Shown one piece after another: positions 1 through 64,000 of a DNA stretch of 64,000 nt (within the stretch, counting starts at the first letter, position 1; each line of letters starts with the position of its first letter). The notes beneath the pieces are model-generated. The model worked only from the letters and a program-made list of their open reading frames with translations. It was not told the origin of the DNA and searched no databases. Both the position numbers and the translations under genes were made by a program. This stretch comes from an uncultured Eubacteriales bacterium (lineage in GTDB: Bacteria > Bacillota > Clostridia > Christensenellales > CAG-138): positions 9,922 to 73,921 of the forward strand of contig UQYI01000006.1 in the NCBI GenBank assembly GCA_900545265.1, written 5' to 3'.

Positions 1-645
1 CCCGTGCTCACCGGCGTTTACATGGAGATGGAGGGCCATTCCCTTTCCATGGTGGCCACGGATTCCTTCCAGTTTGCCAAAAACACCATGACCGTCAGCC
101 AGGATCTGCCCAAAAAGAGCATGATCGTCCCGGGCAAGACCATTCAGGAGATCGCACGTATGCTGGATGAATCCCAGGAAGAAACGGTGCTTACCTTCTC
201 CCGCACCCATATGCGGGTAAAGGCGGGGGGCGCCGCACTGGTGGGCCGCCTGCTGGACGGAGATTATATCGACTACCGCCGCCTGATCCCACGGGACTGC
301 AAGAGCCGGGTGCTGGTAGACCGGGAGGCTTTTTTGGAAAGCGTGGACCGGGCCGCTTTGGTAGCCCGTGAGGGGAACAACAGCGTGCGCCTTTCCCTCC
401 AGCCGGAAAAGCTGTTTATCCGGGCGGAAAGCGTTATCGGCAAGGTGGAGGAGGAGCTGCCCGTGCAGCTTATGGGCGATTCCATGGATATTGCCTTCAA
501 CCCCAAGTATCTGCTGAACGTATTCAAGACCATGGACGATGAAAAGGTCTATATGGAGATGAACACCCCCATCAATCCCTGCGCCGTGAAGCCCGTCACC
601 GGGGAAGCCTTTTTCTATCTGGTGGTGCCCATGCGCATATTCTGA
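1..645 (+). CDS. dnaN: DNA polymerase III beta sliding clamp, C-terminal part (5' end lies outside the window)
   Basis: The ORF is in frame from position 1. The clamp domain III sequence ends ...AFFYLVVPMRIF, a typical DnaN C-terminus. The stop TGA at 643-645 overlaps the next ATG (TGATG). Confidence 0.85.
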   Translation, partial: PVLTGVYMEMEGHSLSMVATDSFQFAKNTMTVSQDLPKKSMIVPGKTIQEIARMLDESQEETVLTFSRTHMRVKAGGAALVGRLLDGDYIDYRRLIPRDCKSRVLVDREAFLESVDRAALVAREGNNSVRLSLQPEKLFIRAESVIGKVEEELPVQLMGDSMDIAFNPKYLLNVFKTMDDEKVYMEMNTPINPCAVKPVTGEAFFYLVVPMRIF

Positions 646-1355
646 TGCCTATGGAGGAAAAACGACCCGGCAAGGCCCCTGCCTTTGTGCCCGAAAAGGG
701 GAAGGAGGAGCGCTTTGTCATAAAAAAGGCCGCCTTTGTTACCAGCGTGGGGGCAAGGGGGGACTATCCGGCGGAAAAGGGCTGCGAGATCGCACTGGTA
801 GGCCGCTCCAATGTGGGCAAAAGCACCCTGATCAACTGCCTGTGCCGCAGCGGCAAGCTGGCCAAAACCAGCGCTTCTCCGGGCAAGACCAGGCTGTGCA
901 ACTTCTTTTTGCTCAACGACAGCTTTTATCTGGTGGATCTGCCGGGATACGGTTTTGCCAAAGCCCCCAAAGAGGAACAGGTAAAGTGGGGAGAGATGAT
1001 GGACCGCTACCTTTCCTGCGGGCGGGTGGATCATCTGTTCATGCTGCTGGATATCCGCCACGAGCCTACGGAGGACGACCGGCGGATGCTTCAGTACCTG
1101 CTGTATTACAACATCCCCTATACCCTTATCGCCACCAAGGCAGATAAGATCGCCCGCAGCAAAAGAAAGCAGCAGGCCGTGCAGAACGCACGGCTGGTGG
1201 GGGCTTCCCCCTATGCCATCCCCTTTTCGGGAGAGACGGGGGAGGGCCGGGAAGAGGTGCTCTGGGCCATGGGACAGGTGGTGCGGGATGCATTTTTACG
1301 GAATACTGAAAAATCCGCCCAAAAAATAATCGATCAGCCCTTGACAGAAGCATAG
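645..1355 (+). CDS. engB: Ribosome-biogenesis GTPase EngB/YsxC
   Basis: P-loop GRSNVGKSTLIN, DLPGYG switch region and TKADK G4 motif. Length and layout fit the EngB family. Confidence 0.9.
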   Translation: MPMEEKRPGKAPAFVPEKGKEERFVIKKAAFVTSVGARGDYPAEKGCEIALVGRSNVGKSTLINCLCRSGKLAKTSASPGKTRLCNFFLLNDSFYLVDLPGYGFAKAPKEEQVKWGEMMDRYLSCGRVDHLFMLLDIRHEPTEDDRRMLQYLLYYNIPYTLIATKADKIARSKRKQQAVQNARLVGASPYAIPFSGETGEGREEVLWAMGQVVRDAFLRNTEKSAQKIIDQPLTEA

Positions 1356-1389
1356 CAAGTCTGCATACTATAGCTTACGGCCTGAGAAA

Positions 1390-1710
1390 ATGCCGAAAGT
1401 TAGGAAAATTGTGGAGAATGCTATGGCTTTGAGAAAATGCCCCAAGTGCGAGCTGAACTATTTAAGACCCAACGAGACCATCTGCCATGTATGCGCTGCG
1501 GCCATGAAGCATAAAAAGTTCGGAGAGGAAGAGGAAGTGGTCATGTGCTCCAACTGCGGGGAATACCCGGCGGTAAAGGGCTCCGATCTTTGCGAGGAGT
1601 GCCTGAAGGAGCAGAAGCGCCAGGCCAACCTGGAAAATCTGGCGGATAAGATCCGGGCCGATGAAGTGGATATCCCCCTGGAAGAGGAGATCTCCGAGGA
1701 GAACGAATAA
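1390..1710 (+). CDS. Small double zinc-ribbon protein with acidic tail (function unknown)
   Basis: Two CxxC...CxxC pairs (CPKC..CHVC and CSNC..CEEC) and a C-terminal DEVDIPLEEEISEENE tail. The alternative ATG at 1423 has a better RBS (GGAGAA). Confidence 0.55.
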   Translation: MPKVRKIVENAMALRKCPKCELNYLRPNETICHVCAAAMKHKKFGEEEEVVMCSNCGEYPAVKGSDLCEECLKEQKRQANLENLADKIRADEVDIPLEEEISEENE

Positions 1711-1718
1711 GAGAAACT

Positions 1719-1749
1719 GCGGGTATGATACAGGCATATCCGCTTTTTT
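1719..1749 (+). terminator. Rho-independent terminator after the zinc-ribbon gene
   Basis: GCGGGTATG / CATATCCGC stem (one G.T pair) followed by TTTTTT. Confidence 0.6.
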
Positions 1750-1770
1750 AAGGGAACGGCAGGAGCGGAT

Positions 1771-2463
1771 ATGCGGGTATTTGCAATTTCGGATGTGCAT
1801 TTGTCTCTGGGCGTGGAAAACAAGTCCATGGACGTATTCGGCACAGGCTGGGCCCGCCATATCCAGCGGCTGCAGGAAGGCTGGCGGGATACCGTAGCCC
1901 CCGGGGATCTGGTGCTGCTGGCGGGAGATATCAGCTGGGCCATGTACCGGCAGGATGCCCGGGAGGATCTTTTCTTTCTGCATACCCTGCCGGGGACGAA
2001 GGTGCTGCTCCGCGGGAACCACGATTTCTGGTGGAGCGGTTACAGCAAGGTGCTTTCCATGCTGCCCCCTTCTTTGAAGGCCGTGCAGAACAACGCTCTG
2101 CGGCTGGGAGATATATGCATCTGCGGCACCCGGGGCTGGACGGCCCCCGGTACGGCAGGCTTTTCGGAAGAAGAGGACAGGAAGCTCTTTGAACGGGAAA
2201 AAGTACGGCTGCGGCTTTCTCTGGAGCAGCTGCCCAAAGCCGGCACACTGAACCTGTGCATGCTCCATTACCCGCCTTTTACGGAAAAGGGAGAGCCTAC
2301 GGATATGGTGCACATTCTGGAGGAATACCCGGTGCAGCATGTGGTCTATGGTCACTTGCACGGCAAGTCCGGCCGGAGTGCCTTTCAGGGGCTGTATGGG
2401 GAGACGGAGTACCACTTTACTTCGGCGGATGCATTGCATTTCGTACCCAAGCGGATCCTGTAG
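1771..2463 (+). CDS. Calcineurin-like metallophosphoesterase
   Basis: Motifs SDVHLS, GDISW, GNHDFWW, HYPPF and GHLHG, in the canonical order for metallophosphoesterases. Confidence 0.85.
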   Translation: MRVFAISDVHLSLGVENKSMDVFGTGWARHIQRLQEGWRDTVAPGDLVLLAGDISWAMYRQDAREDLFFLHTLPGTKVLLRGNHDFWWSGYSKVLSMLPPSLKAVQNNALRLGDICICGTRGWTAPGTAGFSEEEDRKLFEREKVRLRLSLEQLPKAGTLNLCMLHYPPFTEKGEPTDMVHILEEYPVQHVVYGHLHGKSGRSAFQGLYGETEYHFTSADALHFVPKRIL

Positions 2464-2479
2464 CAATTGAAGCATACGA

Positions 2480-2502
2480 AGCTCCCGTTGGGGGCTTTTT
2501 TA
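2480..2502 (+). terminator. Rho-independent terminator
   Basis: AGCTCCC gtt GGGGGCT followed by a T-run, 17 nt after the stop codon. Confidence 0.6.
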
Positions 2503-2552
2503 TTTGCAGACGCAGCCCGCCGCTGCCGCAGCCAAGGCCGTATACGATGCAC

Positions 2553-2635
2553 GGGGGCGCACGTTCCGGCGGTTTTGCCGCCGGAACTCTGCGGGGGATC
2601 CCCGCAGGCATGCCTTGGGGCACGCAGTGCGCCCC
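2553..2635 (+). repeat. Family A cloverleaf repeat, copy A1
   Basis: GGGGGCGCAC | GTTCCGGCGG-ttttg-CCGCCGGAAC | CTGCGGGGG-atc-CCCCGCAG | GCATGCC-ttgg-GGCACGC | GTGCGCCCC. GTATAC lies 7 nt outside on both sides (2540-2545 and 2643-2648). Confidence 0.9.
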
Positions 2636-2764
2636 AACTCCCGTATACGCTTCTGCCCGGCTCTATGGCATGCCTCCGTTTCCGGCCTGGGCCGTGCTCT
2701 GACCGGCAGCGGAAAACCGTGGCCTGGGGCGCGGAGCACCGGGCAAAAGCCGTATACGATACCC

Positions 2765-2845
2765 GGGGCGCTGCTGCGGCGGCAGAGCCGCCGCGCCGCC
2801 CGCAGGGCGGGCTTTGGCGCCGCAGGCGCCAAAGGGCAGCGCCCC
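2765..2845 (-). repeat. Family B cloverleaf repeat, copy B1 (inverted relative to B2/B3)
   Basis: GGGGCGCTGC | CGGCGGC-aga-GCCGCCG | CCGCCC-gca-GGGCGG | CTTTGGCGCC-gca-GGCGCCAAAG | GCAGCGCCCC. GTATAC at 2752-2757. Confidence 0.85.
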
Positions 2846-2964
2846 CTCCCTCGAAGAGAACGCAGCCCCGCTCCCCCACATAAAAAGATCCCCCGCCGGG
2901 CGCTTTGCCTCGGGAAGGATCTTTTCTGTCTTTTACGTCTGTTCTTTTCTCCGCAATCCGCCGG

Positions 2965-3939
2965 TCAATTTTCTCCGCTGCCCTTGCGCCCGTGCTGATA
3001 CAGCTGCCGGTTGTCCAGGGCCCACAGCCGGTCAGAGAAGCCTCCCTTGCTCACGGTGGAAAGGGCGTCAAACATTTCAAACAGGCGGCTGTCCAGCAAG
3101 TCGCATTCCGAAAGCACCTCCGCTTCCGGGAACATGGGGAACTTGGGGCTGCCAAATTCCGGCTGACCATGGTGGGAAAGGAGCATATGCTCCAGCAGCA
3201 TGGCCGTTTCCTCCGGTATGTCCAGCCTGTCGGCGGCGTTGTGGATCAGGCTGATGCCAATGTTGATGTGCCCCAGCAGCTGCCCTTCGGGGGTATAGGC
3301 CGTGGCCAGCCCCAGCTTGCCCGTCTGCAATTCATACAGCTTGCCGATATCGTGAAGGGTGGCTCCTGCCGTTACCAGATCCCTGTCCAGCGCCGGATAC
3401 AGCTGGCAGATGGCCCGCCCCATGCGCACTACGGCGCAGGTATGCTGCAGCCAGCCTCCCCGGGTGGCATGATGGAGCTTTACGCCTGCCGGGAAACGCA
3501 ATATCTCCTGCCGGAAGGCATCCAGAAAATACTGCACCAGCTTTTTCAGATCCTTATCCGTAAATTCGTCGCTGAGGTTCCACAAATAATCAAAATATTT
3601 CTGAGGGTCTCCCGGGGCGCAGGGAACCAGACGGCTCATATCCACATTGTCCTCCGGGGTGGCCAGGCGGATGCGCTCCACCTTCAGCTGCTCCACGTCC
3701 TTCCAGATATTTATGGTAGCCCGGATCTTTACCACATCCTCCGGGTCAAAGGTACCATATGCGGCAATATTGTAATTCCACAGCTTGGCGGCGCATTCTC
3801 CTCCCGCATCCGCCACTGTCATATCCATATAGGAAGCGCCCTTGCTGTCCGTGCGCACGGCGCAGCTTTTGACCATGCAGAAACCCTCTACCTGGGTCCC
3901 GCGGCTCTCTTCCATCAAATTCATGCGGCTCATTTGCAT
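2965..3939 (-). CDS. yhaM: YhaM-like 3'-5' exoribonuclease (OB-fold plus HD domain)
   Basis: N-terminal OB-fold-like region followed by an HD domain (HATRGG...LHDIGK...SHHG). Start ATG at 3939 is preceded by GAAAGGAG. Confidence 0.75.
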   Translation of the reverse strand: MQMSRMNLMEESRGTQVEGFCMVKSCAVRTDSKGASYMDMTVADAGGECAAKLWNYNIAAYGTFDPEDVVKIRATINIWKDVEQLKVERIRLATPEDNVDMSRLVPCAPGDPQKYFDYLWNLSDEFTDKDLKKLVQYFLDAFRQEILRFPAGVKLHHATRGGWLQHTCAVVRMGRAICQLYPALDRDLVTAGATLHDIGKLYELQTGKLGLATAYTPEGQLLGHINIGISLIHNAADRLDIPEETAMLLEHMLLSHHGQPEFGSPKFPMFPEAEVLSECDLLDSRLFEMFDALSTVSKGGFSDRLWALDNRQLYQHGRKGSGEN

Positions 3940-4078
3940 GCTCCTTTCAGCGGTTGTTTTGCAGAATAAGTATATCAAAATTTTCACCGGATGAAAACAG
4001 GAACATTGTATAAAAAACGGGGCTGTGCTATACTTTTTAATGCGAATACAGGCGCTCGCTGCGCGCAGGAGAGGATAT

Positions 4079-6001
4079 ATGGCAAACGTTTATGCGGCGC
4101 CCCCCATGGAGGGCGGCGTCTTTTCGGCCATGGTGGTAGGGGCCGGCCACGGTGGCATAGAGGCGGCACTGGCTTTGGCCCGCATGGGGCTGGATACGGC
4201 CCTGCTCACCATGAATCTGGACAGCATCGGCATGATGCCCTGCAACCCGGCCATAGGCGGTACGGGAAAGGGGCACCTGGTTCGGGAGATTGACGCCATG
4301 GGCGGGGAAATGGGCCTTGCGGCAGACCAGACCCTGATCCAGATGCGCATGCTCAACACAGGCAAGGGACCTGCCGTCCATTCCTTGCGGGCTCAGATGG
4401 ACAAGCGCCGCTATCATGAGCGTATGAAGCAGGCTCTGGAGGCACAGGCACACCTGACGCTTATTCAGGGCGAGGCGGCGGATCTGGAGGTAAAAAACGG
4501 CTGCATAGAGGCTGTGGTCACCGCCGAGGGCTTCCGCTACCGGTGCCGGGCGGTGGTGCTCTGTACCGGCGTATACATGAAATCCCGCATCCTCATCGGA
4601 GATTTTTACCGGGAAAGCGGTCCAAACGGAATGCTCCGCAGCGAGACTCTTTCCGATGCCATGGGCCGTTTGGGTATTCCGCTGCAGCGGTTCAAAACCG
4701 GCACGCCTGCCCGGGTACACGGGGATTCCCTCCACTATGAGCGGATGGAGATCCAGCTGGGGGACGTGCCTACCCCTGCTTTCTCTTTTTTGAACGGAGA
4801 ACTCCACGTACAGCAGGAGCCCTGCTATCTGACCTATACCAATCCGGAGACCCACCGGATCATATTGGAGAATCTGTCCCGTTCTCCCATGTATTCCGGC
4901 AGGATCCATGCTACGGGCACCCGCTACTGCCCCTCCATAGAGGATAAGGTGGTGAAGTTTGCGGATAAGGACCGCCACCAGATCTTTATCGAGGCGGAGG
5001 GACGCAGCACCCGGGAGATGTATGTGCAGGGCATGTCCACCAGTCTCCCTGCGGATGTGCAGGAGCGTATGCTCCGTACCCTGCCCGGGTTGGAGGATGC
5101 AAAGATCCTCCGCTACGGCTATGCCATCGAATATGACTGTATCGACCCTCTGTGCCTGAACGGGGCTCTTATGGTCAAAAATATAGAGGGACTGTTCTGC
5201 GCCGGGCAGGTCAACGGCACCTCCGGCTATGAAGAAGCCGCCGCCCAGGGGCTGTATGCAGGGATCAATGCCGGGTTGTACCTTAAAGAGGAACCGCCCC
5301 TGCTGCTGGGCCGCAGCGACGCCTATATCGGCGTGCTGGCAGACGATCTGGTGACCAAGGGCACCAACGAGCCTTACCGGATGATGACCAGCCGCTGTGA
5401 ATACAGGCTGCTGCTCCGGCAGGATAATGCCGACGCCCGTCTGACGGAAAAGGTGCGCCGGACAGGGCTGATCAGTGAAAAGCGCTGGCGTGCTCTTATG
5501 GAAAAGCAGGAAAAGGTCAGCCGGGCCATGAGCCGGCTGAACGCGGTGGTCCCGCCGGAGGAAAAGCTTCAGGATTATCTTGCTTCCATTGGGGAAAGCC
5601 CCGTAAAGACCGGTGTAAAGCTTATGGAGCTGCTCAAGCGGCCAAAGGTCACCTATACGGAGCTGCTGCGTCTGTACGGTGGGGAAGAGGGTTTGGAGCC
5701 TGTGGACAGAGAGACGGAGGAACAGCTGGATGTGCTCACCCGCTATCAGGGCTATATAGAGAAGCAGGAGCAGCAGGTCAGGCGCATGGAGGCACTGGAA
5801 AATACGCCCTTACCGGATAATGCCGATTATGCCGCCGTAGAGGGCCTTCGGCTGGAGGCCCGGCAGAAGCTGGCTGCCCGCCGCCCCGGCACCATAGGGC
5901 AGGCCAGCCGTATCTCCGGAGTATCTCCGGCGGATGTAAGCGTGCTGCTGATATTGAGCAAGCGGGGCTTTCCGATAAAGAAAGAGGATCAAAATGGATA
6001 A
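4079..6001 (+). CDS. mnmG: tRNA uridine 5-carboxymethylaminomethyl modification enzyme MnmG (GidA)
   Basis: FAD-binding VVGAGHGGIEAALALARMG and full-length GidA-like sequence. ATG at 4079 follows AGGAGAGG. Confidence 0.95.
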   Translation: MANVYAAPPMEGGVFSAMVVGAGHGGIEAALALARMGLDTALLTMNLDSIGMMPCNPAIGGTGKGHLVREIDAMGGEMGLAADQTLIQMRMLNTGKGPAVHSLRAQMDKRRYHERMKQALEAQAHLTLIQGEAADLEVKNGCIEAVVTAEGFRYRCRAVVLCTGVYMKSRILIGDFYRESGPNGMLRSETLSDAMGRLGIPLQRFKTGTPARVHGDSLHYERMEIQLGDVPTPAFSFLNGELHVQQEPCYLTYTNPETHRIILENLSRSPMYSGRIHATGTRYCPSIEDKVVKFADKDRHQIFIEAEGRSTREMYVQGMSTSLPADVQERMLRTLPGLEDAKILRYGYAIEYDCIDPLCLNGALMVKNIEGLFCAGQVNGTSGYEEAAAQGLYAGINAGLYLKEEPPLLLGRSDAYIGVLADDLVTKGTNEPYRMMTSRCEYRLLLRQDNADARLTEKVRRTGLISEKRWRALMEKQEKVSRAMSRLNAVVPPEEKLQDYLASIGESPVKTGVKLMELLKRPKVTYTELLRLYGGEEGLEPVDRETEEQLDVLTRYQGYIEKQEQQVRRMEALENTPLPDNADYAAVEGLRLEARQKLAARRPGTIGQASRISGVSPADVSVLLILSKRGFPIKKEDQNG

Positions 6002-6674
6002 ACAGCTGCTGCAGACCTGTATGCCCGGGCTGGACGATACTGCTTATGAGCGCTTCTGTTTGTATTATGCCCGATTGACGGAAACCAACCGGGTCATGAA
6101 TCTGACGGCCATTACCGAAGAGCAGGAAGTAGCCTCCAAGCATTTTGCCGATTCTCTGGCCGCCTTGCCCTATCTGAATAGAAATGCCGCCGTTATAGAT
6201 GTGGGTACCGGGGCGGGGTTCCCGGGAGTGCCGCTGCTTATTGCCTGCCCCACGCTGCAGCTGACGCTGGCCGACAGCCTGCAGAAGCGTCTGACTTTTC
6301 TGGAAGGGCTGCTCAAGGAACTGGGGCTTTCCGCCGCCATTGTCCACGGCCGGGCGGAGGAATTGGGGCAGAACAGGCTCTATCGGGAAAAGTTTGATTT
6401 TGCCCTTTCCCGGGCGGTGGCCAATCTGCCGGTGCTGCTGGAGCTTACCACTCCCTTTATAAAGGTGGGAGGCACGGCCATCGCCTATAAGGGGCGGGCG
6501 GAGGAGGAACTGGCTCAAGCAAGATCCGCCGCTTTTCTGCTGCATGTAAAGCTGGAAAGTGTCCCGCTGGTATCCTCCATAGGGGAGCGTGCGCTGGTGC
6601 TGGCAAAAAAGACGGCTCCTACGCCCAAAATCTATCCGCGGCGCCCGGGTACTCCGGCTAAAAAGCCGCTGTAA
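5994..6674 (+). CDS. rsmG: 16S rRNA m7G527 methyltransferase RsmG (GidB)
   Basis: SAM motif IDVGTGAGFPGVPL. Overlaps the mnmG stop by 8 nt, as in the classical gidA-gidB pair. Confidence 0.9.
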   Translation: MDKQLLQTCMPGLDDTAYERFCLYYARLTETNRVMNLTAITEEQEVASKHFADSLAALPYLNRNAAVIDVGTGAGFPGVPLLIACPTLQLTLADSLQKRLTFLEGLLKELGLSAAIVHGRAEELGQNRLYREKFDFALSRAVANLPVLLELTTPFIKVGGTAIAYKGRAEEELAQARSAAFLLHVKLESVPLVSSIGERALVLAKKTAPTPKIYPRRPGTPAKKPL

Positions 6675-6708
6675 GGCGGGCTGCGTATCTGGTTTTAATT
6701 TTGTTTAC

Positions 6709-6736
6709 AGGCCGCTCTTACCGGGGCGGCTTTTTG
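6709..6736 (+). terminator. Probable rho-independent terminator after rsmG
   Basis: GCCGC...GCGGC stem followed by TTTTT. Confidence 0.45.
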
Positions 6737-6806
6737 TATATGGACAGCTTCGTGTATCGTTTATACGCTGCCCGCCGCTCCCCGTTTTTCCCGGTATACG
6801 GAAGGC

Positions 6807-6887
6807 GGGGCGCTGCCCTTTGGCGCCGTAGGCGCCAAAGCCCGCTCTGCGAGCGGTGCGGCGGCGAAGCCGCCGCAGCAGCGCCCC
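6807..6887 (+). repeat. Family B cloverleaf repeat, copy B2
   Basis: GGGGCGCTGC | CTTTGGCGCC-gta-GGCGCCAAAG | CCGCTC-tgc-GAGCGG | CGGCGGC-gaa-GCCGCCG | GCAGCGCCCC. GTATAC at 6794-6799. Confidence 0.9.
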
Positions 6888-7056
6888 ACGGCTCCATGAA
6901 ACCTTCGCATAGCAGCGGGCCCCGTATATGACACGGCTCCGGATCGCCGCGGCCCGGAAAACGGCTTTTCATGACTGATCCTGCTTTTATGAGGATATGC
7001 GTAGAGCAGACTGCTATCTGTCTCATCTCTTTTTCCGGTAAATGGGGCACTCTGTA

Positions 7057-7072
7057 TGTTTCACGTGAAACA
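7057..7072. promoter_or_regulatory. parS: parS centromere-like site 1
   Basis: TGTTTCACGTGAAACA is a perfect 16-bp palindrome matching the Firmicutes parS consensus TGTTNCACGTGAAACA. Confidence 0.9.
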
Positions 7073-7175
7073 TTTTTCTCCATGGGGCTGACTGGAAAAG
7101 CTGTCCCTGCCCAAACGGAAGCAGATGCGGGACGATACCCGCGGCAAGACGGAATATTGCACATGCACGAAGGCC

Positions 7176-7262
7176 GGGGGCGCACTGCGTGCCTTGCGGC
7201 ACGCCTGCGGGGCATTTGCCCCGCAGAGTTCCGGCGGCTTTGCTGCCGGAACGTGCGCCCCC
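7176..7262 (-). repeat. Family A cloverleaf repeat, copy A2 (inverted)
   Basis: Reverse complement of the A consensus. Hairpin 1 has one G.T pair (CTGCCGGAAC). GTATAC at 7270-7275, 7 nt outside. Confidence 0.9.
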
Positions 7263-7330
7263 GCGTATCGTATACGGTGCGACAAAAAAGCAGGCTCCCC
7301 TTTCAGAAAGCCCGCTTCCTCCATATTCGA

Positions 7331-8530
7331 TTATTTCAGCCGCTGCCCCAGATAAAACTCCAGCTGTGCCCGTATCTCCTCCAGCCCGGCAGGTTTTCTG
7401 GCACTGCCCTGGGCCATGTCTCCCCGGCCGCCGCCCTTGCCGCCCAGAGCAGCATTTACCGCCTGAATGACTTCGCCCATATCCAGGTTTATCCCTTTGC
7501 ACATGAGAATGTAGCTTACCTGCTCTCCGTTGGGGCACAGCAGCAGGGTCAGTGCCTTTGCTTCCAACGTGCTCTGGCACAGGGGCCGCAGCCGCTTTGG
7601 GTCCGTATCCTCTACAATCTCCACCAACAGCTTTTTCCCCTTTATATCCCGGGCCTTTTCCTTCAGCTCCCGGCTGTAATATCCCTCCAGCCGGGCGGAA
7701 AGGGATTTGTTCTGTCTTTTTGCGGCGTCCAGCTCTCCGTTCATTTTCTCCACGGCAGCAGATACCTTATCCACCCCTGTAGAAAAGCTCCGTGCCATGC
7801 CGTCCATAGCCTCCTGCAGCATGGCAGCGTAAGTATAAGCCCGGCCCCCGCACAAAAATGTCAGCCGCATACCGCCCTTATAGGCTGCTGCCTGGGTGAT
7901 CTTCAGCAGGCCGATCTCTCCGGTGTGCTTTACATGGGGGGCACAGCAGGTGCAGCTGTCCGCTCCCTCTATGGTCACCACCCGGATGGGAGCCGTTAAC
8001 CCCTCGGTATGCTTGCGCAGGGGCAGACCTTCCAACTCTTCCTCTGTTTCATAGATCACAGCGGTAACGGCCCGGTTTTCCCGGGCCACCCGGTTTGCCA
8101 GCTGCTCTATCTGTTTCAGCTGCTCCGCTGTCAGGGGGATATCCAGATCCAGGGTAGCATAGTCCAATGCACAGTGAAACCCAACGTTTACCGCCCCGTA
8201 CAGACTCCATGCACACCAGGAGAGCAGATGTTCCCCGGTGTGCTGCTCCATAATATCCTTTCTACGGGCCCAGTCTATAACGGCTTCCACCTCTGTTCCC
8301 GGTTCCAGCGGTTCGCTGCACAGATGTACCAGCCTGTCTCCTGCTTCGTTTACATCCAACACCTTTGCAGTGCCGATGGTGCCCAGGTCGCAGGGCTGAC
8401 CGCCCTTATTTGGGAAAAATACACTTCTGTCCAATTCTATTTCATAGCCTTTATCCGTTTTTACACAGGTTGTTACCCGGGCGGTGTTGCGGCACAGGTG
8501 GCTGTCCTGCAGATACAATCGTTCCGTCAT
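7331..8530 (-). CDS. alaX: AlaX-type alanyl-tRNA editing protein (tRNA_SAD plus DHHA1-like C-terminus)
   Basis: Zinc motifs HTGEHLL and CCAPHV, and C-terminal GGKGGGRGDMAQG. Start ATG at 8530 (residue 108 of the track ORF) follows TAAGGAG. The upstream part of the track ORF runs through a repeat. Confidence 0.8.
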   Translation of the reverse strand: MTERLYLQDSHLCRNTARVTTCVKTDKGYEIELDRSVFFPNKGGQPCDLGTIGTAKVLDVNEAGDRLVHLCSEPLEPGTEVEAVIDWARRKDIMEQHTGEHLLSWCAWSLYGAVNVGFHCALDYATLDLDIPLTAEQLKQIEQLANRVARENRAVTAVIYETEEELEGLPLRKHTEGLTAPIRVVTIEGADSCTCCAPHVKHTGEIGLLKITQAAAYKGGMRLTFLCGGRAYTYAAMLQEAMDGMARSFSTGVDKVSAAVEKMNGELDAAKRQNKSLSARLEGYYSRELKEKARDIKGKKLLVEIVEDTDPKRLRPLCQSTLEAKALTLLLCPNGEQVSYILMCKGINLDMGEVIQAVNAALGGKGGGRGDMAQGSARKPAGLEEIRAQLEFYLGQRLK

Positions 8531-8650
8531 GTCAATTCTCCTTAAAATGTTTGATCCGGCAGTGCCGTATTCTTTTTTATGCAGCTTTCCCGGTTCGGGC
8601 CGCTGCCCGCGTGTGCTCGGGGGCTGGTACCCGGGGGAGCGGGGCTTTCC

Positions 8651-8686
8651 GGGAAGCGGCGGCCGAGCCGCCGGAACGTGCGCCCC
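8651..8686 (-). repeat. Family A repeat, truncated copy A3 (hairpin 1 plus outer-stem arm only)
   Basis: GAAGCGGCGG-ccga-GCCGCCGGAAC GTGCGCCCC, with GTATAC at 8695-8700. The rest of the cloverleaf is missing or degenerate. Confidence 0.7.
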
Positions 8687-8828
8687 GTAGATTCGTATAC
8701 GAACCCGGCCTCGTGCTGCAGCGTCCCCTGCCTCTTTGCGGGGGAAACCCTTTCTTCCGGAGCCGGATGCGCTGTTTCCTGAGTATATGCCTACACTCAG
8801 TATACCACAGATGGCTCCTTCTGTCATT

Positions 8829-8844
8829 TGTTTCACGTGAAACA
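8829..8844. promoter_or_regulatory. parS: parS centromere-like site 2
   Basis: TGTTTCACGTGAAACA, identical to site 1. It ends 1 nt before the predicted -35 of the parA promoter. Confidence 0.9.
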
Positions 8845-8845
8845 A

Positions 8846-8874
8846 TTGCATTCCGGGGACAGATGCGCTATACT
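8846..8874 (+). promoter_or_regulatory. Predicted sigma-A promoter of parA-parB
   Basis: TTGCAT (8846-8851), 17 nt spacer, TATACT (8869-8874). It lies 34 nt upstream of the parA ATG. Confidence 0.55.
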
Positions 8875-8907
8875 GACTTTAACGCATACATTTCAGCGAG
8901 GTATACC

Positions 8908-9681
8908 ATGGCCAAAGTGATTGCCATTGCCAACCAAAAAGGCGGAGTGGGGAAGACCACTACCACCGTAAACCTTTCTGCCTGCTGCGCCCAGCTGGGT
9001 AAGCGGGTGCTGCTCATGGATCTGGATCCGCAGGGCAACAGCACCAGCGGACTGGGCATAGATAAGCGTAAAACGGAAAACTCCCTGTACGAAGTCCTTA
9101 TCGATGGGGTGGAACCGGGAGAAGCTCTGGTATCCACCGAAATAGAAACCCTGCGCCTGCTTCCTGCCAGTATCTCTCTGGCCGGGGCAGAGGTGGAGCT
9201 GGTGGCCATGGAGCGCCGGGAACGGCGGCTGCTGGAGGCTGTGGGCCGCCTGCAGGAGGAGTTTGACTATATCTTTATGGATTGCCCTCCCTCTCTGGGT
9301 CTGCTGACGCTCAACGCCCTTACCGCCGCCGATGCACTGCTGATCCCCATCCAGTGCGAATATTTTGCCCTGGAGGGGCTGAGCCAGCTGATGAATACGG
9401 TCAAAATGGTTCGCCGGGGCCTGAATCCGGATCTGGAGATAGAAGGGGTGGTGCTGACCATGTTCGATGCCCGCACCAACCTTTCGGCACAGGTGGTGGC
9501 CGAGGTGAAAAAGTTCTTTATGAGCAAGGTGTTTGATACCATTATTCCCCGCACCGTCCGCCTGGGGGAGGCGCCCAGCTATGGACAGCCTATCTCCCTG
9601 TATGCCCCCAAAAGCGTGGGAGCGCAGGCTTATGAATCACTGGCCCGGGAACTGGTAGACCGGGAAGAAAAACAGGCATAA
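8908..9681 (+). CDS. soj: Chromosome partitioning ATPase ParA/Soj
   Basis: Deviant Walker A KGGVGKTTTTVNL and DLDPQGN. Start MAKVIAIANQ at 8908. The upstream part of the track ORF is repeat/intergenic read-through. Confidence 0.95.
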   Translation: MAKVIAIANQKGGVGKTTTTVNLSACCAQLGKRVLLMDLDPQGNSTSGLGIDKRKTENSLYEVLIDGVEPGEALVSTEIETLRLLPASISLAGAEVELVAMERRERRLLEAVGRLQEEFDYIFMDCPPSLGLLTLNALTAADALLIPIQCEYFALEGLSQLMNTVKMVRRGLNPDLEIEGVVLTMFDARTNLSAQVVAEVKKFFMSKVFDTIIPRTVRLGEAPSYGQPISLYAPKSVGAQAYESLARELVDREEKQA

Positions 9682-9699
9682 ACGGGAAAGGAGCATACC

Positions 9700-10557
9700 A
9701 TGGCCGCAAAGCAGATGAAAAAAGGATTGGGCCGGGGGCTGGATGCCCTTATGGAAAGTGTGGAGACCCAGGAGCATCAGGGCAAAGTGCTGACCCTGTC
9801 CGTGTATGAGATAGACACCAACCCGGATCAGCCCCGGAAAACCTTTGATGAAGAAAAGCTGGCAGAGCTGGCGGAAAGCATTCGCCGCCACGGCATCGTG
9901 CAGCCATTGGTGGTAGCGCCCAAGGGGCAGCGGTATATTATCGTAGCCGGAGAGCGCCGGTTCCGGGCTGCCCGGCTGGCCGGGCTGAAAACCGTTCCCG
10001 CTATCTGCATGGAGGCAGAGGAGGGAGCCCTGCAGGAGGTCAGCCTCATAGAGAATATCCAGCGGGAGGATCTGAACCCGGTGGAAGAAGCCGCCGCCAT
10101 CCGTTTTCTGATGGAACAGCATGACCTGACTCAGGAGGAGGTGGCCCAGCGCATCAGCAAGAGCCGCCCGGTGGTGGCCAATTCGCTGCGGCTGCTGACC
10201 CTGCCCAAAAGCATCCAGACCCTTATGAAGGAAGGGAAGCTTTCCGCCGGTCACGGCAAAATACTGGCCGGGCTGGAGGATAAAAAGCAGGCCGAAGAGC
10301 TGGGCAAACGGGCGGCGGAAGAGAACTGGAGCGTCCGCCGGCTGGAGGATACCCTCCGTTTACTGAATGCCAACAGGAGCCGTAAAAAAGCCGGGGATCC
10401 CTATCTGCGGCGTATGGCCGGAGCATTCCGCAGCCGGCTGGGAGCCAGAGTGGCCATCAACGGGGATCAGCAGAAGGGAAAGATCGTTATCTCCTACTAT
10501 TCTCCGGAGGATCTGGACGCCATTTACGAAGCCATTCTCGGCCGGGAGGAGGAGTAA
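9700..10557 (+). CDS. spo0J: Chromosome partitioning protein ParB/Spo0J
   Basis: ParB box DQPRKTFDEEKLAELAESIRRHGIVQPLVV, arginine patch GERRFRAA and an HTH region. Confidence 0.95.
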   Translation: MAAKQMKKGLGRGLDALMESVETQEHQGKVLTLSVYEIDTNPDQPRKTFDEEKLAELAESIRRHGIVQPLVVAPKGQRYIIVAGERRFRAARLAGLKTVPAICMEAEEGALQEVSLIENIQREDLNPVEEAAAIRFLMEQHDLTQEEVAQRISKSRPVVANSLRLLTLPKSIQTLMKEGKLSAGHGKILAGLEDKKQAEELGKRAAEENWSVRRLEDTLRLLNANRSRKKAGDPYLRRMAGAFRSRLGARVAINGDQQKGKIVISYYSPEDLDAIYEAILGREEE

Positions 10558-10607
10558 GCCTTCTTTGCACCTGACATGGAGCAGGGCTTTTAACGAAACA
10601 TATTTAT

Positions 10608-10646
10608 AGCTCCCGGTTTTCCGGGAGTTATTTTTGTGGTTTTTTT
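10608..10646 (+). terminator. Rho-independent terminator after parB
   Basis: AGCTCCCGG tttt CCGGGAGTT followed by TTTTTGTGGTTTTTTT. Confidence 0.7.
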
Positions 10647-10740
10647 CGGAGGATCCCGGCCGGGACAGCGCTTTCACATATCTGCGCTCAACCAGGCAGG
10701 GGGCGCCGCAATACGAAGTCAGGTGTGTATACGCAGCCCC

Positions 10741-10827
10741 GGGGCGCACGTTCCGGCGGCTCTGCCGCCGGAACTCTGCGGGGCGGCTGCCCCGCAGGCG
10801 TGCCCTCCGGGCACGCAGTGCGCCCCC
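10741..10827 (+). repeat. Family A cloverleaf repeat, copy A4
   Basis: Full consensus. Hairpin 3 is extended by a C-G pair (GCGTGCCC-tcc-GGGCACGC). GTATAC at 10727-10732. Confidence 0.9.
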
Positions 10828-10863
10828 GCCCTCGCTTCCCACCCGCTCCTTCCTTTTCACATA

Positions 10864-10879
10864 TGTTCCACGTGAAACA
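10864..10879. promoter_or_regulatory. parS: parS centromere-like site 3
   Basis: TGTTCCACGTGAAACA, an exact match to the B. subtilis-type parS consensus. Confidence 0.9.
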
Positions 10880-11003
10880 GTCCCTTTCCCAACGCCGGAG
10901 AGAAAATGTATATCAATTTCTCCGGAGCCGTTGCGGCCTTTGTCCTTTTATGCTACAATACATCCCATATATATATGGAAGAATAAGGAGATTTTTAAGA
11001 TAT

Positions 11004-13559
11004 ATGCGCAGAAAATGGATGGCCTGGGCTATGTGCCTGCTGATGCTGGCAGGTCTGTGCCTGTACGGCCCTGCAGCCCATGCAGAAGAAGCTACCGACG
11101 CCTGCACCTACACCGTGCCCAAGGATACGGAAGCAGCCTGGCTGACGGATGAGCGGGTGCTCAGCCGGGTGAACGTCCCCAAGGGGAAAAACATCGTCCT
11201 CTCCCTGCCGGAGATGGCCGCCCCAACTCTCTATGCCGTGTGGTATGCCCGTCCCGTCTCTCTGACGCTTATAGAAAAGGATGCCGCCGGGCAGGAGATC
11301 GCTTCCCGGGAACTGACCCCCGCATCCCTGTACGAAAGCTATTCCCTGACTCCCGGCTGTGTTCAGGCAGAGCTGAAGGCCGGAGCGGAGGGCTACAGCC
11401 TTTCCACCCTGCGGGTCTTTGACGGCCCCATAGACGAAAGCCTGCCCTGCTATGATCCCGCCGCCCCGGCAGAGGGAGATGTACTGCTGATCTGCGGGGA
11501 GCCTCACAGTATGCTGGAGGATTTCGGCGCCCTGCTGCCCTATTGCACAGAGGGGCTGGATCTTTCCGTTTCCGTGGTCTTTGCCCATATGGGCACCCGG
11601 AAGGAGCTTCACGAAGCCGTCAATGCCCTGTGGGAGATGGGGCTGCATACCGCCCCGCTGGTGGGCGCCTTTGCCGACGATGATATAAACGAGTATAAAA
11701 ACGTGGTCAAAAAGTGGACGGAGAAACGCACCAAAGAGTTTCTCACCGCCTGCATCCGCCGGGTAAAGCCCCGGATCGTCCTTGCCGGGGATCTGCAAGG
11801 CAAAGAACCCCGGAGCCGCTTTACGGCGGAGATGACTGTAGAAAGCTGGAAGCTGGCTTCTCAGCAGGGGCAGTATCCGGATTCGGCCGCCGCTTACGGC
11901 GTTCATACCCCGGATAAGCTGTATACCCTCTCCGCCGCCGGGGGTACCACGGTGGATATGTCCGGCCTGACAGCGGGCGAAGAGACCCTTCTGACGGAAA
12001 CCGCCCGGACCGCCTACCGCTGCTTCGCTTCCCGGCAGATGTACCATATTCCTCTGCCGGAAAAACTGACTCTGTCCTTACAGGAGACCGGTGTGGGTCA
12101 GGATGCCAATAAGGACAGCCTGCTGGAGCATGTGGATACCGCCGGGCTCCGGCAATACGAAAACCGGCTGACGCCCCCTGTCACGCCTACTCCCGTCCCC
12201 ACGGATACGCCTGTTCCCACGGATACCCCCGTTCCTACGGATACGCCTGCACCGGAGGAAACCGCCGCTCCTCAGACCGACCCGGTCCCTGCGGAGACCC
12301 CCGTACCGCCGGAAGCCGCAGGGCAGCTGGCCCTGGAAAAGTTTGCGGGCAGCCCGCATACGGGAACCATTTTGATCGTGGGTCTGCTGGCCGCCGCTCT
12401 GCTGGGAGCCGCTCTGTATTTTGTAAAACGTTTTTACCGTAAAAAACTCCCTGTGACCGCTCTGTGGGCACTGCCCCTGCTCATCGGTCTGCTGACGGCG
12501 GTGCTGGCCGCTTATGATGTGTTTGCGCAGGGGGCCATGGTGCAGCGGCAGGCCATAGAAGCGGCGCAAAAAGCCACTCCCGTGCCTACCCCGGTACCCA
12601 CGGATACCCCTGCTCCCACAAATACACCTGCGCCTACGGATACACCGGCCCCCACACAGACTCCTGCTCCGTCTCCTGCAGAAACGCCTCTTCCCGAGAA
12701 AAATGCGGAGCTGACAGACTTTGACCGGCACTTTTTGAACGACGGTACCACGGAGCTGGTGGAGAAGAATGACGAGGAGGCGGGGGAATGGATCTATCGC
12801 AGCGATATTCTGGCCGTGGAGATCACCCGCAAGACCATTACGCTGGACGAGGAACCCCTGACCTATTATGCAGCCCATATCTATCAGCGGGAGTTTGATT
12901 CCTTCCGGCCCGCTTTTGCCACGGATAAAAAGACCGGCACGGAAACGGCTGCGGCACAGGATATGGTCAAACGCTACCGGGCCGTACTGTGGATCACCGG
13001 GGATAACATCATCCATGCGGAAAAGGAAAAGAAGGGCGTTCTTATCCGCAACGGACGCATCTACAGCAAGAACCGGGCGGTGGATACGCTGGCTCTGTAC
13101 AGCGATACCCTTTCCATGGAGATAGTGCCCAAAAGCCGCACGGCGGAGTATATCCTCTCCAGCGGCGCAGAAAACACCTATTCTTTCTTCCACGGTCCCA
13201 AGCTGCTGGTGGACGGGGAGATCCATAAGGACGCTTACCGCACCACCCAGAAGAACCCGCGCTGCGGCGTAGGGCAGGTGGCTCCGGGGCATTTTGTGGC
13301 CATAGTGGCCGACGGCCGGCAGAAAGGCTACAGCAGCGGCGCCCGGCTGAGTCAGTTTGCCCAGCTGTTTAAGGACGAAGGCTGCACCCTGGCCTTTAAT
13401 CTGGACGGCGGCGTTTCCACAGCCATGTTCTTTATGGGCAAAATGATCAACCGGGTGGAGGATAACGGCAAGACCGGCTATGAAGCCTCCTGGCTGCGGG
13501 CAGTGCCTGACGGGCTGGTGTGGGGCTATACCAACCTGCCCGGCTATTTTGAAAACTGA
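11004..13559 (+). CDS. Large envelope protein: signal peptide, LmbE/PIG-L-like domain with degenerate motif, Pro/Thr linkers, two TM helices, C-terminal phosphodiester glycosidase (NAGPA/DUF2233-like) domain
   Basis: Start MRRKWMAWAMCLLMLAGLCLYGPAAHA at 11004. C-terminus GVGQVAPGHFVAIVADGRQKGYSSG...AFNLDGGVSTAMFF is typical of phosphodiester glycosidases. The N-terminal 93 residues of the track ORF are repeat A4/parS read-through. Confidence 0.75.
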   Translation: MRRKWMAWAMCLLMLAGLCLYGPAAHAEEATDACTYTVPKDTEAAWLTDERVLSRVNVPKGKNIVLSLPEMAAPTLYAVWYARPVSLTLIEKDAAGQEIASRELTPASLYESYSLTPGCVQAELKAGAEGYSLSTLRVFDGPIDESLPCYDPAAPAEGDVLLICGEPHSMLEDFGALLPYCTEGLDLSVSVVFAHMGTRKELHEAVNALWEMGLHTAPLVGAFADDDINEYKNVVKKWTEKRTKEFLTACIRRVKPRIVLAGDLQGKEPRSRFTAEMTVESWKLASQQGQYPDSAAAYGVHTPDKLYTLSAAGGTTVDMSGLTAGEETLLTETARTAYRCFASRQMYHIPLPEKLTLSLQETGVGQDANKDSLLEHVDTAGLRQYENRLTPPVTPTPVPTDTPVPTDTPVPTDTPAPEETAAPQTDPVPAETPVPPEAAGQLALEKFAGSPHTGTILIVGLLAAALLGAALYFVKRFYRKKLPVTALWALPLLIGLLTAVLAAYDVFAQGAMVQRQAIEAAQKATPVPTPVPTDTPAPTNTPAPTDTPAPTQTPAPSPAETPLPEKNAELTDFDRHFLNDGTTELVEKNDEEAGEWIYRSDILAVEITRKTITLDEEPLTYYAAHIYQREFDSFRPAFATDKKTGTETAAAQDMVKRYRAVLWITGDNIIHAEKEKKGVLIRNGRIYSKNRAVDTLALYSDTLSMEIVPKSRTAEYILSSGAENTYSFFHGPKLLVDGEIHKDAYRTTQKNPRCGVGQVAPGHFVAIVADGRQKGYSSGARLSQFAQLFKDEGCTLAFNLDGGVSTAMFFMGKMINRVEDNGKTGYEASWLRAVPDGLVWGYTNLPGYFEN
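12198..12251 (+). repeat. 3 x 18-bp tandem repeat encoding (PTDTPV)n linker
   Basis: CCCACGGATACGCCTGTT / CCCACGGATACCCCCGTT / CCTACGGATACGCCTGCA. Confidence 0.8.
12597..12668 (+). repeat. 4 x 18-bp tandem repeat encoding (PT[DNQ]TPA)n linker
   Basis: CCCACGGATACCCCTGCT / CCCACAAATACACCTGCG / CCTACGGATACACCGGCC / CCCACACAGACTCCTGCT. Confidence 0.8.
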
Positions 13560-13578
13560 TTTAAGGAAAGAAAAAAAC

Positions 13579-14085
13579 GTGCTGCGTTCTGTATTTCCGT
13601 CGGAAAGCAACAGGGAGGACGTGCTCGCTTTTTACGCCGCCTTTGAAAAGAACGGCGGTCAGTGCATCGGCTGCAAATACGGCAAAGACTATGTCCTGTG
13701 GCTGACGGATATGCAGAACCGCCGGGCAGGCAAAAATCTGCCCCAGGGGTATGTGCAGGAAAATTTCTATCTCTGCTACAGCGGAGAAGAGATGGTGGGC
13801 GTGTGCAGCCTGAAGCTGGAGCTGACCGAATACCTGCTCCAATACGGAGGGCATGTGGGGTATGCGGTGCACCCTGCCCTGCAAAACAGGGGCTATGGTA
13901 CGGAGACATTGGCGCAAACCCTGCGCATCGCCAGAGAGCCGGGCTTTCACCGGCTGCTGTGCGTGTGTGACGAAGATAATTACGCTTCCGAAAAAATCAT
14001 TCTGAAGAACGGAGGCGTGCTGGAAAATACCCTTTATGACCCGGAGGAGGCCGTTACCGTAAAAAGATACTGGATCGACCTGTAA
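13579..14085 (+). CDS. GNAT family N-acetyltransferase
   Basis: Acetyl-CoA binding pattern VHPALQNRGYGTE. Start assumed at GTG 13579, after AAGGAAAG. The ATG at 13480 would overlap the upstream gene by 80 nt. Confidence 0.7.
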   Translation: MLRSVFPSESNREDVLAFYAAFEKNGGQCIGCKYGKDYVLWLTDMQNRRAGKNLPQGYVQENFYLCYSGEEMVGVCSLKLELTEYLLQYGGHVGYAVHPALQNRGYGTETLAQTLRIAREPGFHRLLCVCDEDNYASEKIILKNGGVLENTLYDPEEAVTVKRYWIDL

Positions 14086-14132
14086 ACCGCCTTTCCGCAT
14101 CACCTCATTCATGGAAAGGAAAGGTATGGAAC

Positions 14133-14606
14133 ATGCATGTAGAACTCTATTCGGAAAAGTATCATGAAGAGGCCGTCGCTCTTATTCTTGATATACAGAA
14201 TAACGAGGCAAAGATCGGTCTTTCGTTGGAAGAACAGCCGGATCTGCTTCATATAGATGCATCCTACCGTGAAAAGGGCGGGGCATTCTGGCTGGCTCTG
14301 GAGAAAGGGGAGATGATCGGCACCCTGGGTCTTATGCGCAAAGAGCAGCAATGCGCCGTTATGAAAAAGTTCTTTGTAAAAAAGGAGTTCCGTTCCCAAA
14401 AGGTAGGGGCCGCCCTGTATAAGGAACTGCTGGCTTTTGCAAAGGAGACGGGTATCCGGCATATTCTGCTGGATACGCCTTCCGTAGCCCATGCATCCCA
14501 CCGGTTTTATGAAAAAGCCGGGTTCCGCCGCATTTCCGCTGCACAGCTGCCCATTCCCTATACCTATCCGGACAGAGACAGCCTGCTGTATCTGCTGGAG
14601 CTGTAA
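14133..14606 (+). CDS. GNAT family N-acetyltransferase
   Basis: FFVKKEFRSQKVGAALY (Q/RxxGxG/A-like) motif and 157 aa GNAT-size protein. Confidence 0.8.
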   Translation: MHVELYSEKYHEEAVALILDIQNNEAKIGLSLEEQPDLLHIDASYREKGGAFWLALEKGEMIGTLGLMRKEQQCAVMKKFFVKKEFRSQKVGAALYKELLAFAKETGIRHILLDTPSVAHASHRFYEKAGFRRISAAQLPIPYTYPDRDSLLYLLEL

Positions 14607-14656
14607 CCACACCTGCCGCAAAACACCCCATACAATATTCTAAACAGGAGGAGACC

Positions 14657-15040
14657 ATGGACTACTTAAAACTGGTAAGAAAAACGATCATAGTGCTGCT
14701 TCTGGGGATGTGCATAACCGCCCTTGTCATGCTGGGTCTGCCCAGGCTGGCGGTGACCCTTGTCCCGGCAGACAGCGGGATGCTGGTGAGCCTGCTGCTG
14801 TTCCTTGCGGTAAATCCGCTGTATGCCGTTTTGGTGGGTCTTGTATCGGCCGCCAATCCAAAGGTTTTGTGGCTCCTGCCCCTTGCGGTGGCGGAGATGT
14901 TCGTCCTTGGGGCCATGCTGGCTTTTGAGCGTGCGGATCCGTCCTTTTTCCTGTATGCGGGGATCTATCTGCTGCTGGGCATAGGCTTCATGCTGCTTAG
15001 AGTGTTCTGGAAGAAAGAGCGGCAGCAGGCGGCGGCCTGA
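14657..15040 (+). CDS. Small integral membrane protein (4 predicted TM helices)
   Basis: Hydrophobic segments throughout. RBS AGGAGGAG lies upstream of the ATG at 14657. Confidence 0.6.
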   Translation: MDYLKLVRKTIIVLLLGMCITALVMLGLPRLAVTLVPADSGMLVSLLLFLAVNPLYAVLVGLVSAANPKVLWLLPLAVAEMFVLGAMLAFERADPSFFLYAGIYLLLGIGFMLLRVFWKKERQQAAA

Positions 15041-15063
15041 GAAATCCGTTCCAAAAGAATTTG

Positions 15064-15097
15064 CAGCTCCCCTGTCCGGGGAGCTTTTTGCGTTTTT
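15064..15097 (+). terminator. Rho-independent terminator
   Basis: AGCTCCCC tgtcc GGGGAGCT followed by TTTTGCGTTTTT. Confidence 0.7.
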
Positions 15098-15131
15098 ATG
15101 CTGCCCCGGAAAAGCGCTGTATACGCACCCC

Positions 15132-15214
15132 GGGGCGCACGTTCCGGCGGCTTGCCGCCGGAACTCTGCGGGGCATTGCCCCGCAGGCGTGCCTTTCGGC
15201 ACGCAGTGCGCCCC
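15132..15214 (+). repeat. Family A cloverleaf repeat, copy A5
   Basis: Full consensus with loops cttg / att / tttc. GTATAC at 15119-15124. Confidence 0.9.
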
Positions 15215-15298
15215 GCCCCTGCTTCCCGCACAGGCCCCATGGGCGGCGGGAACCTTTCCCACGGCAGCCGGAAAAGAGGGCAAAAGCTGCTCCCACGC

Positions 15299-15328
15299 AA
15301 AAAACGGACGGTCTCCCGTCCGTTTTTT
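15299..15328 (-). terminator. Strong bidirectional terminator immediately after the capsid-gene stump
   Basis: AAAAAACGGACGG tctc CCGTCCGTTTTTT. Confidence 0.8.
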
Positions 15329-15336
15329 CTTCTCCC

Positions 15337-15513
15337 TTATCGAAGGGAAAAGCTCCTGTCCCGGCGCAAAGGGCCTCCGCTGTGCCGGGGCAGGGAGCGT
15401 TTCTGGCCGAAGTTGGCGTGTACCAGCCGGGTCTTGGCTGTGTCCAAAAGCTTCCTGTCATAAAAAGTCTTGTTGAAATATGCGTTTTCCTGAGTAGAAA
15501 GGGTTGTATTCAT
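15337..15513 (-). pseudogene. 5' stump (58 codons) of a phage major capsid protein gene
   Basis: Not in the ORF track (<60 aa). Hand translation gives MNTTLSTQENAYFNKTFYDRKLLDTAKTRLVHANFGQKRSLPRHSGGPLRRDRSFSLR*. The Y(Y/F)D.KLLD.A...LVH..FGQK..LP...G pattern matches N-termini of N4-gp56/HK97-like capsid proteins. RBS AAGGAGG. Confidence 0.55.
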
Positions 15514-15531
15514 AGAGTACCTCCTTGATGA

Positions 15532-15936
15532 TCACTTTCTGGTGGAAGGGCTACGGCGTTTCATCATGGCTTCCAAAGCCCGGAAGGCTTCAGGACTCAT
15601 GCTCATATAATCCTCCTGGGGCGCCAAAGCCCGGTTGGCACGGGTGGGGCGGGGGAGCTCCTGCCGGGTCTGGGCGGCCAGGGTCAGTTCCTCCATGACG
15701 TCTGCCCGGGCGTTTTGGGCGGCCTGCTCCGCCTGATATACCCGCAGGGCAGCATAGGCAGGCAGTTCCGTAAGCAGGGCGGCAAAGGCCGGGTCCTGGC
15801 AGACCTCCTCCAGCTCCAGCCCCTGGGGAAACTTATCCTGCCGCACCAGCTCCATCAGTTCTTCTATCGCCTGGGCAAAGGACGTTTCCTGTTGGGAGGG
15901 TTCCTGTTGAACAGGACTGCGTTTGAATAGATTCAT
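15532..15936 (-). CDS. Probable phage scaffolding or minor head protein
   Basis: Position between portal and capsid genes. Helical, charged and Q/E/A-rich 134 aa protein. No specific motif recognised. Confidence 0.45.
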   Translation of the reverse strand: MNLFKRSPVQQEPSQQETSFAQAIEELMELVRQDKFPQGLELEEVCQDPAFAALLTELPAYAALRVYQAEQAAQNARADVMEELTLAAQTRQELPRPTRANRALAPQEDYMSMSPEAFRALEAMMKRRSPSTRK

Positions 15937-15939
15937 GAT

Positions 15940-17547
15940 TTACCTCCGGATAAAATTGTGTATCTTGCGGTTCTTTTTTACGGGCGCCGCTTCACCGGCA
16001 TCCCGGTCCATGACCTTGAGCACCTGTTCCTTGCCTTCAAAAAGCATGAGCTCCACGGCCTGCCTGGGGCGCAGGGCCCCCATCTGCATCAGCTGCAATA
16101 CCAGCTCGTTCTGTGCGGCTGCGGCAAATTTGTTCTGCCGGCTGGCCTTGACAGAGATGAAAAACTCCATGGGCAGGGCCCGTTCTTTGGTGGGCAGCAG
16201 CTGGGCGCTGTCAAACAGACATTCCCGGCTCTCCCCGTTTTCCGTGATGGTCACGGGCCGCAGGTAGAAGTTAAACTCCCGTTCCACCTCTATCTCCATG
16301 CGCACTGCCTGCCGGAAGGCTTCGTGAAGCTGCTCCGTGGCCATGCGGGCCCGCTTGGTGCTGGCCTCCTGCAAAGCCTGAATGGCGCTGGCGGCGGTGA
16401 CTCCCTGGCGGAAGTTCCCCCGACTGGAATCGTTGGCGCCGCTCTCCTCCTTGATGTCCTCCCGGATCCTGCCGATGTAGCCAAGCAGATAACTGGGCAG
16501 GGGCGGGGTAGAGAACCAGGTGATGCCGTTCAGGCTCTCGCCCCGGTGAACCTCTTTGGACCAGTCCTTCAGATCCTCCTCGTCAAAGCCGGAGCTCTGG
16601 GTCACCAGCAGCTTGTTGCGGCTGGCCATAAAGGCATTTTTCAGCACGATCTGATCCAGCTTGTCTGCATAGCGCTGCTGCTTTTCAAACAGATCCACTA
16701 TGCCAAAGCCCAGACAGCTGCCCTTGCGCACATACAGCGGGGTCAATACAAAGGGGTACTGGCCGTGAGCAAAGTAGCCCTCCGGCTTTTGCCGGCGGCT
16801 GTCCTCCAGCACAGCGCCCCCGCACAGCAGGGCCATATGCACCTGGCTGCGGCCGTTTTTATCGGGCGGGGTTTTCCACCAGTATTCCAGCAGGAGCAGG
16901 GCGTCCCGGCGGTCGGCAGTCAGGGTCTCGTCCATGGGCGCATCGGCGCAGGCATAGGCGTCCTCTCCGATGAAGGGAGCCTTCTCCGGGTAGCGTTCCT
17001 CTATCCACTGCCGGGAGCGGATGGAGAATTTGAACACTGCCCGTCCCTCCTGCATATCGTCGCACAGGGGGTCAAAGAGGATGCTCCGATTATCTACACT
17101 GCGGATGTAGGCGCCGCCCAGGCCGTTGTTCAGGGCGGGGTCATAGCCCACCTCCTGAACGCAGTAGCCCCCCACCAGAAGATCGTGGACCAGCTTCCTG
17201 TATTCCAATGGATAGCCGGATACATCGTGGTTCCGGGCAATGACCGCTTCCACCACCCGGGCCACATGGCTGTCGGCCCCGCTTTCCGGGGTGATAAGAG
17301 CCTGAGGGCATTGATCCATCAGATCGGCGCTTACGTTTTCAATGGTGCTCTGGATCACCGGGGTCACGGGCCGGGGCTCGTGGGGGTCTGTCTGGGGCAC
17401 ATCGTACCAGTGATCCCCCCGGTACATCCTTTCGTTGTTTTCCAGCCGCTGCCATTCCCGCATATATGCGCTGCGGTAAGCGGCAAAGAGTGCATAGGCC
17501 TGTTGGGCAAGAAGTTTTTCGCCCGGGGCCGTATCCTTTCTGTTCAT
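15940..17547 (-). CDS. Phage portal protein
   Basis: 535 aa, located directly after the large terminase gene. N-terminal WQRLENNERMYRGDHW and overall layout resemble SPP1-Gp6-like portals. Confidence 0.75.
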   Translation of the reverse strand: MNRKDTAPGEKLLAQQAYALFAAYRSAYMREWQRLENNERMYRGDHWYDVPQTDPHEPRPVTPVIQSTIENVSADLMDQCPQALITPESGADSHVARVVEAVIARNHDVSGYPLEYRKLVHDLLVGGYCVQEVGYDPALNNGLGGAYIRSVDNRSILFDPLCDDMQEGRAVFKFSIRSRQWIEERYPEKAPFIGEDAYACADAPMDETLTADRRDALLLLEYWWKTPPDKNGRSQVHMALLCGGAVLEDSRRQKPEGYFAHGQYPFVLTPLYVRKGSCLGFGIVDLFEKQQRYADKLDQIVLKNAFMASRNKLLVTQSSGFDEEDLKDWSKEVHRGESLNGITWFSTPPLPSYLLGYIGRIREDIKEESGANDSSRGNFRQGVTAASAIQALQEASTKRARMATEQLHEAFRQAVRMEIEVEREFNFYLRPVTITENGESRECLFDSAQLLPTKERALPMEFFISVKASRQNKFAAAAQNELVLQLMQMGALRPRQAVELMLFEGKEQVLKVMDRDAGEAAPVKKNRKIHNFIRR

Positions 17548-17569
17548 GTATCTCCTTTCTGCACGGGGG

Positions 17570-18904
17570 CTACAGTCCCCGGAAGCCTCCGTTTCCGGGG
17601 CCGGTCACAGGGGCAAAGGGGTCATAGGCCGGGACATGGCGCAGGCAGGGTATCCGGGCGGGGATGGGCCGGGACATAAGGCCGTAGCGCAGCGCCTCCG
17701 GGGCATGATCCTCACAGGCATCGCTGACATCCTCACAGTTGTGGGTGTCATAGGTGAGCAGGGGCAGGGTACGGATCAGATTGGAGCAGGTTTCAAAAAT
17801 CACCAGCCCCGGCCGGCCGTCTTCCCCTGTCCGCAAGGCTTCCCGCACCCGCTGCCAGCCGGTGATGCGCCGGTTGTCCGCCGGGAGCAGGGGTACCCCG
17901 CCCCGGGCAAAAACCTCGGCGATGGATTCCCCCTGGGCGCCGCCCAGCCCCCGCTGCTGCCAGGCGTCCGGGGAGGCGGCGGTATAGGCGATCCTCTCCC
18001 CCTGAGAAAGGGCCGCCACCTGCCTGGCAATGTCGCTGGAAAGGGTTCTGCGCACATACAGTTCCCGGTATACCAGCACCTGCCCTTCGGGATCCACGGC
18101 GAACCAGAGCACGCAGCATGGGTCGTTGTAACCCCAGTCCATGGCTCGAAACCGCCGCCAGTGGGCAGGAATGGCGCAGGGCGGCTCCACATGGATATCC
18201 CGGCGGAATTCCGGGAAGTACTGCCCCTGAAGCACATCCCAGTCTCCTTCCAGATAGGCCCGGCGCAAATGCTCCGGCAGGCTCAGCAGGCTTTTCCGGT
18301 AGCCGGGATCCCGCTCCATGAGCACGGGGTTGTCTGTGAGCCGGGCCGGGATAAAGCGGTAATCCGCCGGGGTCTCCCCCTCCCGGTACTGCCGGTCCAG
18401 AAACAGGCGTTTTACCCAGCCGTGGCCCACGCCCCCGGGGTTGCAGGTGTAGTACATCCGGGGAGAGAAGTCCCGCCTTACGGAGCGGTTGCAGGTGGTC
18501 AGAAACTGCATCTGGCTTTCCGTAAAGTGGGTGGCCTCCTCCAGACCGATCACGTCGTACTCCTGCCCCTGATACTGGTATACATCCTTTTCCAGATCAC
18601 AGTATCCCAGCTTGATCCTGGAGCCGTTGGGAAAGAGAAAGCACCGCTGGCTCTGGTTATACCGGGCTACACCGTTGAGCTCCTGCAGCAGGGGGCGAAC
18701 ATGGTTCTCTGTCAGTTCCGGCAGGGTGCGGCGCAGAAGCAGCAGCTGCAAGCCCTCATAGCGAAAGGCCAGCAGCACGAATTTGCGGCGCATGGCCCAG
18801 CTTTTGCCCCCGCCTCTGGCTCCGCCGTAGGCCGTATGCCGGGCGGAGGAGAGGAAAAAGGCAGCCTGCTTGGGGTTGGGGGTTCCCTGTAAGAGCAGCT
18901 TCAT
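17570..18904 (-). CDS. terL: Phage terminase large subunit
   Basis: Walker A YGGARGGGKSW and a downstream nuclease half. Start MKLLLQGTPNPKQ at 18904 overlaps the terS stop (ATGA). Confidence 0.9.
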   Translation of the reverse strand: MKLLLQGTPNPKQAAFFLSSARHTAYGGARGGGKSWAMRRKFVLLAFRYEGLQLLLLRRTLPELTENHVRPLLQELNGVARYNQSQRCFLFPNGSRIKLGYCDLEKDVYQYQGQEYDVIGLEEATHFTESQMQFLTTCNRSVRRDFSPRMYYTCNPGGVGHGWVKRLFLDRQYREGETPADYRFIPARLTDNPVLMERDPGYRKSLLSLPEHLRRAYLEGDWDVLQGQYFPEFRRDIHVEPPCAIPAHWRRFRAMDWGYNDPCCVLWFAVDPEGQVLVYRELYVRRTLSSDIARQVAALSQGERIAYTAASPDAWQQRGLGGAQGESIAEVFARGGVPLLPADNRRITGWQRVREALRTGEDGRPGLVIFETCSNLIRTLPLLTYDTHNCEDVSDACEDHAPEALRYGLMSRPIPARIPCLRHVPAYDPFAPVTGPGNGGFRGL

Positions 18905-19299
18905 AGGCTGTACGCCTCCGCGCCGCCCTCCATGGAAACGGTAAGGGACGAAGGCCCTTCCTCCTGGGGATACAGCTCCTTCAGGGCGGCGGTGGCCACC
19001 TGATAGCTCAATTCCCCCAATAATGCCCGTTCCATGGTATAGGCGGCGATGCGGCATACGGCCTGCGAAAGCAGTGCCCGCTGCCAGGGTGCGCCCCCTT
19101 CGCCCCGGCTCAAAGCCAGCAGCTCCGGTGCGGGCAGATGCATATGGGCACACAGGCCGTAAAGAGTGTAGGGGATCTGTCTCTCTGAAAATCCGCCTCC
19201 CTTCAGGGCCGTACGCTCCCGGGTGCTGTCGCACAGGGCAAAATACGCTTCCACGGCCTGTTCCCATTCCCGGCGGTTGGCCGGGGGTCTCTTTTCCAT
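18901..19299 (-). CDS. terS: Phage terminase small subunit
   Basis: AVEAYFALCD...IPYTLYGLCAHMHL pattern (gp3-like small terminase HTH). Start ATG at 19299 follows GGAAAGGAGG. Confidence 0.65.
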   Translation of the reverse strand: MEKRPPANRREWEQAVEAYFALCDSTRERTALKGGGFSERQIPYTLYGLCAHMHLPAPELLALSRGEGGAPWQRALLSQAVCRIAAYTMERALLGELSYQVATAALKELYPQEEGPSSLTVSMEGGAEAYSL

Positions 19300-19480
19300 T
19301 GTTCTGTCCGCCTCCTTTCCCTTGGCTCGGGAACAATCTATCACGGCAGGCACTGTAAAAATTTTTATAAATCCTCCACCATGAGGAGAGAAAGAGATAC
19401 AGGAGAGGTGTAAACTTTTTCCTTTTTGTCCGGTTTGATAAAGAAAGTGTGGTAATATAAAAGAAAAGGAGAACTCTTTC

Positions 19481-20194
19481 ATGAAAAAAAGTCTCTTTTT
19501 CCTTTGCGGCATTTTATGCTTGCTGCCGGCAGCCTGCAGACCGGTTCCGGATGGGGCGGTGCTGTCCCCGGAAGCAGAGGAGGTTTCTGCCTATGCGCCG
19601 GAGGAAGATTCGATGAATGCCTATATGGAGGAGGCTTTTGCCCGGGAGAAGGAACGCTTTCAAACGGAAACAGAGTATGACCCGGAGGATCCGGATCTGC
19701 TGCTGAAACAGACCGTGAACGGGTATCTGCTTTCCATTCATCTGCTGCTGGCGGATCCTGCGGCGGAGCCCTTTGAGGAGGACGATCCTCTGGTGAGGTC
19801 CATGCTGGCATATTGCAGCAGCGATTTTTCGCTGGAGGCTTTGCTTACCGCAGGCTGGCGGTATGAGCTGGCCCGGAGCAACGGGGTGACCTATACCCTT
19901 TTGGGTCACAGGACGGAGTATAAATCCATTGACCATGGTGGGGAAGAAACCACGGTGCAGGTGCTGGATGCTGCGGAGATCCGCTATTTTGATAACGATT
20001 TTACCAGCGGTTCCGGGGATACGCATATCCTGAGGCTGAAGCAGGAAAAGGGGGAGTGGAAGATCACCTATGATTTTCCCGGCGACATGATGAAGCACAT
20101 ACATGAAACTTACAGACGGTATCTGGAAAAATGTCCCTATACGGAAAGGGAGAAGATCATCGGCTGGATGCAGGAAAACTGGTGGGGCAGGTAA
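19481..20194 (+). CDS. Lipoprotein of unknown function
   Basis: Signal peptide with lipobox LLPAAC. RBS AAGGAG. Confidence 0.7.
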   Translation: MKKSLFFLCGILCLLPAACRPVPDGAVLSPEAEEVSAYAPEEDSMNAYMEEAFAREKERFQTETEYDPEDPDLLLKQTVNGYLLSIHLLLADPAAEPFEEDDPLVRSMLAYCSSDFSLEALLTAGWRYELARSNGVTYTLLGHRTEYKSIDHGGEETTVQVLDAAEIRYFDNDFTSGSGDTHILRLKQEKGEWKITYDFPGDMMKHIHETYRRYLEKCPYTEREKIIGWMQENWWGR

Positions 20195-20295
20195 GATCCT
20201 GCAATGAGGGATATGCTGTTCTTCCGGCCAGGGATTTCGTGCTGTAAGAAGAAGCTGGGAGCGCTTTCCCGGCTTTATGGAGTTGTGCGGTATAC

Positions 20296-20381
20296 GGGGG
20301 GCGCTGCCAGACGGCAGCGTGGTGCCCAAGTATTACGCGCAGAACAGCGGCGCGGCGGCGGAGCCGCCGCAGCAGCGCCCC
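20296..20381 (+). repeat. Family B repeat, degenerate copy B3
   Basis: Outer arms GGGGGGCGCTGC...GCAGCGCCCC and hairpin CGGCGGC-gga-GCCGCCG are retained. The other two hairpins are replaced. GTATAC at 20290-20295. Confidence 0.65.
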
Positions 20382-20554
20382 GGGGCCCGAACCGGCGTTT
20401 CCTGCGAAAAGGGCCGTTTTCCCGTTTCCCGGGCAGCTTTCGACCAGCCGGGACATGGGTGCCGGCAAAAAAACAAAAAATCTCTTTTCCCCGCAACCAA
20501 TCTGATGCTTTCGGGGTATTAGGGATATAGAAACCAAAAAGGAGGAACATCCTT

Positions 20555-21550
20555 ATGAAAAAACGTATGATCCCCATTCTCTGCGGCCTGCTGACGCTGT
20601 GCCTGCTGCTGGCTGGCTGCAGCGGCAAAACCCAGTCCGCCGCCTATGATTCCGCTCCCCGGGAAGTCAACCAGATGAAATCGGATAACAGCTATGGCGC
20701 CGCAGAAGAATCATCTTATGATGCGCCCGCTGCCGGCCTTCAGGAAGCCAATCAGGACAGCAGCTCTCTCATCGGCAGCGTCCCCGGCCGCAAGATCATC
20801 AAAAATGCGGATATGAACGTGGAGACCCGTACTTTTGATGAATTCATCGCTTATGTGAACAAGACGCTGGGAGAACTGGGAGGATATATCCAGTCCTCCA
20901 GCCTTAACGGCAGCCGCTACGGACGGGAAGATCTGCGTTATGCCTCCATTACCCTGCGAGTGCCTGCCGAAAAGCTGGAGAGCTTCCTTTCCATGATAGA
21001 AGGGGAGGGCAACGTGACCTATCGGAACATCTATACGGATGATGTGACCCTTTCTTATGTGGATACGGAAAGCCACCTGAAAGCCCTGCGCACGGAGCAG
21101 GAAACTCTGCTGGGCCTGCTGGAAAAGGCGGAGACCGTGGAAAACATCATCGCCATCCAAAGCCGCCTTTCAGAGGTCCGCTATGAGATAGAAAGCTATG
21201 AATCCAGATTGCGCACCTATGACGACCAGATCGACTATTCCACCGTGTATCTCAATGTCAGCGAGGTGGAGCGGGAGACCCAGGTGAAGGAGGAGACCCC
21301 CGGAGAGGAGATCAGCCGCCGTCTCAGCCAGAACTGGGAGGATCTCAAAGAGGATGTGAAGCGTTTCGGCATCAATTTCGTTTCTGACCTGCCCTATATC
21401 CTTGTGTGGGTCGTGTGCCTGGGGGCCGCCGCTGTGGTGATCGTCCTCATCATCCGGGGCAGCAGAAAGCGCCGGGCCCGGAAGCTGGCCGCCGGAACCG
21501 TCCAAAACCCTGCCACCCAGACCCAGAGCAAAGAACAGAAGGATAAGTAA
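20555..21550 (+). CDS. DUF4349-like lipoprotein with C-terminal TM anchor
   Basis: Lipobox LLAGCSG, central coiled-coil region and C-terminal TM helix followed by a basic tail. Confidence 0.7.
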   Translation: MKKRMIPILCGLLTLCLLLAGCSGKTQSAAYDSAPREVNQMKSDNSYGAAEESSYDAPAAGLQEANQDSSSLIGSVPGRKIIKNADMNVETRTFDEFIAYVNKTLGELGGYIQSSSLNGSRYGREDLRYASITLRVPAEKLESFLSMIEGEGNVTYRNIYTDDVTLSYVDTESHLKALRTEQETLLGLLEKAETVENIIAIQSRLSEVRYEIESYESRLRTYDDQIDYSTVYLNVSEVERETQVKEETPGEEISRRLSQNWEDLKEDVKRFGINFVSDLPYILVWVVCLGAAAVVIVLIIRGSRKRRARKLAAGTVQNPATQTQSKEQKDK

Positions 21551-21660
21551 ACATCCGTCTGAATAAAAACGCAGCTGAACAGAAAAAGGATTTGCAGCCC
21601 TCCGGCCGCAAATCCTTTTTGTATGCTTGTATTTGTAATCAAGGCGTGAGTTGCGTTTTC

Positions 21661-22716
21661 TCAATCCGCCCGGGAATAGATCCAGCCATAGTGAAACCCC
21701 TCGTTGGAGCAGTGCAGCAGTTCGCTGACCGTTACCAGTTGGTAGCCCATTTCCTGCAGCCGGGGGATAATGGTGCGCACGGCTTCCACCGTACCCGGGT
21801 ATTTATCGTGAAAAAGGAAGATGGAACCGTCTATGCCCCGACCCAGCTCATCCTTTTCCAGCAGCATCCGGTCAATGATCATCTGCGCGGTGTATTCGGC
21901 ATAGGTATCGTGGCTGGAACGGGTGTGGTTGATAATAGCCAGCTCATACTCCTGACACATGGCGATGACCGCTTTGCGCTTTTCCGGATCCTTCTTTCCA
22001 TAGGCGATATAAGGGGGCCGGAGCAGGTGGGTGGTGTAACGGAATTTGCTTTGGAGAATATCTGCCACCCCTTTGACCGTGGCGCGCATCTCCTGATCGG
22101 AAAGCTCCTCCAGATTGTCGTGGTGCATGGTATGATTCCCAATCTCGCAGCCAAGAGCCAGCTGCTTTTCGATCAGGTATTCCTTGCCCTCTATATAGTC
22201 TCCCTTGATAAAAAAGGTGGCCCGTGCGCCGTTTTCCTCCAGGATTTCCAATATCTGATCCGTATAGGGCGAATAGGGCCCATCGTCAAAGGTCAGGGCA
22301 ACCATCTTTCCCGCTTTGTCTATCTGCATCTCATCGATACGCCGGTAGATAGCAGCATCGTCCGGATAGTATCCATAGGCCCGCATATAGGCATACAGCT
22401 GTCGGTTCCGTTCCTCATACCAGTCCTCCTTTATAGCGAGGGCAGGCATGGAAGGCGCCGCCGCAGGCACAGGGCTTGGCGAAGGAGTTTCCAGAGGCAG
22501 GGAGGGAGAAGGAGAAAAAGCTTCTGCCGCGCGGGCGTTCTGCGCTGTCAGGGAAAAGATCAGCCAAAGCAGTCCCCCCAGCAGCAGGGCATTCAGGGTA
22601 CAGATACCCAGCAGCATCAGCCGGCGCTTCCGCCGCCTGGCTGCCTGCCGCTTCCGCCGCCGCTCCCGCTGCTGGGGGGTCAGTTTTCTTTTGGGTCGAT
22701 TTTCTCCCTTTTCCAT
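21661..22716 (-). CDS. Membrane-anchored polysaccharide deacetylase (NodB homology domain)
   Basis: ALTFDDGP, ATFFIKG and GNHTMHH motifs. N-terminal basic region plus TM helix. Confidence 0.85.
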   Translation of the reverse strand: MEKGENRPKRKLTPQQRERRRKRQAARRRKRRLMLLGICTLNALLLGGLLWLIFSLTAQNARAAEAFSPSPSLPLETPSPSPVPAAAPSMPALAIKEDWYEERNRQLYAYMRAYGYYPDDAAIYRRIDEMQIDKAGKMVALTFDDGPYSPYTDQILEILEENGARATFFIKGDYIEGKEYLIEKQLALGCEIGNHTMHHDNLEELSDQEMRATVKGVADILQSKFRYTTHLLRPPYIAYGKKDPEKRKAVIAMCQEYELAIINHTRSSHDTYAEYTAQMIIDRMLLEKDELGRGIDGSIFLFHDKYPGTVEAVRTIIPRLQEMGYQLVTVSELLHCSNEGFHYGWIYSRAD

Positions 22717-22719
22717 GCC

Positions 22720-24054
22720 TTATTCGCAGGCCAGCCGCTGGATGGCTTCGGCCATGATCAGGGTGTTCAGCCGCAGATCTTCCAGGGCAATGTGCTCGTC
22801 GGGCATGTGGCACATATCCTCCTGCCCGGGCAATACGGGGCCAAAGGCCACTGCGTTTTTAAAGAGCTTGGCATAGGTGCCGCCGCCCATGCTTACAAGG
22901 CCGTGATCCCTGTCTCCGGTAACGTCCTGATATACCGCCAGCAGGGTAGAAACCAGCTCGCTGTCCTTGGGGATAAAGTGCCCCAGGGTGTTGCTGTCTT
23001 CCAGACAGGTCAGCCCCAAAGCTCCCAGCTTAGTATCCAGAATGGAACGGATGGATTCATAGCTGTGGGAGAAGGGGTACCGGCAATCAAAAGTAATGGT
23101 CAGGCCGTTTTCGTCCAGTTTCAGCATGGTGGGCATAAAGGTGATCCGGCCGGATTCATCCTCCTTGTCCAAGCCCAGAGTTTCGCCGTGATCGTCAAAG
23201 GCCAGCAGATCGGAAAGACCGCTCAATACTTTTTTATCTTCGGCGGGGATATCCTGCTCCTTCAGGGCGAACAACAGGCCCTGAAGTGCGTTTTTGGCCA
23301 GTTCCGGCATGGAGGCGTGCCCCATCTTCCCGGTGATATGGATCCGGTTCCCCTCAAAGCGGGCGGTATAGCCCAGGGGCAGAGCCACGGCTCTGGCGGC
23401 GCAGGGCAGCAGCGCTTCCGCCTCCCCGGGGATCACGTTGGCTACCGTGCCCACGGAAAGGGGCAGCTTTCCGGCATACTTCCGGCCGTAGGTGGCGTGG
23501 AGGATGCCCATTTCGGAATTTACCACCGGGTATACGGCGTCCGGAGTAAAGGCCATGGCGGGTTCCCCCTCCACTTCCTTATAGCGGGCCATACCCGTGC
23601 AGCCGCATTCCTCGTCCAGCCCCAGCAGCAGCCGTACCCGGCGCTTTGTGGGGTATCCGGCTTCCTTTACGGCGGCCATGGCATACAGAGCGGCTATGGC
23701 CGGTCCCTTGTCATCAATGGTGCCCCGGCCGAAGAGCTTTCCGTCATGGATCTCCGCACCGTAAGGGGGGAAGCTCCAGCCTGTGCCTTCGGGCACCACA
23801 TCCAGATGCCCCATGATGGCCAGCACCTCTTCGCCCTGCCCGTATTCGATCACACCGCAGCGGTGCTCTACGTCCCAGACATTTTCAAAGCCCAGATCCC
23901 GGGCGATCTGTTTCATTTGCACAAGAGCCTGCTCCACATTCCGGCCGTAGGGCATATTTTCTTCCGGTTCCCCGCGGGAAACGGAGGGGATGCGGATAAG
24001 AGACTGCAGATCCTGCACTTCTTTTTCAAAGGAAGCGTCAATAATGGCTTTCAT
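22720..24054 (-). CDS. pepV: M20-family dipeptidase (PepV-like)
   Basis: GHLDVVPEG, GRGTIDDKGP and full-length PepV/Sapep-like layout. Confidence 0.85.
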   Translation of the reverse strand: MKAIIDASFEKEVQDLQSLIRIPSVSRGEPEENMPYGRNVEQALVQMKQIARDLGFENVWDVEHRCGVIEYGQGEEVLAIMGHLDVVPEGTGWSFPPYGAEIHDGKLFGRGTIDDKGPAIAALYAMAAVKEAGYPTKRRVRLLLGLDEECGCTGMARYKEVEGEPAMAFTPDAVYPVVNSEMGILHATYGRKYAGKLPLSVGTVANVIPGEAEALLPCAARAVALPLGYTARFEGNRIHITGKMGHASMPELAKNALQGLLFALKEQDIPAEDKKVLSGLSDLLAFDDHGETLGLDKEDESGRITFMPTMLKLDENGLTITFDCRYPFSHSYESIRSILDTKLGALGLTCLEDSNTLGHFIPKDSELVSTLLAVYQDVTGDRDHGLVSMGGGTYAKLFKNAVAFGPVLPGQEDMCHMPDEHIALEDLRLNTLIMAEAIQRLACE

Positions 24055-24283
24055 ATGTTCCTCCTATGGAATAGCTGCCCTCAGTATACCTCATCCGGCG
24101 GCGCAAGGCAACGGAAAAGGGAACTGTTTTTTCGCCAGAAGCATAGTATGTTCAGACAAAAGTTGCGATTCTCCCGCATTTTGTTTACGGGCTGTTTACA
24201 TCCGGCGCCGTCTGAAAAAGTACAATATATAAAAGGGGAGGCCGGGTAGCTGCCGGCCGGAAAAGGGATCTGTCTGTCTGCTT

Positions 24284-26152
24284 ATGGAACGGCACATACC
24301 GAAAAATAAAAAAATATCCGTTTCCCGGGTACTGGGCTGGATACTCAGCAGTGTGATTCTGCTGGGGGTCATGGCCGGGGGCCTGTACTTTAACGATGCG
24401 CTCCACACCAGTCTGCTGGAGGGGCTTTCCCTGCCGGACGAGGCACGCAGCCGCACCGTGGTGCAGGTGAGCCCCACGCCTCCGGTTTTGAGCCGGGCGG
24501 CCGCTGCGCCGGCGGATACCGCCGTTCCGCCGGGGGATCCGGTGCCTACGTCTACGCCGGAGCCTACCGCTGCCCCCAGTCCTACCCCGGCAATACACCC
24601 CATGGAGGGGGGCGTGCTCAAAGAGGGTATGTCCGCCCCTGTGGCCGTGGATATCCAGATCCGCCTGATGGTGCTGGAGTATATGGATTTTGACCAGCCG
24701 GGAGAGGAATACGGAACCGGAGCCGCCCAGGCCATGGCTTCTTTCCAGAGGCGCAACGGTCTGCCCGCCACCGGCGAGTGCGATCAGGCCACATATGAGA
24801 AGCTCTATGCGCAGGACGCCCGTCCCTTTGCGCTGGAAAAGGGAGATACGGGGGACGAGGTGCAGACCCTGCAGGAACGGCTGGAGGAACTGGGGTACCT
24901 GGACGCCGCCCCCAACGGGGTCTATGATGATGCCACCGCCCAGGCCGTGGCCCGCTTCTGCAAAAAGAACGGACTGACGGTTTCACAGGATATGGACGCC
25001 GATGCCTATGAGGTGCTCCTGGGTGACAGCCCCGTGCAGAATTCCTATCAGCGGGGAGAGGTCTCCGAGCAGATCCGCACCTTCCAGCAGCGGCTGCTGG
25101 AGCTGGGGTATCTGACCTACCGGGTGGACGGCAAATACGGGGATCTGACCGTGCAGGCCGTGAAGCGTTTTCAGGATAGCTGCGGGCTGGTGGCCGACGG
25201 GTGCCTGACTACCACCACCGTCCAAAAGCTCATGGAGGAAGAGGCTCCCGCCTTCCGGTTTGAAAAGGGCATGTCCGGGGCGGATGTAAAGCAGATACAA
25301 AAGCTTTTGTGCAAGCTGGGGTATCTTTCTTCCAAAGAGATATCCGGTAAATATGATGCAAAGACCATTGCCGCCGTAAAGAATTTTCAGCAGCGCAACG
25401 GTCTGAGCGCAGACGGTGCGGCAGGAGCCAAAACACTGGCAGTATTGCTTTCCGGTAAGGCCAGGGAGGCTAAAGCTACAGCCAAAGTTACGGAAAAGCC
25501 CGCCAATACTCCCAAGCCTACCGCTGCGGCGAAGCCCACGGCCGAAGCTACGGCCAAGGCCACGGCTAAAGCCACGGCGAAACCCGCCAACACGCCCAAG
25601 CCCACCAAAACACCCAAGGCTACCAAGGCCCCGGAGGATCCCGGTCCGACCCCGGAAGGGGAGGATGTGCAGACGCCCGAACCCGGCGGGCAGCCGGAGA
25701 CTACGCCCAAAACGGAGCAGACCCCTGCCCCCGAAGCAACGCCGCAGCCGGAGGAGGAGTACGGCGAAGGCCTGGAGGCCTTTATCTCCGCGGCTAAAAG
25801 TAAGTTGGGCAGCAAGTATGTCCGGGGCGCCAAGGGACCGGATAAGTTTGATTGTTCCGGCTTTGTCTACTGGTGCCTGAAGCAGGCCGGAGTGAAGGTT
25901 GGCTACATGACCTCCGTTCGCTGGCGCACCTGTGATAAATTTGAGCGGGTCACGGATATGAAGGATCTCAAGCGGGGAGATGTGCTGGTATTTTCCGGAA
26001 AAAGCGCTTCTTCCGGTCATGTAGGCATCTATCTGGGCGGAGGAAAGATGATCGACGCCGGTTCCTCCGCCGGGAAGGTGGTCATCCGGGACAGCATCCA
26101 TACCGATTACTGGGAGGGGCACTTCCTCATGGGCTACCATATCTGGGACTGA
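24284..26152 (+). CDS. Cell-wall hydrolase: TM anchor, four peptidoglycan-binding (PG_binding_1) repeats, low-complexity linker, C-terminal NlpC/P60 domain
   Basis: Repeated F(Q/C)..NGL..(D/T)G motifs. NlpC/P60 catalytic FDCSGFVYWC...GHVGIYLGGGKMIDA. Confidence 0.85.
   Translation: MERHIPKNKKISVSRVLGWILSSVILLGVMAGGLYFNDALHTSLLEGLSLPDEARSRTVVQVSPTPPVLSRAAAAPADTAVPPGDPVPTSTPEPTAAPSPTPAIHPMEGGVLKEGMSAPVAVDIQIRLMVLEYMDFDQPGEEYGTGAAQAMASFQRRNGLPATGECDQATYEKLYAQDARPFALEKGDTGDEVQTLQERLEELGYLDAAPNGVYDDATAQAVARFCKKNGLTVSQDMDADAYEVLLGDSPVQNSYQRGEVSEQIRTFQQRLLELGYLTYRVDGKYGDLTVQAVKRFQDSCGLVADGCLTTTTVQKLMEEEAPAFRFEKGMSGADVKQIQKLLCKLGYLSSKEISGKYDAKTIAAVKNFQQRNGLSADGAAGAKTLAVLLSGKAREAKATAKVTEKPANTPKPTAAAKPTAEATAKATAKATAKPANTPKPTKTPKATKAPEDPGPTPEGEDVQTPEPGGQPETTPKTEQTPAPEATPQPEEEYGEGLEAFISAAKSKLGSKYVRGAKGPDKFDCSGFVYWCLKQAGVKVGYMTSVRWRTCDKFERVTDMKDLKRGDVLVFSGKSASSGHVGIYLGGGKMIDAGSSAGKVVIRDSIHTDYWEGHFLMGYHIWD
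25469..25630 (+). repeat. Low-complexity coding repeat (TAKA/PANTPKPT) in the hydrolase linker
   Basis: KATAKVTEKPANTPKPTAAAKPTAEATAKATAKATAKPANTPKPTKTPKATKAP. Boundaries are approximate. Confidence 0.6.
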
Positions 26153-26232
26153 CGGAAAGAGCCTGCTTTGGGGCGGCGCCTCCCCGGTATACGGGGGCCG
26201 CTGCATCACGAGCCGGGTTCGTATACGGAAGA

Positions 26233-26321
26233 GGGGGGCGCACGTTCCGGCGGCTTTGCCGCCGGAACTCTGCGGGGGCGGATGCCCCGCAGGCGTGCCG
26301 ACAGGCACGCAGTGCGCCCCC
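26233..26321 (+). repeat. Family A cloverleaf repeat, copy A6
   Basis: Full consensus with loops ctttg / gcggatg / gaca. GTATAC at 26221-26226, and a degenerate GTATGT directly 3' (26322-26327). Confidence 0.9.
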
Positions 26322-26456
26322 GTATGTCGCTTCCCGGCAAACTTCGTATCACCGGGTACCAGCCCCCGAACCGTTTTATGCCTGGCCGCCCTTACAAAAC
26401 AGGAGCACAGCGGCAGTCTCCGCAGCGGAAGCGGGGCATTGTTCACACTTTATCCA

Positions 26457-26485
26457 TTGCCCACGATGGGCAATGATGCTACAAT
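26457..26485 (+). promoter_or_regulatory. Predicted mreB promoter overlapped by a 9+9 bp inverted repeat
   Basis: TTGCCC (26457-26462), 17 nt spacer, TGc-TACAAT (26480-26485). The inverted repeat CATTGCCCA-cga-TGGGCAATG spans 26455-26475. Confidence 0.45.
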
Positions 26486-26538
26486 TTTTTTAATGGATAG
26501 TCAGCATGGGCAGGTACTGCCCGGGGAAGGGGAGCCCG

Positions 26539-27582
26539 ATGCGGTTTTTCGGTTCGGCAGATTTGGGTTTGGATCTGGGCACAGCCAATGTGCTGGCCTA
26601 TGTTCGGGGTAAAGGCATTGTATTGCGGGAGCCTTCCGTAGTGGCGGTGGAGCGGGGCAGCGGCAAGCTGGTGGCCATCGGCAACGAGGCCAAAGAAATG
26701 CTGGGCCGGGCTCCGGAGAACCTGATCGTGCTGCGGCCGCTGCAGGATGGGGTCATCGCCAGCTTTGACGCCACGGAACGGATGCTCTCACAGTATTTCA
26801 ATCAGGTGGTGGGCAACCGTATCTTTTTCAAGCCCCGGGTGGTCATCGCTGTGCCCAGCCGGGCTACAGAGGTAGAAAAGCGGGCCGTTATCGAAACCAG
26901 CGAAGGGGCCGGCGCCCGGTATACCTATCTTATCGAAGAGCCTATGGCCGCCGCCATTGGGGCAGGCATAGATATATTTTCCGGCAAAGGCAGCATGGTG
27001 CTGGATATGGGGGCAGGTACCAGCGATATGGTGGTCACCTCCTTTGGTAAGCTGGTCCACTCCGATTCCCTGCGGGTGGGGGGCGATAAGTTTGACGAGG
27101 CTATCGTCCGTTACTTCAAGCGGCAGCACGGCATCGTCATCGGCCTGAAAGCCGCGGAAGAGCTGAAGATCCGCTATGGCTCCGCCTATCCTCGCACCAA
27201 GGAGGACGAGCTGCTCATGGATGTAAAGGGCCGCTCTCTGGGGGGCGGGCTGCCTCTGGCTTTGCAGCTGGGGAGCAACGAGCTTACCTATGCTCTCAGC
27301 GAGCCTTTGCGCTCTATTGTGGAACAGCTCAAGGATGCACTGGAGCAGACTCCACCCGAATTGTGCGGAGATATTACCGAAAACGGCATCTGCCTTACGG
27401 GCGGCAGCGCCCAGTTGTATGGGCTGGACAAGTTTATCTCCGAGCAGACCGGCGTGCCATGCTTTGTGGCGGAAGATCCGGTGGCCTGTGTGGCCATCGG
27501 CGCCGGGAAGGTGCTGGAGGATATGCGCCTGTATGAAGATGTGATCTATGATTACCGCCGGGGAGATTATTATCAAGAGTAG
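26539..27582 (+). CDS. mreB: Rod-shape determining actin homologue MreB/Mbl
   Basis: DLGIDLGTANVL-type phosphate-1 motif (LGLDLGTANVL), DMGAGTSD and GGSAQLYGL. Confidence 0.9.
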   Translation: MRFFGSADLGLDLGTANVLAYVRGKGIVLREPSVVAVERGSGKLVAIGNEAKEMLGRAPENLIVLRPLQDGVIASFDATERMLSQYFNQVVGNRIFFKPRVVIAVPSRATEVEKRAVIETSEGAGARYTYLIEEPMAAAIGAGIDIFSGKGSMVLDMGAGTSDMVVTSFGKLVHSDSLRVGGDKFDEAIVRYFKRQHGIVIGLKAAEELKIRYGSAYPRTKEDELLMDVKGRSLGGGLPLALQLGSNELTYALSEPLRSIVEQLKDALEQTPPELCGDITENGICLTGGSAQLYGLDKFISEQTGVPCFVAEDPVACVAIGAGKVLEDMRLYEDVIYDYRRGDYYQE

Positions 27583-27588
27583 GAGTTT

Positions 27589-28341
27589 ATGAAAGCAAAA
27601 CGGATCGTATTGTGCGTGATCGGCGGCGTGCTGGTGCTGGATACCTGCATTGCCGCCTTTTTATCCAACTATAACCTGGGGGTTATCCTGCCAGGGTGTC
27701 TGGGGCTGCCGCTGCTGCTGCTGGGCATTTTTCTGCCCCATACCCAAAAGGGGACAGGACGGTGGATCCGCCGGTGTCTTACGGGGTGTTATATTCTGGG
27801 TACGGCTCTGCTGCTCTTTTTGGGAGGGCTGATGATCCGGGGCACCACGGGAGGTCAGGGAAAGGAAGCCGATGGACTTATCGTTCTGGGGGCTGCCCTC
27901 CACGGAGAAAAGGTCACCTGGGTGCTTTCCAATCGGCTGGATACGGCCGCAGCATACCTGAAGGCCCACCCCGGCACGCTTTGTGTGGTCAGCGGGGGAC
28001 AGGGGGCAGGAGAAAGCTGTACCGAAGCTTCCGCCATGAAAAAATATCTGGTAGAAAAACAGGGTATTGATCCGGAACGGATCCTTACGGAGGAAAAGGC
28101 TTCCAGCACCAAGGAAAACTTCCTTTTCAGCAAAACCATTCTGGAAGAGCGCCTGGGCCGGGAGGGAACGCTGGCCTTTGTGACTACAGACTTTCATGTG
28201 TTTCGGGCAGGACGTACAGCGGCGGGCTGCGGCATAGAAGCCTTTGGCGTAGCGGCTCCGGATGTATGGTATCTGCGGCCCAACAACTTCCTCAGGGAAT
28301 GCGTAGGCATCTGCTACTACTTTGTAAAGGGCTGGATCTGA
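27589..28341 (+). CDS. DUF218 (YdcF/SanA/ElyC-like) membrane protein
   Basis: N-terminal TM helices followed by LIVLGAAL...VVSGGQG..E..AM..YL, typical of DUF218. Confidence 0.8.
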   Translation: MKAKRIVLCVIGGVLVLDTCIAAFLSNYNLGVILPGCLGLPLLLLGIFLPHTQKGTGRWIRRCLTGCYILGTALLLFLGGLMIRGTTGGQGKEADGLIVLGAALHGEKVTWVLSNRLDTAAAYLKAHPGTLCVVSGGQGAGESCTEASAMKKYLVEKQGIDPERILTEEKASSTKENFLFSKTILEERLGREGTLAFVTTDFHVFRAGRTAAGCGIEAFGVAAPDVWYLRPNNFLRECVGICYYFVKGWI

Positions 28342-28388
28342 AAAAACGGCGATTTTGCAAAGGCCCCTGCATCCACTAGTCGCTCCAC

Positions 28389-28477
28389 TTATCCACATGG
28401 AGTTATCCACATTATCCACAGCCTTATCCACCATTCCAGTGGAATAAGGCTTTTTTGTTGCAATTTTGTGTGGAAAA
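28389..28477 (+). promoter_or_regulatory. DnaA-box cluster
   Basis: Perfect TTATCCACA boxes at 28389-28397, 28403-28411 and 28412-28420. TTATCCACC at 28424-28432. Inverted TTTTCCACA at 28469-28477. Confidence 0.8.
28421..28456 (+). terminator. Rho-independent terminator overlapping DnaA box 4
   Basis: GCCTTATCCAC...GTGGAATAAGGC stem (one bulge) followed by TTTTTT. Confidence 0.6.
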
Positions 28478-28656
28478 GGGACAAGTTATCTTCTTTGGCC
28501 CTGAAATTTTTTATGGCTGCCTGCAAGTTTCCTTGTCGGATCATGCAGATGGGGCAGGCGCACAAAAGGCAGCAGATCCGGCTCTCCGGGGAAAAAAGCT
28601 CCCCTGTTGGCGGGGATGGGGGGCTGCGGCTCGGGGCGGAGTTGTATACGGGACCC

Positions 28657-28743
28657 GGGGGCGCACGTTCCGGCGGCTTTGCCGCCGGAACTCTGCGGGG
28701 CTTCGCCCCCGCAGGCGTGCCGTCAGGCACGCAGTGCGCCCCC
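28657..28743 (+). repeat. Family A cloverleaf repeat, copy A7
   Basis: Full consensus with loops ctttg / cttcgc / gtca. GTATAC at 28644-28649. Confidence 0.9.
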
Positions 28744-28916
28744 GCCCTTCGCTTCCCAACAGCCCCCGCTTACCCGGCCTCCCCGCCCCGGTCCCCTCGT
28801 GCCCGGTTGCTCCGCAGAAAAGAAAAAAACGTGGGGAACGGTTGACAAACCGATATATCCGTGTTAGTATGCTTAATACAGTTGGACGAAACCAAAATAC
28901 AAACGAGGGAGACGCC

Positions 28917-29291
28917 ATGTTTGATATCGATCGTTTTTCCCCTACGCCGGTATATGTGCAGGTGGTGGAACAGGTGACCCGCCTGATCGCCGGTGGGGTC
29001 ATGGAGCCGGGAGAGCCTCTGCCTTCGGTGCGGGCCCTGTCTGCCCAGTTGAACGTAAACCCCAATACCCTGCAAAGGGCCTATATGGAGCTGGACAGCC
29101 GAGGGCTGACCCGGGCTGTGCCCGGCAGCGGGCGGTTCATCGCTCCGGATGCCCGGGAACGGCTCCTGCCCGCCAACAAAAAGGAGCTGGAGGAGTTTTC
29201 ACGGCTGAGCCGCACCCTGCTGGACAGCGGTGTACCTTATGAGACCCTGATCTCCCTGCTCAGGGAACAGAAAGAAAGGAGCAGTTTATGA
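28917..29291 (+). CDS. GntR-family (YtrA subfamily) transcriptional regulator
   Basis: Winged HTH LPSVRALSAQLNVNPNTLQRAYMELD in a short 124 aa YtrA-like protein. Start ATG at 28917. The upstream part of the track ORF crosses repeat A7. Confidence 0.85.
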   Translation: MFDIDRFSPTPVYVQVVEQVTRLIAGGVMEPGEPLPSVRALSAQLNVNPNTLQRAYMELDSRGLTRAVPGSGRFIAPDARERLLPANKKELEEFSRLSRTLLDSGVPYETLISLLREQKERSSL

Positions 29292-30202
29292 TTCGAGGAG
29301 AGCATATCACCAAGCGCTTTGGGGCGGCCTGCGCCCTGGAGAATGTGACCTGCGCCATTCCCGAAGGGAAGATATACGGTCTGGTAGGGGCCAACGGAGC
29401 AGGTAAAAGCACTCTGCTGCGGCTGTTTGCCGGGATCTATCGGCCGGATGCCGGGCAGATCACGCTGGACGGCCTGCCCCTGCCGGAAAATCCTTCCGCC
29501 CGGGCCCGGGTGGTGCTGGTGCCGGATGAGCTGTATTTTCTGCCCCAGGGCAACCTGCGGCGTATGGCGGCCCTGTATGAAAGCGCGTATGACCGCTTTG
29601 ACGGCAAAGCCTTTGAGACCCTGTGCGGCCGGTTCCAGCTGCCCATGGCGGCGCCCATACGCACCTTTTCCAAGGGAATGAAGCGCCAGAGCGCCATACT
29701 GCTGGCGCTGTGCGCCCGGCCGGACTACCTGCTTATGGACGAAACCTTTGACGGACTGGATCCCATGGTGCGCAATGAGGTCCGCAGCCTTTTATATGAG
29801 CAGATCTGCCAGCGGAACATGACGGCGGTGCTTTCCAGCCATTCTCTCCGGGAACTGGAGGATACCTGCGATCAGCTGAGCCTTTTGTATAAGGGGGGCC
29901 TTGTGTTTGAAAGCGAGGTGAATGCCCTGAAGACCAAACTGTTCAAGATCCAGGCGGCCTTTGGGGAAGCCTTTGGACGGGAGAAGCTGGAAGGGCTGGA
30001 TATACTCAGCTACAGCCAGCAGGGTAGGGTATGCAGCGCCATCGTCCGGGGGGAGAGAGAACAGGCCCGGCAGCTGCTGCTGGAGCGGGGGGCTCTGTTG
30101 GCCGAAATACTGCCCCTGCGGCTGGAAGAGGTCTTCCTGTATGAAATGGAGGCTCTGGGCTATTCCTTTAAGAGTTTTGAAAAGGAGGCAGAAAATGCGT
30201 AA
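29288..30202 (+). CDS. ABC transporter ATP-binding protein
   Basis: Walker A GANGAGKST, signature-like FSKGMKRQ and Walker B LLMDETFDGLD. Overlaps the regulator stop by 4 nt. Confidence 0.9.
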   Translation: MIRGEHITKRFGAACALENVTCAIPEGKIYGLVGANGAGKSTLLRLFAGIYRPDAGQITLDGLPLPENPSARARVVLVPDELYFLPQGNLRRMAALYESAYDRFDGKAFETLCGRFQLPMAAPIRTFSKGMKRQSAILLALCARPDYLLMDETFDGLDPMVRNEVRSLLYEQICQRNMTAVLSSHSLRELEDTCDQLSLLYKGGLVFESEVNALKTKLFKIQAAFGEAFGREKLEGLDILSYSQQGRVCSAIVRGEREQARQLLLERGALLAEILPLRLEEVFLYEMEALGYSFKSFEKEAENA

Positions 30203-32156
30203 GCTGTTTCGTGAAAATTTCCGCCGCCTTGCTCCGGCAGGGCTGCTGCTGACACTGCTTTTCGGCGCCCTGTCGGTGATCCTCAGCATAAACCGACAGC
30301 CGGATGTGATCAATATTGAGGAGATCAGTTTTATTCTGTATGCGTTCCCCTATATAGGGGGCGTAGTGCTGAGCTTGACGGGCTTTTCCTTCCTCCATTC
30401 ACGGGCGGCCAGCGATCTGTATCTGGGCCTGCCCTATCGGCGGCGCACCCTGTATACGGGAGTGGTGCTGGGGATACTGGCCTGGGGCGGGCTGATCCTG
30501 GGTCTGTCTTTGGGTCTGACGTGGCTGTGCCTTTCTTTAAGGGGATGCCTGTTTTTGCGGATCCACCTGCTGGTGCTGTTTGTTTACTGGTTCATTGCCT
30601 TTGTGCTGGTGGCGGGGGCCTTTATACTGGGTCAGTGCTTTTCCGGTACCCGGTTCTTTGGCTTTTCCTGGGGAATGCTGGTGCTGTGCCTGCCCCGGTA
30701 TATTCTGGGGCTGCTGGCTTTCTATATAGCCCAGACGGTGGGCAGCGTAGCAGGGGACTTTACGAGCATATGGCTGCAGCCCCGGTGGAATCTGGCCACG
30801 GGACCCCTGATGAGCTTTTTTGAAGGCCGTAATTCTTTCGATTTTTATGAGGTGCGGTTCTATATATACAGCCTGCTGCTGGGGGCGGCCACGCTGGCTT
30901 TGGGAGCCTGTGCTTTTCAAAAGCGGCGGGCAGAGCTTTCCGGCTCCGCCGCCGTCACACCGGCAAAGCAGCACCTTTGCAGTGCGCTGGTGGCTTTTGT
31001 GCCCGCCTTTGCCGGGCTGATCCTCCTGCAGCTGGCAAGGGACGATGCCAGCGTTATAGCCATATTTCTGGTCATCGGGCTGCTGACCTATGTGGGATAT
31101 GAGCTGGTGGCTTCCCGGAGCATCAAAAAGTCTTTGACTTCCCTGTACTGGTACGGCTTCTCCCTGCTGGCGGGCGTTTTGTTCCTGCTTATGGGCGTTC
31201 TGGGCGGCGTCCTGTATGAAAAGATGATCCCCACAAAACCGGAGCAGATCGCCAGTGTGCAGTTTATCCAATATGACACTGAATTCGCCGACCAGCAATA
31301 CCGGCTGAGCCGGGTAAAGCTGCAGGAGGAGCGGATCCGTTCGCTGGTCTGTCAGGCGCTGCAAACAAAAGGCGGTTTTAGTGTGAATTCCTTTGGCTAT
31401 GCCGGAGGTATCTATGACTATGAGGGGAAACGCTGGATAAAGCTGCTGGTCACGCTGCAAAACGGTATGACTCTTTCCCTGCGCTGCCCCATGGATGAGG
31501 AGCTGCAGGCAGCCGTTCTGCAGAACGAGCAGGTACAAAAAGTCCTTTCCGTATCCGCCATGCCCCGGGGAAAGGCAGTGCTGGCCGAAAAAATCTGTAT
31601 GGATAGTATGCGTGGTGTGTGCAGAAAAGGCGGCGAGCTTTACGAAATGTATCTTCGGGAGATGGAAAATGCTCCGGGACCGGGAGCGGAAGCGAAAGTA
31701 GCCAGCATGAGTGTCTGGCTGCGGGAGGGGCTGCGGCTTTTTGAGGATAAGATAAATATCTACCGTACACAGACCCCTGAAACAGCCCAGGTGCTGATAG
31801 CCCTGAGCCGGGAGGAAAACGGCCTGTCTCAGGCGGCCTGGAGAACCTTATGGGGAGAGGATTATTATATCCGGGATATCGGTGAAGGAGACGAGACGAG
31901 TATATGGGTATTCTCTCACTACCAGACTTTTGCACAGATAGCGGAGCTGCTGCATGAGATGCCTCTGGCAGAGGGGACGGAAAAGCACCTGCTGCAGGTA
32001 TACTCCTACAGCCTGATGCAGCAAGATGAGAAAAGCGTGGTGCCTGGGAGCTATAATATATTTCTGGCTCCCGATGAGACCCAGTATCAAACCTTCCTGA
32101 CCCTGATGGAAAAGCTGGATCAGGAGAGGGAGAAAGTGTCTTTTGCGGATTTCTGA
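30195..32156 (+). CDS. Multi-pass membrane protein with large C-terminal soluble domain (putative permease partner of the ABC ATPase)
   Basis: Start MRKLFRENFRRL at 30195, after AAGGAGG. About 10 hydrophobic segments, then a roughly 280 aa non-membrane domain of unknown fold. Confidence 0.65.
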   Translation: MRKLFRENFRRLAPAGLLLTLLFGALSVILSINRQPDVINIEEISFILYAFPYIGGVVLSLTGFSFLHSRAASDLYLGLPYRRRTLYTGVVLGILAWGGLILGLSLGLTWLCLSLRGCLFLRIHLLVLFVYWFIAFVLVAGAFILGQCFSGTRFFGFSWGMLVLCLPRYILGLLAFYIAQTVGSVAGDFTSIWLQPRWNLATGPLMSFFEGRNSFDFYEVRFYIYSLLLGAATLALGACAFQKRRAELSGSAAVTPAKQHLCSALVAFVPAFAGLILLQLARDDASVIAIFLVIGLLTYVGYELVASRSIKKSLTSLYWYGFSLLAGVLFLLMGVLGGVLYEKMIPTKPEQIASVQFIQYDTEFADQQYRLSRVKLQEERIRSLVCQALQTKGGFSVNSFGYAGGIYDYEGKRWIKLLVTLQNGMTLSLRCPMDEELQAAVLQNEQVQKVLSVSAMPRGKAVLAEKICMDSMRGVCRKGGELYEMYLREMENAPGPGAEAKVASMSVWLREGLRLFEDKINIYRTQTPETAQVLIALSREENGLSQAAWRTLWGEDYYIRDIGEGDETSIWVFSHYQTFAQIAELLHEMPLAEGTEKHLLQVYSYSLMQQDEKSVVPGSYNIFLAPDETQYQTFLTLMEKLDQEREKVSFADF

Positions 32157-32176
32157 TCGTTGGCCGGCTGGTATGC

Positions 32177-32206
32177 AAACGCCTCCCGTTTGAGGGAGGC
32201 GTTTTT
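32177..32206. terminator. Bidirectional terminator between convergent genes
   Basis: AAACGCCTCCC gtttga GGGAGGCGTTTTT. Confidence 0.8.
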
Positions 32207-32296
32207 GTGTGGGATAAACCCATGAGAAAGAAGGCAAAACGGGGTCGGTTCCCGAGGAAAATGCTTTCCCGCAGCCGGGCTCCGTATAGCCGCGGC

Positions 32297-33505
32297 TTAC
32301 TTCTTCCAGACGACTATCACTATATCGTTCAGGTATCCGGCCATGTGGTAATCCGCCTGAGGCATGGCTTCCAGCAGGGAGGAGATCTCCTTCTCCGTCA
32401 GGCCCTGTACCAGCAGGTTGGCCTGTTCCCCGGCTTCCAGTGCGGCCAGCACCTTTTCGGTAAAGGCGGCGCCGTCCCGCACCACGGCGTCATGGGCCGG
32501 ATAATACCACAGGGAGTAGTCCTGGGCGGGGGCATAGGCGCTTTCCTCCCAGCAGTGGGTCTTTTTCAGCTCGTCCGCAGGGATAAACAGATAGGCCTTT
32601 GAACTGGTGCCGTCGTTGCCCGCAAAGGCATCGTCAAAGGTGCAGTCCACATAGTACCAGTTTTCTCCCACCCGTACCTGATTCCAGTTATGGGGCACAC
32701 CGGAACCGGTACCCGTGACCTGAGTGCATTCCATGCCCAGCATGGTGGTGAGCATGTAAAAGGCGTCGGCATAGCCCTGACAGATGGAATTGTGGTCTAT
32801 CATGGCCCCATAGGCCGTGATGCCCCAGTCAAAGGTATAGCTGCTGTTCAGAGCCTTGAACAGCTCCATATCATACTGCACGGTTCCGGCCAGATAGTCA
32901 TGGATGGCGATGCACTGTTCCTCCTGGCTCATGTCCTCCCGGATGTTTTCCTTTAACCAGCGGTCCGCTTCCTCATACAGGGCCAGCTCCTTTTCGGAAA
33001 GGCGGGAGGTATCCTTGTGGGTATAGGCCCAGGCTACGTTGTCTCCCGGGTAATAGGTCACGGTCAGGATATAGTGCTTGCCCAGATCCCCGGGCTGCAT
33101 CTTGGGATTGATCCAGCAAATGTGGTACTTCTCGCAGAACTCCTGGGCAGACAGGCCCAGCCCTATGCTCCTGTCGCAGGTAAAAACAATGTTCCGGCAT
33201 TTTTTGGCCAGGCAGTCCTCTATAAAGGCGAACATCCCTTCTTCGGTTTTAAAGGCAGGCTGTTTGGAAAAATCTACGGAGGAAAGGCTCAGCTTGCTGC
33301 CGTAAAGATCGATGTCCGTCATATCTTCCATGGAGTAGTTTTCCGGCTCCGGAGCCGGGGAAGCTTCCTGGGTCGGGGAAGCTTCGGCCGTGGGCGCTGC
33401 CGTGACCCGGGCCATGGGGGCCGGCTCCTCCTGCACGGGAGCCGTACAGCCGCTCAGCAGCAGGGCTGCCAGAAGCAGGCACAAAAGAGAGAGGCTTTTT
33501 TTCAT
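32297..33505 (-). CDS. Lipoprotein with transglutaminase-like cysteine protease core
   Basis: Lipobox LLSGC. Catalytic-triad pattern CQGYADAF ... HNWNQV ... VDCTFDD. Confidence 0.75.
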   Translation of the reverse strand: MKKSLSLLCLLLAALLLSGCTAPVQEEPAPMARVTAAPTAEASPTQEASPAPEPENYSMEDMTDIDLYGSKLSLSSVDFSKQPAFKTEEGMFAFIEDCLAKKCRNIVFTCDRSIGLGLSAQEFCEKYHICWINPKMQPGDLGKHYILTVTYYPGDNVAWAYTHKDTSRLSEKELALYEEADRWLKENIREDMSQEEQCIAIHDYLAGTVQYDMELFKALNSSYTFDWGITAYGAMIDHNSICQGYADAFYMLTTMLGMECTQVTGTGSGVPHNWNQVRVGENWYYVDCTFDDAFAGNDGTSSKAYLFIPADELKKTHCWEESAYAPAQDYSLWYYPAHDAVVRDGAAFTEKVLAALEAGEQANLLVQGLTEKEISSLLEAMPQADYHMAGYLNDIVIVVWKK

Positions 33506-33520
33506 CCGGAAACTCCTTTC

Positions 33521-34861
33521 TTACTCTTCCTGACCGGCAACGGCCAATGCGCTTATAAGCAGAGCCGGGGCCTGGATATAGCCTTCGTTCCCGCGCATCC
33601 ATATGAGTTCGCTGCCCAGTGCCTCTACATTCTGCAGAAGCTCGGAAAAGCTTCCGGCAATGGTGATCTGGCTGACCCCACGCACGGGCTTTCCGTCTTC
33701 CACCGCATATCCCGCAGATATCAGGGAAAAGTTTCCCGTGGCGGCATTGGCGCCTGCAAATACGCCGTTGACTTCCGTAATATACAGGCCTCTGCCCAAC
33801 CGGGCCAGAAGGGCGCCGGTGGTATCCGCTCCCGCTTCCAGCACCATATTGGTAAAGCCCGTGGCGGCTTCGCTGCCGAATTCCTGTATAAAGCCGTTTC
33901 CCGTAGAGGGGCAGCCTGCCTGTGCGGCGCTTTCCCGATTATAAAGATAGCTTTGCAGCCGTCCTCCGGCAATAAGGGTCTTTTCCCGGGTCGGGGTGCG
34001 TTCATCGTCAAAGCGGCGGCGGCAAAGTCCCTTTTCCATAAGAGGCAGCTCCCGGAGCACTACGCTTTCGGCGGCGATCCGTTCCCCCAGCTTTCCTTCC
34101 AGGGCGCTGGTGTGGCTCTGCACCTGCCGGGCGGCAAAGGCCGGGGCAAAGGCATTCAGCAGCTCACATACCACCCGGGCCGAAAGCAGCACCCGGTGCC
34201 GCCCCGTGGTATAGGAACCGGCGTTCAGCATGGCGGCGGCATCCAGAGCGGCCTGCCGGGCCAGCGTGCGCATATCCGGCAGCGCACCGGGCAGAAAGGG
34301 CACAGTACACCGCCCCATTTGGACGGTGTTCCCTTCCATGGCTTCCAGCGACATATAAAACCCGGCGGCGGCGGTGCTGTCCTTCAGGCAGCGGCCCTCG
34401 CCGTTCAAAAGCAGCAGCTTCTTTCGTTCTTCCCAATAGGAGCAGCCCTGCACCTCTTTTACGGCGCTGTGGGCGGCATAGGCGGCCTTTTCCGCCTCCA
34501 GAAGCTTTTCTGCCAGCGTATCGGCGGGAAGAATCGCCGGTTCCCCGGGCTGGGTTTCTTCCGGAAGCTCCGGAAAGGCATAGGGGGCAAAGGGCCTTTT
34601 CCGGGCCAATGCGCTTTCCTTCAGCAGCCGCACATGCTCCGGGAAAAGGCTTTCGGAAAGATCTTCCACAAACAGACTGCCGTAAAACCCTTCCGTTTCC
34701 GCTTCTATAAATACCCGCTGCAGCCGGGAGGTCTCCAGACTTTCCAGCGCGCCGTGATACACATGCAGGCTTCGCTGCTGCCGTTCCTCGGCATAAAATT
34801 CCAGCCGGTTCAGCCCCCGGGAGCGGGCGTATGCCGTAAAGGCTTTAACGAAATTTTCCAT
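33521..34861 (-). CDS. pmbA: PmbA/TldE-family metalloprotease partner
   Basis: TldD/PmbA-fold sequence lacking HExxxH. Start overlaps the tldD stop (TAATG). Confidence 0.8.
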   Translation of the reverse strand: MENFVKAFTAYARSRGLNRLEFYAEERQQRSLHVYHGALESLETSRLQRVFIEAETEGFYGSLFVEDLSESLFPEHVRLLKESALARKRPFAPYAFPELPEETQPGEPAILPADTLAEKLLEAEKAAYAAHSAVKEVQGCSYWEERKKLLLLNGEGRCLKDSTAAAGFYMSLEAMEGNTVQMGRCTVPFLPGALPDMRTLARQAALDAAAMLNAGSYTTGRHRVLLSARVVCELLNAFAPAFAARQVQSHTSALEGKLGERIAAESVVLRELPLMEKGLCRRRFDDERTPTREKTLIAGGRLQSYLYNRESAAQAGCPSTGNGFIQEFGSEAATGFTNMVLEAGADTTGALLARLGRGLYITEVNGVFAGANAATGNFSLISAGYAVEDGKPVRGVSQITIAGSFSELLQNVEALGSELIWMRGNEGYIQAPALLISALAVAGQEE

Positions 34862-36243
34862 TATTCCAACCCTCCTACCAGGATCTGCTTTACCCGCAGA
34901 GTGGGCTGACCGGCGTTGATATACAGGGCACCGCTGTTGTTATAGCAGTAGCCCTGGCCCAGCAGCAGGTTGTTCCCCACCATATCCACGTTTTTGAGCA
35001 CCTCTGCACCGTTGCCGATAAGGGTAGCCCCGTAAACGGGCCGGGTGATGCGCCCGTTTTCAATGAGCCAGGCATCCAGCACGTTGAAGTTGAAATCTCC
35101 CGTGACCGGGTTTACGGAACCGCCGTTGATATTGCCCACATACAGCCCCTTTTCCGTAGCGGAAATGATCTGCTCCCGGGTGCTTTCTCCGGGGGCGATA
35201 AAGGTGTTGGTCATGCGGGATTCGGGGCAGAAACGGTAGTTCTGCCGGCGGCAGGAGCCCGTAGGCGCCATGCCCATGCGGCGGCCTTCCAGCCGGTCGA
35301 TCATATAGCTTCTAAGTATGCCCCTGTGGATCAGCACGTTCCGCCGGGTGGGTATGCCCTCATCGTCCATGTGCAGGGAACCCCATTCTCCGGGCAGGGA
35401 GCCATCGTCTATCAGGGTCACCAGCGGGGAAGCCACCTGCTCCCCCAGCTTTCCGGAAAATTCGGAATGTCCCTTGGCTACGGAGCTGGCCTCCAGACTG
35501 TGGCCGCAGGCTTCATGGAACATAAGCCCTCCAAAGCCGTGATCCACCACCACGGGCATCAGGCCGCTGGGACATTTTTCTCCCCGGGCGGCGCTGAGCG
35601 CCTGTTCGGCGGCCCGGCGGGCGCAGGCGGGCAGATCCAGCTTTTCATAAAATTCCAGTCCGCCCATGGCTCCGGGGCCGTAATAGCCGTTCTGCAGGTT
35701 GCCTTCGTGGCAGGCGTAGGCACTGATGAGCATGCGGGTCTTGGGCTGGTGATCCTCCCCCATAAAGCCGAGACTGTTGGCTACCAGAATATGCCTGTCC
35801 TCGTCCAGATAGCGGACGCTTACCTGGGTGATCTCCGGGTCGCAGGCCTGACCGGCTTCCGTCACCTGGCGGCACAGGTCCAGCTTTCGGGCGAATCCGG
35901 CGCTGTCCAGGGGGATCCTTACGGGTTCCTCATAAGCGGCAGTAGCTTTCAGGGGCTGGGGCTGAGTCTTTTTCTCCCCGCACAGAGCGGTCAGCTCCCG
36001 GGTCAGGGCCAGAAGGGTTTGCTCCCGCAGGTCGTTGGTGTAGGCATAGTAGCACCGCAGCCCGGAAAACAGCCGGATGCCCACGCCGTTTTCCCGACCC
36101 TGGGCGCTGCCGGATATCCCGTCCTTCTGCAGGGTAAAACTGCACCGGCGGGTATCCTCCCAAAAAATCTCGCCGTAATCACTCCCGCCGGAGCAGGCAG
36201 CGTCCAGCACCCGTTCCAGAGTGCTCTGGGACAACTGGGCCAT
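34861..36243 (-). CDS. tldD: TldD metalloprotease
   Basis: HEACGHSLE zinc motif and full-length TldD similarity. Confidence 0.9.
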   Translation of the reverse strand: MAQLSQSTLERVLDAACSGGSDYGEIFWEDTRRCSFTLQKDGISGSAQGRENGVGIRLFSGLRCYYAYTNDLREQTLLALTRELTALCGEKKTQPQPLKATAAYEEPVRIPLDSAGFARKLDLCRQVTEAGQACDPEITQVSVRYLDEDRHILVANSLGFMGEDHQPKTRMLISAYACHEGNLQNGYYGPGAMGGLEFYEKLDLPACARRAAEQALSAARGEKCPSGLMPVVVDHGFGGLMFHEACGHSLEASSVAKGHSEFSGKLGEQVASPLVTLIDDGSLPGEWGSLHMDDEGIPTRRNVLIHRGILRSYMIDRLEGRRMGMAPTGSCRRQNYRFCPESRMTNTFIAPGESTREQIISATEKGLYVGNINGGSVNPVTGDFNFNVLDAWLIENGRITRPVYGATLIGNGAEVLKNVDMVGNNLLLGQGYCYNNSGALYINAGQPTLRVKQILVGGLE

Positions 36244-36244
36244 G

Positions 36245-37210
36245 TTACACCTCGCCTTCCCTGCCGCACAGGTGGCAGGCTACAAAATGATCCGGCGCAG
36301 CTTCCTGCAGAGGCGGCATCTCCCGGCGGCATATATCCCGGGCCAGAGGACAGCGGGCGGCAAACCGGCAGCCCGGCGGCGGATCGATGGGGCTGGGCAC
36401 CTCCCCCTGAAGGCGCTGGGGCTTTTGCCTGCGGTCAAAGTCTACCTTGGGCACCGCGGCCATCAGGGCTTTGGTATAGGGGTGCAGGGGCGCGGTAAAA
36501 AGGGTTTTGCTGGGAGCCAGCTCCACCATGCTCCCCAGATACATAACGCCTACCCGGTCAGAGATATGCCTGACCATGGAAAGATCGTGGGAGATGAATA
36601 GATAGGTCAGCCCCCGCTCCCGCTGCAGACGGATGAGCAGGTTGATGATCTGAGCCTGAATGGAAACATCCAGCGCGGAGATAGGCTCATCGCATACGAT
36701 AAATTCCGGATCCACCGCCAAAGCCCGGGCAATGCCTACCCGCTGCCGCTGCCCGCCGGAAAGCTCATGGGCAAAGCGGCTGGTGAACTGCTCCGTCAGT
36801 CCCACGGATAAAAGCAGCTCCTTTATCCGCCGCTCTTTCTCCTGATGGGAAAGGTGCAGATGCACATCCATACCCTCGGCAATGATCTCCCCAATGGTCA
36901 TCCGGGGATCCAGCGAGGAATAGGGATCCTGAAATACGATCTGGGCCCGGTGCTTAAAGTCCAGCAGTTCCCTGCCCTTCAGGCCGGCAATGTCCCTACC
37001 GTCAAAGAAGATCTGCCCGGCCGTGGGGGCGTACAGCCGCAGGAGCGTGCGGCCGCAGGTGGTCTTGCCGCAGCCGGATTCCCCCACCAGACCCAGAGTC
37101 TCTCCCCGGCGGATGGCAATGTTCACCCCATCTACGGCCTTCAGCTGCCGCTTCCGGTCTACGGGGAAGTATTTGCAAAGGTTTCTGGCCTCGATGAGAT
37201 ATTCGCTCAT
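36245..37210 (-). CDS. oppF: Oligopeptide ABC transporter ATP-binding protein OppF
   Basis: Walker [18 protein letters not shown], and a C-terminal oligopeptide/dipeptide TOBE-like Cys cluster. Confidence 0.9.
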
Positions 37211-38235
37211 AGCTGTTTCCTCCGGTCATAAAAGGATTCCACCTGGGGGGCGTCCGGGTGTCTCAGCCAGCAGCATACGCTGTGGCCCTCTTCCACGGGG
37301 GTCTCCGGGGGCATCTGCTCCTTGCAGATCTCCATGCAGTATTCGCAGCGGGGGGCAAAGGGGCAGTGGTGCAAAGGCAGCACCAGATCCGGCGGCGTGC
37401 CCTGCAGGGCATACAGCTCCTGCTTGTTTTCCCTTGCCAGGGAGGGCACGGAGGAAAGCAGCGCCCAGGTATAGGGGTGCTTGGCGTTTTCGAAGATGTC
37501 TTTGGTAAGACCCCGTTCCACGATCTGCCCGGCATACATGACCTGCACCCGGTCGGCAAAGCTGGCAATAACACCCAGATCATGGGATACCAGAATGATG
37601 GCCGTTCTGGTCTTTTCCTTCAGCTCCTGCAAAAGATCCAGGATCTGGGCCTGAATGGTCACATCCAGGGCGGTGGTAGGTTCGTCGGCAATGAGAATGG
37701 TGGGGTCGCAGGCCAGAGCCATGGCGATCATCACCCGCTGGCGCATACCGCCGGAAAGCTGGTGGGGGTAGGAATCGATGTTTTTCTCCGGATCCGGGAT
37801 GCGCACCATCTCCAGCATCCGAAGGGCTTCCTTCCTTGCCTCCTGCTTATTAAGGCCCCGGTGGAGCCGCAGCCCCTCCATGATCTGTTTGCCCACGGTC
37901 ATGGTGGGGTTCAGACTGGTCATTGGATCCTGAAAGATCATGCTGATCTCGTTGCCCCGCAGGCTCTGGAGCCGCTTTTTATCCATGTCCAGCACGTTTT
38001 CCCCGTTAAAGAGGATGGTGCTGTCCTTTTTGATCTCCGAAAAGGGCGGTTTCCACAGGCGCATGATGGCCTTGGCCGTGGCGGTCTTGCCGCAGCCGGA
38101 TTCCCCTACAAAGGCCAGGGTCTCGCCCTTGTCCACGTGGAAGGACACCCCCCGAACGGCCTTGACCTCCCCCGCATAGGTGTGGAAGGAGACCTGCAGA
38201 TTTTCTACATCCAATACTCTGTTTTCATTTTCCAT
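37207..38235 (-). CDS. oppD: Oligopeptide ABC transporter ATP-binding protein OppD
   Basis: GESGCGKTA and LSGGMRQR. Start [13 protein letters not shown] at 38235. Confidence 0.9.
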
Positions 38236-38243
38236 AACTGGCC

Positions 38244-39164
38244 TCACTTTCTGCCCTTGGGGTCCATGGCGTCCCTGAGACCATCCCCGATCAGGGTGAA
38301 GCAAAGCATGGTCAGGGCGATCATAAGCACCGGGAACAGCAGCAGATAGGGGTAAAAGGTGAACTGAGACTGAGCCGCAGAGGCCAGAGCGCCCCAGCTG
38401 GTGCCCGGGGGCTGAATGCCCAGCCCCAGATAGCTGAGGAAGGCTTCGGAGAAGATATACCCGGGAATATCAAAGGTGATGGATACGATGATGACCCCCA
38501 TGGTATTGGGGATAAAATGCCGTGTGACCACCTTCCAGGGGCTTACCCCCAGGGCCTGAGCCGCCAGAGTGTATTCTTCGCTTTTGATCTGGAGCATCTG
38601 GGCCCGGACGAAGCGGGCCGTGCCGCACCAGCCGGTAATGGTCATGGCCAGCAGCAGGGTGGTGATGTTGGAATTCTGCAATATGACGGACATGAGGATC
38701 ACTACGATCAGATAGGGCACGGAGATGAGCACCTCCACGATGCGCATCATGATATTGTCTACCGCCCCGCCGAAGTAAGCGGCGATGCCCCCATAGATAC
38801 AGCCGATGGTGGTGCTGATCAGTGCCGCCGCCAGGCCGATGACCATGGAGACCCGGCCCCCGATCCATACCCGGGTGAACACGTCCCGCCCCAGCTTATC
38901 CGTGCCGAACCAGTGGGTTTTGCTGGGGGAGACCAGCCGGGCGCTCTTGTCCATGGTCTCATATTCATAGGGGGAGAGGATGGGCGCAAAGATGCACATG
39001 AGCACCAGCACGCCCAGCAGGATCAGAGCGCCTACGGCTACTTTGTTTTCTTTAAAGCGCCGCCAGCAGTCCTTCCAGTAGCCGACATGAGGGCGGGCGA
39101 TGGAATCGGCCTCCGCCTCCCGGTTCTGCACAAAGGCAAATTTTTCTTTGGGTATCTGTTCCAT
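38244..39164 (-). CDS. oppC: Oligopeptide ABC transporter permease OppC
   Basis: BPD_transp_1 permease with an OppC N-terminal region. Confidence 0.9.
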   Translation of the reverse strand: MEQIPKEKFAFVQNREAEADSIARPHVGYWKDCWRRFKENKVAVGALILLGVLVLMCIFAPILSPYEYETMDKSARLVSPSKTHWFGTDKLGRDVFTRVWIGGRVSMVIGLAAALISTTIGCIYGGIAAYFGGAVDNIMMRIVEVLISVPYLIVVILMSVILQNSNITTLLLAMTITGWCGTARFVRAQMLQIKSEEYTLAAQALGVSPWKVVTRHFIPNTMGVIIVSITFDIPGYIFSEAFLSYLGLGIQPPGTSWGALASAAQSQFTFYPYLLLFPVLMIALTMLCFTLIGDGLRDAMDPKGRK

Positions 39165-39173
39165 GGTCCCCTC

Positions 39174-40103
39174 CTATCTTTTGCCCGTAATGCGGATACG
39201 GGGATCTATGAGCATATATACGAAATCCAGCACTACCTGCATGATGATGAACAGCGCCGCATAAAAAACGGTGGTGCCCAGCACCATGGTATAGTCGTGA
39301 CTGTTGATGGAGTTGATGTAATAAAACCCGATGCCGGGGATGGCAAACATGCGCTCCGTTACAAAGGCGCCGGTGAACACCCCCACCACACTGCCGGCAA
39401 AAATGGTCACGCAGGGCATGAGGGAGTTGCGCAGCACGTGGCGGGTGATGACCTGCCTTTCGGAAAGGCCCTTGGCTCGGGCGGTGAGCACATAGTCCTG
39501 ATCCATGGTCTCCAGCATGCTGGCCTTTACATAGCGGGCATAGGTGGCAATGGTGCCGAAGGAAAGGACGATCACCGGCATGACCAGGTGCTTGGGTTCT
39601 CCCCAGCCGGAGGAGGGCAGCCAGCCCAGATTCACGCTCAGCAGCAGCTGCAGCAGGGAGATGAGCACGAATACGGGCACGGTAGTGCCCAGTATGGCAA
39701 TGAACATGACCAGATAATCGGGCCATTTATTTTTGTTTAGGGCAGCCATAATGCCCATGAACACGCCGATCACCGTGCCGATAAGCAGGGCGATGCCCCC
39801 CACCAGACCGGAGATGGGGGAGGTGGAGGCAATGGTGCCGCTGACGGAGCGGCCGGCGTACAGCAAACTTTCACCCAGATCCAGCCGGAGCAGGTTTTTC
39901 ATATAGGTCAGGTACTGCTCAAACAGGGGCCTGTCCAGCCCATAGCGGGCATAAAAGGCCTGGCGGGTCTGCTCGGGCAGGGCCCGGGCCATGGTGGCCA
40001 GGGGATCGCCCGGAATGGCGCGCATGAGAAAGAAGGTGATCGTCACCACCACAAACAGGGTGAGGAACATATATCCCACGCGCTTGAGGATGTATTTGCC
40101 CAT
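39174..40103 (-). CDS. oppB: Oligopeptide ABC transporter permease OppB
   Basis: Start MGKYILKRVGYMFLTLF (residue 27 of the track ORF), after AAAGGAG. My hand count of the start is uncertain by 1 nt. Confidence 0.9.
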   Translation of the reverse strand: MGKYILKRVGYMFLTLFVVVTITFFLMRAIPGDPLATMARALPEQTRQAFYARYGLDRPLFEQYLTYMKNLLRLDLGESLLYAGRSVSGTIASTSPISGLVGGIALLIGTVIGVFMGIMAALNKNKWPDYLVMFIAILGTTVPVFVLISLLQLLLSVNLGWLPSSGWGEPKHLVMPVIVLSFGTIATYARYVKASMLETMDQDYVLTARAKGLSERQVITRHVLRNSLMPCVTIFAGSVVGVFTGAFVTERMFAIPGIGFYYINSINSHDYTMVLGTTVFYAALFIIMQVVLDFVYMLIDPRIRITGKR

Positions 40104-40196
40104 AAAAAGGCTCCTTTCTTTGGGGACGCTGGGGTAAAAAGCGGGGGGCAGGCCCGGGGAAATCCACGGCCCGCCCCCCACAGGAGGAATTAGTTT

Positions 40197-41939
40197 TTAT
40201 TGGGGACGTTCGCCGGTAGACAGGCCCTTGTAACCGGTGATGCTGAAGGCCAGCTCGCCGTAGCCCTTTACATAGCTGCGGTAGAAGCTGTTGTTGGTAA
40301 AGGTCAGCACGGGGCAAACGGCACAGTCCTGACGCAGAAGGATATCCTCGGCCTTCTTATACATTTCCAGACGCTTGGTTTCGTCCTGCTCGGAAAGAGC
40401 GGCCTCTACCAGCTGGTCAAACTCGGCGTTGGCCCAGCCGGTCTGGATGGAGTCGTTGGCGGAGTTGAACAGGCTGAGCATATCGTAGGGATCGTTGTAG
40501 TAAGCGCCCCAGGCCATGTAGCCAATCTGGAAGTTGCCCTTCTGCACGTTGTCATAGAAGATATCCCAGTTGTTGAAGCTGATCTCCATGTTCACGCCCA
40601 GAGTGGCTTTGTAAGACTGCTGCAGATATTCGCCGAAGGTGCGGAACCACTCATCGGTACCGGCCAGAGAGAAGGTGACTTTCAGGGTGGCGGGGTCATT
40701 GCCCAGGCCCAGTTCTTCCATGCCCTTGAGCAGGTAATCCTTGGCGGTGAGGCCTTCCTTGGTCATCTCGTCGGTCATTTCCTGAATGGTCTGACCGGCA
40801 TATTCGCGGAAGTTGGTCTCGCCTACGGAGATGGCGGGGCAGATCCAGCCATAAGTGGGCACGTTGGCGCCGCCGAAGCACATGTCGTTGAGCTCTTCCC
40901 GATCCATGGCCAGGGTGAAGGCCTTGCGGATATTGGCGTTGGAGAAGATGGCATCCTTGGTGTTATAGAAGCTGTAAGCCAGGGTGGCGCTGGGAGTGAT
41001 CTGGTACACCACATCGCTGTAGCTCATGAACTTGTCGATCCACTCGGCTTCGCTGGTGCTGCAGTAATCCAGCTCATAGCTTTCAAAGCCGTTGTAGATG
41101 GTGGTGGAGTCGGAAAGGATGGAAAGGTTTACAGTTTCCAGAGATACGTTTTCGGCGTTCCAGTAGTAGGGGTTCTTCTTGAGGACGATCTTGCTGTTGT
41201 GCACCCAGCTCTCCATCATGTAGGGGCCGTTGCCCATGGTGTATTCGGCCTCGGTGCCATACTTTTCACCGTACTTTTCCATTATGTCCTGCCGCTGGGG
41301 ATAATAAATGGTGCCGGAGCACATCTCCAGGAAGGAAGCCATGGGATAAGCCAGCGTGATCTCCAGGGTCTTGTCGTCCAGAGCCTTTACGCCCAGTTCT
41401 TCAATGGAGGCGCCGTCCTTGATCTCCTTATAGCCCTTGACGGGGGTGAGGAAGAATTCGTTGGGGCAGCCGGTGGCGGGATCGGCGGAACGCCGCAGGG
41501 AGTATACATAATCCTGTGCGGTGACTTCCTGACCGTCGGCCCACTTGTTGTTCCCCAGGTGGAAGGTCCACACGGTGCCGTCAGCGCTGAGTTCCCAGGT
41601 CTGGGCATCGCCGGGAGCCATGTGGTATTCTCCGTCCTTCTCTTCCAGACGAACCAGACCCTCCATCACATTGTTGATGACGGTGCCGGAATAAGTATCG
41701 GCATTCAGGGAGATGTCCATGGAAGTGGGGTCAGCCACCATGTAAGTGTTGTAATACTGGGCAACCGTTTGAGCGGCGGGATCCTTTGCCTCGTCGCCGG
41801 CGGGTTTCTGCTCGTCCTGGGTGGTCCCGGCGGTCTGCTTCTGGTCGTCTTTGGGGAGCTCGCCCTGCTGATTGTTGCTGCAGGCGGTCACGGCAAAAAG
41901 CATGGCCAAGGCCAAGAGAATACTCAGTGCCTTCTTCAT
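40197..41939 (-). CDS. oppA: Oligopeptide-binding lipoprotein OppA (SBP family 5)
   Basis: Start MKKALSILLALAMLFAVTACS (lipobox), after GGAGGAAAC. Family-5 solute-binding protein length and sequence. Confidence 0.9.
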   Translation of the reverse strand: MKKALSILLALAMLFAVTACSNNQQGELPKDDQKQTAGTTQDEQKPAGDEAKDPAAQTVAQYYNTYMVADPTSMDISLNADTYSGTVINNVMEGLVRLEEKDGEYHMAPGDAQTWELSADGTVWTFHLGNNKWADGQEVTAQDYVYSLRRSADPATGCPNEFFLTPVKGYKEIKDGASIEELGVKALDDKTLEITLAYPMASFLEMCSGTIYYPQRQDIMEKYGEKYGTEAEYTMGNGPYMMESWVHNSKIVLKKNPYYWNAENVSLETVNLSILSDSTTIYNGFESYELDYCSTSEAEWIDKFMSYSDVVYQITPSATLAYSFYNTKDAIFSNANIRKAFTLAMDREELNDMCFGGANVPTYGWICPAISVGETNFREYAGQTIQEMTDEMTKEGLTAKDYLLKGMEELGLGNDPATLKVTFSLAGTDEWFRTFGEYLQQSYKATLGVNMEISFNNWDIFYDNVQKGNFQIGYMAWGAYYNDPYDMLSLFNSANDSIQTGWANAEFDQLVEAALSEQDETKRLEMYKKAEDILLRQDCAVCPVLTFTNNSFYRSYVKGYGELAFSITGYKGLSTGERPQ

Positions 41940-41993
41940 CAGTGTGTTTCCTCCTTGTTTATTCACCGGATTTTTCCGGCTGTTTACAGGCAA

Positions 41994-42023
41994 AGTATAG
42001 CATATACTTTAGTTTTCAGTCAA
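41994..42023 (-). promoter_or_regulatory. Predicted sigma-A promoter of the opp operon
   Basis: Minus strand: TTGACT (42023-42018), 18 nt spacer, TATACT (41999-41994). Confidence 0.55.
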
Positions 42024-42103
42024 TAACCACTCCATAATATATATAACTTTGCTAAAAAATAAGGGTTTTATGGTGAAAAATAGAGATACAGGCGATGTAT
42101 AAA

Positions 42104-42133
42104 TAAAAATCGGGCCCCGCAATGCAAGGCCCG
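42104..42133 (-). terminator. Probable terminator after the RpiR-family gene
   Basis: Minus strand: CGGGCC...GGCCCG hairpin followed by ATTTTTATTTAT. Confidence 0.5.
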
Positions 42134-42144
42134 TATCATTTATT

Positions 42145-43044
42145 TTACAGATTTATGGCGGATCCGCCTTGTTCCGCGTCGGAGCTTTCCAGCAGCTGGT
42201 GAAAAGCGGTCTTTTCTTCCAGACCGCTGCAGCGGGAAACCCCCAGCCGGATATTTACGGCAGAACAGAGCAGGTTGACCAGCATCATGGGGGCGCCCAT
42301 GGTGTTCAAAAACATCCGGGTCTGGGTGGGGGCATACAGCACCAGATCGCTGAAGGGACATACGGGGGAACGATCCGTATCCGTCATGGAAAGAATCTTC
42401 AGTCCTTTGCCGTGGGCGTATTCCAACAGCTTGGTGGTCACACGGAAATAGTCCGGGAAGGAGACACCGAAAACCAGCGTCCCGGGCGTCAGCAGGGGCA
42501 GAGCCCGGTGAATGCTTTCATCCAGCTCCGTATTTACGCAAATCACACCCCGGCCCACTACGGAGAGCATGGTGGCCAGACCGTCGCAGGCGATCAGGGA
42601 GACGCCTCGTCCGCAGAGCACGATCCTTTCCGCTTCCAGGATCATATCGGCCGCCAGAAGCATATCTCCCAGGCGAAGCTGGCGGAAGAATACCTCCGTG
42701 AGCTTTTTTTCTTCCAGGCAGATATCCTGAAGCAGCGCTTCGGTATTGCTCAACTCATAGCCGGGGATGCGGGGGGTATTGTATTCCACATCCAGATGGC
42801 GGGTGTATTCCAGCTGACGGGCGGCGTATTTGCGAAATTCATATTTCAAATCGCTGAAGCTGGAAAAGCCCAGCAGCGCACAGGTTTTCAGTACGGTCAT
42901 TTCCGTGACGCCGGAATCCCGGGCTACCTCTTTCAGCGTGACATAGGACATGCGCTCCACATCCTCCAGCATATAGTTGGCCACGTCCCGCTGCTTCCGG
43001 GTCAGATAGGGGTACTTCTCTTTTATCTTGTCTACGATCCCCAT
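42145..43044 (-). CDS. MurR/RpiR-family transcriptional regulator (HTH_6 plus SIS domain)
   Basis: N-terminal LTRKQRDVANYML...SYVTLKEVARDSGVTEMTVLK HTH and a C-terminal SIS domain. Start MGIVDKI follows AAGGAG. Confidence 0.85.
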   Translation of the reverse strand: MGIVDKIKEKYPYLTRKQRDVANYMLEDVERMSYVTLKEVARDSGVTEMTVLKTCALLGFSSFSDLKYEFRKYAARQLEYTRHLDVEYNTPRIPGYELSNTEALLQDICLEEKKLTEVFFRQLRLGDMLLAADMILEAERIVLCGRGVSLIACDGLATMLSVVGRGVICVNTELDESIHRALPLLTPGTLVFGVSFPDYFRVTTKLLEYAHGKGLKILSMTDTDRSPVCPFSDLVLYAPTQTRMFLNTMGAPMMLVNLLCSAVNIRLGVSRCSGLEEKTAFHQLLESSDAEQGGSAINL

Positions 43045-43224
43045 GAATGCTCCTTGCTGCATGTATTTGCTTTTTGATTATAGCATTTACTATAAAGTTT
43101 GGCAAGAAGTGCGTAAGGGAACTGCTTTCCGGCGTTTTTCATATAAAGGCCGGCGGGGGGAGAGCTTTGTTTTCCGATTTATAGATAGTGAGAGCGGGGA
43201 TCTGGCAACGTATCCGAACCGCCG

Positions 43225-43261
43225 CAAAAAAGCCCGCCGGAGAGCCGGCGGGCCGTTTTTC
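43225..43261 (-). terminator. Bidirectional terminator after mscS
   Basis: AAAAAAGCCCGCCGG agag CCGGCGGGCCGTTTTT. Confidence 0.75.
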
Positions 43262-43267
43262 TGAGGA

Positions 43268-44065
43268 TCAGGAAGGGCGTATGGTAACGGTGGGGTAGGG
43301 GATGGAAAGCCCCTTTTCCTCCAGCAGGGCCTTGCTTCTGGCCTGTATGTCATAATACAGGGTCCAGTAGTCGCTGTTTTTTACCCATACCTGCAACACA
43401 AAGTCCATGGAGGAATCCCGGTAGGTCTTAAAGGCTGCAAAAGGCCCGGGATCCTTCAAAGCCAGGGGGCTTGCTTCCGCCAGCTCCAGCAGGGCGGAAA
43501 CGGCCTTGTCCACCGGGGTATCATAGGCCAGGGAGAAGGTGAGCACCAGTCGCCGCTTTTCCTTCAAAGAAAGGTTTTTGAGCGCGGAATTGCTCAGCGT
43601 GGCGTTGGGGATGACCACGGTGCTGTTGTCAAAGGTGGTCAGGGTGGTATAGAAGACGGACATGGCCTCTACCGTGCCTTCCGTATCCCCGCTGACGATA
43701 TAATCCCCCACCCGGAAGGGGTGGAACAGCAGCAGCATGATGCCTCCGGCAAAGTTGCTCAGACTCCCCTGCAAAGCCAGGCCGATGGCCAGCCCGCAGC
43801 TGCCCAGCAGCGTTACGATGGAGGCCATGGGCACGCCCATGATGTTCACAGCGATGATAATGACCACCGCCTTGAGGGCTATGGACAGAAAGCTGTGGAG
43901 GAAGCTTTGGGCTTCCGGATCCATCTTTACCAGATGCTGCTTTTTCAGCCGCCCGGAAAGGACGCTGCAAAGCTTCAGCCCTACGCCCAGCACCAGCAGC
44001 CCCAGCACCAGATTTTTTCCGGTCTGCAGGGCAAAGAGCTTGACGCTATCCCACAGGCTGTCCAT
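43268..44065 (-). CDS. mscS: Small-conductance mechanosensitive channel (MscS family)
   Basis: Three TM helices followed by the PFRVGDYI beta-domain motif. Confidence 0.85.
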   Translation of the reverse strand: MDSLWDSVKLFALQTGKNLVLGLLVLGVGLKLCSVLSGRLKKQHLVKMDPEAQSFLHSFLSIALKAVVIIIAVNIMGVPMASIVTLLGSCGLAIGLALQGSLSNFAGGIMLLLFHPFRVGDYIVSGDTEGTVEAMSVFYTTLTTFDNSTVVIPNATLSNSALKNLSLKEKRRLVLTFSLAYDTPVDKAVSALLELAEASPLALKDPGPFAAFKTYRDSSMDFVLQVWVKNSDYWTLYYDIQARSKALLEEKGLSIPYPTVTIRPS

Positions 44066-46473
44066 CAGTTGGCCACCACGTTGACCACGTTCTTTACCAC
44101 GATGACCTTGCGCACGGTTTTCCCGGTGATAAAGGGCGCCAGTTCAGGGGCGCTGAGAGCGGTCTTTTCCACCTCTTCTTTGGAAGCGGCGGCAGGCATC
44201 TTGATCCGGCAGCGGATCTTGCCGTTGACCTGCACCCCATACTCCACTTCATCGGCCACCAGAGCGTTTTCGTCATAGACGGGCCAGGGCGCGTGATGCA
44301 GGGGCTGCTCATAGCCCAGGATCTCATTGAGCTCCTCACAGATATGGGGGGCTACGGGATCCAGCAGCAGCAGCAGGGTGCGGAACTCTTCCCGGGTGAT
44401 GCTGCCCTTGGCATAGAAATCGTTGACCAGGGCCATCATGGCGGCAATGGCGGTGTTGAACTTCATCCGCTCAAAGTCCTCAGTGACCTTCTTGATGCAG
44501 GCGTGCACCTTGGGCCGCATATCGGCGGTCTCGCCCTGTCCCTGAAGCATATCCTGCAGGCGCCATACCCGATCCAGGAACTTCCGGCAGCCTCTGGCGC
44601 CGGCGGTGCTCCAGGGAATGGGCTGGTCAAAGGCGCCCATGAACATTTCATAGGTGCGGAAGGCATCGGCCCCTGCTTCTTTAACGATATCGTCCGGGTT
44701 CACCACGTTCCCCCGGGACTTGCTCATCTTTTCGCCGTTCTCTCCCAGCACCATGCCGTGGCTGGTGCGCTTTTTATAGGGCTCCCGGTAAGGCACTACG
44801 CCGCAGTCATAGAGGAACTGGTTCCAGAAGCGGGAATAGAGAAGGTGCAGGGTGGTGTGCTCCATGCCGCCGTTGTACCAGTCTACGGGCATCCAGTATT
44901 TCAGGGCCTCCGGGGAAGCCAGGCACTGGTCGTTGTGCGGATCGCAGTAGCGGAGGAAGTACCAGCTGGAACCGGCCCAGTTGGGCATGGTGTCCGTTTC
45001 ACGGGTGGCGGGGCCACCGCAATGGGGGCAGGTGGTCCGGATCCAGTCCGTAGCCCGGATCAGAGCGGAAGAGCCGTCGTCACCGGGGGTAAAGTCTGCG
45101 ATCTCGGGCAGCAGCAGGGGCAGCTGCTCCGTGGGGAGGGGTACCCAGCCGCACTTATCGCAATGGACCAGGGGGATAGGCTCGCCCCAGTACCGCTGGC
45201 GGGTAAATACCCAGTCCCGAAGCTTATAGTTCACCCGGCGCTTGCCGATCCCTTTTTCTTCCAGGAATTTGATCATGGCGGGGATGGCCTCGCTGACCTC
45301 CATGCCGTTGAGGAAGCCGGAGTTCACCAGCTTGCCCTTGTGACAGTCGGTAAAGGCCGCTTCCTGCACGTTGCCGCCGGCCACCACTTCGATGATGGGC
45401 AGATCAAACTTTTTGGCAAACTCCCAGTCCCGCTCATCGTGGCCGGGCACGGCCATGATGGCGCCTGTGCCGTAACTCATGAGCACATAGTCAGAGACGA
45501 ACACGGGGATATGCACGCCGTTAACGGGGTTGACGGCTTCAATACCCTCCAGCCGCACGCCGGTCTTGTCCTTGTTCAGCTCGCTCCGCTCAAAATCGCT
45601 CTTCCGGGCGGCGGCTTGCCGGTAGGCGGCTACTGCGGCATAGTTGGCAATGGCGTCTTTATGCTTTTCGATAAGGGGGTGCTCCGGGGAAATGACCATA
45701 TAGGTCACGCCGAACATGGTATCCGGCCGGGTGGTGAAGATCTCTACGGAATCCTCCACGCCGCTCAGGCGGAAGGTGGCCTGGGCTCCCTCGCTGCGGC
45801 CGATCCAGTTGCGCTGCTGGGTCTTGACCCGGTCGATGAAGTCCACGTCGTTGAGTCCGTCGATAAGGGAATCGGCATATGCGGTGATCTTGAGCATCCA
45901 CTGGGAGCGGATCTTCTGGATAACGGGGGCCCCGCAGCGCTCACAGCAGCCGTCCACCACCTCTTCGTTGGCCAGGCCCACCTTGCAGCTGGTACAGAAA
46001 TTGATGGGGATCTCAGCCTTATAGGCCAGCCCCTTTTCAAAGAACTTCAAAAAGATCCACTGGGTCCACTTGTAATAGGCCGGATCGGTGGTATCCACCT
46101 CTCGGTCATAATCAAAGGAGAAACCCAGCCGCTGGAGCTGCCCGCGGAAACGGGCAATGTTCTGCTTGGTAACGATGGCAGGATGGATGCCCGTTTTGAT
46201 GGCGTAATTTTCGGTGGGCAGGCCAAAGGCATCCCAGCCGATGGGGAACAGAACGTTGTAGCCCTCCATGCGCCGTTTACGGGCGATGATATCCATGGCG
46301 GTGTAAGGCCGGGGATGGCCCACGTGCAGCCCCTGTCCGGAAGGGTAGGGGAACTCCAGCAGCCCGTAAAACTTGGGCTTGGAGTGGTCTTCACCGGTGT
46401 GGAAGGCCTTCTGCTCGTTCCACTTCTGCTGCCATTTCGGCTCTATGATCTGCGGATCGTAAGTCTGTGCCAT
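44065..46473 (-). CDS. leuS: Leucyl-tRNA synthetase
   Basis: HIGH-type motif (HVGHPRPY), KMSKS, and CP1 editing domain. 802 aa. Confidence 0.97.
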   Translation of the reverse strand: MAQTYDPQIIEPKWQQKWNEQKAFHTGEDHSKPKFYGLLEFPYPSGQGLHVGHPRPYTAMDIIARKRRMEGYNVLFPIGWDAFGLPTENYAIKTGIHPAIVTKQNIARFRGQLQRLGFSFDYDREVDTTDPAYYKWTQWIFLKFFEKGLAYKAEIPINFCTSCKVGLANEEVVDGCCERCGAPVIQKIRSQWMLKITAYADSLIDGLNDVDFIDRVKTQQRNWIGRSEGAQATFRLSGVEDSVEIFTTRPDTMFGVTYMVISPEHPLIEKHKDAIANYAAVAAYRQAAARKSDFERSELNKDKTGVRLEGIEAVNPVNGVHIPVFVSDYVLMSYGTGAIMAVPGHDERDWEFAKKFDLPIIEVVAGGNVQEAAFTDCHKGKLVNSGFLNGMEVSEAIPAMIKFLEEKGIGKRRVNYKLRDWVFTRQRYWGEPIPLVHCDKCGWVPLPTEQLPLLLPEIADFTPGDDGSSALIRATDWIRTTCPHCGGPATRETDTMPNWAGSSWYFLRYCDPHNDQCLASPEALKYWMPVDWYNGGMEHTTLHLLYSRFWNQFLYDCGVVPYREPYKKRTSHGMVLGENGEKMSKSRGNVVNPDDIVKEAGADAFRTYEMFMGAFDQPIPWSTAGARGCRKFLDRVWRLQDMLQGQGETADMRPKVHACIKKVTEDFERMKFNTAIAAMMALVNDFYAKGSITREEFRTLLLLLDPVAPHICEELNEILGYEQPLHHAPWPVYDENALVADEVEYGVQVNGKIRCRIKMPAAASKEEVEKTALSAPELAPFITGKTVRKVIVVKNVVNVVAN

Positions 46474-46537
46474 AATCTCTCCTCTTTCGTGTATATGTTG
46501 TGAAAAGCAAGCTCTTTCGCTATTCTTACAATCTTAT

Positions 46538-46566
46538 ACAATAGCCTGTTTCGGCCTGTTTGTCAA
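46538..46566 (-). promoter_or_regulatory. Predicted leuS promoter (no T-box leader seen)
   Basis: Minus strand: TTGACA (46566-46561), 17 nt spacer, TATTGT (46543-46538), leaving a leader of about 60 nt. Confidence 0.5.
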
Positions 46567-46728
46567 CGTTTTCGCCGGGAAGGATATGCCGGATCCCGCT
46601 GTTGCAGCATAAACGCTTCCCGACAAAATCGCCAAACCCGCCGGCGGCAGGAAAGACGTATCCATCCCCGGCACGCATATACACCAAAGAAGAAGGGCGG
46701 TGATCCCCGCAGCCCCTGCGGGGGGCGC

Positions 46729-47553
46729 TTATTCCGTGCGGATGCGCACCGTCAGAGTCAGCGTGCCGCCGTCACGCTGCTCTTCCAGAGAGGTTTCCAT
46801 GCCCGCCTCCCGCAGCTGCTCCAAAGATGCTTTCAGCCCGTTGAGAAACAGCCGGGTATCCTTGCTCAGCCGCAGGATCCGCAGGGGCCGGGGCTGTTCC
46901 TCCTGCAGCCGGGCGGCGATGTATGCCTCCGTTTCCCGCACGGTCAGGTTCCGCTTCTGTATCTGCTCCAGGCAGGCAAGGCGCTGCTCCTCCTCCGGCA
47001 GGGCCAGCAGGCACCGGGCGTGGCGTTCGCTGAGCCCTGCCTCCAGGCATTTTTCCCGCAGGGCGGGGGAGAGCTTCAGCAGCCGCAGCTTGTTGGAAAG
47101 GAATGACTGGCTTTTGCCCAGGCGGCGGCTGAGGGTTTCCTGACTCAAACCCTGGCTGATCAGCAGGGCCTGATAACTTTGGGCTTCCTCCACATAGTTC
47201 AGATCCGCCCGCTGGATGTTTTCAATCAGGGCCATAAGGGCGCTTTTTTCTTCCCCTACGTTTTCTATGACGCAGGGGATCTCCTTCATTCCCAGCAGAC
47301 GGCAGGCGCGCAGCCGTCTTTCCCCGCTGATAAGCTCATAGCCTCCCGCCGCCTGGCGGACGGTCAGGGGTTGGATGAGACCCACCTGGGCGATGCTGAT
47401 CATCAGCTCCTTGAGCTTTTCTTCATCAAAGATGCGCCGGGGCTGGTTGGGATTGGGCACGATCTGCTCTGCGGGGATGAGCAGCAGGCTCCGGGTCATA
47501 TCCCGCTTGGGGGGCACGCTCCAAAGCCCCTGCTGAAAGGAATAGTTCTGCAT
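46729..47553 (-). CDS. Second ParB-family protein (Noc/ParB-like paralogue)
   Basis: ParB box IVPNPNQPRRIFDEEKLKELMISIAQVGLIQPLTV, arginine patch GERRLRAC and an HTH. It is unlinked from parA-parB. Confidence 0.8.
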   Translation of the reverse strand: MQNYSFQQGLWSVPPKRDMTRSLLLIPAEQIVPNPNQPRRIFDEEKLKELMISIAQVGLIQPLTVRQAAGGYELISGERRLRACRLLGMKEIPCVIENVGEEKSALMALIENIQRADLNYVEEAQSYQALLISQGLSQETLSRRLGKSQSFLSNKLRLLKLSPALREKCLEAGLSERHARCLLALPEEEQRLACLEQIQKRNLTVRETEAYIAARLQEEQPRPLRILRLSKDTRLFLNGLKASLEQLREAGMETSLEEQRDGGTLTLTVRIRTE

Positions 47554-47730
47554 ATATCCGCTCCCTTTTTACAAAATGAAGAGGGCTGCTTTTCAGGGAG
47601 AAGGGTGATTCGGGGCCCTTTTCCCGGAAAAATGTCCCCGTGCCCATACCATAGCTTCTTTTGGACGGAGGGAAAAGGGTTTCCCCAAAGGTCGATGAAA
47701 TATACCTGTAAAATCCATGAATTTGCCCCG

Positions 47731-47758
47731 TTGCATTTTGTGTCGGCTGTGCTATAAT
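47731..47758 (+). promoter_or_regulatory. Predicted ferredoxin promoter
   Basis: TTGCAT, 16 nt spacer, TGc-TATAAT. Confidence 0.55.
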
Positions 47759-47788
47759 GGGAATGAAATTTTACAGGAGGTAGCGAAC

Positions 47789-47959
47789 ATGGCTTTTAAG
47801 ATCACCGATGATTGCATCGCTTGCGGCGCCTGTGCCGGCGAGTGCCCCGTGGGTGCCATCAGCGAGGGCGATGGCAAGTACGAGATCGATGCAGACGCTT
47901 GCATCGAGTGCGGTAACTGCGCCAACGTGTGCCCCGTGGGTGCGCCTGTTGCGGAGTAA
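47789..47959 (+). CDS. fdx: 2x[4Fe-4S] clostridial-type ferredoxin
   Basis: CIACGACAGECP and CIECGNCANVCP clusters in a 56 aa protein. RBS AGGAGG. Confidence 0.9.
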   Translation: MAFKITDDCIACGACAGECPVGAISEGDGKYEIDADACIECGNCANVCPVGAPVAE

Positions 47960-47984
47960 GCGCAAAGCTTGAAAAACCGAAAAA

Positions 47985-48010
47985 GCGGCGGAGCATTCCG
48001 CCGTTTTTTT
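47985..48010 (+). terminator. Rho-independent terminator after fdx
   Basis: CGGCGGA gcat TCCGCCG followed by TTTTTTT. Confidence 0.75.
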
Positions 48011-48155
48011 GTGCGCCGAAAACAGTATGCATCGTAAAGGTACCAAAGACAAAAAGCCTTTTTGCCTTGGAAGGAGAGCGGGGTGTACCGGCTGCTGCCT
48101 GAGATAAATAAAGCGCCTTATCAACCGGAAAGGCAGACGGGGCGCTGCTGTATAC

Positions 48156-48689
48156 TCAGGGTCTTTGAAGGCGGAATACGATATGAGGCATATCTACGCC
48201 CCGGTAGTGTTTGGTAAAGGCGGTCACGGGTGTCATGCCAAGAGCCCGGGCCACGTTTTGAGAAGGAAGGTTGCTGTCCCGGATAATGGCATATACCTCC
48301 CAGGCGCCCAGTTCTTCAAAGGCATAGGCCAGGCAGCGGGCGGCGGCCTCCCGGCAATAGCCCCGGTGCCAGTAGGCTTTTTCAAAGAGATAGCCAACCT
48401 CCAGCACCCGGCTGCCGGGGATATCCTGCATGGTCAGGCCGCACTGACCGATCATCCGGCCGGTCTCCTTCAGACAAACGGCATAAAGGGCCACGCCCTC
48501 CTGTTTGTACCGGGTCAGCATTTTATCCAGCCAGGCCTGCACTTCCTCCCGGGAAAAGGGGCCTTCGTAGGCATACATGACCTCCGGATCCTGCAAAATC
48601 CGGCAGAGACTGTCAAAGTCTTCCGGTTCCAGCTTACGCAGTATCAGCCGGGTAGTGGCAAGCTGCCAGAAGGGGCTGGGGCGTTCCAT
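48156..48689 (-). CDS. GNAT acetyltransferase (RimJ/RimL-like)
   Basis: TTRLILRKLEPEDFD N-terminus and WHRGYCREAA motif. Start MERPSPF follows AAGGAGGA. Confidence 0.8.
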   Translation of the reverse strand: MERPSPFWQLATTRLILRKLEPEDFDSLCRILQDPEVMYAYEGPFSREEVQAWLDKMLTRYKQEGVALYAVCLKETGRMIGQCGLTMQDIPGSRVLEVGYLFEKAYWHRGYCREAAARCLAYAFEELGAWEVYAIIRDSNLPSQNVARALGMTPVTAFTKHYRGVDMPHIVFRLQRP

Positions 48690-48737
48690 ACAGGGATCCT
48701 CCTTTTGTATCGTCGTTCTCAAAGAAACTTGTCCGGA

Positions 48738-50156
48738 TCAGTTCCGGATATTTTTTGCGCCCGGCACCGCCAGGGGGATGGTTACGGTAAAAGTGCTGCC
48801 CTTTCCGGGGGTGCTTTCCACGGTGATCCGCCCGCCGTGGGTCCGCACAATGGCCTGGGCAATGGTCAGCCCCACGCCGGTGCCCCCGGTCTTACGGTGA
48901 CGGGAAGGGTCTGCCCGGTAGAAGCGCTCAAACAGATAGGGCAGGTCCTTTTTGTCTATGCCGATGCCGCTGTCGGTAATGCTGATACGGGCCAAATCCT
49001 CCTCCCGGGCCAGCGTCCAGCGGATGGAGCCTCCTTCGGGCGTATACTTTACGGCGTTGGACATAAGGTTTTGCAGCACCTGGCTGATCCGGTCCCGGTC
49101 GGCTTCCGCCGTCAGGGAACCGCCCTCCAGGCGGCAGTCAATATGCTTTTCCTGCAGGGCTCCTGCAAACAGCTCCCGGATATCCTCCAGCAGTGCTTTG
49201 AACTCCACCGGCTCCCGGTGGAGCACCAGCTGCTCGCTTTCCATCTGCTGCAGGCGGCTCAGATCCCCCAGCAGCCCGGCGATCCGGCTCAGTTCCTGAC
49301 AACAGGCATTGAGACGTTCTCTGGTAGGCTCCCATATTCCCTCCGCCATAAGCTCCAGATGGGTGGAAACGTTGGCGATGGGGGTGCGCATTTCATGGGC
49401 CACATCGGTGACCAGCCGCCGGCGGAGCATCTCCTGATCATCCAGCGTACCGGCCAGGTCATTGACGGCGGCGGTAAGCTCCGCCAGTTCCCGGGAGGAG
49501 GCTTTGCCCTGGACCCGGGTCTTGTAATTCCCGGCGGCGATCTCCCGGGTGGTTTCCGTGACCCGGATAATGGGGTTGGTGATATGCCTGGCCAGCAGAT
49601 AGCCGGCTGTGCCTGCCGCCAATACGGCGATCAAAGCCATGGAGACCAGCATCTTATTCAGCGCATCCAGAAAGCGGAAGTCCCCTTCCGACATGGAGTA
49701 GGGGCCGTAATACCCAACAGAAGCCGTTCCCACCTTAACGCCATCGCTCATAAGATTGTAATGGGCTTCCATATAGCCCCCTTCTTCCTGGGAGTGGACC
49801 TTCTGCATCCGCTCGGCCATGGCCTCCATGAGCTTCCGACACTGCGTCATATCGTGATTCTGAGCATCCCATACGGTCTGTCCGTTCAGATCGTATACCT
49901 TGACGATGTACCCCTGACTCAGGGCCGCCATGCCGTAACCGTGAATGAACTCCACGTTCCAGCTGGAGGTAAGGGGGCTGTACTGCTGGGAAAGGCCCAG
50001 AGCAATGGTATCGGCGTATTCCTCCTGCTGCTGTTGCAAGTGCGCCTCATACTGCCGGCCGATGCAGCGGTTTGTGCGCATGAAGATAAAGGCCACCGTC
50101 AGCAATACGATGCATATAAAGCCCAGGGTCAGCTGGGTGCGCAGCTTCCACTTCAT
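48738..50156 (-). CDS. Sensor histidine kinase (TM-HAMP-HisKA-HATPase)
   Basis: H-box HEMRTPIANV, N-box and G-box GGTGVGLTIAQAIV. Confidence 0.9.
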   Translation of the reverse strand: MKWKLRTQLTLGFICIVLLTVAFIFMRTNRCIGRQYEAHLQQQQEEYADTIALGLSQQYSPLTSSWNVEFIHGYGMAALSQGYIVKVYDLNGQTVWDAQNHDMTQCRKLMEAMAERMQKVHSQEEGGYMEAHYNLMSDGVKVGTASVGYYGPYSMSEGDFRFLDALNKMLVSMALIAVLAAGTAGYLLARHITNPIIRVTETTREIAAGNYKTRVQGKASSRELAELTAAVNDLAGTLDDQEMLRRRLVTDVAHEMRTPIANVSTHLELMAEGIWEPTRERLNACCQELSRIAGLLGDLSRLQQMESEQLVLHREPVEFKALLEDIRELFAGALQEKHIDCRLEGGSLTAEADRDRISQVLQNLMSNAVKYTPEGGSIRWTLAREEDLARISITDSGIGIDKKDLPYLFERFYRADPSRHRKTGGTGVGLTIAQAIVRTHGGRITVESTPGKGSTFTVTIPLAVPGAKNIRN

Positions 50157-50854
50157 GCTTTTCCTCCCAGCCGGTAGCCCACGCCCCGAACGGTGAACAG
50201 ATAGCGGGGATCCCTTGGATCGTCTCCCAGCTTTTTGCGCAGATTTTTGATATGCGTATCTACGGAACGGTCAAAACCGTCATACTCGCTGTCAAAGGCC
50301 AGATCCAGCAGCTCGTCCCGGGTAAAAGTTTTGCAGGGATGAGCGGCCAGGGCATACAGGATCCGCCATTCAATAGGCGTAAGCTCCAGCAGTGTGCCCT
50401 TGAGAAAGGCCTGATGGGCGGTTCCGTCCAGGCGAAGATCCTCATAGATATATATGTCTTTGTCTTTGGGTGCGTCTTCCCTGGGGGAGGTACGCCTGCG
50501 GATGGCCTCCACACGGGCCAGCAGCTGCTTCATGCTGAAGGGCTTGGTCACATAATCGTCTGCTCCCAGGTCAAACCCTTCTATGACGGAACTGTCCTGG
50601 GTCTTGGCCGTCAGCATGAGAATGGGCACCTGTGAACGGGCCCGCAGCCGGCGGCAGACCTCTTCTCCGCTTACTCCGGGAAGCATAAGATCCAGCAGGA
50701 TAAAATCCACCTGCTCTTCGTCAAACAGCTTCAAAGCCGTTTCCCCGTCTTCCGCCGTAAGGACTCGGTAGCCTTTTGCTTCAAAAAAAGCGGCCACCGC
50801 CGTGCGGATCATTTCTTCATCCTCCACTATCATAAGGGTATAGGGGTGTTCCAT
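50153..50854 (-). CDS. OmpR/PhoB-family response regulator
   Basis: Receiver domain with LLDLMLPGVSG and a winged-helix C-terminus (RVLTAEDGETA lies in the receiver). Overlaps the kinase start by 4 nt. Start MEHPYTLMIVEDE. Confidence 0.9.
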   Translation of the reverse strand: MEHPYTLMIVEDEEMIRTAVAAFFEAKGYRVLTAEDGETALKLFDEEQVDFILLDLMLPGVSGEEVCRRLRARSQVPILMLTAKTQDSSVIEGFDLGADDYVTKPFSMKQLLARVEAIRRRTSPREDAPKDKDIYIYEDLRLDGTAHQAFLKGTLLELTPIEWRILYALAAHPCKTFTRDELLDLAFDSEYDGFDRSVDTHIKNLRKKLGDDPRDPRYLFTVRGVGYRLGGKA

Positions 50855-51259
50855 GGATGTGTTCCTCTCTGTATGCAGCATGTGGTTCGGTTTATGCGGA
50901 TGCATCCGGATTTTGGCGGATACATCTGCCGGGATCGTATGTTTTCAGTTTGATTGTACCCATATTTCCCGGAATTGTAAACAGAAAAATACTCTCCCCC
51001 GGTATATGCAGGAAGAAAGAAGGACAGGAATGAAAAAGCAGATAACGGCAAGCGACGATCCGCAAATATATGTCCGTAAAGACGGATAAGCGGTACTTCC
51101 GCACGGCCTGTTTTCTGGAAGGGAGAGAGCCGTGGTTTCCTGCCGATATAGCGGCAAAACGATCAAAGTAATTTGTTTACGCGCTTTTTTGCTAAAATGG
51201 ACGGAGGAAAAGGGGAAGCAGGCCCGCTGCTTTCGGGATTTAGAGATGTATACGGGGGC

Positions 51260-51342
51260 GGGGGGCGCACGGCGTGCCCTTCGGGCCCGCCTGCGGGGCG
51301 GCCGCCCCGCAGAGTTCCGGCGCAGCCGGAACGTGCGCCCCC
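51260..51342 (-). repeat. Family A cloverleaf repeat, copy A8 (inverted, slightly eroded)
   Basis: Hairpin 1 is shortened to 8 bp (GTTCCGGC-gca-GCCGGAAC) and hairpin 3 has one mismatch. GTATAC at 51248-51253. Confidence 0.85.
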
Positions 51343-51429
51343 GCGCTCCCGCTCCCCGGCTTCTTTCGTAAAACCGGGGGCTGGTTTCCACGCAGGCCTC
51401 TTTTTTATGCTTAAGGAGGATCAACTGCT

Positions 51430-52731
51430 ATGTACGAGGGCAAGCCGCGCACATTGTTTGCAAAATATGCCATCCCACAAATGATAGGTCTGCTGTTCAA
51501 TTCCGTCTATGTCATTGTTGACGGTATCTTCATCGGCAACCGCTTGGGGCGTGATGCGATGGCTGCCGCCGCTGTATCGGTGCCTTTTGTGGAGATACTG
51601 ATTGCGCTTTCTATGGCGGTAGCATCCGGTGCTGGCGTTATGATCTCTGGGCAGCTTGGGCGTGGAGAAAAGGAAAAGGCGCTGCAAACCTTTCACGCAG
51701 CCATGCTCTGTGCCGCAGGTTTCGGCGGCCTCATCATCGTTCTTGGGAATGTGTTCATTCACCCGCTTGCGGAGCTTTTAGGCTCGACGCCGCAGATCCA
51801 TGAGGAGGCTGTCCGTTATCTGTGGTACATCGTGACCTTTTCGCCGTTCCTGCTGTTCAGTTTTCTGTTAGGTGGTCTTGCCCGAAATGACGGACGCTCG
51901 AAACTGGCCATGGTTGCGCTGGCAGTTGGCTCTGTTTCCAACATCATTCTGGACTATGTGTTCATGTATCCCCTGAACATGGGTATTGCGGGTGCGGCGC
52001 TGGCAACGGCAGTCGGACCGGTTTTCAGCGTGCTGATCCTGCTCCCGCACTTTCTGCTGAAAAAAGGAAAGCTCCATTTTGCAAAAACGCATATCCGTTT
52101 TGATCCTATCAAACACATTCTAATACTGGGTTTTCCTGCATTTATCATGGAGTTCACCATTGGCATTGTGACATTCGTTTACAACTTTGCCATTGTAAAG
52201 CACGGCTACGGGGAGATCGGCCTTGCGGCTTATCTGATCATCGGCTATCTGATGCTGATCATCCTCACACTCTTCTTGGGAATGGCGGAGGGCTTGCAGC
52301 CGGTATTCAGTTATTTTGCAGGTGTCGGTGAGGAAAATCGCAGTCGGGAAATGCGCCGGTTTGCTGTAAAAGTATTTCTGGGAATCGGTATACTGTGCTA
52401 TTTGCTGATCGTTCTGTTCTCCCGCAGTTTCTACTCGATTTTCAGCCCCCACGATCCGGAGCTCATCGCCTTTGCAGCCGGCAGAAGCATCCCTTATTTC
52501 TGCGGCTTTTTCCTGGCCGGATACAACATTCTGATGATCTCCTACTGGCAGTCCATGCAGAAAACAAAAAGTGCGTTGACCGTTTCTCTGTCCCGCAGTA
52601 TTGTGTGGCCTGCGATTCTGACCTTGCTTCTCCCGTTGGCTTTCGGAAATGAAGTGATCTGGCTGTGCCATTCTCTGAGCGACGGGATCACCCCCTGCAC
52701 GGCCTTTATTCTGCTTAAGAGACGGGGATAA
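51430..52731 (+). CDS. MATE-family efflux transporter
   Basis: 12-TM protein with a typical MATE N-terminus (LFAKYAIPQMIGLLFNSVYVIVDGIFIG). Confidence 0.9.
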   Translation: MYEGKPRTLFAKYAIPQMIGLLFNSVYVIVDGIFIGNRLGRDAMAAAAVSVPFVEILIALSMAVASGAGVMISGQLGRGEKEKALQTFHAAMLCAAGFGGLIIVLGNVFIHPLAELLGSTPQIHEEAVRYLWYIVTFSPFLLFSFLLGGLARNDGRSKLAMVALAVGSVSNIILDYVFMYPLNMGIAGAALATAVGPVFSVLILLPHFLLKKGKLHFAKTHIRFDPIKHILILGFPAFIMEFTIGIVTFVYNFAIVKHGYGEIGLAAYLIIGYLMLIILTLFLGMAEGLQPVFSYFAGVGEENRSREMRRFAVKVFLGIGILCYLLIVLFSRSFYSIFSPHDPELIAFAAGRSIPYFCGFFLAGYNILMISYWQSMQKTKSALTVSLSRSIVWPAILTLLLPLAFGNEVIWLCHSLSDGITPCTAFILLKRRG

Positions 52732-52809
52732 CTTCTGGATGTAGCGGGCCCGTTCGGGCTTTGCTGTCCTGTGAAAAGGGATTGGCGGGTGTTTTTCGGG
52801 CATTACCCG

Positions 52810-52847
52810 AAAAAACAGCCGCAGCGGAAGGATCCGTCGCGGCTGTT
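52810..52847 (-). terminator. Probable murC terminator
   Basis: Minus strand: AACAGCCGC...GCGGCTGTT (9 bp stem) followed by a T-run. An adjacent TTTTTCGGG catta CCCGAAAAA hairpin lies at 52792-52815. Confidence 0.55.
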
Positions 52848-52887
52848 ATTCTTATGGGACCCTGAAGCAGGGCTTTCGTTTTGTTTT

Positions 52888-54255
52888 TTACAGGAGCTTG
52901 CGGGTCTGGCTGTATACGTTGCCGCTGCCCACGGTGATGACCAGATCCCCGGGACGGGCGTTCTCCTCCAGCCAATCCCGTATGTTCTCGAAATTCTCCA
53001 GATACAGAGCGTTGTGCGTGGAACGGTTGATGGCCTCCACCATGTCCCGGGCGTGCACCAGGCCGGTATCCACCTCTCTGCCGGGATAGATATCCGGCAC
53101 CAGCACCTTATCCGCCGGGGCAAAACAGGTCACGTCCTGGCAGAAAAGCGTCCTGGCCCGGGTATAGCTGTTGCACTGGAATACGCAGTACAGGGCCTTA
53201 TGGGGCACCCGGGAGGCAGCCTCCAGAGTAGCGGCGATCTCGTGAGGATGGTGGCCGTAATCGTGGTACACGGCTACACCGTTCTTTTCGCCCATATACT
53301 CAAAGCGGCGCTTGGTATTGGTAAACCGGCCCAGCGCAGCAGCAATGGCTTCCGGAGCGGCGCCAAAGGCGCGGGCTACGGAGTAAGCTCCCAGGGCGTT
53401 GATCACATTGTGGGTGCCGGGCACCTGCAGCCGGATAGAAACAATATTTTTTCCATGCTCCACCAGATCAAAGGCGGGGCAGCCCTTTTCGTCATAGGTC
53501 AGGTTCGCCGCATGACGGTCTCCCGTATGCAGGCCGTAGGTTTCCAGCGTATGCCCCTGAAGACGGGGCAGGATCTCCTGTACTTTTGGATCATCCGTGC
53601 AGAGAATAAGCTTCCCGGTGGGGGGTACCAGCTGACAGAAGCGCACAAATGTGTCTTTGATCTCTTCTATATCCCGGTAGCAGTCCAGATGGTCGTTATC
53701 AATGTTGTTGATCAGAGCTACGGTGGGGGCCAGCGTTAAAAAGCTCTTAACATATTCGCAGGCTTCGGTGATAAGGATATCGCTGCGGCCTACCTTTACA
53801 CCCCCATGGAGCATATCTACAAAGCCGCCCACATGAACGGTGGCGTCCAGCCCGGCCTCTTCGGATATATAAGCCAGCATGGAGGTGATGGTGGTTTTTC
53901 CGTGGCAGCCGGCAATGGCGGCCACCTGTGGGAACCGGGCGGAAAGCTGGCCCAGGGCCACGCTGCGCTCCATTTCCGGGATGCCATGCTCCCGTGCATA
54001 GACCCGCTCGGGGTTATCGGGCTTGATGGCGGCGGAATAGATGACCAGCTCCGCTCCCTGGGTCTGCTGGCCCTTCTGCCCGATATATATGGGGACGCCC
54101 AGCTCCTCCAGCTTTCGTGTGAACTGGGATTCCTCCCGGTCGGAGCCGGTAATCTCATGTCCCTGCTCCAGCAGGATCTCGGCAATGCCGCTCATGCTGC
54201 ATCCGCCTATGCCGATAAGGTGGATCCGTTTTACATCATCCAGGGTAACTGCCAC
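52888..54255 (-). CDS. murC: UDP-N-acetylmuramate--L-alanine ligase
   Basis: IHLIGIGGCSMSGIA N-terminus, GCHGKTTITSM P-loop and the Mur ligase middle and C-terminal domains. Confidence 0.95.
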   Translation of the reverse strand: MAVTLDDVKRIHLIGIGGCSMSGIAEILLEQGHEITGSDREESQFTRKLEELGVPIYIGQKGQQTQGAELVIYSAAIKPDNPERVYAREHGIPEMERSVALGQLSARFPQVAAIAGCHGKTTITSMLAYISEEAGLDATVHVGGFVDMLHGGVKVGRSDILITEACEYVKSFLTLAPTVALINNIDNDHLDCYRDIEEIKDTFVRFCQLVPPTGKLILCTDDPKVQEILPRLQGHTLETYGLHTGDRHAANLTYDEKGCPAFDLVEHGKNIVSIRLQVPGTHNVINALGAYSVARAFGAAPEAIAAALGRFTNTKRRFEYMGEKNGVAVYHDYGHHPHEIAATLEAASRVPHKALYCVFQCNSYTRARTLFCQDVTCFAPADKVLVPDIYPGREVDTGLVHARDMVEAINRSTHNALYLENFENIRDWLEENARPGDLVITVGSGNVYSQTRKLL

Positions 54256-54305
54256 TGTGTTTCGCCTCCGCTAAAATTCTTGGGATAGTATGATAGTATA
54301 TGCAC

Positions 54306-55466
54306 TCAGCCTTCCATATGCGGCTTTTCGACGGGTTTCGCCCCCTCAAAACGCTTGAGATAGCACCGGCGGCGCTTGTGCTGCCGGGCATTGAACAGCC
54401 GCCACATGGACTGCACGTTGGCGTTGTCCTCCAGCTGGGGGCCTGTTTCGGCATACTTCACGCCGTTTTGAATGCCCTTGCGCAGCAGATTTTCCAACAC
54501 CACCAGATTCAGACCTGCGCCCTTGAGCTCCGGCTTTACGGCGATAAGGAACATGTCAATGAAATCGTTTTTCCCGTACAGCGCCTTCAAAAGCCTGGCC
54601 CAGCCAAAGGGAAGCATCCTGCCCCGGCTCTTCTGATTGGCTTTGGAAATGGACTGACTGCCTACCCCAAAGGCCAGCAGCTCATCCTTGTCGTTATACA
54701 CAAAGGCGGAGGTGCGGTTGGAAATCAGGGGCTTGAATTCGGAAACGTATTTGTCTATCTGACGGGGAGTCAGCGGCACCATGCCGAAAAGCACCTGATA
54801 GGCCTCGTTATACAGCACGAACACGTCCCGGATGTATTTGGGCAGGTTCTTCTTATCGGAAAGATCCGCCACATGGAGGTTATGCTTCTTTTTGGCTGCC
54901 TCCACGATCATCTCCATCCGCCTGGGCACCTCCGTGGGCACGGTGATCCGGTATTCCACCCAGTCGATCTCTTTTTCAAAGCCCAGCCGGTCCATGTGCT
55001 CCGGGTAATAGGGGTAATTATAATAGGTGAAAAACTGGGAAAGGTATTCAAACCCCTCTACCAGCATCCCTTCCCGGTCCATGTCGGAAAAGCCCTGGGG
55101 CCCGTGGATGCCCTCGCACCCCAGCTCCCGGGCATAGTCCTCCAGGGCATGGTACAGGGCGTTGGTGACTTCTGCATCGTCAACAAAGTCGAAGTTGGCA
55201 AAGCGAAGGTAGTTGTGCCCGTCCTTTTCGTTGGCGCGGGTGTTCAGTATCCCTGTGACCCGGCCCGACAGCTTCCCGTCCTTATAGGCAAGAAAGCTTC
55301 TGGCTTTGCAGTATTCAAAGGCGGGGTTCTTATCCTCCAGCAGGTCGTTGATCTGGCTGGAGACCATGTCGGGCACATAACAGGGATGGTTTTTATAGAG
55401 CGATAAAGGAAACAGGACAAATTTTTTTATGTCCCGCCGGCCGCTGACGGTTTTGACCTCTACCAT
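54306..55466 (-). CDS. Conserved hypothetical protein, probably GNAT-fold acyltransferase-like
   Basis: 386 aa with clean coding signal. Only weak family-level resemblance (YLRFANFDFVDD...LGCEGIHGPQGFSDMD). Function unknown. Confidence 0.5.
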   Translation of the reverse strand: MVEVKTVSGRRDIKKFVLFPLSLYKNHPCYVPDMVSSQINDLLEDKNPAFEYCKARSFLAYKDGKLSGRVTGILNTRANEKDGHNYLRFANFDFVDDAEVTNALYHALEDYARELGCEGIHGPQGFSDMDREGMLVEGFEYLSQFFTYYNYPYYPEHMDRLGFEKEIDWVEYRITVPTEVPRRMEMIVEAAKKKHNLHVADLSDKKNLPKYIRDVFVLYNEAYQVLFGMVPLTPRQIDKYVSEFKPLISNRTSAFVYNDKDELLAFGVGSQSISKANQKSRGRMLPFGWARLLKALYGKNDFIDMFLIAVKPELKGAGLNLVVLENLLRKGIQNGVKYAETGPQLEDNANVQSMWRLFNARQHKRRRCYLKRFEGAKPVEKPHMEG

Positions 55467-55477
55467 GGGGCTCCGCC

Positions 55478-55816
55478 TCAGTTATCCCACTTGAGGGGTT
55501 TGCCGCCGATAAGATGCAGGTGCAGATGGGGCACGCTTTGCCCGGCATCGGGGCCTACGTTGGTGATGAGCCGGTAACCGGTCTTGTCCACCCCCAGCTC
55601 CCGGGCGATCTGCCGGGCTGCAGCCAGCATCTGGCAAAGGAGCCCGTCGTCCTCGGGTCCCGCCGCCTGCATGCTGTCGATGTGCTTCTTTGGAATGATG
55701 AGCACATGGACGGGCCCCTGGGGGGCTATGTCCTTAAACGCATAGACCTGCTCATCCTCATAAACCTTGGCGGAAGGGATCTCTCCTGCCGCAATGGCGC
55801 AAAACAGACAATTCAT
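55478..55816 (-). CDS. HIT-family nucleotide hydrolase
   Basis: Histidine triad HLHLHLIGG. Confidence 0.9.
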   Translation of the reverse strand: MNCLFCAIAAGEIPSAKVYEDEQVYAFKDIAPQGPVHVLIIPKKHIDSMQAAGPEDDGLLCQMLAAARQIARELGVDKTGYRLITNVGPDAGQSVPHLHLHLIGGKPLKWDN

Positions 55817-57081
55817 TGTAGTACTTCTCCTATCGCTGTTTTATTCTCCCGTCCGACGATACGGACGCTGGCAAGTTCCCCTGACGCAGCGCCGCAGCGC
55901 ACCCGGACGTAGTTTCCGGTATAGCCTTCTCCGTTTTCTTCCATGAGCACCTGATGCACGGTGCCTTTCAGCCCGTCAATAAAGGCAGCCTCCATGGTAT
56001 CCCCCAGAGCAATGAGCTCCCTGGCACGGGCTTCCTTTTCCCGGCGGGTCAGCTGGCCGGGCATACTGTCTGCCTTGGTGCCGGGGCGGCGGGAATAGGG
56101 AAACACATGGATCCGGGCAAAGGCCATTTCCTTTACAAACTCCATGGTCTGGCAGTGCTCCTGCTCCGTTTCCCCGGGGAACCCGGCTATGATATCCGTG
56201 GTCAGGGAACAGTCCGGCATGGCGGCGCGGAGCATGGCCGCTTCCCGTCTGTATTGTTCCGCCGTATAGGGCCGGTTCATGCGGGCCAGCACCGTATCCG
56301 AGCCGCTTTGCAGGGCCAGATGGAACTGTCTGCACAGACTTTTGCTTTCTGCGGAGGTCTGGCAGAATCTTTCATCTACCAGATTGGGATCCAGAGAGCC
56401 CAGCCGCAGCCGCGGCAGGCCGCATTCGTCTGCCAGCCGGATAAGGCTGACCAGATCCGTTCCCTCTTTCAGATCTTTCCCGTAAGCGGAAAGCTGTATC
56501 CCCGCCAGGACGACTTCTTTATAACCGCCCTTTGCCAGCGCCAGGAATTCCCTCCGGCAGCTTTCCAGCGAACGGCTTTTCAGTGCGCCCCGGGCAAAGG
56601 GAATGGCGCAGTAGGTGCAAAACTGCACACAGCCGTCCTGTACCTTCAGAGTGGCCCGGGTGCGGCTGTCCGCTACGGCGGAGAGGGTCTCAAATTCCCG
56701 CCGCTGGAAAGGGGAAAGGGGTTCCGGTTCCATGCTCTGCCCCAGTACGGCATTTTCCGCGATCTCTACGATCTTCTGCCGCTGGGCGGTGCCCAGTACG
56801 GCGGCCACTCCGGGCAGGGCCTCCACCTTGTCCCGGGCCACTTCACTGTAGCAGCCTACGGCGATCACCGGGGCCAAAGGAGACAGGGCATGGGCCCGGG
56901 CGATCATCTGCCGGGATTTTTTATCCGCCGTCATGGTCACGGTGCAGGTGTTGACAATGTATACATCCGCCGGGCTTTCAAAGGGCACTACCTCATGCCC
57001 CGCCTTGAGGAAAAGTTCCTCCATGGCGGCGGTCTCATAGTGGTTCACCTTGCAGCCCAGGGTAAAAAAGGCAGCCTTCAT
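55813..57081 (-). CDS. mtaB: Radical-SAM methylthiotransferase, MtaB-like
   Basis: UPF0004 N-domain, radical SAM CVQFCTYCAIP and C-terminal TRAM. Sits in the prmA-rsmE-mtaB context. Confidence 0.85.
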   Translation of the reverse strand: MKAAFFTLGCKVNHYETAAMEELFLKAGHEVVPFESPADVYIVNTCTVTMTADKKSRQMIARAHALSPLAPVIAVGCYSEVARDKVEALPGVAAVLGTAQRQKIVEIAENAVLGQSMEPEPLSPFQRREFETLSAVADSRTRATLKVQDGCVQFCTYCAIPFARGALKSRSLESCRREFLALAKGGYKEVVLAGIQLSAYGKDLKEGTDLVSLIRLADECGLPRLRLGSLDPNLVDERFCQTSAESKSLCRQFHLALQSGSDTVLARMNRPYTAEQYRREAAMLRAAMPDCSLTTDIIAGFPGETEQEHCQTMEFVKEMAFARIHVFPYSRRPGTKADSMPGQLTRREKEARARELIALGDTMEAAFIDGLKGTVHQVLMEENGEGYTGNYVRVRCGAASGELASVRIVGRENKTAIGEVLQ

Positions 57082-57083
57082 GT

Positions 57084-57794
57084 TTATCCCTCCAGGGCAA
57101 AAAGCAACTGGGCCAGCATGGCCATGCCGGCCGTTTCCGTCCGCAGGATCCGGGGGCCCAGCGTTACGGGCAGGGCGCCCTTTTCTTCCAGATGCTGCAC
57201 CTCCCGGGGCTCAAACCCGCCTTCCGGGCCGATGAGCAGGGCGATGCGGGGGCCGGGGGCCAGGGTCAGGGCCTGCTTCAGGGTGCGGATGTGCTCCCCT
57301 TCATAGGCCAGCAACACCAGATCAAAATCAGAAAAATCCAGCGTCTCCAGCTCAACAGGGCTTTCCACCCGGGGGAGGATCCCCCGGCCGCTCTGCTTGG
57401 CGGCGGCTTCGGCTACCTTTTCGTAGCGCTGGCGTTTTTTTTCAAAATCCTTCCCGGGCAGGGCCACGCACCGGCGGCTCACCACGGGCACAAGGGTATA
57501 TAAGCCCAGCTCCGTACACTTTTGCAGGATCAGCTCCATTTTGCCCGTTTTGGGCAGGCATTGGAACAGGGTCACCTGGTGGGCGGGCTCGCTGCGGCAG
57601 GGCTCCCATGCTTCAGGGGCAAGCAGGGCCTGCCTGCCCGTCAATGCGGTAATGCGGGCCTCACATTCCCGGCCGTTTCCGTCGCAAAGGGTAACGGCAT
57701 CCCCTTTCTGCAGCCGCAGCACGGAAGCCAGGTGCTTATATTCCTCTCCCTCGATGACAGGCGTCAGAGGATCTGCAACAAAAAAACGGCTCAT
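57084..57794 (-). CDS. rsmE: 16S rRNA m3U1498 methyltransferase RsmE
   Basis: MSRFFV start, PUA-like N-domain and SPOUT C-domain (LLIGPEGGF). Confidence 0.9.
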   Translation of the reverse strand: MSRFFVADPLTPVIEGEEYKHLASVLRLQKGDAVTLCDGNGRECEARITALTGRQALLAPEAWEPCRSEPAHQVTLFQCLPKTGKMELILQKCTELGLYTLVPVVSRRCVALPGKDFEKKRQRYEKVAEAAAKQSGRGILPRVESPVELETLDFSDFDLVLLAYEGEHIRTLKQALTLAPGPRIALLIGPEGGFEPREVQHLEEKGALPVTLGPRILRTETAGMAMLAQLLFALEG

Positions 57795-58756
57795 TGGGGA
57801 TTCTCACAGAAAATGGCGAACCAGCAGTCGGAGGAAAGCACCTCTTTTACCGCAAAGCCCGCCTGCTTCAGTCCGGCTTCCACCTCGGCCTCCCGGTCAT
57901 CGATAATGCCGGATACGATAAATGTGCCCCCGGGTGCCACTACCTCCCTGGCAAAGGGACACAAAGCGAGGATTACGTCCGCAACAATATTGGCTGCTAC
58001 CACCGGGTACTGCCCCCGAATGTCCGTCTGCAATGCTTCATCGCTGATGAGATTGCCGATACGGATCTCATAATCCTGCTCGCCCAGACCGTTCATGGCG
58101 GCATTTTCCCGGGCAATGGTTTCCGCAATGGGGTCGATATCCACGGCTACGGCTTTTTTGGCCCCCAGCAGCAGCGAAGCGATGGAAAGTATCCCGCTGC
58201 CGCAGCCCATATCCAGCATGGTATCCCCGGGCCTGACGGTTTTCTCCAGCAGCTCCAGGCACATGCGGGTGGTATGGTGAGCTCCGGTGCCAAAGGCCAT
58301 GCCGGGATCCAGCTTCAGCACCACCCGGTCCGTTTCGGGCTTTGGCTCCCAACTGGGCAGCACCAGCAGGCGGCTGCCTATCTCCAGGGGCTTATAGTAT
58401 TTTTTCCAGTTGTTGGCCCAGTCCTCTTCATCCAGAGACCGGATCGTTACCGTCAGCGAACCCAGATCCACCCCCAGATCCAGAGTTTTGAGCCGCTCTA
58501 CGGCAGCTTTGGCGGCCTCCGCCACCGAATAGTTCTCCGGGCAGTCCGCCAGATATCCTTTTACACAGGGCCGGTCCGTGCCGATCCGGCTCATATCCGC
58601 AAAATCCCAGTACAGCACGCTCTCCCGCAGAAAGGCGGCGGCAGCGCTGCGGCTCTCCTCTATGGAAAGGCCCGTAATGCCTACGCTGTCCAGAGCGGCG
58701 CAGACGCTGTCCAGCCCGGCATCGGTGGTATAAACGGCGATCTCCAGCCATTTCAT
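57791..58756 (-). CDS. prmA: Ribosomal protein L11 methyltransferase
   Basis: MKWLEIAVYT start and SAM motif DMGCGSGILSIA. Confidence 0.9.
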   Translation of the reverse strand: MKWLEIAVYTTDAGLDSVCAALDSVGITGLSIEESRSAAAAFLRESVLYWDFADMSRIGTDRPCVKGYLADCPENYSVAEAAKAAVERLKTLDLGVDLGSLTVTIRSLDEEDWANNWKKYYKPLEIGSRLLVLPSWEPKPETDRVVLKLDPGMAFGTGAHHTTRMCLELLEKTVRPGDTMLDMGCGSGILSIASLLLGAKKAVAVDIDPIAETIARENAAMNGLGEQDYEIRIGNLISDEALQTDIRGQYPVVAANIVADVILALCPFAREVVAPGGTFIVSGIIDDREAEVEAGLKQAGFAVKEVLSSDCWFAIFCENPQ

Positions 58757-58804
58757 AGCAAATACTCCTTAAAAAGGGCACAGCCCCTGTATTTTTGACA
58801 GTAT

Positions 58805-58833
58805 ATTATAGCACGGCTCCCCGCCGTCTACAA
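58805..58833 (-). promoter_or_regulatory. Predicted prmA operon promoter
   Basis: Minus strand: TTGTAG, 17 nt spacer, TGc-TATAAT. Confidence 0.5.
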
Positions 58834-58968
58834 GGGTAAAGGCGGCGCTGCGGGCGTATCCAGTAAAAAAAGAAAAAAAGCAGCCGGGGCTTTACACGGG
58901 TGCTCATAAGAAAGTAATTCCAGAAATTACGATTATGGCATCTGTCAGGCGGGGTTGGTAAACGAGAT

Positions 58969-59008
58969 AACGGGTATTCGGTGCAAGCCGAGTACCCGTT
59001 ATTTTTTT
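58969..59008 (+). terminator. Very strong orphan rho-independent terminator (no upstream ORF)
   Basis: AACGGGTATTCGG tgcaag CCGAGTACCCGTT (13 bp stem, one G.T pair) followed by ATTTTTTT. Confidence 0.75.
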
Positions 59009-59085
59009 GCCCATGCGTGGAAACAATTCCTTGATTTCACAACAAAGATTCAATGAAATTTCGAAAAATAAGGAGGATTTCTATT

Positions 59086-59769
59086 ATGTCAAAAATTATA
59101 ACAAGGGTTTTATCGGTTCTTCTCATAGTGGTAATGGCATTTCCAAACGTTGCGTTTGCCTCAGATCAAGGAAATGGTCAGACCGAACAGTATTCAGAAG
59201 TAATATCCATTCAAGCAAGCGAGACTGTGGGTCCAGATACCAAATATCCTGAATCTTTGTCAAAAGCGCCTAATTATAGCGACTTTTCGACTAAACTTGA
59301 AATAATTGACTATATTCAAAACGGTCCTAAATCCTTTTTTGCTGGCTGTGATACAATTACAGCCGATGAGCTTCTGGCAAAATCACAATATGTTTTTACC
59401 ACCAAAGCGGGGGATGTAACTGGGACGTTCACGTCGGCGCGTTTAGATACAGGAACCCCAGGTGTAACATGGGATTATACAGTAAACTATACAATCACGC
59501 CTATGCCAAGTGGAACTGGTTGGTATTTCAAAAGTGTCAGTTGTACAGTTAGCGCCTATAAAGGTTTTTTGTTTTATACATGGGCAACAGTAGGCTTGTT
59601 AGAATTCACAAGTGCAACTTATACCCTATCACCATCCACTCGCCCCACTTCTATTACCCTGAATATGACATTGCAGTTCCAAATATGGACAGATGCAACA
59701 GGCCCCAATCCCGTAACATATTCAGAAAGCCATAGCCACACGACAAAAGTAAGCAATATTTACAACTAA
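59086..59769 (+). CDS. Secreted protein of unknown function
   Basis: RBS AAGGAGG. Signal peptide MSKIITRVLSVLLIVVMAFPNVAFA. Ser/Thr-rich mature part that looks beta-rich. Confidence 0.6.
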   Translation: MSKIITRVLSVLLIVVMAFPNVAFASDQGNGQTEQYSEVISIQASETVGPDTKYPESLSKAPNYSDFSTKLEIIDYIQNGPKSFFAGCDTITADELLAKSQYVFTTKAGDVTGTFTSARLDTGTPGVTWDYTVNYTITPMPSGTGWYFKSVSCTVSAYKGFLFYTWATVGLLEFTSATYTLSPSTRPTSITLNMTLQFQIWTDATGPNPVTYSESHSHTTKVSNIYN

Positions 59770-59786
59770 AAAGCACAAGAATTGTT

Positions 59787-60008
59787 ATGAAGTATAAAAC
59801 ATTTACAATCATTTCGATCTTGGTTTTAGTTGTTGCTGGGTGCTCTACTTTGTTTACTTCTAAAATGATAGTCAAAGGAATAACCGATAACATTTTGTGC
59901 AGCAAAGTATACACAATCTTGGTGATTTCTGGTTTTTTGACAATCATTGCGCTTATTTGTATTGTTATTCGCGCCATGTTACTTTTACATGAGCATCTGA
60001 ATAAATGA
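59787..60008 (+). CDS. Small membrane protein or lipoprotein of unknown function
   Basis: Lipobox-like LVVAGCS plus a second TM segment. No clear RBS. Confidence 0.4.
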   Translation: MKYKTFTIISILVLVVAGCSTLFTSKMIVKGITDNILCSKVYTILVISGFLTIIALICIVIRAMLLLHEHLNK

Positions 60009-60235
60009 GCGATAATAGGAGACCTATGGGACAATCTATCTGGAGAAATTGAAGTAGTTTCACCCTGAAGCATTACCGAGGATAACCATTTTCAAGGTTT
60101 ACTTGGCTGAACAATATCCTCAAAAAGTTCTTTCTTTTGTTGGCTGGCATTTGAACGGATTTGCTTCTTGACCGTTCCTGTGTCAAATGCGAGAGTCGCC
60201 ACCCTCCGCTCTCGCGTCCTCCTGCTCCTCGTTTG

Positions 60236-60271
60236 CAGTGCAGGTTGCTTATGTACAAGCAATCTGCACTG
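60236..60271. repeat. 36-bp near-perfect palindrome (15-bp stem, 6-nt loop)
   Basis: CAGTGCAGGTTGCTT atgtac AAGCAATCTGCACTG (one G.T pair). A 7-bp hairpin GCGAGAG...CTCTCGC lies at 60189-60215, just upstream. Confidence 0.8.
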
Positions 60272-60423
60272 TAAGGAGGACGAACAATTTAGGAAATATT
60301 CAAGAAGTTCACGAGGAGATTGTTATGCTCTCCCTTTGGTACTTTTGTAATCTGTTTGGGTCAGTTATGCGTTGTATTTACAAAAGGACGCTTTACAAAA
60401 ACCATAAATGTGTGAGGTGCAGC

Positions 60424-60924
60424 ATGAAGAAACGGTCTGTTTTAATTCTTGTAATGGCAATTGTAATCCTCGGATATGTTGCGATTGTTTTGATTGTTCA
60501 CGAGAATCATCGGCAACGCTGCAATAAAGATCAATGGAAAAGCATAAAGGAGATCAGCGATATTGCTGACTTCTTTGACGCCCCGATCACTGAGATGACT
60601 TTGCGGGAGGGAGTTACGTCTGCCGAGTGGGCGGTGTTCAGCGACGACGATCTTATCGCAGATTGGAACTTCTTTTTTGATAATACTGAAGTCAAATGCG
60701 AAGGCAGAGCATCCAAAGACAGCGACGCCTGTGGGATGTTTGTGACAGCTATCAACGCCGACGGCGATACGCTCGTCTTTGTTGCCTATTATGATTCATC
60801 AGGAGCGTGCAAGATAGATATTGGCGGGACAGCATTTATAACAAAGGAATCCCCCGGTCTTCCGTTCAAGAGTACATATTGGAGAGCGATTGAACGTCAC
60901 GGAATCACCACACCGTGGGATTAA
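60424..60924 (+). CDS. N-terminally anchored membrane protein of unknown function
   Basis: Start MKKRSVLILVMAIVILGYVAIVLIV follows GAGGTG. The track ORF start at 60187 runs through the palindromes and is unlikely to be real. Confidence 0.55.
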   Translation: MKKRSVLILVMAIVILGYVAIVLIVHENHRQRCNKDQWKSIKEISDIADFFDAPITEMTLREGVTSAEWAVFSDDDLIADWNFFFDNTEVKCEGRASKDSDACGMFVTAINADGDTLVFVAYYDSSGACKIDIGGTAFITKESPGLPFKSTYWRAIERHGITTPWD

Positions 60925-61102
60925 GCTTTGAATTTTTGATGAGCAGTTTTTTCAAGAAATTTGTAACCGGTTATTGCTTGAAGATCGTTGTGTATGTAAG
61001 AGCTGTTCTATGGGAACAGCAAATAATGCGAGGAGGTGATGTGTATGCTTGTTCCCTGTTAGGTTTTTTCAATTATTCACAAACCTGAAAGGAGGCCCGA
61101 AA

Positions 61103-61825
61103 ATGAAGAAGACACTTTCTTTCCTGTTGACGTTGGTCATGTGTGTTTCTATCATGCCAACCATTGCATCTGCTTCATCTGAGACTGGCCGTATGCAAGA
61201 TGAGTATGATCCTGAAACCGGCTATACTACTATCACCACTGATGACTATATTGCAGTTGTACCCAAAGGCGGCATCGTGGAGTATTCGTCGGACAACAAG
61301 AATCTCTGTGCAGACGAGGTGTTGAAAACAACAACCTACTCCAACGAGGATTCGATTGTTCCTTTTGATTATCAAGCAACAGTTAGAGAGATGTATGAAT
61401 ACGTTCTCAAAACCAATGCTGATATGGACCCGTCTTCTGCAATGGAGATAGCGCAAAAACTCGCTGCCAATATTGAAGCTGCGAGAAATGCGTCCATTTA
61501 TGGCAATATGAGAGGTATAACCTCATATGTTACAGAAACAGGAGCGACGGTTGTAGACTTGGGCTGCATACAAGACGGAAAATTAGTTCCCTCTGATGCT
61601 TTAAGATATGTCCCCGATTCGCGTACCAGAATCATAAGCGAAGGTTGGAGTGTCAATCCCCATGTTGATAGCAGTGTGTTGAACTGCAGATATGTTGTTC
61701 CCTGGAATGGCTTGGATCTTTACAAATCAAGCGATAGTGGCTCGATGTGCATACGGCGGCGGCCAGCGGCCGCTGGTGCGGTGGTCCAGCGGCCGCTGTG
61801 CGGTCTGAGTAACAGCCGCCACTAA
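61103..61825 (+). CDS. Secreted protein of unknown function (3' end runs into a GC-rich duplicated palindrome patch)
   Basis: RBS AAAGGAGG. Signal peptide MKKTLSFLLTLVMCVSIMPTIASA. The last ~25 codons (CIRRRPAAAGAVVQRPLCGLSNSRH) are compositionally foreign. Confidence 0.55.
   Translation: MKKTLSFLLTLVMCVSIMPTIASASSETGRMQDEYDPETGYTTITTDDYIAVVPKGGIVEYSSDNKNLCADEVLKTTTYSNEDSIVPFDYQATVREMYEYVLKTNADMDPSSAMEIAQKLAANIEAARNASIYGNMRGITSYVTETGATVVDLGCIQDGKLVPSDALRYVPDSRTRIISEGWSVNPHVDSSVLNCRYVVPWNGLDLYKSSDSGSMCIRRRPAAAGAVVQRPLCGLSNSRH
61763..61805. repeat. Tandem 23-bp duplication, each unit containing the 12-bp palindrome CAGCGGCCGCTG
   Basis: CCAGCGGCCGCTGGTGCGGT ggt CCAGCGGCCGCTGTGCGGT. Palindromes at 61764-61775 and 61787-61798, with centres 23 bp apart. 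Confidence 0.85.
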
Positions 61826-61902
61826 CAACTTGATGTAGTCCAGATATTCTCCATAATGGTGGTATCCGCAACAGCGGAAATTCACTATTAGGAGGGTAAT
61901 GG

Positions 61903-62304
61903 ATGTTAGACTACAAGGATATCATTACAAAACATTGCGCATTGGGGATGACTGGTAGCGCAATTGCCGAAACCCTCGGCGTCAGCAAATCGGGGGTAAA
62001 TGACTTTCTGCGTGCATTCAAGGCGTGCAAAGATTTGAAGTATCCGCTGCCCAAGGGGATCACCAACTACGGCATTGCTGCGGTCGTCTATCCACGGAAA
62101 CCTACCACTCATGTTGGACGGGATGTCTCCTATGAACTGCCGGATTACGAGGCGGTTTCAAAAGATATGTCTTCCCGGAAGAACATGACCCTCAAGGTTC
62201 TCTGGAATCGGTATGTGAAGAAGTGTCGGGACAGCGGTCTAAAGCTACGAAACCGAGCAGGAGAAGCTCAAAGTGGAAATCCAGACCTTGCAGCAGGATA
62301 TTGA
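61903..62304 (+). pseudogene. IS21-family transposase (IstA) N-terminal fragment
   Basis: HTH (GMTGSAIAETLGVSKSGVNDFL) and the LPDYEAV...MTLKVLWNRYV motif typical of the IstA N-terminus. No integrase core follows. Similarity appears to end near 62240. Confidence 0.65.
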
Positions 62305-62530
62305 AGTACAGGAACGACAGATTGAAAATTTGGAGCAGTTTATTCAGAGGGTACACAAATACAAGGACTTGGACGAGCTTACCCCCTATGCTCTGCGTGA
62401 ACTTGTCAAGGGAGTTTATATCGAAGCCCCCGACAAGAGCAGCGGCAAGCGGCGGCAGAACATCCGCATTTCCTATGATCTTGTGGGCTTTATCCCGCTG
62501 AATGAACTGATGAAAGAGGAAACGGCATGA
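62243..62530 (+). pseudogene. Large serine recombinase C-terminal fragment (coiled coil plus DUF4368-like tail)
   Basis: Frame opens right after a stop at 62240-62242. ...LDELTPYALRELVKGVYIEAPDKSSGKRRQNIRISYDLVGFIP matches the C-terminal tail of TnpX/TndX-type recombinases. The catalytic domain is absent. Confidence 0.7.
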
Positions 62531-62669
62531 CCGAAGCCATGCCGTTCCTGCAAAAATGCGATATTACTTTCTTACGACCCCCGCCCATTTGCAGCCGGCC
62601 TTTTGAAACAGCCATGAGGCACAAAGAAGAAAATGTTACAGGAAAGACGAAATCCGGTACGATTTTATG

Positions 62670-62699
62670 TTGCGTCCGGGGGCGCCCGTATGCTATAAT
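62670..62699 (+). promoter_or_regulatory. Predicted ftsA promoter
   Basis: TTGCGT, 18 nt spacer, TGc-TATAAT. Confidence 0.5.
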
Positions 62700-62782
62700 C
62701 CATCCGTATAGCTGGGTAGTCCCGCGTTTTTTGCGTACGCGGAATTGCCGTGGGATGTGATAAGGGAGCGTAGGATCAAAGC

Positions 62783-63979
62783 ATGAAACCCGCTGCGGTA
62801 TTGGATATAGGCAGCTCTAAAGTCGTCTGCCTTTGCGGAAGCATGGCAGACGGTGACGGCATCGTGGTGCACGGGGCCGGTGTTTGCACATATGAAGGCT
62901 ACCGGGACGGTGTCTTTATCGACAAGCAGAGTCTGCACAATGCGGTGGTGGAAGCTTTGCAGAAGGCAGAGCAGGAAAGCCGCATCCGCATCCGGGATGT
63001 GGCGCTGACGGTGCCTGCGGCCTTTTCCGATCTGCTTTTGACCGACGCCACTCTTTCTTTGGGGAAGCCCCGCAAGACGGAGGCGGCGGATATAGACAGG
63101 CTGATTGCCCTGTCTTTGGAAAAGTGTAAAAAAAAGCCCGGATATACCCTGATGCACAGCACCCCGGTGTTCTTTCTTGTGGACGGCGTATCCTCCACGG
63201 AAGTGCCGGAAGGCATCACCACGGATGAGATATCGGCTCTGATCTCCCATATGTTCGTGCAGGAGGCATATATCCGCACGGTGCAGGAATCTCTGGACGA
63301 TATGGGCGTGGAGATCAGCATGTGCGTCAGCGCCCAGCTGGGAGAATCCGTCATGCTCATTCCGGAAAAGGAACGGGTCCGCCCGGCGGTGCTCATAGAT
63401 GTGGGATACCACCAGACGGAGATCTCCGTGGTGGAAAATACCGCCCTGACGGCCATAAGCACCCTGCCCATCGGGGGGTATCAGTTTGCCAGCGATCTGT
63501 CTTTTGGACTGGATGTGCCCATGGACGCGGCAGAGCAGGCCAAGCGGCGGTATGTATTCTCTTTGGATCTGCAGGAAAAAAGCGAAGTGCTGCGCACCGC
63601 AGCCGGGAGCAAAAAGGTGTCCCGGTCCGCTATCTCCTATATAATAGAAGCCCGGGCCACGGAGCTGGCCGGGATGCTTCGGCGGGAGATGGAAAATATG
63701 GGCGTGAATCTGGATGCACGGCCGGCGGTATATGTTTCCGGCGGCGGGCTGCTGATGATGCGGGGCGGACTGGATTTTATGCGCAAGGCGCTGAATTTGC
63801 CCCTGAAGCGGGATATGCCCTGGACGCCCAGGCTCTCCTCGCCCAACTATTGCAGCGCTTTTGGGGCGCTGGACTTTGTCCTCAAGGCCAACCGGCCCCA
63901 GGAGGATACGACCGCAAGCGGCAGCGAAGAGAAACTGGGTTCGCTGTTAAAGAAAATAAAAGAGTTCTTCATGAAATAA
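62783..63979 (+). CDS. ftsA: Cell division protein FtsA
   Basis: Actin-fold N-terminus AVLDIGSSKVVCL and C-terminal amphipathic membrane-targeting helix LGSLLKKIKEFFMK. Confidence 0.85.
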   Translation: MKPAAVLDIGSSKVVCLCGSMADGDGIVVHGAGVCTYEGYRDGVFIDKQSLHNAVVEALQKAEQESRIRIRDVALTVPAAFSDLLLTDATLSLGKPRKTEAADIDRLIALSLEKCKKKPGYTLMHSTPVFFLVDGVSSTEVPEGITTDEISALISHMFVQEAYIRTVQESLDDMGVEISMCVSAQLGESVMLIPEKERVRPAVLIDVGYHQTEISVVENTALTAISTLPIGGYQFASDLSFGLDVPMDAAEQAKRRYVFSLDLQEKSEVLRTAAGSKKVSRSAISYIIEARATELAGMLRREMENMGVNLDARPAVYVSGGGLLMMRGGLDFMRKALNLPLKRDMPWTPRLSSPNYCSAFGALDFVLKANRPQEDTTASGSEEKLGSLLKKIKEFFMK

Positions 63980-64000
63980 AAGGGGGATTAACCAATGTTT

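Follow-up and report, generated by a model that had tools for sequence, protein, structure and literature searches.

An outer palindrome that closes small internal hairpins forms the inverted terminal repeat of parvoviruses and AAV, of which the folded form is recognised by an HUH nuclease and the internal palindromes occur in both "flip" and "flop" orientation. In chloroplast non-coding DNA, hairpins are associated with minute inversions, whereby loops between short inverted repeats are reverse-complemented among close relatives. Minute inversions at hairpins are also discussed in PMC6005162 and PMC9653739. Among bacterial repeats, the REP and BIME sequences of Enterobacteria and Pseudomonas resemble the repeat described here, termed family A, in being high-copy, GC-rich extragenic palindromes found mostly at gene 3' ends, species-specific in sequence and stable between strains, with a short conserved tag near the stem foot and a mosaic arrangement with small motifs (PMC2817692, PMC3733652, PMC3479197). 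Reports of repeats with a GTAG/CGTC tag cover Proteobacteria, Cyanobacteria, Chloroflexi and PVC but not Firmicutes (PMC3733652). The BOX elements of Streptococcus pneumoniae and S. suis are likewise similar to family A, as modular repeats in a Firmicute whose terminal modules (boxA/boxC) pair and enclose self-folding internal modules (boxB), and which form several families with common internal modules and different ends (PMC3049150). Proliferation of BOX lies in the past and movement is now slow, with an unknown mobilising enzyme and no clear target duplication (PMC3049150). MITEs, such as Correia of Neisseria, ERIC, RUP and Nezha, share with family A a small, non-coding, intergenic and strongly base-paired nature and terminal inverted repeats.

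Here, family A was analysed in an uncultured human-gut Clostridia bacterium (Eubacteriales), from which a stretch of 64 kb, referred to as the window, carries seven full copies and one truncated copy. Family A is an approximately 85-nt compound palindrome in which an outer stem of 9-11 bp closes three hairpins, producing a near-perfect four-way junction. With a probability of about one half, it is a non-coding DNA repeat of REP/BIME/BOX-like character, confined to one lineage and to extragenic positions, that represents a new structural class and is read by a protein. Beyond the earlier note on this DNA, the present analysis adds a superfamily of shared architecture, dynamics at the DNA level, a GTATAC mini-hairpin and restriction to a single lineage. 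All eight positions given in that note were borne out to within 1 nt, and a covariance model built from 70 copies recovered exactly seven full-length copies in the window, with 72-105 bits and E values of 1e-11 to 1e-17. Exact 15-17-mers of family A occurred 6-8 times against <0.5-3.3 expected, even when 3 mismatches were allowed. The first copy (2553-2635, plus strand) possesses the long hairpin 1, lies 55 nt after a terminator-like hairpin (2478-2498) and is flanked by CGTATACG boxes, one on each side (2539-2546 and 2642-2649). The second (7176-7262, minus strand) scored 105 bits and follows the terminator of a minus-strand alaX-like gene (7331-8530). The fourth (10741-10827) and fifth (15132-15214), both on the plus strand, are located 110 nt and 47 nt after terminator-like hairpins at 10606-10631 and 15065-15085, respectively. 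Two GTATAC boxes (26187 and 26221) lie upstream of the sixth (26233-26321, plus strand), the seventh (28657-28743, plus strand) displays both the fold and a covariance-model match, and the eighth (51260-51342, minus strand) belongs to the short-hairpin-1 subfamily, with a GTATAC box (51248-51253) on its 3' side. The truncated copy (8651-8686, minus strand) retains the 5' half of the outer stem and hairpin 1 (8658-8686), joined to the 3' flank motif GCTTCCC (GGGAAGC at 8651-8657). Since a full copy occupies the orthologous site in another strain of the same species (L040:6533-6617), it is a deletion derivative. The count of eleven copies for families A and B together is also correct, three copies of family B being present in the window.

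The minimum-free-energy fold of every full copy, as RNA and as ssDNA, was the closed structure that had been claimed, here with an outer stem of 9-11 bp closing three abutting hairpins at a four-way junction. Fold energies ranged from -64 to -80 kcal/mol for RNA (z -5.0 to -10.6) and from -41 to -51 kcal/mol for ssDNA (z -5.3 to -11.4). The unit spans 80-91 nt with four helices, and in nearly all copies its outer stem, GGGG(G)CGCAC...GTGCGCCCC(C), makes up terminal inverted repeats without a mismatch. It can be observed in the alignment that the stems are near-invariant, that the loops vary in sequence and length, and that changes of stem length occur in pairs, all as previously described. Between sites, identity is 98.7% in junction-proximal paired columns, approximately 50% in loops and distal stems and 36-39% in the flanks, in a sample that leans to well-kept copies because the pattern used for searching required 23 set bases in hairpin 2 and at its junction; conservation ends sharply at the outer stem. 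Twenty of the 30 pairs are invariant and compensatory change is seen in only 2, indicating constraint on the sequence and not on pairing alone. The mismatch cells of the alignment comprise 8 of G.U type and 11 non-standard ones, about 9 of which are A.C/C.A, and these counts do not suggest that one RNA strand is under selection.

The flanks of family A contain several small motifs, including GTATAC boxes, the CGCTTCCC motif and GCAGCGGCGGG, and the 3' flank reads GCCCTCGCTTCCC or GCCCCCGTATACG. Extra modules of 33 and 47 nt at copies are present or absent depending on the strain. As in a BIME, palindromic units are combined with other small motifs in variable order. The GTATAC box sits at the tip of a small hairpin, the arms of which vary, and keeps a fixed distance of 6-9 nt from the outer stem, across spacers without conservation. 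One example is located at 10727-10732 (no strand assigned), and further boxes start at 2540, 2643, 2752, 6794, 7270, 8695, 15119, 20290, 26187, 26221, 28644 and 51248. GTATACG occurs 25 times against 1.75 expected. Across 42 sites, the box is on the 5' side in 21, the 3' side in 10 and both sides in 3, and is one-sided in 31; its side follows the subfamily, being 5' in 21/26 long-hairpin-1 sites and 3' in 9/16 short-hairpin-1 sites. No direct repeats abut the outer stem.

The same architecture extends to at least five or six sequence families (A-F) in this genome, with a common plan of 80-96 nt and a four-way junction. In families B-F, the outer stem measures 9-11 bp, the three hairpins have 4-12 bp each and the junction contains 0-3 nucleotides. 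The hairpins differ and are partly swapped among families, those of TTGGCGCC type being common to B, C, D, E and F, and families A-F are modular in the manner of BOX in architecture only. In families A-E, all 23 of the 23 junction-proximal positions are paired, with more than one pair type at 21 of them. In the window, family B follows the plan of family A with other hairpins at 2765-2845 (plus strand; GTATAC box 2752-2757) and occurs again at 6807-6887 (minus strand; box 6794-6799). At 20298-20381 (minus strand; box 20290-20295), 39 unrelated bases take the place of hairpins 2 and 3, with strain L080 (11784-11864) as the reference.

Outside the window, approximately 120 further copies of family A, representing about 42 sites, were found in 729 kb of human-gut metagenome contigs of the same species, and the family is present in only one other GTDB species representative, a narrow distribution that it shares with REPs. 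In sister species, the corresponding place is taken by other hairpin repeats, of which one bears a GTAG tag as classical REPs do. Comparison of strains (97-99% identity) revealed at least 9 cases in which the loop at a given site is reverse-complemented from one strain to another, and copies decay through deletions bounded by short direct repeats (microhomology). Both the loop inversions and the microhomology deletions are DNA-level signatures. No whole-unit flip was seen, and no empty site or presence/absence polymorphism was found among sites covered by at least two strains (22 polymorphic; 97-99% identity). Furthermore, contigs joining the flank of one site to that of another suggest recombination between copies, or may be short-read assembly errors.

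The earlier note had recognised no named family, and the searches agree. Nothing in Rfam overlapped a copy at gathering score or at E<=5 and ARAGORN made no tRNA calls at the repeats, on which grounds an Rfam RNA family or a tRNA was rejected. The plasmid, phage and viral collections contained no match to family A, and no description of the closed three-hairpin cloverleaf shape was found among known repeats. For a RAYT/IS200-like gene, tblastn with three approximate Y1 transposase queries gave no match at E<=1 in 0.9 Mb, a weak negative with queries of this kind. In the same 0.9 Mb, none of 721 predicted proteins was a multi-site (paralogous) protein, and no transposase or cognate IS with the same ends was found. 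A database match, other minimum-free-energy folds and in-frame copies within genes had been named beforehand as evidence against the repeat; none of the three was found.

All copies in the window lie between genes, as claimed, according to genes called from codon usage and checked against Pfam, and the ORFs running across them are artefactual, as the earlier note had stated; the related contigs also contain no copy inside a gene. The copies are usually situated 45-110 nt past canonical intrinsic terminators (hairpin plus T-run), outside the main transcripts, with a preferred position 80-150 nt downstream of stop codons. Where the neighbouring genes are in tandem, 16 copies point the same way as the upstream gene and 5 the opposite way, which hints at a link to transcription, and in convergent contexts the co-oriented gene is the nearer one in 8/12. 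These positions and biases, together with the extremely stable RNA fold and the influence on transcripts reported for REP, BOX and hairpin clusters (PMC3049150, PMC8355165), would suit a function at the RNA level, in which the cloverleaf, as a 3'-UTR or intercistronic element, stabilises the RNA against exonucleases, serves as a terminator of the back-up or hairpin-cluster kind or marks a site of processing, and the spread of copies is only its vehicle. We consider this unlikely. Little transcript is expected at the copies because a canonical terminator precedes most of those in the window, and the gene on the 5' side is divergent or anti-oriented at 14/42 sites. No U-tract follows the element and the true terminators are upstream of it, for which reason family A was also rejected as an intrinsic terminator. 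Moreover, the frequencies of G.U and A.C mismatches are equal, the stem sequence is invariant beyond the needs of pairing, the inversion of loops and the deletions take place at the DNA level, and an Rfam match is lacking.

Among explanations at the DNA level, descent from a classical MITE appears distinctly improbable. The outer stem of 9-10 bp would then be the terminal inverted repeats of a deleted IS, the copies would be moved in trans by the DDE transposase of that IS, (C)GTATACG would be the duplicated target, and the parent IS would share the GGGGGCGCAC termini. The perfect terminal inverted repeat, the size of 80-96 nt, the extragenic position and the high copy number all fit, as do three sites where the same 7-8 bp, (C)GTATACG, flank the element on either side, and several more where the second box is degenerate. 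However, these bilateral boxes amount to only 3/42 sites, and the unconserved spacers of 6-9 nt part the boxes from the stem, so that they would not be element ends. The prevailing one-sidedness of the box, the lack of insertion polymorphism between strains and the lack of a transposase or paralogous protein in 0.9 Mb also count against a MITE, and descent from IS ends leaves the three-hairpin plan common to several families unexplained. More doubtful still is multiplication without any dedicated enzyme, by which self-perpetuating palindromes would arise and be homogenised through general processes such as template switching at hairpins, replication slippage and gene conversion between copies, and persist since intergenic DNA tolerates them. 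Hairpin-templated mutation is indeed active here, as is shown by flipped loops, stem changes in pairs and deletions at microhomologies, the flank-exchanged contigs suggest recombination between copies, and a partner gene was not found. Nevertheless, template switching within a hairpin maintains pairing, not one sequence at 42 dispersed sites, while gene conversion would homogenise the loops too, yet these differ. The chimeric contigs may be assembly errors, and the constant plan across families and the fixed GTATAC box would be left without a reason.

With the protein-read DNA repeat as the preferred explanation, the units would have multiplied as DNA, and they would work as single strands of DNA in folded form or as extruded cruciforms, the cloverleaf in vivo being a prediction. 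A putative sequence- and structure-specific protein may recognise, in each helix, the invariant 6-8 bp next to the junction, and use the nearby GTATAC hairpin as an additional mark. The leading candidate for this protein is an HUH/RAYT-like enzyme that works on single-stranded DNA, with some other nuclease or recombinase that binds junctions as a possible alternative. The hairpin tips would be free, and probably scrambled by hairpin-mediated minute inversions and replication slippage. As a secondary effect, a copy reached by read-through could form a very stable RNA junction that blocks exonucleases or hinders polymerase.

In comparison with known systems, a REP is a single imperfect hairpin of 20-40 nt with GTAG/CGTC at the stem foot, whereas family A is a closed three-hairpin junction of about 85 nt. 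Its flanks lack the GTAG/CGTC consensus, and its tag is instead a palindromic GTATAC mini-hairpin at a distance. Size, four helices and the missing consensus therefore led to rejection of family A as a REP, although its high-copy extragenic nature does fit. A REPIN is an inverted REP pair at fixed short spacing and was rejected too, the copies of family A being solitary, with the nearest inverted pairs 1.2-2 kb apart. REPs are accompanied by RAYT (TnpA-REP), usually REP-flanked; for family A, the approximate queries gave none in 0.9 Mb. BOX modules measure 45-60 nt each, are AT-richer and vary in number (A1BnC1), and unlike family A they have neither a fixed perfect four-way junction nor a GTATAC box; we know of no sequence homology between family A and boxA/B/C. 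MITEs are one long hairpin derived from IS ends, with defined target duplications and a cognate IS. None of these three features was found for family A, which does have terminal inverted repeats; abutting target duplication, empty sites and a cognate IS were not found in the 0.9 Mb sample. IS200/IS605 elements (PATE) have subterminal hairpins at both ends, a TnpA Y1 gene and a fixed target of four or five nucleotides that invariably lies 5' of the left end. In family A, the side of the GTATAC box varies with the subfamily, and the approximate queries gave no TnpA in 0.9 Mb. The AAV inverted terminal repeat, with which a linear viral genome ends, is a T-shaped three-way junction whose entire interior flips, whereas family A is a four-way junction in which single loops flip independently; the analogy is one of shape only. 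Finally, chloroplast minute inversions are a mutational phenomenon and not a repeat family, and account for the loop variation of family A rather than for the element.

The eight copies of family A, an intergenic repeat of about 85 nt, were recovered at the positions where the earlier note had placed them. Exact words of the repeat core occur six to eight times in the window, against an expectation of <0.5 to 3.3 even with three mismatches tolerated. Trained on 70 copies, a covariance model returned exactly seven full-length copies there, with scores of 72-105 bits (E from 1e-11 to 1e-17). In every full copy the closed three-hairpin fold proposed previously is the minimum-free-energy structure, in which an outer stem of 9-10 bp encloses three abutting hairpins (H1, H2 and H3) around a junction with 0-2 unpaired bases. 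The folding energies of the full window copies ranged from -64 to -80 kcal/mol as RNA (z from -5.0 to -10.6) and from -41 to -51 kcal/mol as ssDNA (z from -5.3 to -11.4). The partial copy at 8651-8686 is a deletion derivative: the segment between two short direct repeats is missing in the window, and a sister strain holds a full copy at the orthologous position (L040:6533-6617). The intergenic location was likewise borne out, with no copy within a gene either in the window or at 42 sites from related contigs, and the long ORFs crossing the repeats, called artefacts in the earlier note, are attributed to high G+C.

Conservation is concentrated around the junction. An alignment of 70 sequences contains 46 invariant and 19 nearly invariant columns, all junction-proximal in the four helices, figures that should be read with the knowledge that 23 bases in hairpin 2 and its junction were specified by the pattern used to retrieve metagenome copies. 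Pairing is observed in 99.5% of cells, compared with 36-54% when partners are shifted by 1-3 columns. Invariant pairs account for 20 of the 30, and compensatory change occurs in only two. More diverged copies add a few others, for example GCGTGCC to CCGTGCC in H3 and GTTCCGG to GTTGCGG in H1, each with its partner changed. Because the stems barely vary, covariation within family A is uninformative. Compared pairwise between sites, paired columns have a mean identity of 98.7%, against 50% for loops and distal stems and 36-39% for the flanks of 20 nt, indicating that the conserved unit has a sharp end at the outer stem. The object conserved is thus the sequence surrounding the junction, beyond pairing alone.

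Sister families built on the same plan were found by a scan for closed three-hairpin folds together with targeted searches. Family B has three window copies, at 2765-2845(+), 6807-6887(-) and 20298-20381(-), and families C-F were found in contigs that carry A as well. Hairpin sequences differ among the families, as do the outer stems of E and F. In all families, an outer stem of 9-11 bp closes three hairpins of 4-12 bp across a junction of 0-3 bases, giving a total of 80-96 nt. Within families A-E, all 23 junction-proximal positions are paired, 21 of them with more than one pair type. Hairpins of the TTGGCGCC type are common to B-F, and CGGCGGC/GCCGCCG is common to H1 of A and H1 of B. These common dimensions and shared hairpins imply that the plan was retained while modules were exchanged, which is the strongest evidence that the architecture itself matters.

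A second recurrent element, the GTATAC box, accompanies the units. GTATACG occurs 25 times on both strands against 1.75 expected, and of the 32 GTATAC hexamers that the window contains, 13 adjoin an A or B unit. The possibility that GTATAC is a restriction site avoided elsewhere was rejected, since these 32 sites reveal no depletion. The box is situated 6-9 nt outside the outer stem, 5' in 21 sites, 3' in 10 and on both sides in 3, and is absent or degenerate in 8. It sits in the middle of a short palindrome with arms that vary among sites (GGTTCGTATACGAACC, GCGTATACGC, TTTGTATACAAA), indicating that it is the tip of a mini-hairpin; at one site (L033/L078) it is the tip of hairpin 2 itself. 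In the long-hairpin-1 subfamily of family A the box is 5', often with a 3' motif GCCyyCGCTTCCC, and in the short-hairpin-1 subfamily it is 3'. That entire cloverleaves flip in place while their flanks stay fixed was considered and rejected, as no pair of sites is so related and the side of the box follows the hairpin-1 subfamily. Further small flank motifs vary in presence between strains, so that the flanks are BIME-like mosaics. Sister strains have modules of 33 and 47 nt beside family A copies (L013:856-874, L013:5170-5217) that the window lacks (10828-10843, 15110). They are bounded by direct repeats of 9-10 nt, which points to slippage deletions.

The window is an origin-proximal chromosome segment carrying mnmG, rsmG, parA/parB, three parS sites, mreB and leuS, its genes having been predicted by a codon-usage model for which Pfam-verified genes were the training set. 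The host is an uncultured human-gut Clostridia species, and proteins clustering with its LeuRS bear the name "Eubacteriales bacterium". For most window copies, a canonical terminator (hairpin plus T-run) is found 45-110 nt upstream. Across the 42 sites, gene contexts were tandem and co-oriented in 16, tandem and anti-oriented in 5, convergent in 12 and divergent in 9; in convergent contexts the copy is usually nearer to its co-oriented gene. The sites we take to be parS by the Bacillus subtilis consensus are perfect or near-perfect (TGTTTCACGTGAAACA / TGTTCCACGTGAAACA) and lie at 7063-7078, 8830-8845 and 10864-10879, flanking parA (8908-9681) and parB (9700-10557); two of them were grouped by the repeat finder as family D20.

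Other features of the segment were also recorded. A prophage remnant occupies 15532-19353, with a P22-like portal gene (15940-17547) and a large terminase gene (17570-18904). At the same position a sister strain (L013:5446-13916) carries about 4.5 kb of extra phage genes, with an A-variant cloverleaf between two of its phage genes (L013:8658-8754). A 3.7-kb low-GC island (about 49%) at 58894-62587, missing from strain L043, interrupts a terminator-like hairpin within its loop (GCCGGGGCTTT^TGCAGCCGGC) and comprises ORFs without Pfam matches and a fragment of DUF4368, a domain associated with large serine recombinases. Two blocks of 18-nt tandem coding repeats (approximately P-T-D-T-P-x) at 12167-12670 belong to a large secreted protein that has a NAGPA phosphodiester glycosidase domain at its C-terminus. 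A 97-nt "tRNA-Gln" called by ARAGORN at 24450-24546 is likely to be a false positive; it lies within the gene for an NlpC/P60 peptidoglycan hydrolase (24353-26152).

Among representative genomes of 185,579 species, a 26-base gapped pattern matched one 3.7-kb contig, from the MAG UMGS1691 ("uncultured Lachnospiraceae"). Metagenome contigs provided at least 105 human-gut stretches with family A, and the matches listed contained 110 full copies, which comprise 68 distinct sequences at about 42 genomic sites. Many of these stretches are 97-99% identical to the window elsewhere and hence belong to the same species. Across 729 kb of related contigs the covariance model detected about 120 sense-strand copies. 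The earlier suggestion that this is not a named family agrees with Rfam, which gave no match at gathering score or at E<=5, and a literature search found no account of this type of repeat. No match was obtained by blastn of PLSDB and INPHARED, or among IMG/VR viral contigs with exact patterns for family A and the B-type hairpin. A tRNA-like gene was rejected, as ARAGORN calls none at the repeats. In sister species (80-81% RsmG identity) neither A nor B is present downstream of rsmG, where different hairpin repeats occur; in a relative at 72% the spacers are short, AT-rich and element-free. Neither served as an orthologous empty site, the former holding other repeats and the latter being too diverged, with different synteny. 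The repeats of the sister species (3' of rsmG in L110-L113, and at the contig ends of L117 and L119) are of two types, tandem arrays of small variable-stem hairpins with the spacer (G/A)TGAAAT(C), and a GC hairpin with a GTAG tag (CCCGTAGGGCGGGGGCTTGCTCCCGCC); short-read contigs of these species terminate within such repeats.

Comparison of strains revealed changes inside the units. Sites represented in at least two strains showed no presence/absence polymorphism, and 22 of them vary inside the unit; a search for GTATAC ... CGCTTCCC sites lacking the cloverleaf found none except the window's own deletion derivative. Strains also differ by inverted loops, one strain having at a given site the reverse complement of the hairpin loop found in another, in at least nine cases (TGC/GCA, CGCAG/CTGCG, TT/AA, ATT/AAT, TAA/TTA, TCG/CGA, AAA/TTT, CCG/CGG and, in family B, GAA/TTC). 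Partial loss occurs through deletions with short direct repeats at their ends. In the B copy at 20298-20381, 39 unrelated bases stand in place of hairpins 2 and 3, with the outer stem and hairpin 1 retained; the matching unit of a sister strain is intact (L080:11784-11864). Loop inversions and deletions are DNA events typical of hairpin-forming inverted repeats, and they explain "free" loops and paired stem changes without selection. Several contigs (L065, L108, L017/L024, L019/L038) share only one flank with another site, the break falling exactly at the cloverleaf, so that the 5' flank of one site is joined to the 3' flank of another; either the dispersed copies have recombined or the short-read assemblies are chimeric. 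Contig L114 runs from within a B unit to within an A unit.

The reading we prefer, with a probability of about 0.5, is that the units have been multiplied and are read as DNA by a protein recognizing the junction core. The folded strand or a cruciform would form in the cell and be recognized at the invariant core, the GTATAC hairpin serving as a second mark; the reader would be a hypothetical structure- and sequence-specific protein, possibly HUH/RAYT-like, and effects on read-through RNA would be secondary. The repeat with its fold and boundaries, the sister families, the gene context and the changes between strains rest on observation; junction formation in vivo, protein recognition and the way the units spread are inferred. 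As regards a partner enzyme, tblastn with three approximate RAYT/Y1 transposase queries found no match in 0.9 Mb, no multi-site protein recurred among 721 predicted proteins in a paralogue search, and the strain-specific island at 58.9-62.6 kb held nothing relevant. A function at the RNA level could draw on the stable RNA folds. Cells of the G.U type number 8, not in excess of the 11 non-standard cells (mostly A.C/C.A), so no sign of selection on one transcribed strand was seen in the alignment, and we consider such a function unlikely. A classical MITE would share the dispersed intergenic copies and is rather doubtful, as the abutting target duplication, empty sites and cognate IS that define MITEs were all lacking in the limited sample. 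Palindrome dynamics without an enzyme would produce the loop inversions and deletions; set beside the near-invariant junction core, it seems improbable.

It is also conceivable, if rather unlikely, that the cloverleaf is the substrate of structure-specific DNA machinery of a new kind, in which a protein would recognize the Holliday-junction-like single-strand four-way junction and the GTATAC hairpin and copy, move or maintain the units. The three-hairpin plan of 80-96 nt with swappable modules would then be the "grammar" of the system, making this a new class of DNA element, mobile or domesticated, and not a REP variant. Small structured repeats such as REP, BIME, BOX and Correia shape bacterial genomes by punctuating operons, binding nucleoid proteins and gyrase, altering mRNA stability and driving rearrangements. 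To our knowledge, those described are almost all single hairpins, most of them from Proteobacteria. Here, the units are closed four-way junctions of three hairpins, with an invariant core and exchangeable hairpins, and they make up a whole superfamily in an abundant lineage of gut Clostridia. The case raises the question of which factor reads four-way junctions of single-stranded DNA in bacterial chromosomes, and for answering it the element offers a defined substrate of about 85 nt. The frequent loop inversions between strains are a clean bacterial case of minute hairpin-mediated inversions. In practical terms, short-read metagenome assemblies of the species and its relatives are fragmented, and may be wrongly joined, at these repeats: contigs terminate inside them, and chimeric flanks are found on some.

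Compared with known systems, family A behaves like REP/BIME and especially like the streptococcal BOX elements, which are likewise extragenic, structured, modular and species-specific (PMC2817692, PMC3733652, PMC3049150). As in family A, past proliferation is followed by slow change at present, and no mover is known (PMC2817692, PMC3733652, PMC3049150). It differs from REP in having neither the single 20-40 nt hairpin nor the GTAG/CGTC tag, and from REPIN in lacking the defining inverted pairs. The traits shared with REP, BIME and BOX, the departures from the definitions of REP, REPIN and MITE, and the lack of a matching RNA family together lead us to class family A as a new structural variant of the small structured extragenic repeat.

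Follow-up and report, generated by a model that had tools for sequence, protein, structure and literature searches.

Family B repeats of an uncultured gut member of the Clostridia: probably one lineage of a clade-restricted superfamily of GC-rich DNA elements with a four-way-junction design

Small structured intergenic repeats are already known in the form of REP, BOX and MITEs. The REP, BIME and REPIN-RAYT systems of Enterobacteria and Pseudomonas are high-copy, GC-rich, palindromic and intergenic, often at the 3' ends of genes; they form lineage-specific sequence families, are inherited vertically and are fixed among strains, and BIMEs combine hairpin modules into mosaics (PMC3116915, PMC3337134). 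The elements described here share these properties. An REP, however, is a single imperfect hairpin of 20-40 nt with a conserved 5' tetranucleotide (e.g., GTAG) and two REPs form the doublet called a REPIN (PMC3116915, PMC3337134), whereas the present elements form a closed four-way junction of 80-90 nt with three perfect hairpins, in a genome without an identified RAYT. Bacterial MITEs and other small repeats (Correia, ERIC, BOX/RUP/SPRITE, bcr1) are non-autonomous, dispersed intergenic repeats of 100-200 bp with terminal inverted repeats and strong predicted secondary structure, and BOX is modular as well. The outer stem of our elements is formally an inverted repeat, but neither a parent insertion sequence with matching ends nor a clear target-site duplication was found near the elements examined, the interior consists of three independent perfect palindromes rather than one long imperfect one, and sister species have the architecture, not the sequence, in common. 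The inverted terminal repeats of parvoviruses, in which a closing stem surrounds small internal palindromes that occur in 'flip' and 'flop' orientations, are a structural analogy only. These repeats are T-shaped, three-way telomeres that hairpin transfer produces on a linear viral genome; the elements here are internal to the chromosome, have three arms and have an only hypothetical role in replication. Yeast mitochondrial GC clusters are likewise short, GC-rich, palindromic and mobile with no known enzyme, and their palindromes have been proposed to merge and shuffle, but they are organellar single hairpins of ~30-60 bp with an AG target motif (PMC4478555). The literature searched contained no repeat family that combines a closed four-way junction, interchangeable perfectly paired arms and the absence of a RAYT. 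Family B is a genuine second branch of a group of non-coding, GC-rich DNA repeats, hitherto undescribed, that occurs in a few uncultured gut Clostridia.

Three family B copies (B1, B2 and B3) are present in the window, i.e., the whole 64,000-nt stretch analysed (Table 1). The sequence-only reading had proposed an outer 10-bp stem closing three hairpins, and the sequences of B1 and B2 and their folding as single-stranded DNA bear this out. All three hairpins are perfect, and each strand of either copy folds into this shape at -44 to -46 kcal/mol (z-scores -6.0 to -8.4; 0 of 200 shuffles folded equally well). The paired change noticed in the middle arm is real (CCGCTC/GAGCGG in B2, CCGCCC/GGGCGG in B1). 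B1 had been described as the inverted form of B2, which is accurate for the 81-nt cores (89% complementarity) but not for the flanks: read on the + strand, each of the three cores has GTATAC 8-13 nt to its left, the motif does not change sides in B1, and the inversion is limited to the core. B3 had been called degenerate. This applies to the present assembly, to which the damage is confined, but not to 10 of 10 other strains, where the site carries an intact 81-nt B element; a source for the ~42 replacing nucleotides was sought elsewhere in the genome and not found.

Table 1. Coordinates of family B copies, neighbouring family A cores and terminators in the window
Feature	Position	Strand	Remarks
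Canonical intrinsic terminator of upstream gene	2478-2498	+	A and B1 elements lie downstream
Family A core	2549-2635	+	shares a convergent intergenic region with B1, 131 nt away
B1 unit, left flank	2715-2764	+	GGGGCGC..CCGGG..GTATAC; flank type of family A
GTATAC left of B1	2752-2757	+	
B1 core	2765-2845	-	81 nt; from folding and flank comparison
B1 outer stem	2765-2774/2836-2845		as on + strand
B1 arm 3	2775-2794		+ strand reading
B1 arm 2	2796-2810		+ strand reading
B1 arm 1	2812-2834		+ strand reading: CTTTGGCGCC-GCA-GGCGCCAAAG
B1 unit, right flank	2846-2890	+	CCTCCCTCGAAGAGAACGCAGCCCCGCTCCCCC; common to B-iii copies and the copy at C10:38979
Canonical intrinsic terminator of rsmG	6709-6732	+	B2 begins 75 nt downstream
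B2 unit, left flank	6760-6806	+	includes GTATAC (6794-6799)
B2 core	6807-6887	+	81 nt
B2 outer stem	6807-6816/6878-6887		
B2 arm 1	6818-6840		
B2 arm 2	6842-6856		CCGCTC-TGC-GAGCGG
B2 arm 3	6857-6877		
Family A core	7175-7262	-	291 nt from B2; mirror image of the A-B pair at 2549-2845
GTATAC left of B3	20290-20295	+	
B3 core	20296-20381	+	outer stem and arm 3 present; arms 1-2 replaced by ~42 unrelated nt

Families A and B co-occur, as the sequence-only reading had wondered: the genome contains ~60 A cores and ~18-20 B cores, plus a few other or odd variants. Its second question, whether further stem variants exist, is answered by three B sub-types, several odd variants and a third family in sister species. 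The pattern GGGGCGC-N55-85-GCGCCCC has 76 matches in the genome. A sequence-blind, genome-wide search by fast chaining of perfect hairpins (three adjacent, plus an outer stem) returned 46 sites, all of them superfamily members, against 0 in three simulated order-2 Markov genomes. Both families start the outer stem with GGGGCGC (its first seven nucleotides), have a hairpin tipped by CGGCGGC and share GTATAC and other flank motifs, in keeping with the proposal that they are two sequence versions of one design. The unit measures ~170-200 bp, with loosely conserved flanks (identity among copies is low, ~42-46%) around a core of 80-90 bp. The core is a compound palindrome, and either strand can fold into a perfect four-way junction in which a closing stem and three hairpins meet, leaving 0-1 bases unpaired. 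Among 29 matches to a flank profile, 28 adjoin a core and one is an internally deleted copy; flanks without a core were not found, and we rejected the idea that flanks are a separate target repeat receiving cores. Because the same flank motifs occur in both families and the flank-profile matches adjoin cores, A and B appear to be of shared descent, and B is not an independent repeat but the core of a longer dispersed unit whose flanks are common to A. At least four copies, B1 among them, have a core that runs opposite to its flanks. GTATAC is the sole conserved flank word, 8-13 nt from the core on either side.

With gene calls made on masked cores, all of ~76 copies are intergenic, and elements occur in both orientations. 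The calls come from a codon-usage caller that mis-calls the gene at 1771-2463; two naive ORF callers were discarded after they placed GC-rich elements inside spurious ORFs or mis-called strands. Convergent regions hold 29% of the elements and make up 16% of intergenic regions, and an inward-facing terminator lies within 200 nt of ~33 of 76 elements. Location outside genes, enrichment between convergent genes and proximity to terminators would all suit transcription insulators or back-up terminators that stop read-through or shield 3' ends from exonucleases, a role modelled on reports for REP and BOX elements inside transcripts. We consider this very unlikely: no T-run follows the closing stem at B1-B3 or among the flanks compared, so the GC-rich hairpin and T-tract of an intrinsic terminator are not combined; the genes already have canonical terminators of their own upstream of the elements; 11 of 75 elements lie in divergent (promoter) regions; and most congeners lack elements. 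The mirror-image A-B pairs do not reflect a segmental inverted duplication, as similarity is limited to the elements.

The stems of 56 elements comprise 1969 Watson-Crick pairs, 11 G.T pairs and 12 mismatches (~99% Watson-Crick), and loops are highly variable among copies. In the B-i alignment 96.8% of cells are paired, and the covariation check suggested for B copies gave paired (two-sided) changes above the slid controls (4 vs 0-1). Together with the very stable fold and the orientation of 31 of 42 copies (31:11) with the genes in co-directional intergenic regions, as judged from home-made and imperfect gene calls, these changes could indicate a structured non-coding RNA family, in which each copy yields a cloverleaf RNA and covariation records selection on the RNA fold; this idea is implicit in the sequence-only reading. 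It is nevertheless highly improbable. Both strands fold equally well, wobble is scarce (of 1992 stem positions, 11 are G.T and 4 A.C), loops show no constraint and switch to the sequence of the other strand, cores are found both ways round within their own flanks, and copies lie downstream of terminators and between convergent genes. The marks of a strand-specific RNA, i.e., one-strand wobble, conserved loops and a fixed orientation to transcription, were not found. A conserved promoter-like motif is also absent, and the family is confined to one species. Rfam 15 gave no match at gathering thresholds over the 64 kb and chance-level matches only around B1 at E up to 10, and ARAGORN found no tRNA.

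Between strains, four orthologous loops have flipped to their exact reverse complement: B3 arm 1 (TTT/AAA), B2 arm 3 (GAA/TTC) and family A arm 2 twice (ATCC/GGAT and ATTT/AAAT). Among copies, loop pairs that are reverse complements of each other are enriched 3-4 times (100 vs 23, 30 vs 8.3, 26 vs 11 and 18 vs 6), values reached by 0-1 of 2000 shuffles. For the GCCA/GTCA tetraloop of family A arm 3, present in 22 copies, the copies listed include no flipped counterpart, which hints at a strand-specific constraint. In inverted repeats, spacer inversion combined with arm homogenisation is the published mark of template switching during replication (PMC8794818, PMC8604942). Template-switch (quasipalindrome) mutagenesis resembles what we see in arm homogenisation, one-step compensation, symmetric stem extension and spacer (loop) inversion, but it is a mutational process rather than an element family, and explains the upkeep of pairing, not the origin or spread of the repeats (PMC8794818, PMC8604942, PMC7202029). 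Template switching gives double substitutions in a single step and produces compensatory changes in the absence of selection. The argument that a compensatory change demonstrates selection on the fold thus does not stand by itself, as the loop flips point to template switching. Shape is probably kept, as sequence changes, through a DNA copying mechanism and not an RNA function.

The A/B family is restricted to one species. The GGGGCGC-N55-85-GCGCCCC pattern has 0-2 matches in each of 16 congeners and at most 12 in any of 401 genomes of the order, and elements are absent from 14 of 17 species of the genus. In genome G188, 53 matches of the reversed control pattern correspond to a CRISPR array unrelated to the repeat. 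The third family (family C), with unrelated arms and the same architecture, has 63 copies in the sister species G001 and 55 in G004. A related MAG carries an element at the orthologous site with different arms.

Four loci are fixed across 8-10 strains, and 10 strains retain B2, its loops differing by GTA/GCA and GAA/TTC. In strain L062 one core alone has been lost precisely between 5-nt CCCCG direct repeats, with its flanks retained. This core is present in eight other strains and in L033, and because its absence is rare among strains we read it as probably a deletion. Further microhomology deletions occur at window position 8657 and at C12:55746; copies decay by deletion between short direct repeats. 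Whole-unit presence/absence polymorphism was not found in ~60 strain loci, and neither a target-site duplication nor an unambiguous insertion polymorphism was seen, so these two hallmarks of a MITE are missing. Strain-specific segments of 1.5 kb and 3.7 kb contain no obvious insertion-sequence genes. It is from copy number and species restriction only that we infer mobility.

Genes for a mobiliser were not identified. A six-frame search of the 95.5%-complete genome for RAYT (Y1 HUH transposase, PF01797) gave 0 matches, and the same search was positive in 4 relatives and 6 control genomes; a RAYT or IS200-type Y1 transposase was rejected on this ground. Orientation shows no replication-strand bias against either GC skew or the local gene-strand majority; such a bias would have pointed to a single-strand transposase. 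The HD-domain gene between two A-B pairs is not RAYT-like; it encodes a conserved YhaM-type exoribonuclease (no match by exact-protein look-up), which also occurs in relatives without elements. Other genes between closely spaced elements encode aminopeptidase, AspRS, HisRS, MreB and unknowns. No transposase adjoins or lies between the elements examined, and the genes flanked are housekeeping genes.

Elements are distributed non-randomly (chi-square p = 7e-10) and are dense on two contigs flanking dnaA, parAB, mnmG and rsmG. The repeats break short-read assemblies: contigs end inside B copies, and some contigs are joined at B copies, chimerically or by inversion. They may also cause genuine rearrangements close to the replication origin. 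Density around these genes, fixation among strains, the unflipped family A arm 3 loop and the recurrence of one architecture with unrelated arms in three sister species would be compatible with DNA structural sites used by the host, i.e., junctions bound or processed by a host protein (nucleoid-associated protein, gyrase, RuvA or RecU, for example) in chromosome organisation or replication. There is a parallel in REP/BIME elements recruited for gyrase and IHF binding. We regard such a role as unlikely. The species of the genus without elements exclude an essential function, copies decay by deletion, one strain lost a core with no visible consequence, no binding protein was identified, and local spreading explains the clustering equally well.

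We favour, with a probability of about 0.6, the reading that family B belongs, as one lineage, to a clade-restricted superfamily of non-coding repeats, spread in a REP- or MITE-like manner and maintained by template switching. The units would have spread as non-autonomous DNA in the ancestor of the species, as another sequence family did in the two sister species nearest to it, and would have settled in untranscribed spacers right after gene terminators; they would be old, and almost all are now presumably fixed among strains. Hairpins may form in single-stranded DNA at replication, where switching within a hairpin would copy one arm from the other and keep the stems perfectly paired. The same process would convert single mutations to paired changes, alter stem length symmetrically and flip loops, and probably sometimes whole cores.

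Template switching accounts for the pairing, but not for a four-way design that recurs with unrelated arms in three species. This recurrence suggests that something recognises or selects the fold. Tentatively, the four-way junction itself could be what is recognised, the elements being architecture-defined mobile or recombinogenic single-stranded DNA that is copied or inserted by a structure-specific, non-RAYT enzyme; we hold this to be possible rather than likely. Each species would then be free to evolve its own arms (A/B here, family C in the sisters), and the flip-flop of loops and cores would be a by-product of hairpin-primed or junction-resolving steps. Such a mobiliser, if it exists, would represent a new type of transposition substrate. 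For structure-based RNA discovery the superfamily is a caution, as strong "covariation" here most likely stems from DNA template switching and not from RNA selection. Each genome also carries dozens of hairpins, and with many strains of this common human-gut species sequenced, the superfamily provides a natural system for measuring how fast loops invert, arms homogenise and palindromes are deleted in vivo.

Folded as single-stranded DNA, B1 and B2 give the same picture on both strands: a 10-bp closing stem around three hairpins (10, 6 and 8-9 bp; loops of 3 nt each) and 0-1 unpaired bases at the junction. Fold energies are -44 to -46 kcal/mol (z-scores -6.0 to -8.4), and none of 200 shuffles was as stable. 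The folds, along with 89% complementarity between the two cores, confirm the sequence-only reading that B1 and B2 are inverted relative to each other and that a closing stem encloses three hairpins in each. The paired difference in their middle arms (CCGCTC/GAGCGG versus CCGCCC/GGGCGG) is also seen as described. In B3, arms 1 and 2 are swapped for about 42 nt with no match elsewhere in the genome from which the window comes (G000). This patch is coding-like, and the B3 flanks are identical to those of other strains. The site is intact in 10/10 other strains, and the B3 interior reflects either very recent patching or chimeric assembly.

We searched the G000 assembly (2.2 Mb, 36 contigs, 54% GC), without regard to sequence, for trios of adjacent perfect hairpins enclosed by an outer stem of 5 bp or more. 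The search returned 46 sites, all of the cloverleaf kind, and no sites in three order-2 Markov genomes. The pattern GGGGCGC-N55-85-GCGCCCC has 76 matches in the genome; when sorted by arms, about 60 cores belong to family A and 16 to family B. With additional copies (see table), family B totals about 18-20 cores of three sub-types: B-i, that of the sequence-only reading, with a short arm 2 (CCGC[T/C]C); B-ii, with arm 2 GCCCGGCCGC or similar (about 10 copies); and B-iii, with a short arm 1 (CTTTGGC) and a long arm 2 (CAGCGGGCC..; 4 copies). Other variants carry different outer stems. More stem-sequence versions of the architecture therefore exist, and the original observation of family B is confirmed and extended.

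Cloverleaf elements and neighbouring features (positions without a contig name are those of the window)
Feature	Position	Remarks
B1 core	2765-2845	81 nt; B-i; inverted partner of B2
B2 core	6807-6887	81 nt; B-i; inverted partner of B1
B3 core	20296-20381	Additional B copy; B-i; outer stem and arm 3 kept
B3 patch	20309-20350	AGACGGCAGCGTGGTGCCCAAGTATTACGCGCAGAACAGCGG
B copy	C18:43822	B-i
B copy	C1:63596	Additional; imperfect outer stem
B copy	Starts of C12 and C6	Additional; B-i; split between the contigs, bridged by strain contig L029
Variants with other outer stems	C10:34735, C10:36573, C10:50827, C10:23807, C12:54605, C1:201067	
A-B pairs	2549-2845, 6807-7262	
Canonical terminators	2478-2498, 6709-6732	Upstream of the A-B pairs
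B cores at flank switches	C5:70149-70230, C5:80622-80701, C6:75364-75446	Strain contigs L011, L039
Internal deletions	8657-8738, C12:55746-55756	
Tandem duplication	10690-10725	33 nt (GGTGGGAAGCGA..)
Replication-origin region	1-11000	dnaA, then yhaM-like gene, mnmG, rsmG, parA, parB
dnaA	C6:8183-8665	About 1.3 kb ahead of the window start
parA, parB	About 9.0-10.6 kb	
Periodic coding repeat	12170-12690	18-nt period; Pro/Thr/Asp-rich; within long ORF 10863-13559
Similar repeat region	C1:98588-98680	Copy number varies among strains
Strain-variable segment	58893-62588 (C6:68814-72509)	3.7 kb
Lone cloverleaf, other genus of the family	G238:C54:49095-49177	Three hairpins; outer stem GGGGCGCGGCTCGCG; unrelated arms

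When A and B copies are oriented by arm order, both families show the same flank motifs: GGGACGC..(G)ATACGG..GGTTC-GTATAC-G-N7-GG on one side and, on the other, CGCC..CGCTTCCCGGCA..CCGGGTACC or else the first flank in inverted form. Of 29 sites that match a profile of the GTATAC flank, 28 adjoin a core and the other is an internally deleted copy; thus, the flanks are not an independent target repeat, and flank and core make up a single dispersed unit about 170-200 bp long. At least four copies, including B1, have a core that is inverted with respect to both flanks, which is why GTATAC lies to the left of both B1 and B2 despite their mutual inversion. A cores have a mean pairwise identity of 85% and B cores of 74%, but the 50-nt flanks reach only 42-46%; the copies are therefore old.

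All elements are intergenic in gene calls made after masking the cores. They occupy convergent (22 elements; 284 such regions in the genome), divergent (11; 286) and co-directional regions (42; 1162), and in the last, 31 are oriented as the genes and 11 opposite, according to a home-made and imperfect gene caller. Element orientation has no bias relative to GC skew or the local gene-strand majority. Both A-B pairs in the window lie in convergent regions downstream of canonical terminators and, by eye, between two opposing terminators. Across the genome, an inward-facing terminator lies no more than 200 nt from about 33 of the 76 elements; its T-run typically ends 58-90 nt ahead of the core. 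No element has a T-tract after the closing stem, and searches gave no Rfam match and no tRNA call.

Elements are distributed very unevenly among contigs (chi-square p = 7e-10). The window spans C6:9922-73921, and contig C12 abuts C6 via a B copy; together, these origin-flanking contigs hold 19 elements in 178 kb, versus one per 29 kb overall. Cloverleaf density there is about three times that genome-wide, and nine contigs of 47-127 kb have no elements. Only two element pairs in the genome are less than 600 bp apart, both A-B and mirror images around the 4-kb yhaM-like/mnmG/rsmG segment; segmental duplication does not account for them, since the likeness is confined to the elements. An 18-nt periodic coding repeat lies beyond parB, with a similar region on contig C1.

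Hundreds of metagenome assemblies contain proteins that flank the elements, so this is a common species in human gut metagenomes. B2 and the adjacent A copy are present in 10/10 strains, and the A core after parB in 8/8, with strain contig L062 the single exception. In L062 only that core is absent, from between 5-nt direct repeats (CCCCG), and both flanks are kept; because the allele is rare, deletion is the economical reading. Two elements of G000 itself carry internal microhomology deletions, both between 3-10-nt direct repeats, relative to L033/L062 and L053. L053 includes a further variant with outer stem GGGATGCAC, and a tandem duplication in the flank of the A copy after parB is polymorphic among strains (L033, L062, L115). 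Two strain contigs link different B copies, L011 running from C5:80612 to C5:70141 and L039 from C5 to C6, in each case through either repeat-mediated rearrangement or chimeric assembly. The flank switch falls exactly inside the B core, and the L011 join implies a 10-kb inversion between two inverted B copies. The 3.7-kb segment missing from strain contig L059 has genes for small exported proteins and for an HTH protein, and no clear transposase.

Base pairing is very well kept. Stems of 56 elements comprise 1969 Watson-Crick pairs, 11 G.T pairs and 12 single mismatches, and 19 of the 27 distinct arm haplotypes in the 16 B cores are perfect palindromes. Across eight distinct B-i sequences from G000 and other strains, 96.8% of cells are paired, and four pairs are changed on both sides (15-31 UA/CG, 17-29 GC/CG, 39-47 CG/GC and 40-46 CG/UA), versus 0-1 in slid controls. 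The covariation expected by the sequence-only reading exceeds chance, with a score above all 500 shuffles; given a small sample of related sequences it is supportive and not decisive. The bigger arm differences among B sub-types, family A and the sister-species family (below) point the same way.

The loops suggest how such changes arise. Four times, a loop is replaced by its exact reverse complement between orthologous copies of close strains (about 98% identical DNA): arm 1 at the B3 site (TTT/AAA, L069 vs L074), arm 3 of B2 (GAA/TTC, window vs L088), arm 2 of the A copy at the window 8657 locus (ATCC/GGAT, L062 vs L033) and arm 2 of the A copy at 7175-7262 (ATTT/AAAT, window vs nine strains). 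Conversion from another copy cannot explain the B3 flip, because that arm 1 stem is found only at this locus. Within G000, same-stem loops form reverse-complement pairs far more often than in column shuffles: 100 observed and 23 expected for A arm 1, 30 and 8.3 for B arm 1, and 26 and 11 for A arm 3 triloops (observed value reached in 0/2000 shuffles each), and 18 and 6 for A arm 2 tetraloops (1/2000). As an exception, no flipped partner of the family A arm 3 tetraloop GCCA/GTCA (22 copies) occurs among the listed copies. Stem length at the loop end varies symmetrically. Replication template switching in inverted repeats yields spacer inversion, arm homogenisation and one-step compensatory changes (PMC8794818, PMC8604942). 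From these products and the loop flips, we infer that single-stranded DNA adopts the hairpins in vivo and that the "compensatory double substitution" would need no selection on an RNA fold. Pairing would be kept by template switching, a DNA-level copying that leaves flipped loops.

In GTDB species representatives, the outer-stem pattern of A and B has 0-2 matches in each of 16 congeners and at most 12 in 401 genomes of the order, versus 3-6 for controls. Neither the sister species G001 nor G008 has an A or B element in the orthologous intergenic regions around yhaM, mnmG and rsmG. The regions of G001 orthologous to those of B1 and B2 (contig L083, G001:C177) hold a different, non-cloverleaf repeat (..GAAATC[T/C]GACTT..ACATCAAGGGGAGCC..), with contig breaks at both sites. 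A hairpin, GGTTCGC-N3-4-GCGAACC, is present in 63 copies in G001 and 55 in G004, the two closest congeners, and is absent from G000 and the other 14 congeners. Of 14 sites sampled, 12 are clear cloverleaves, with outer stem GGGGCGGCG, unrelated arms, a long and variable arm 2 and no GTATAC. In contig L005 of a related MAG, about 69% identical to G000, a cloverleaf occupies the orthologous site of the variant at C1:201067-201163; the outer stems start alike (GGGGCGGGGC) and the arms are different. A lone cloverleaf also occurs in another genus of the family. The proposal of one structural design in several sequence versions is right, and holds across species too.

No PF01797 gene (the Y1 transposase of RAYT/IS200) is present in G000 and the genes enclosed by elements are housekeeping genes; neither source yielded a mobiliser candidate. 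By the membership tests of each class, the elements fall outside REP-RAYT, terminators and known RNAs, and probably outside classical MITEs. They behave like REP/MITE-type structured DNA repeats. The proposed selection on the fold stands in part: the same four-way design recurs, but the paired changes are accounted for by DNA copying with loop flips. Since template switching does not explain the recurrence of that design, recognition of the fold by a mobilising or binding activity is a live possibility.
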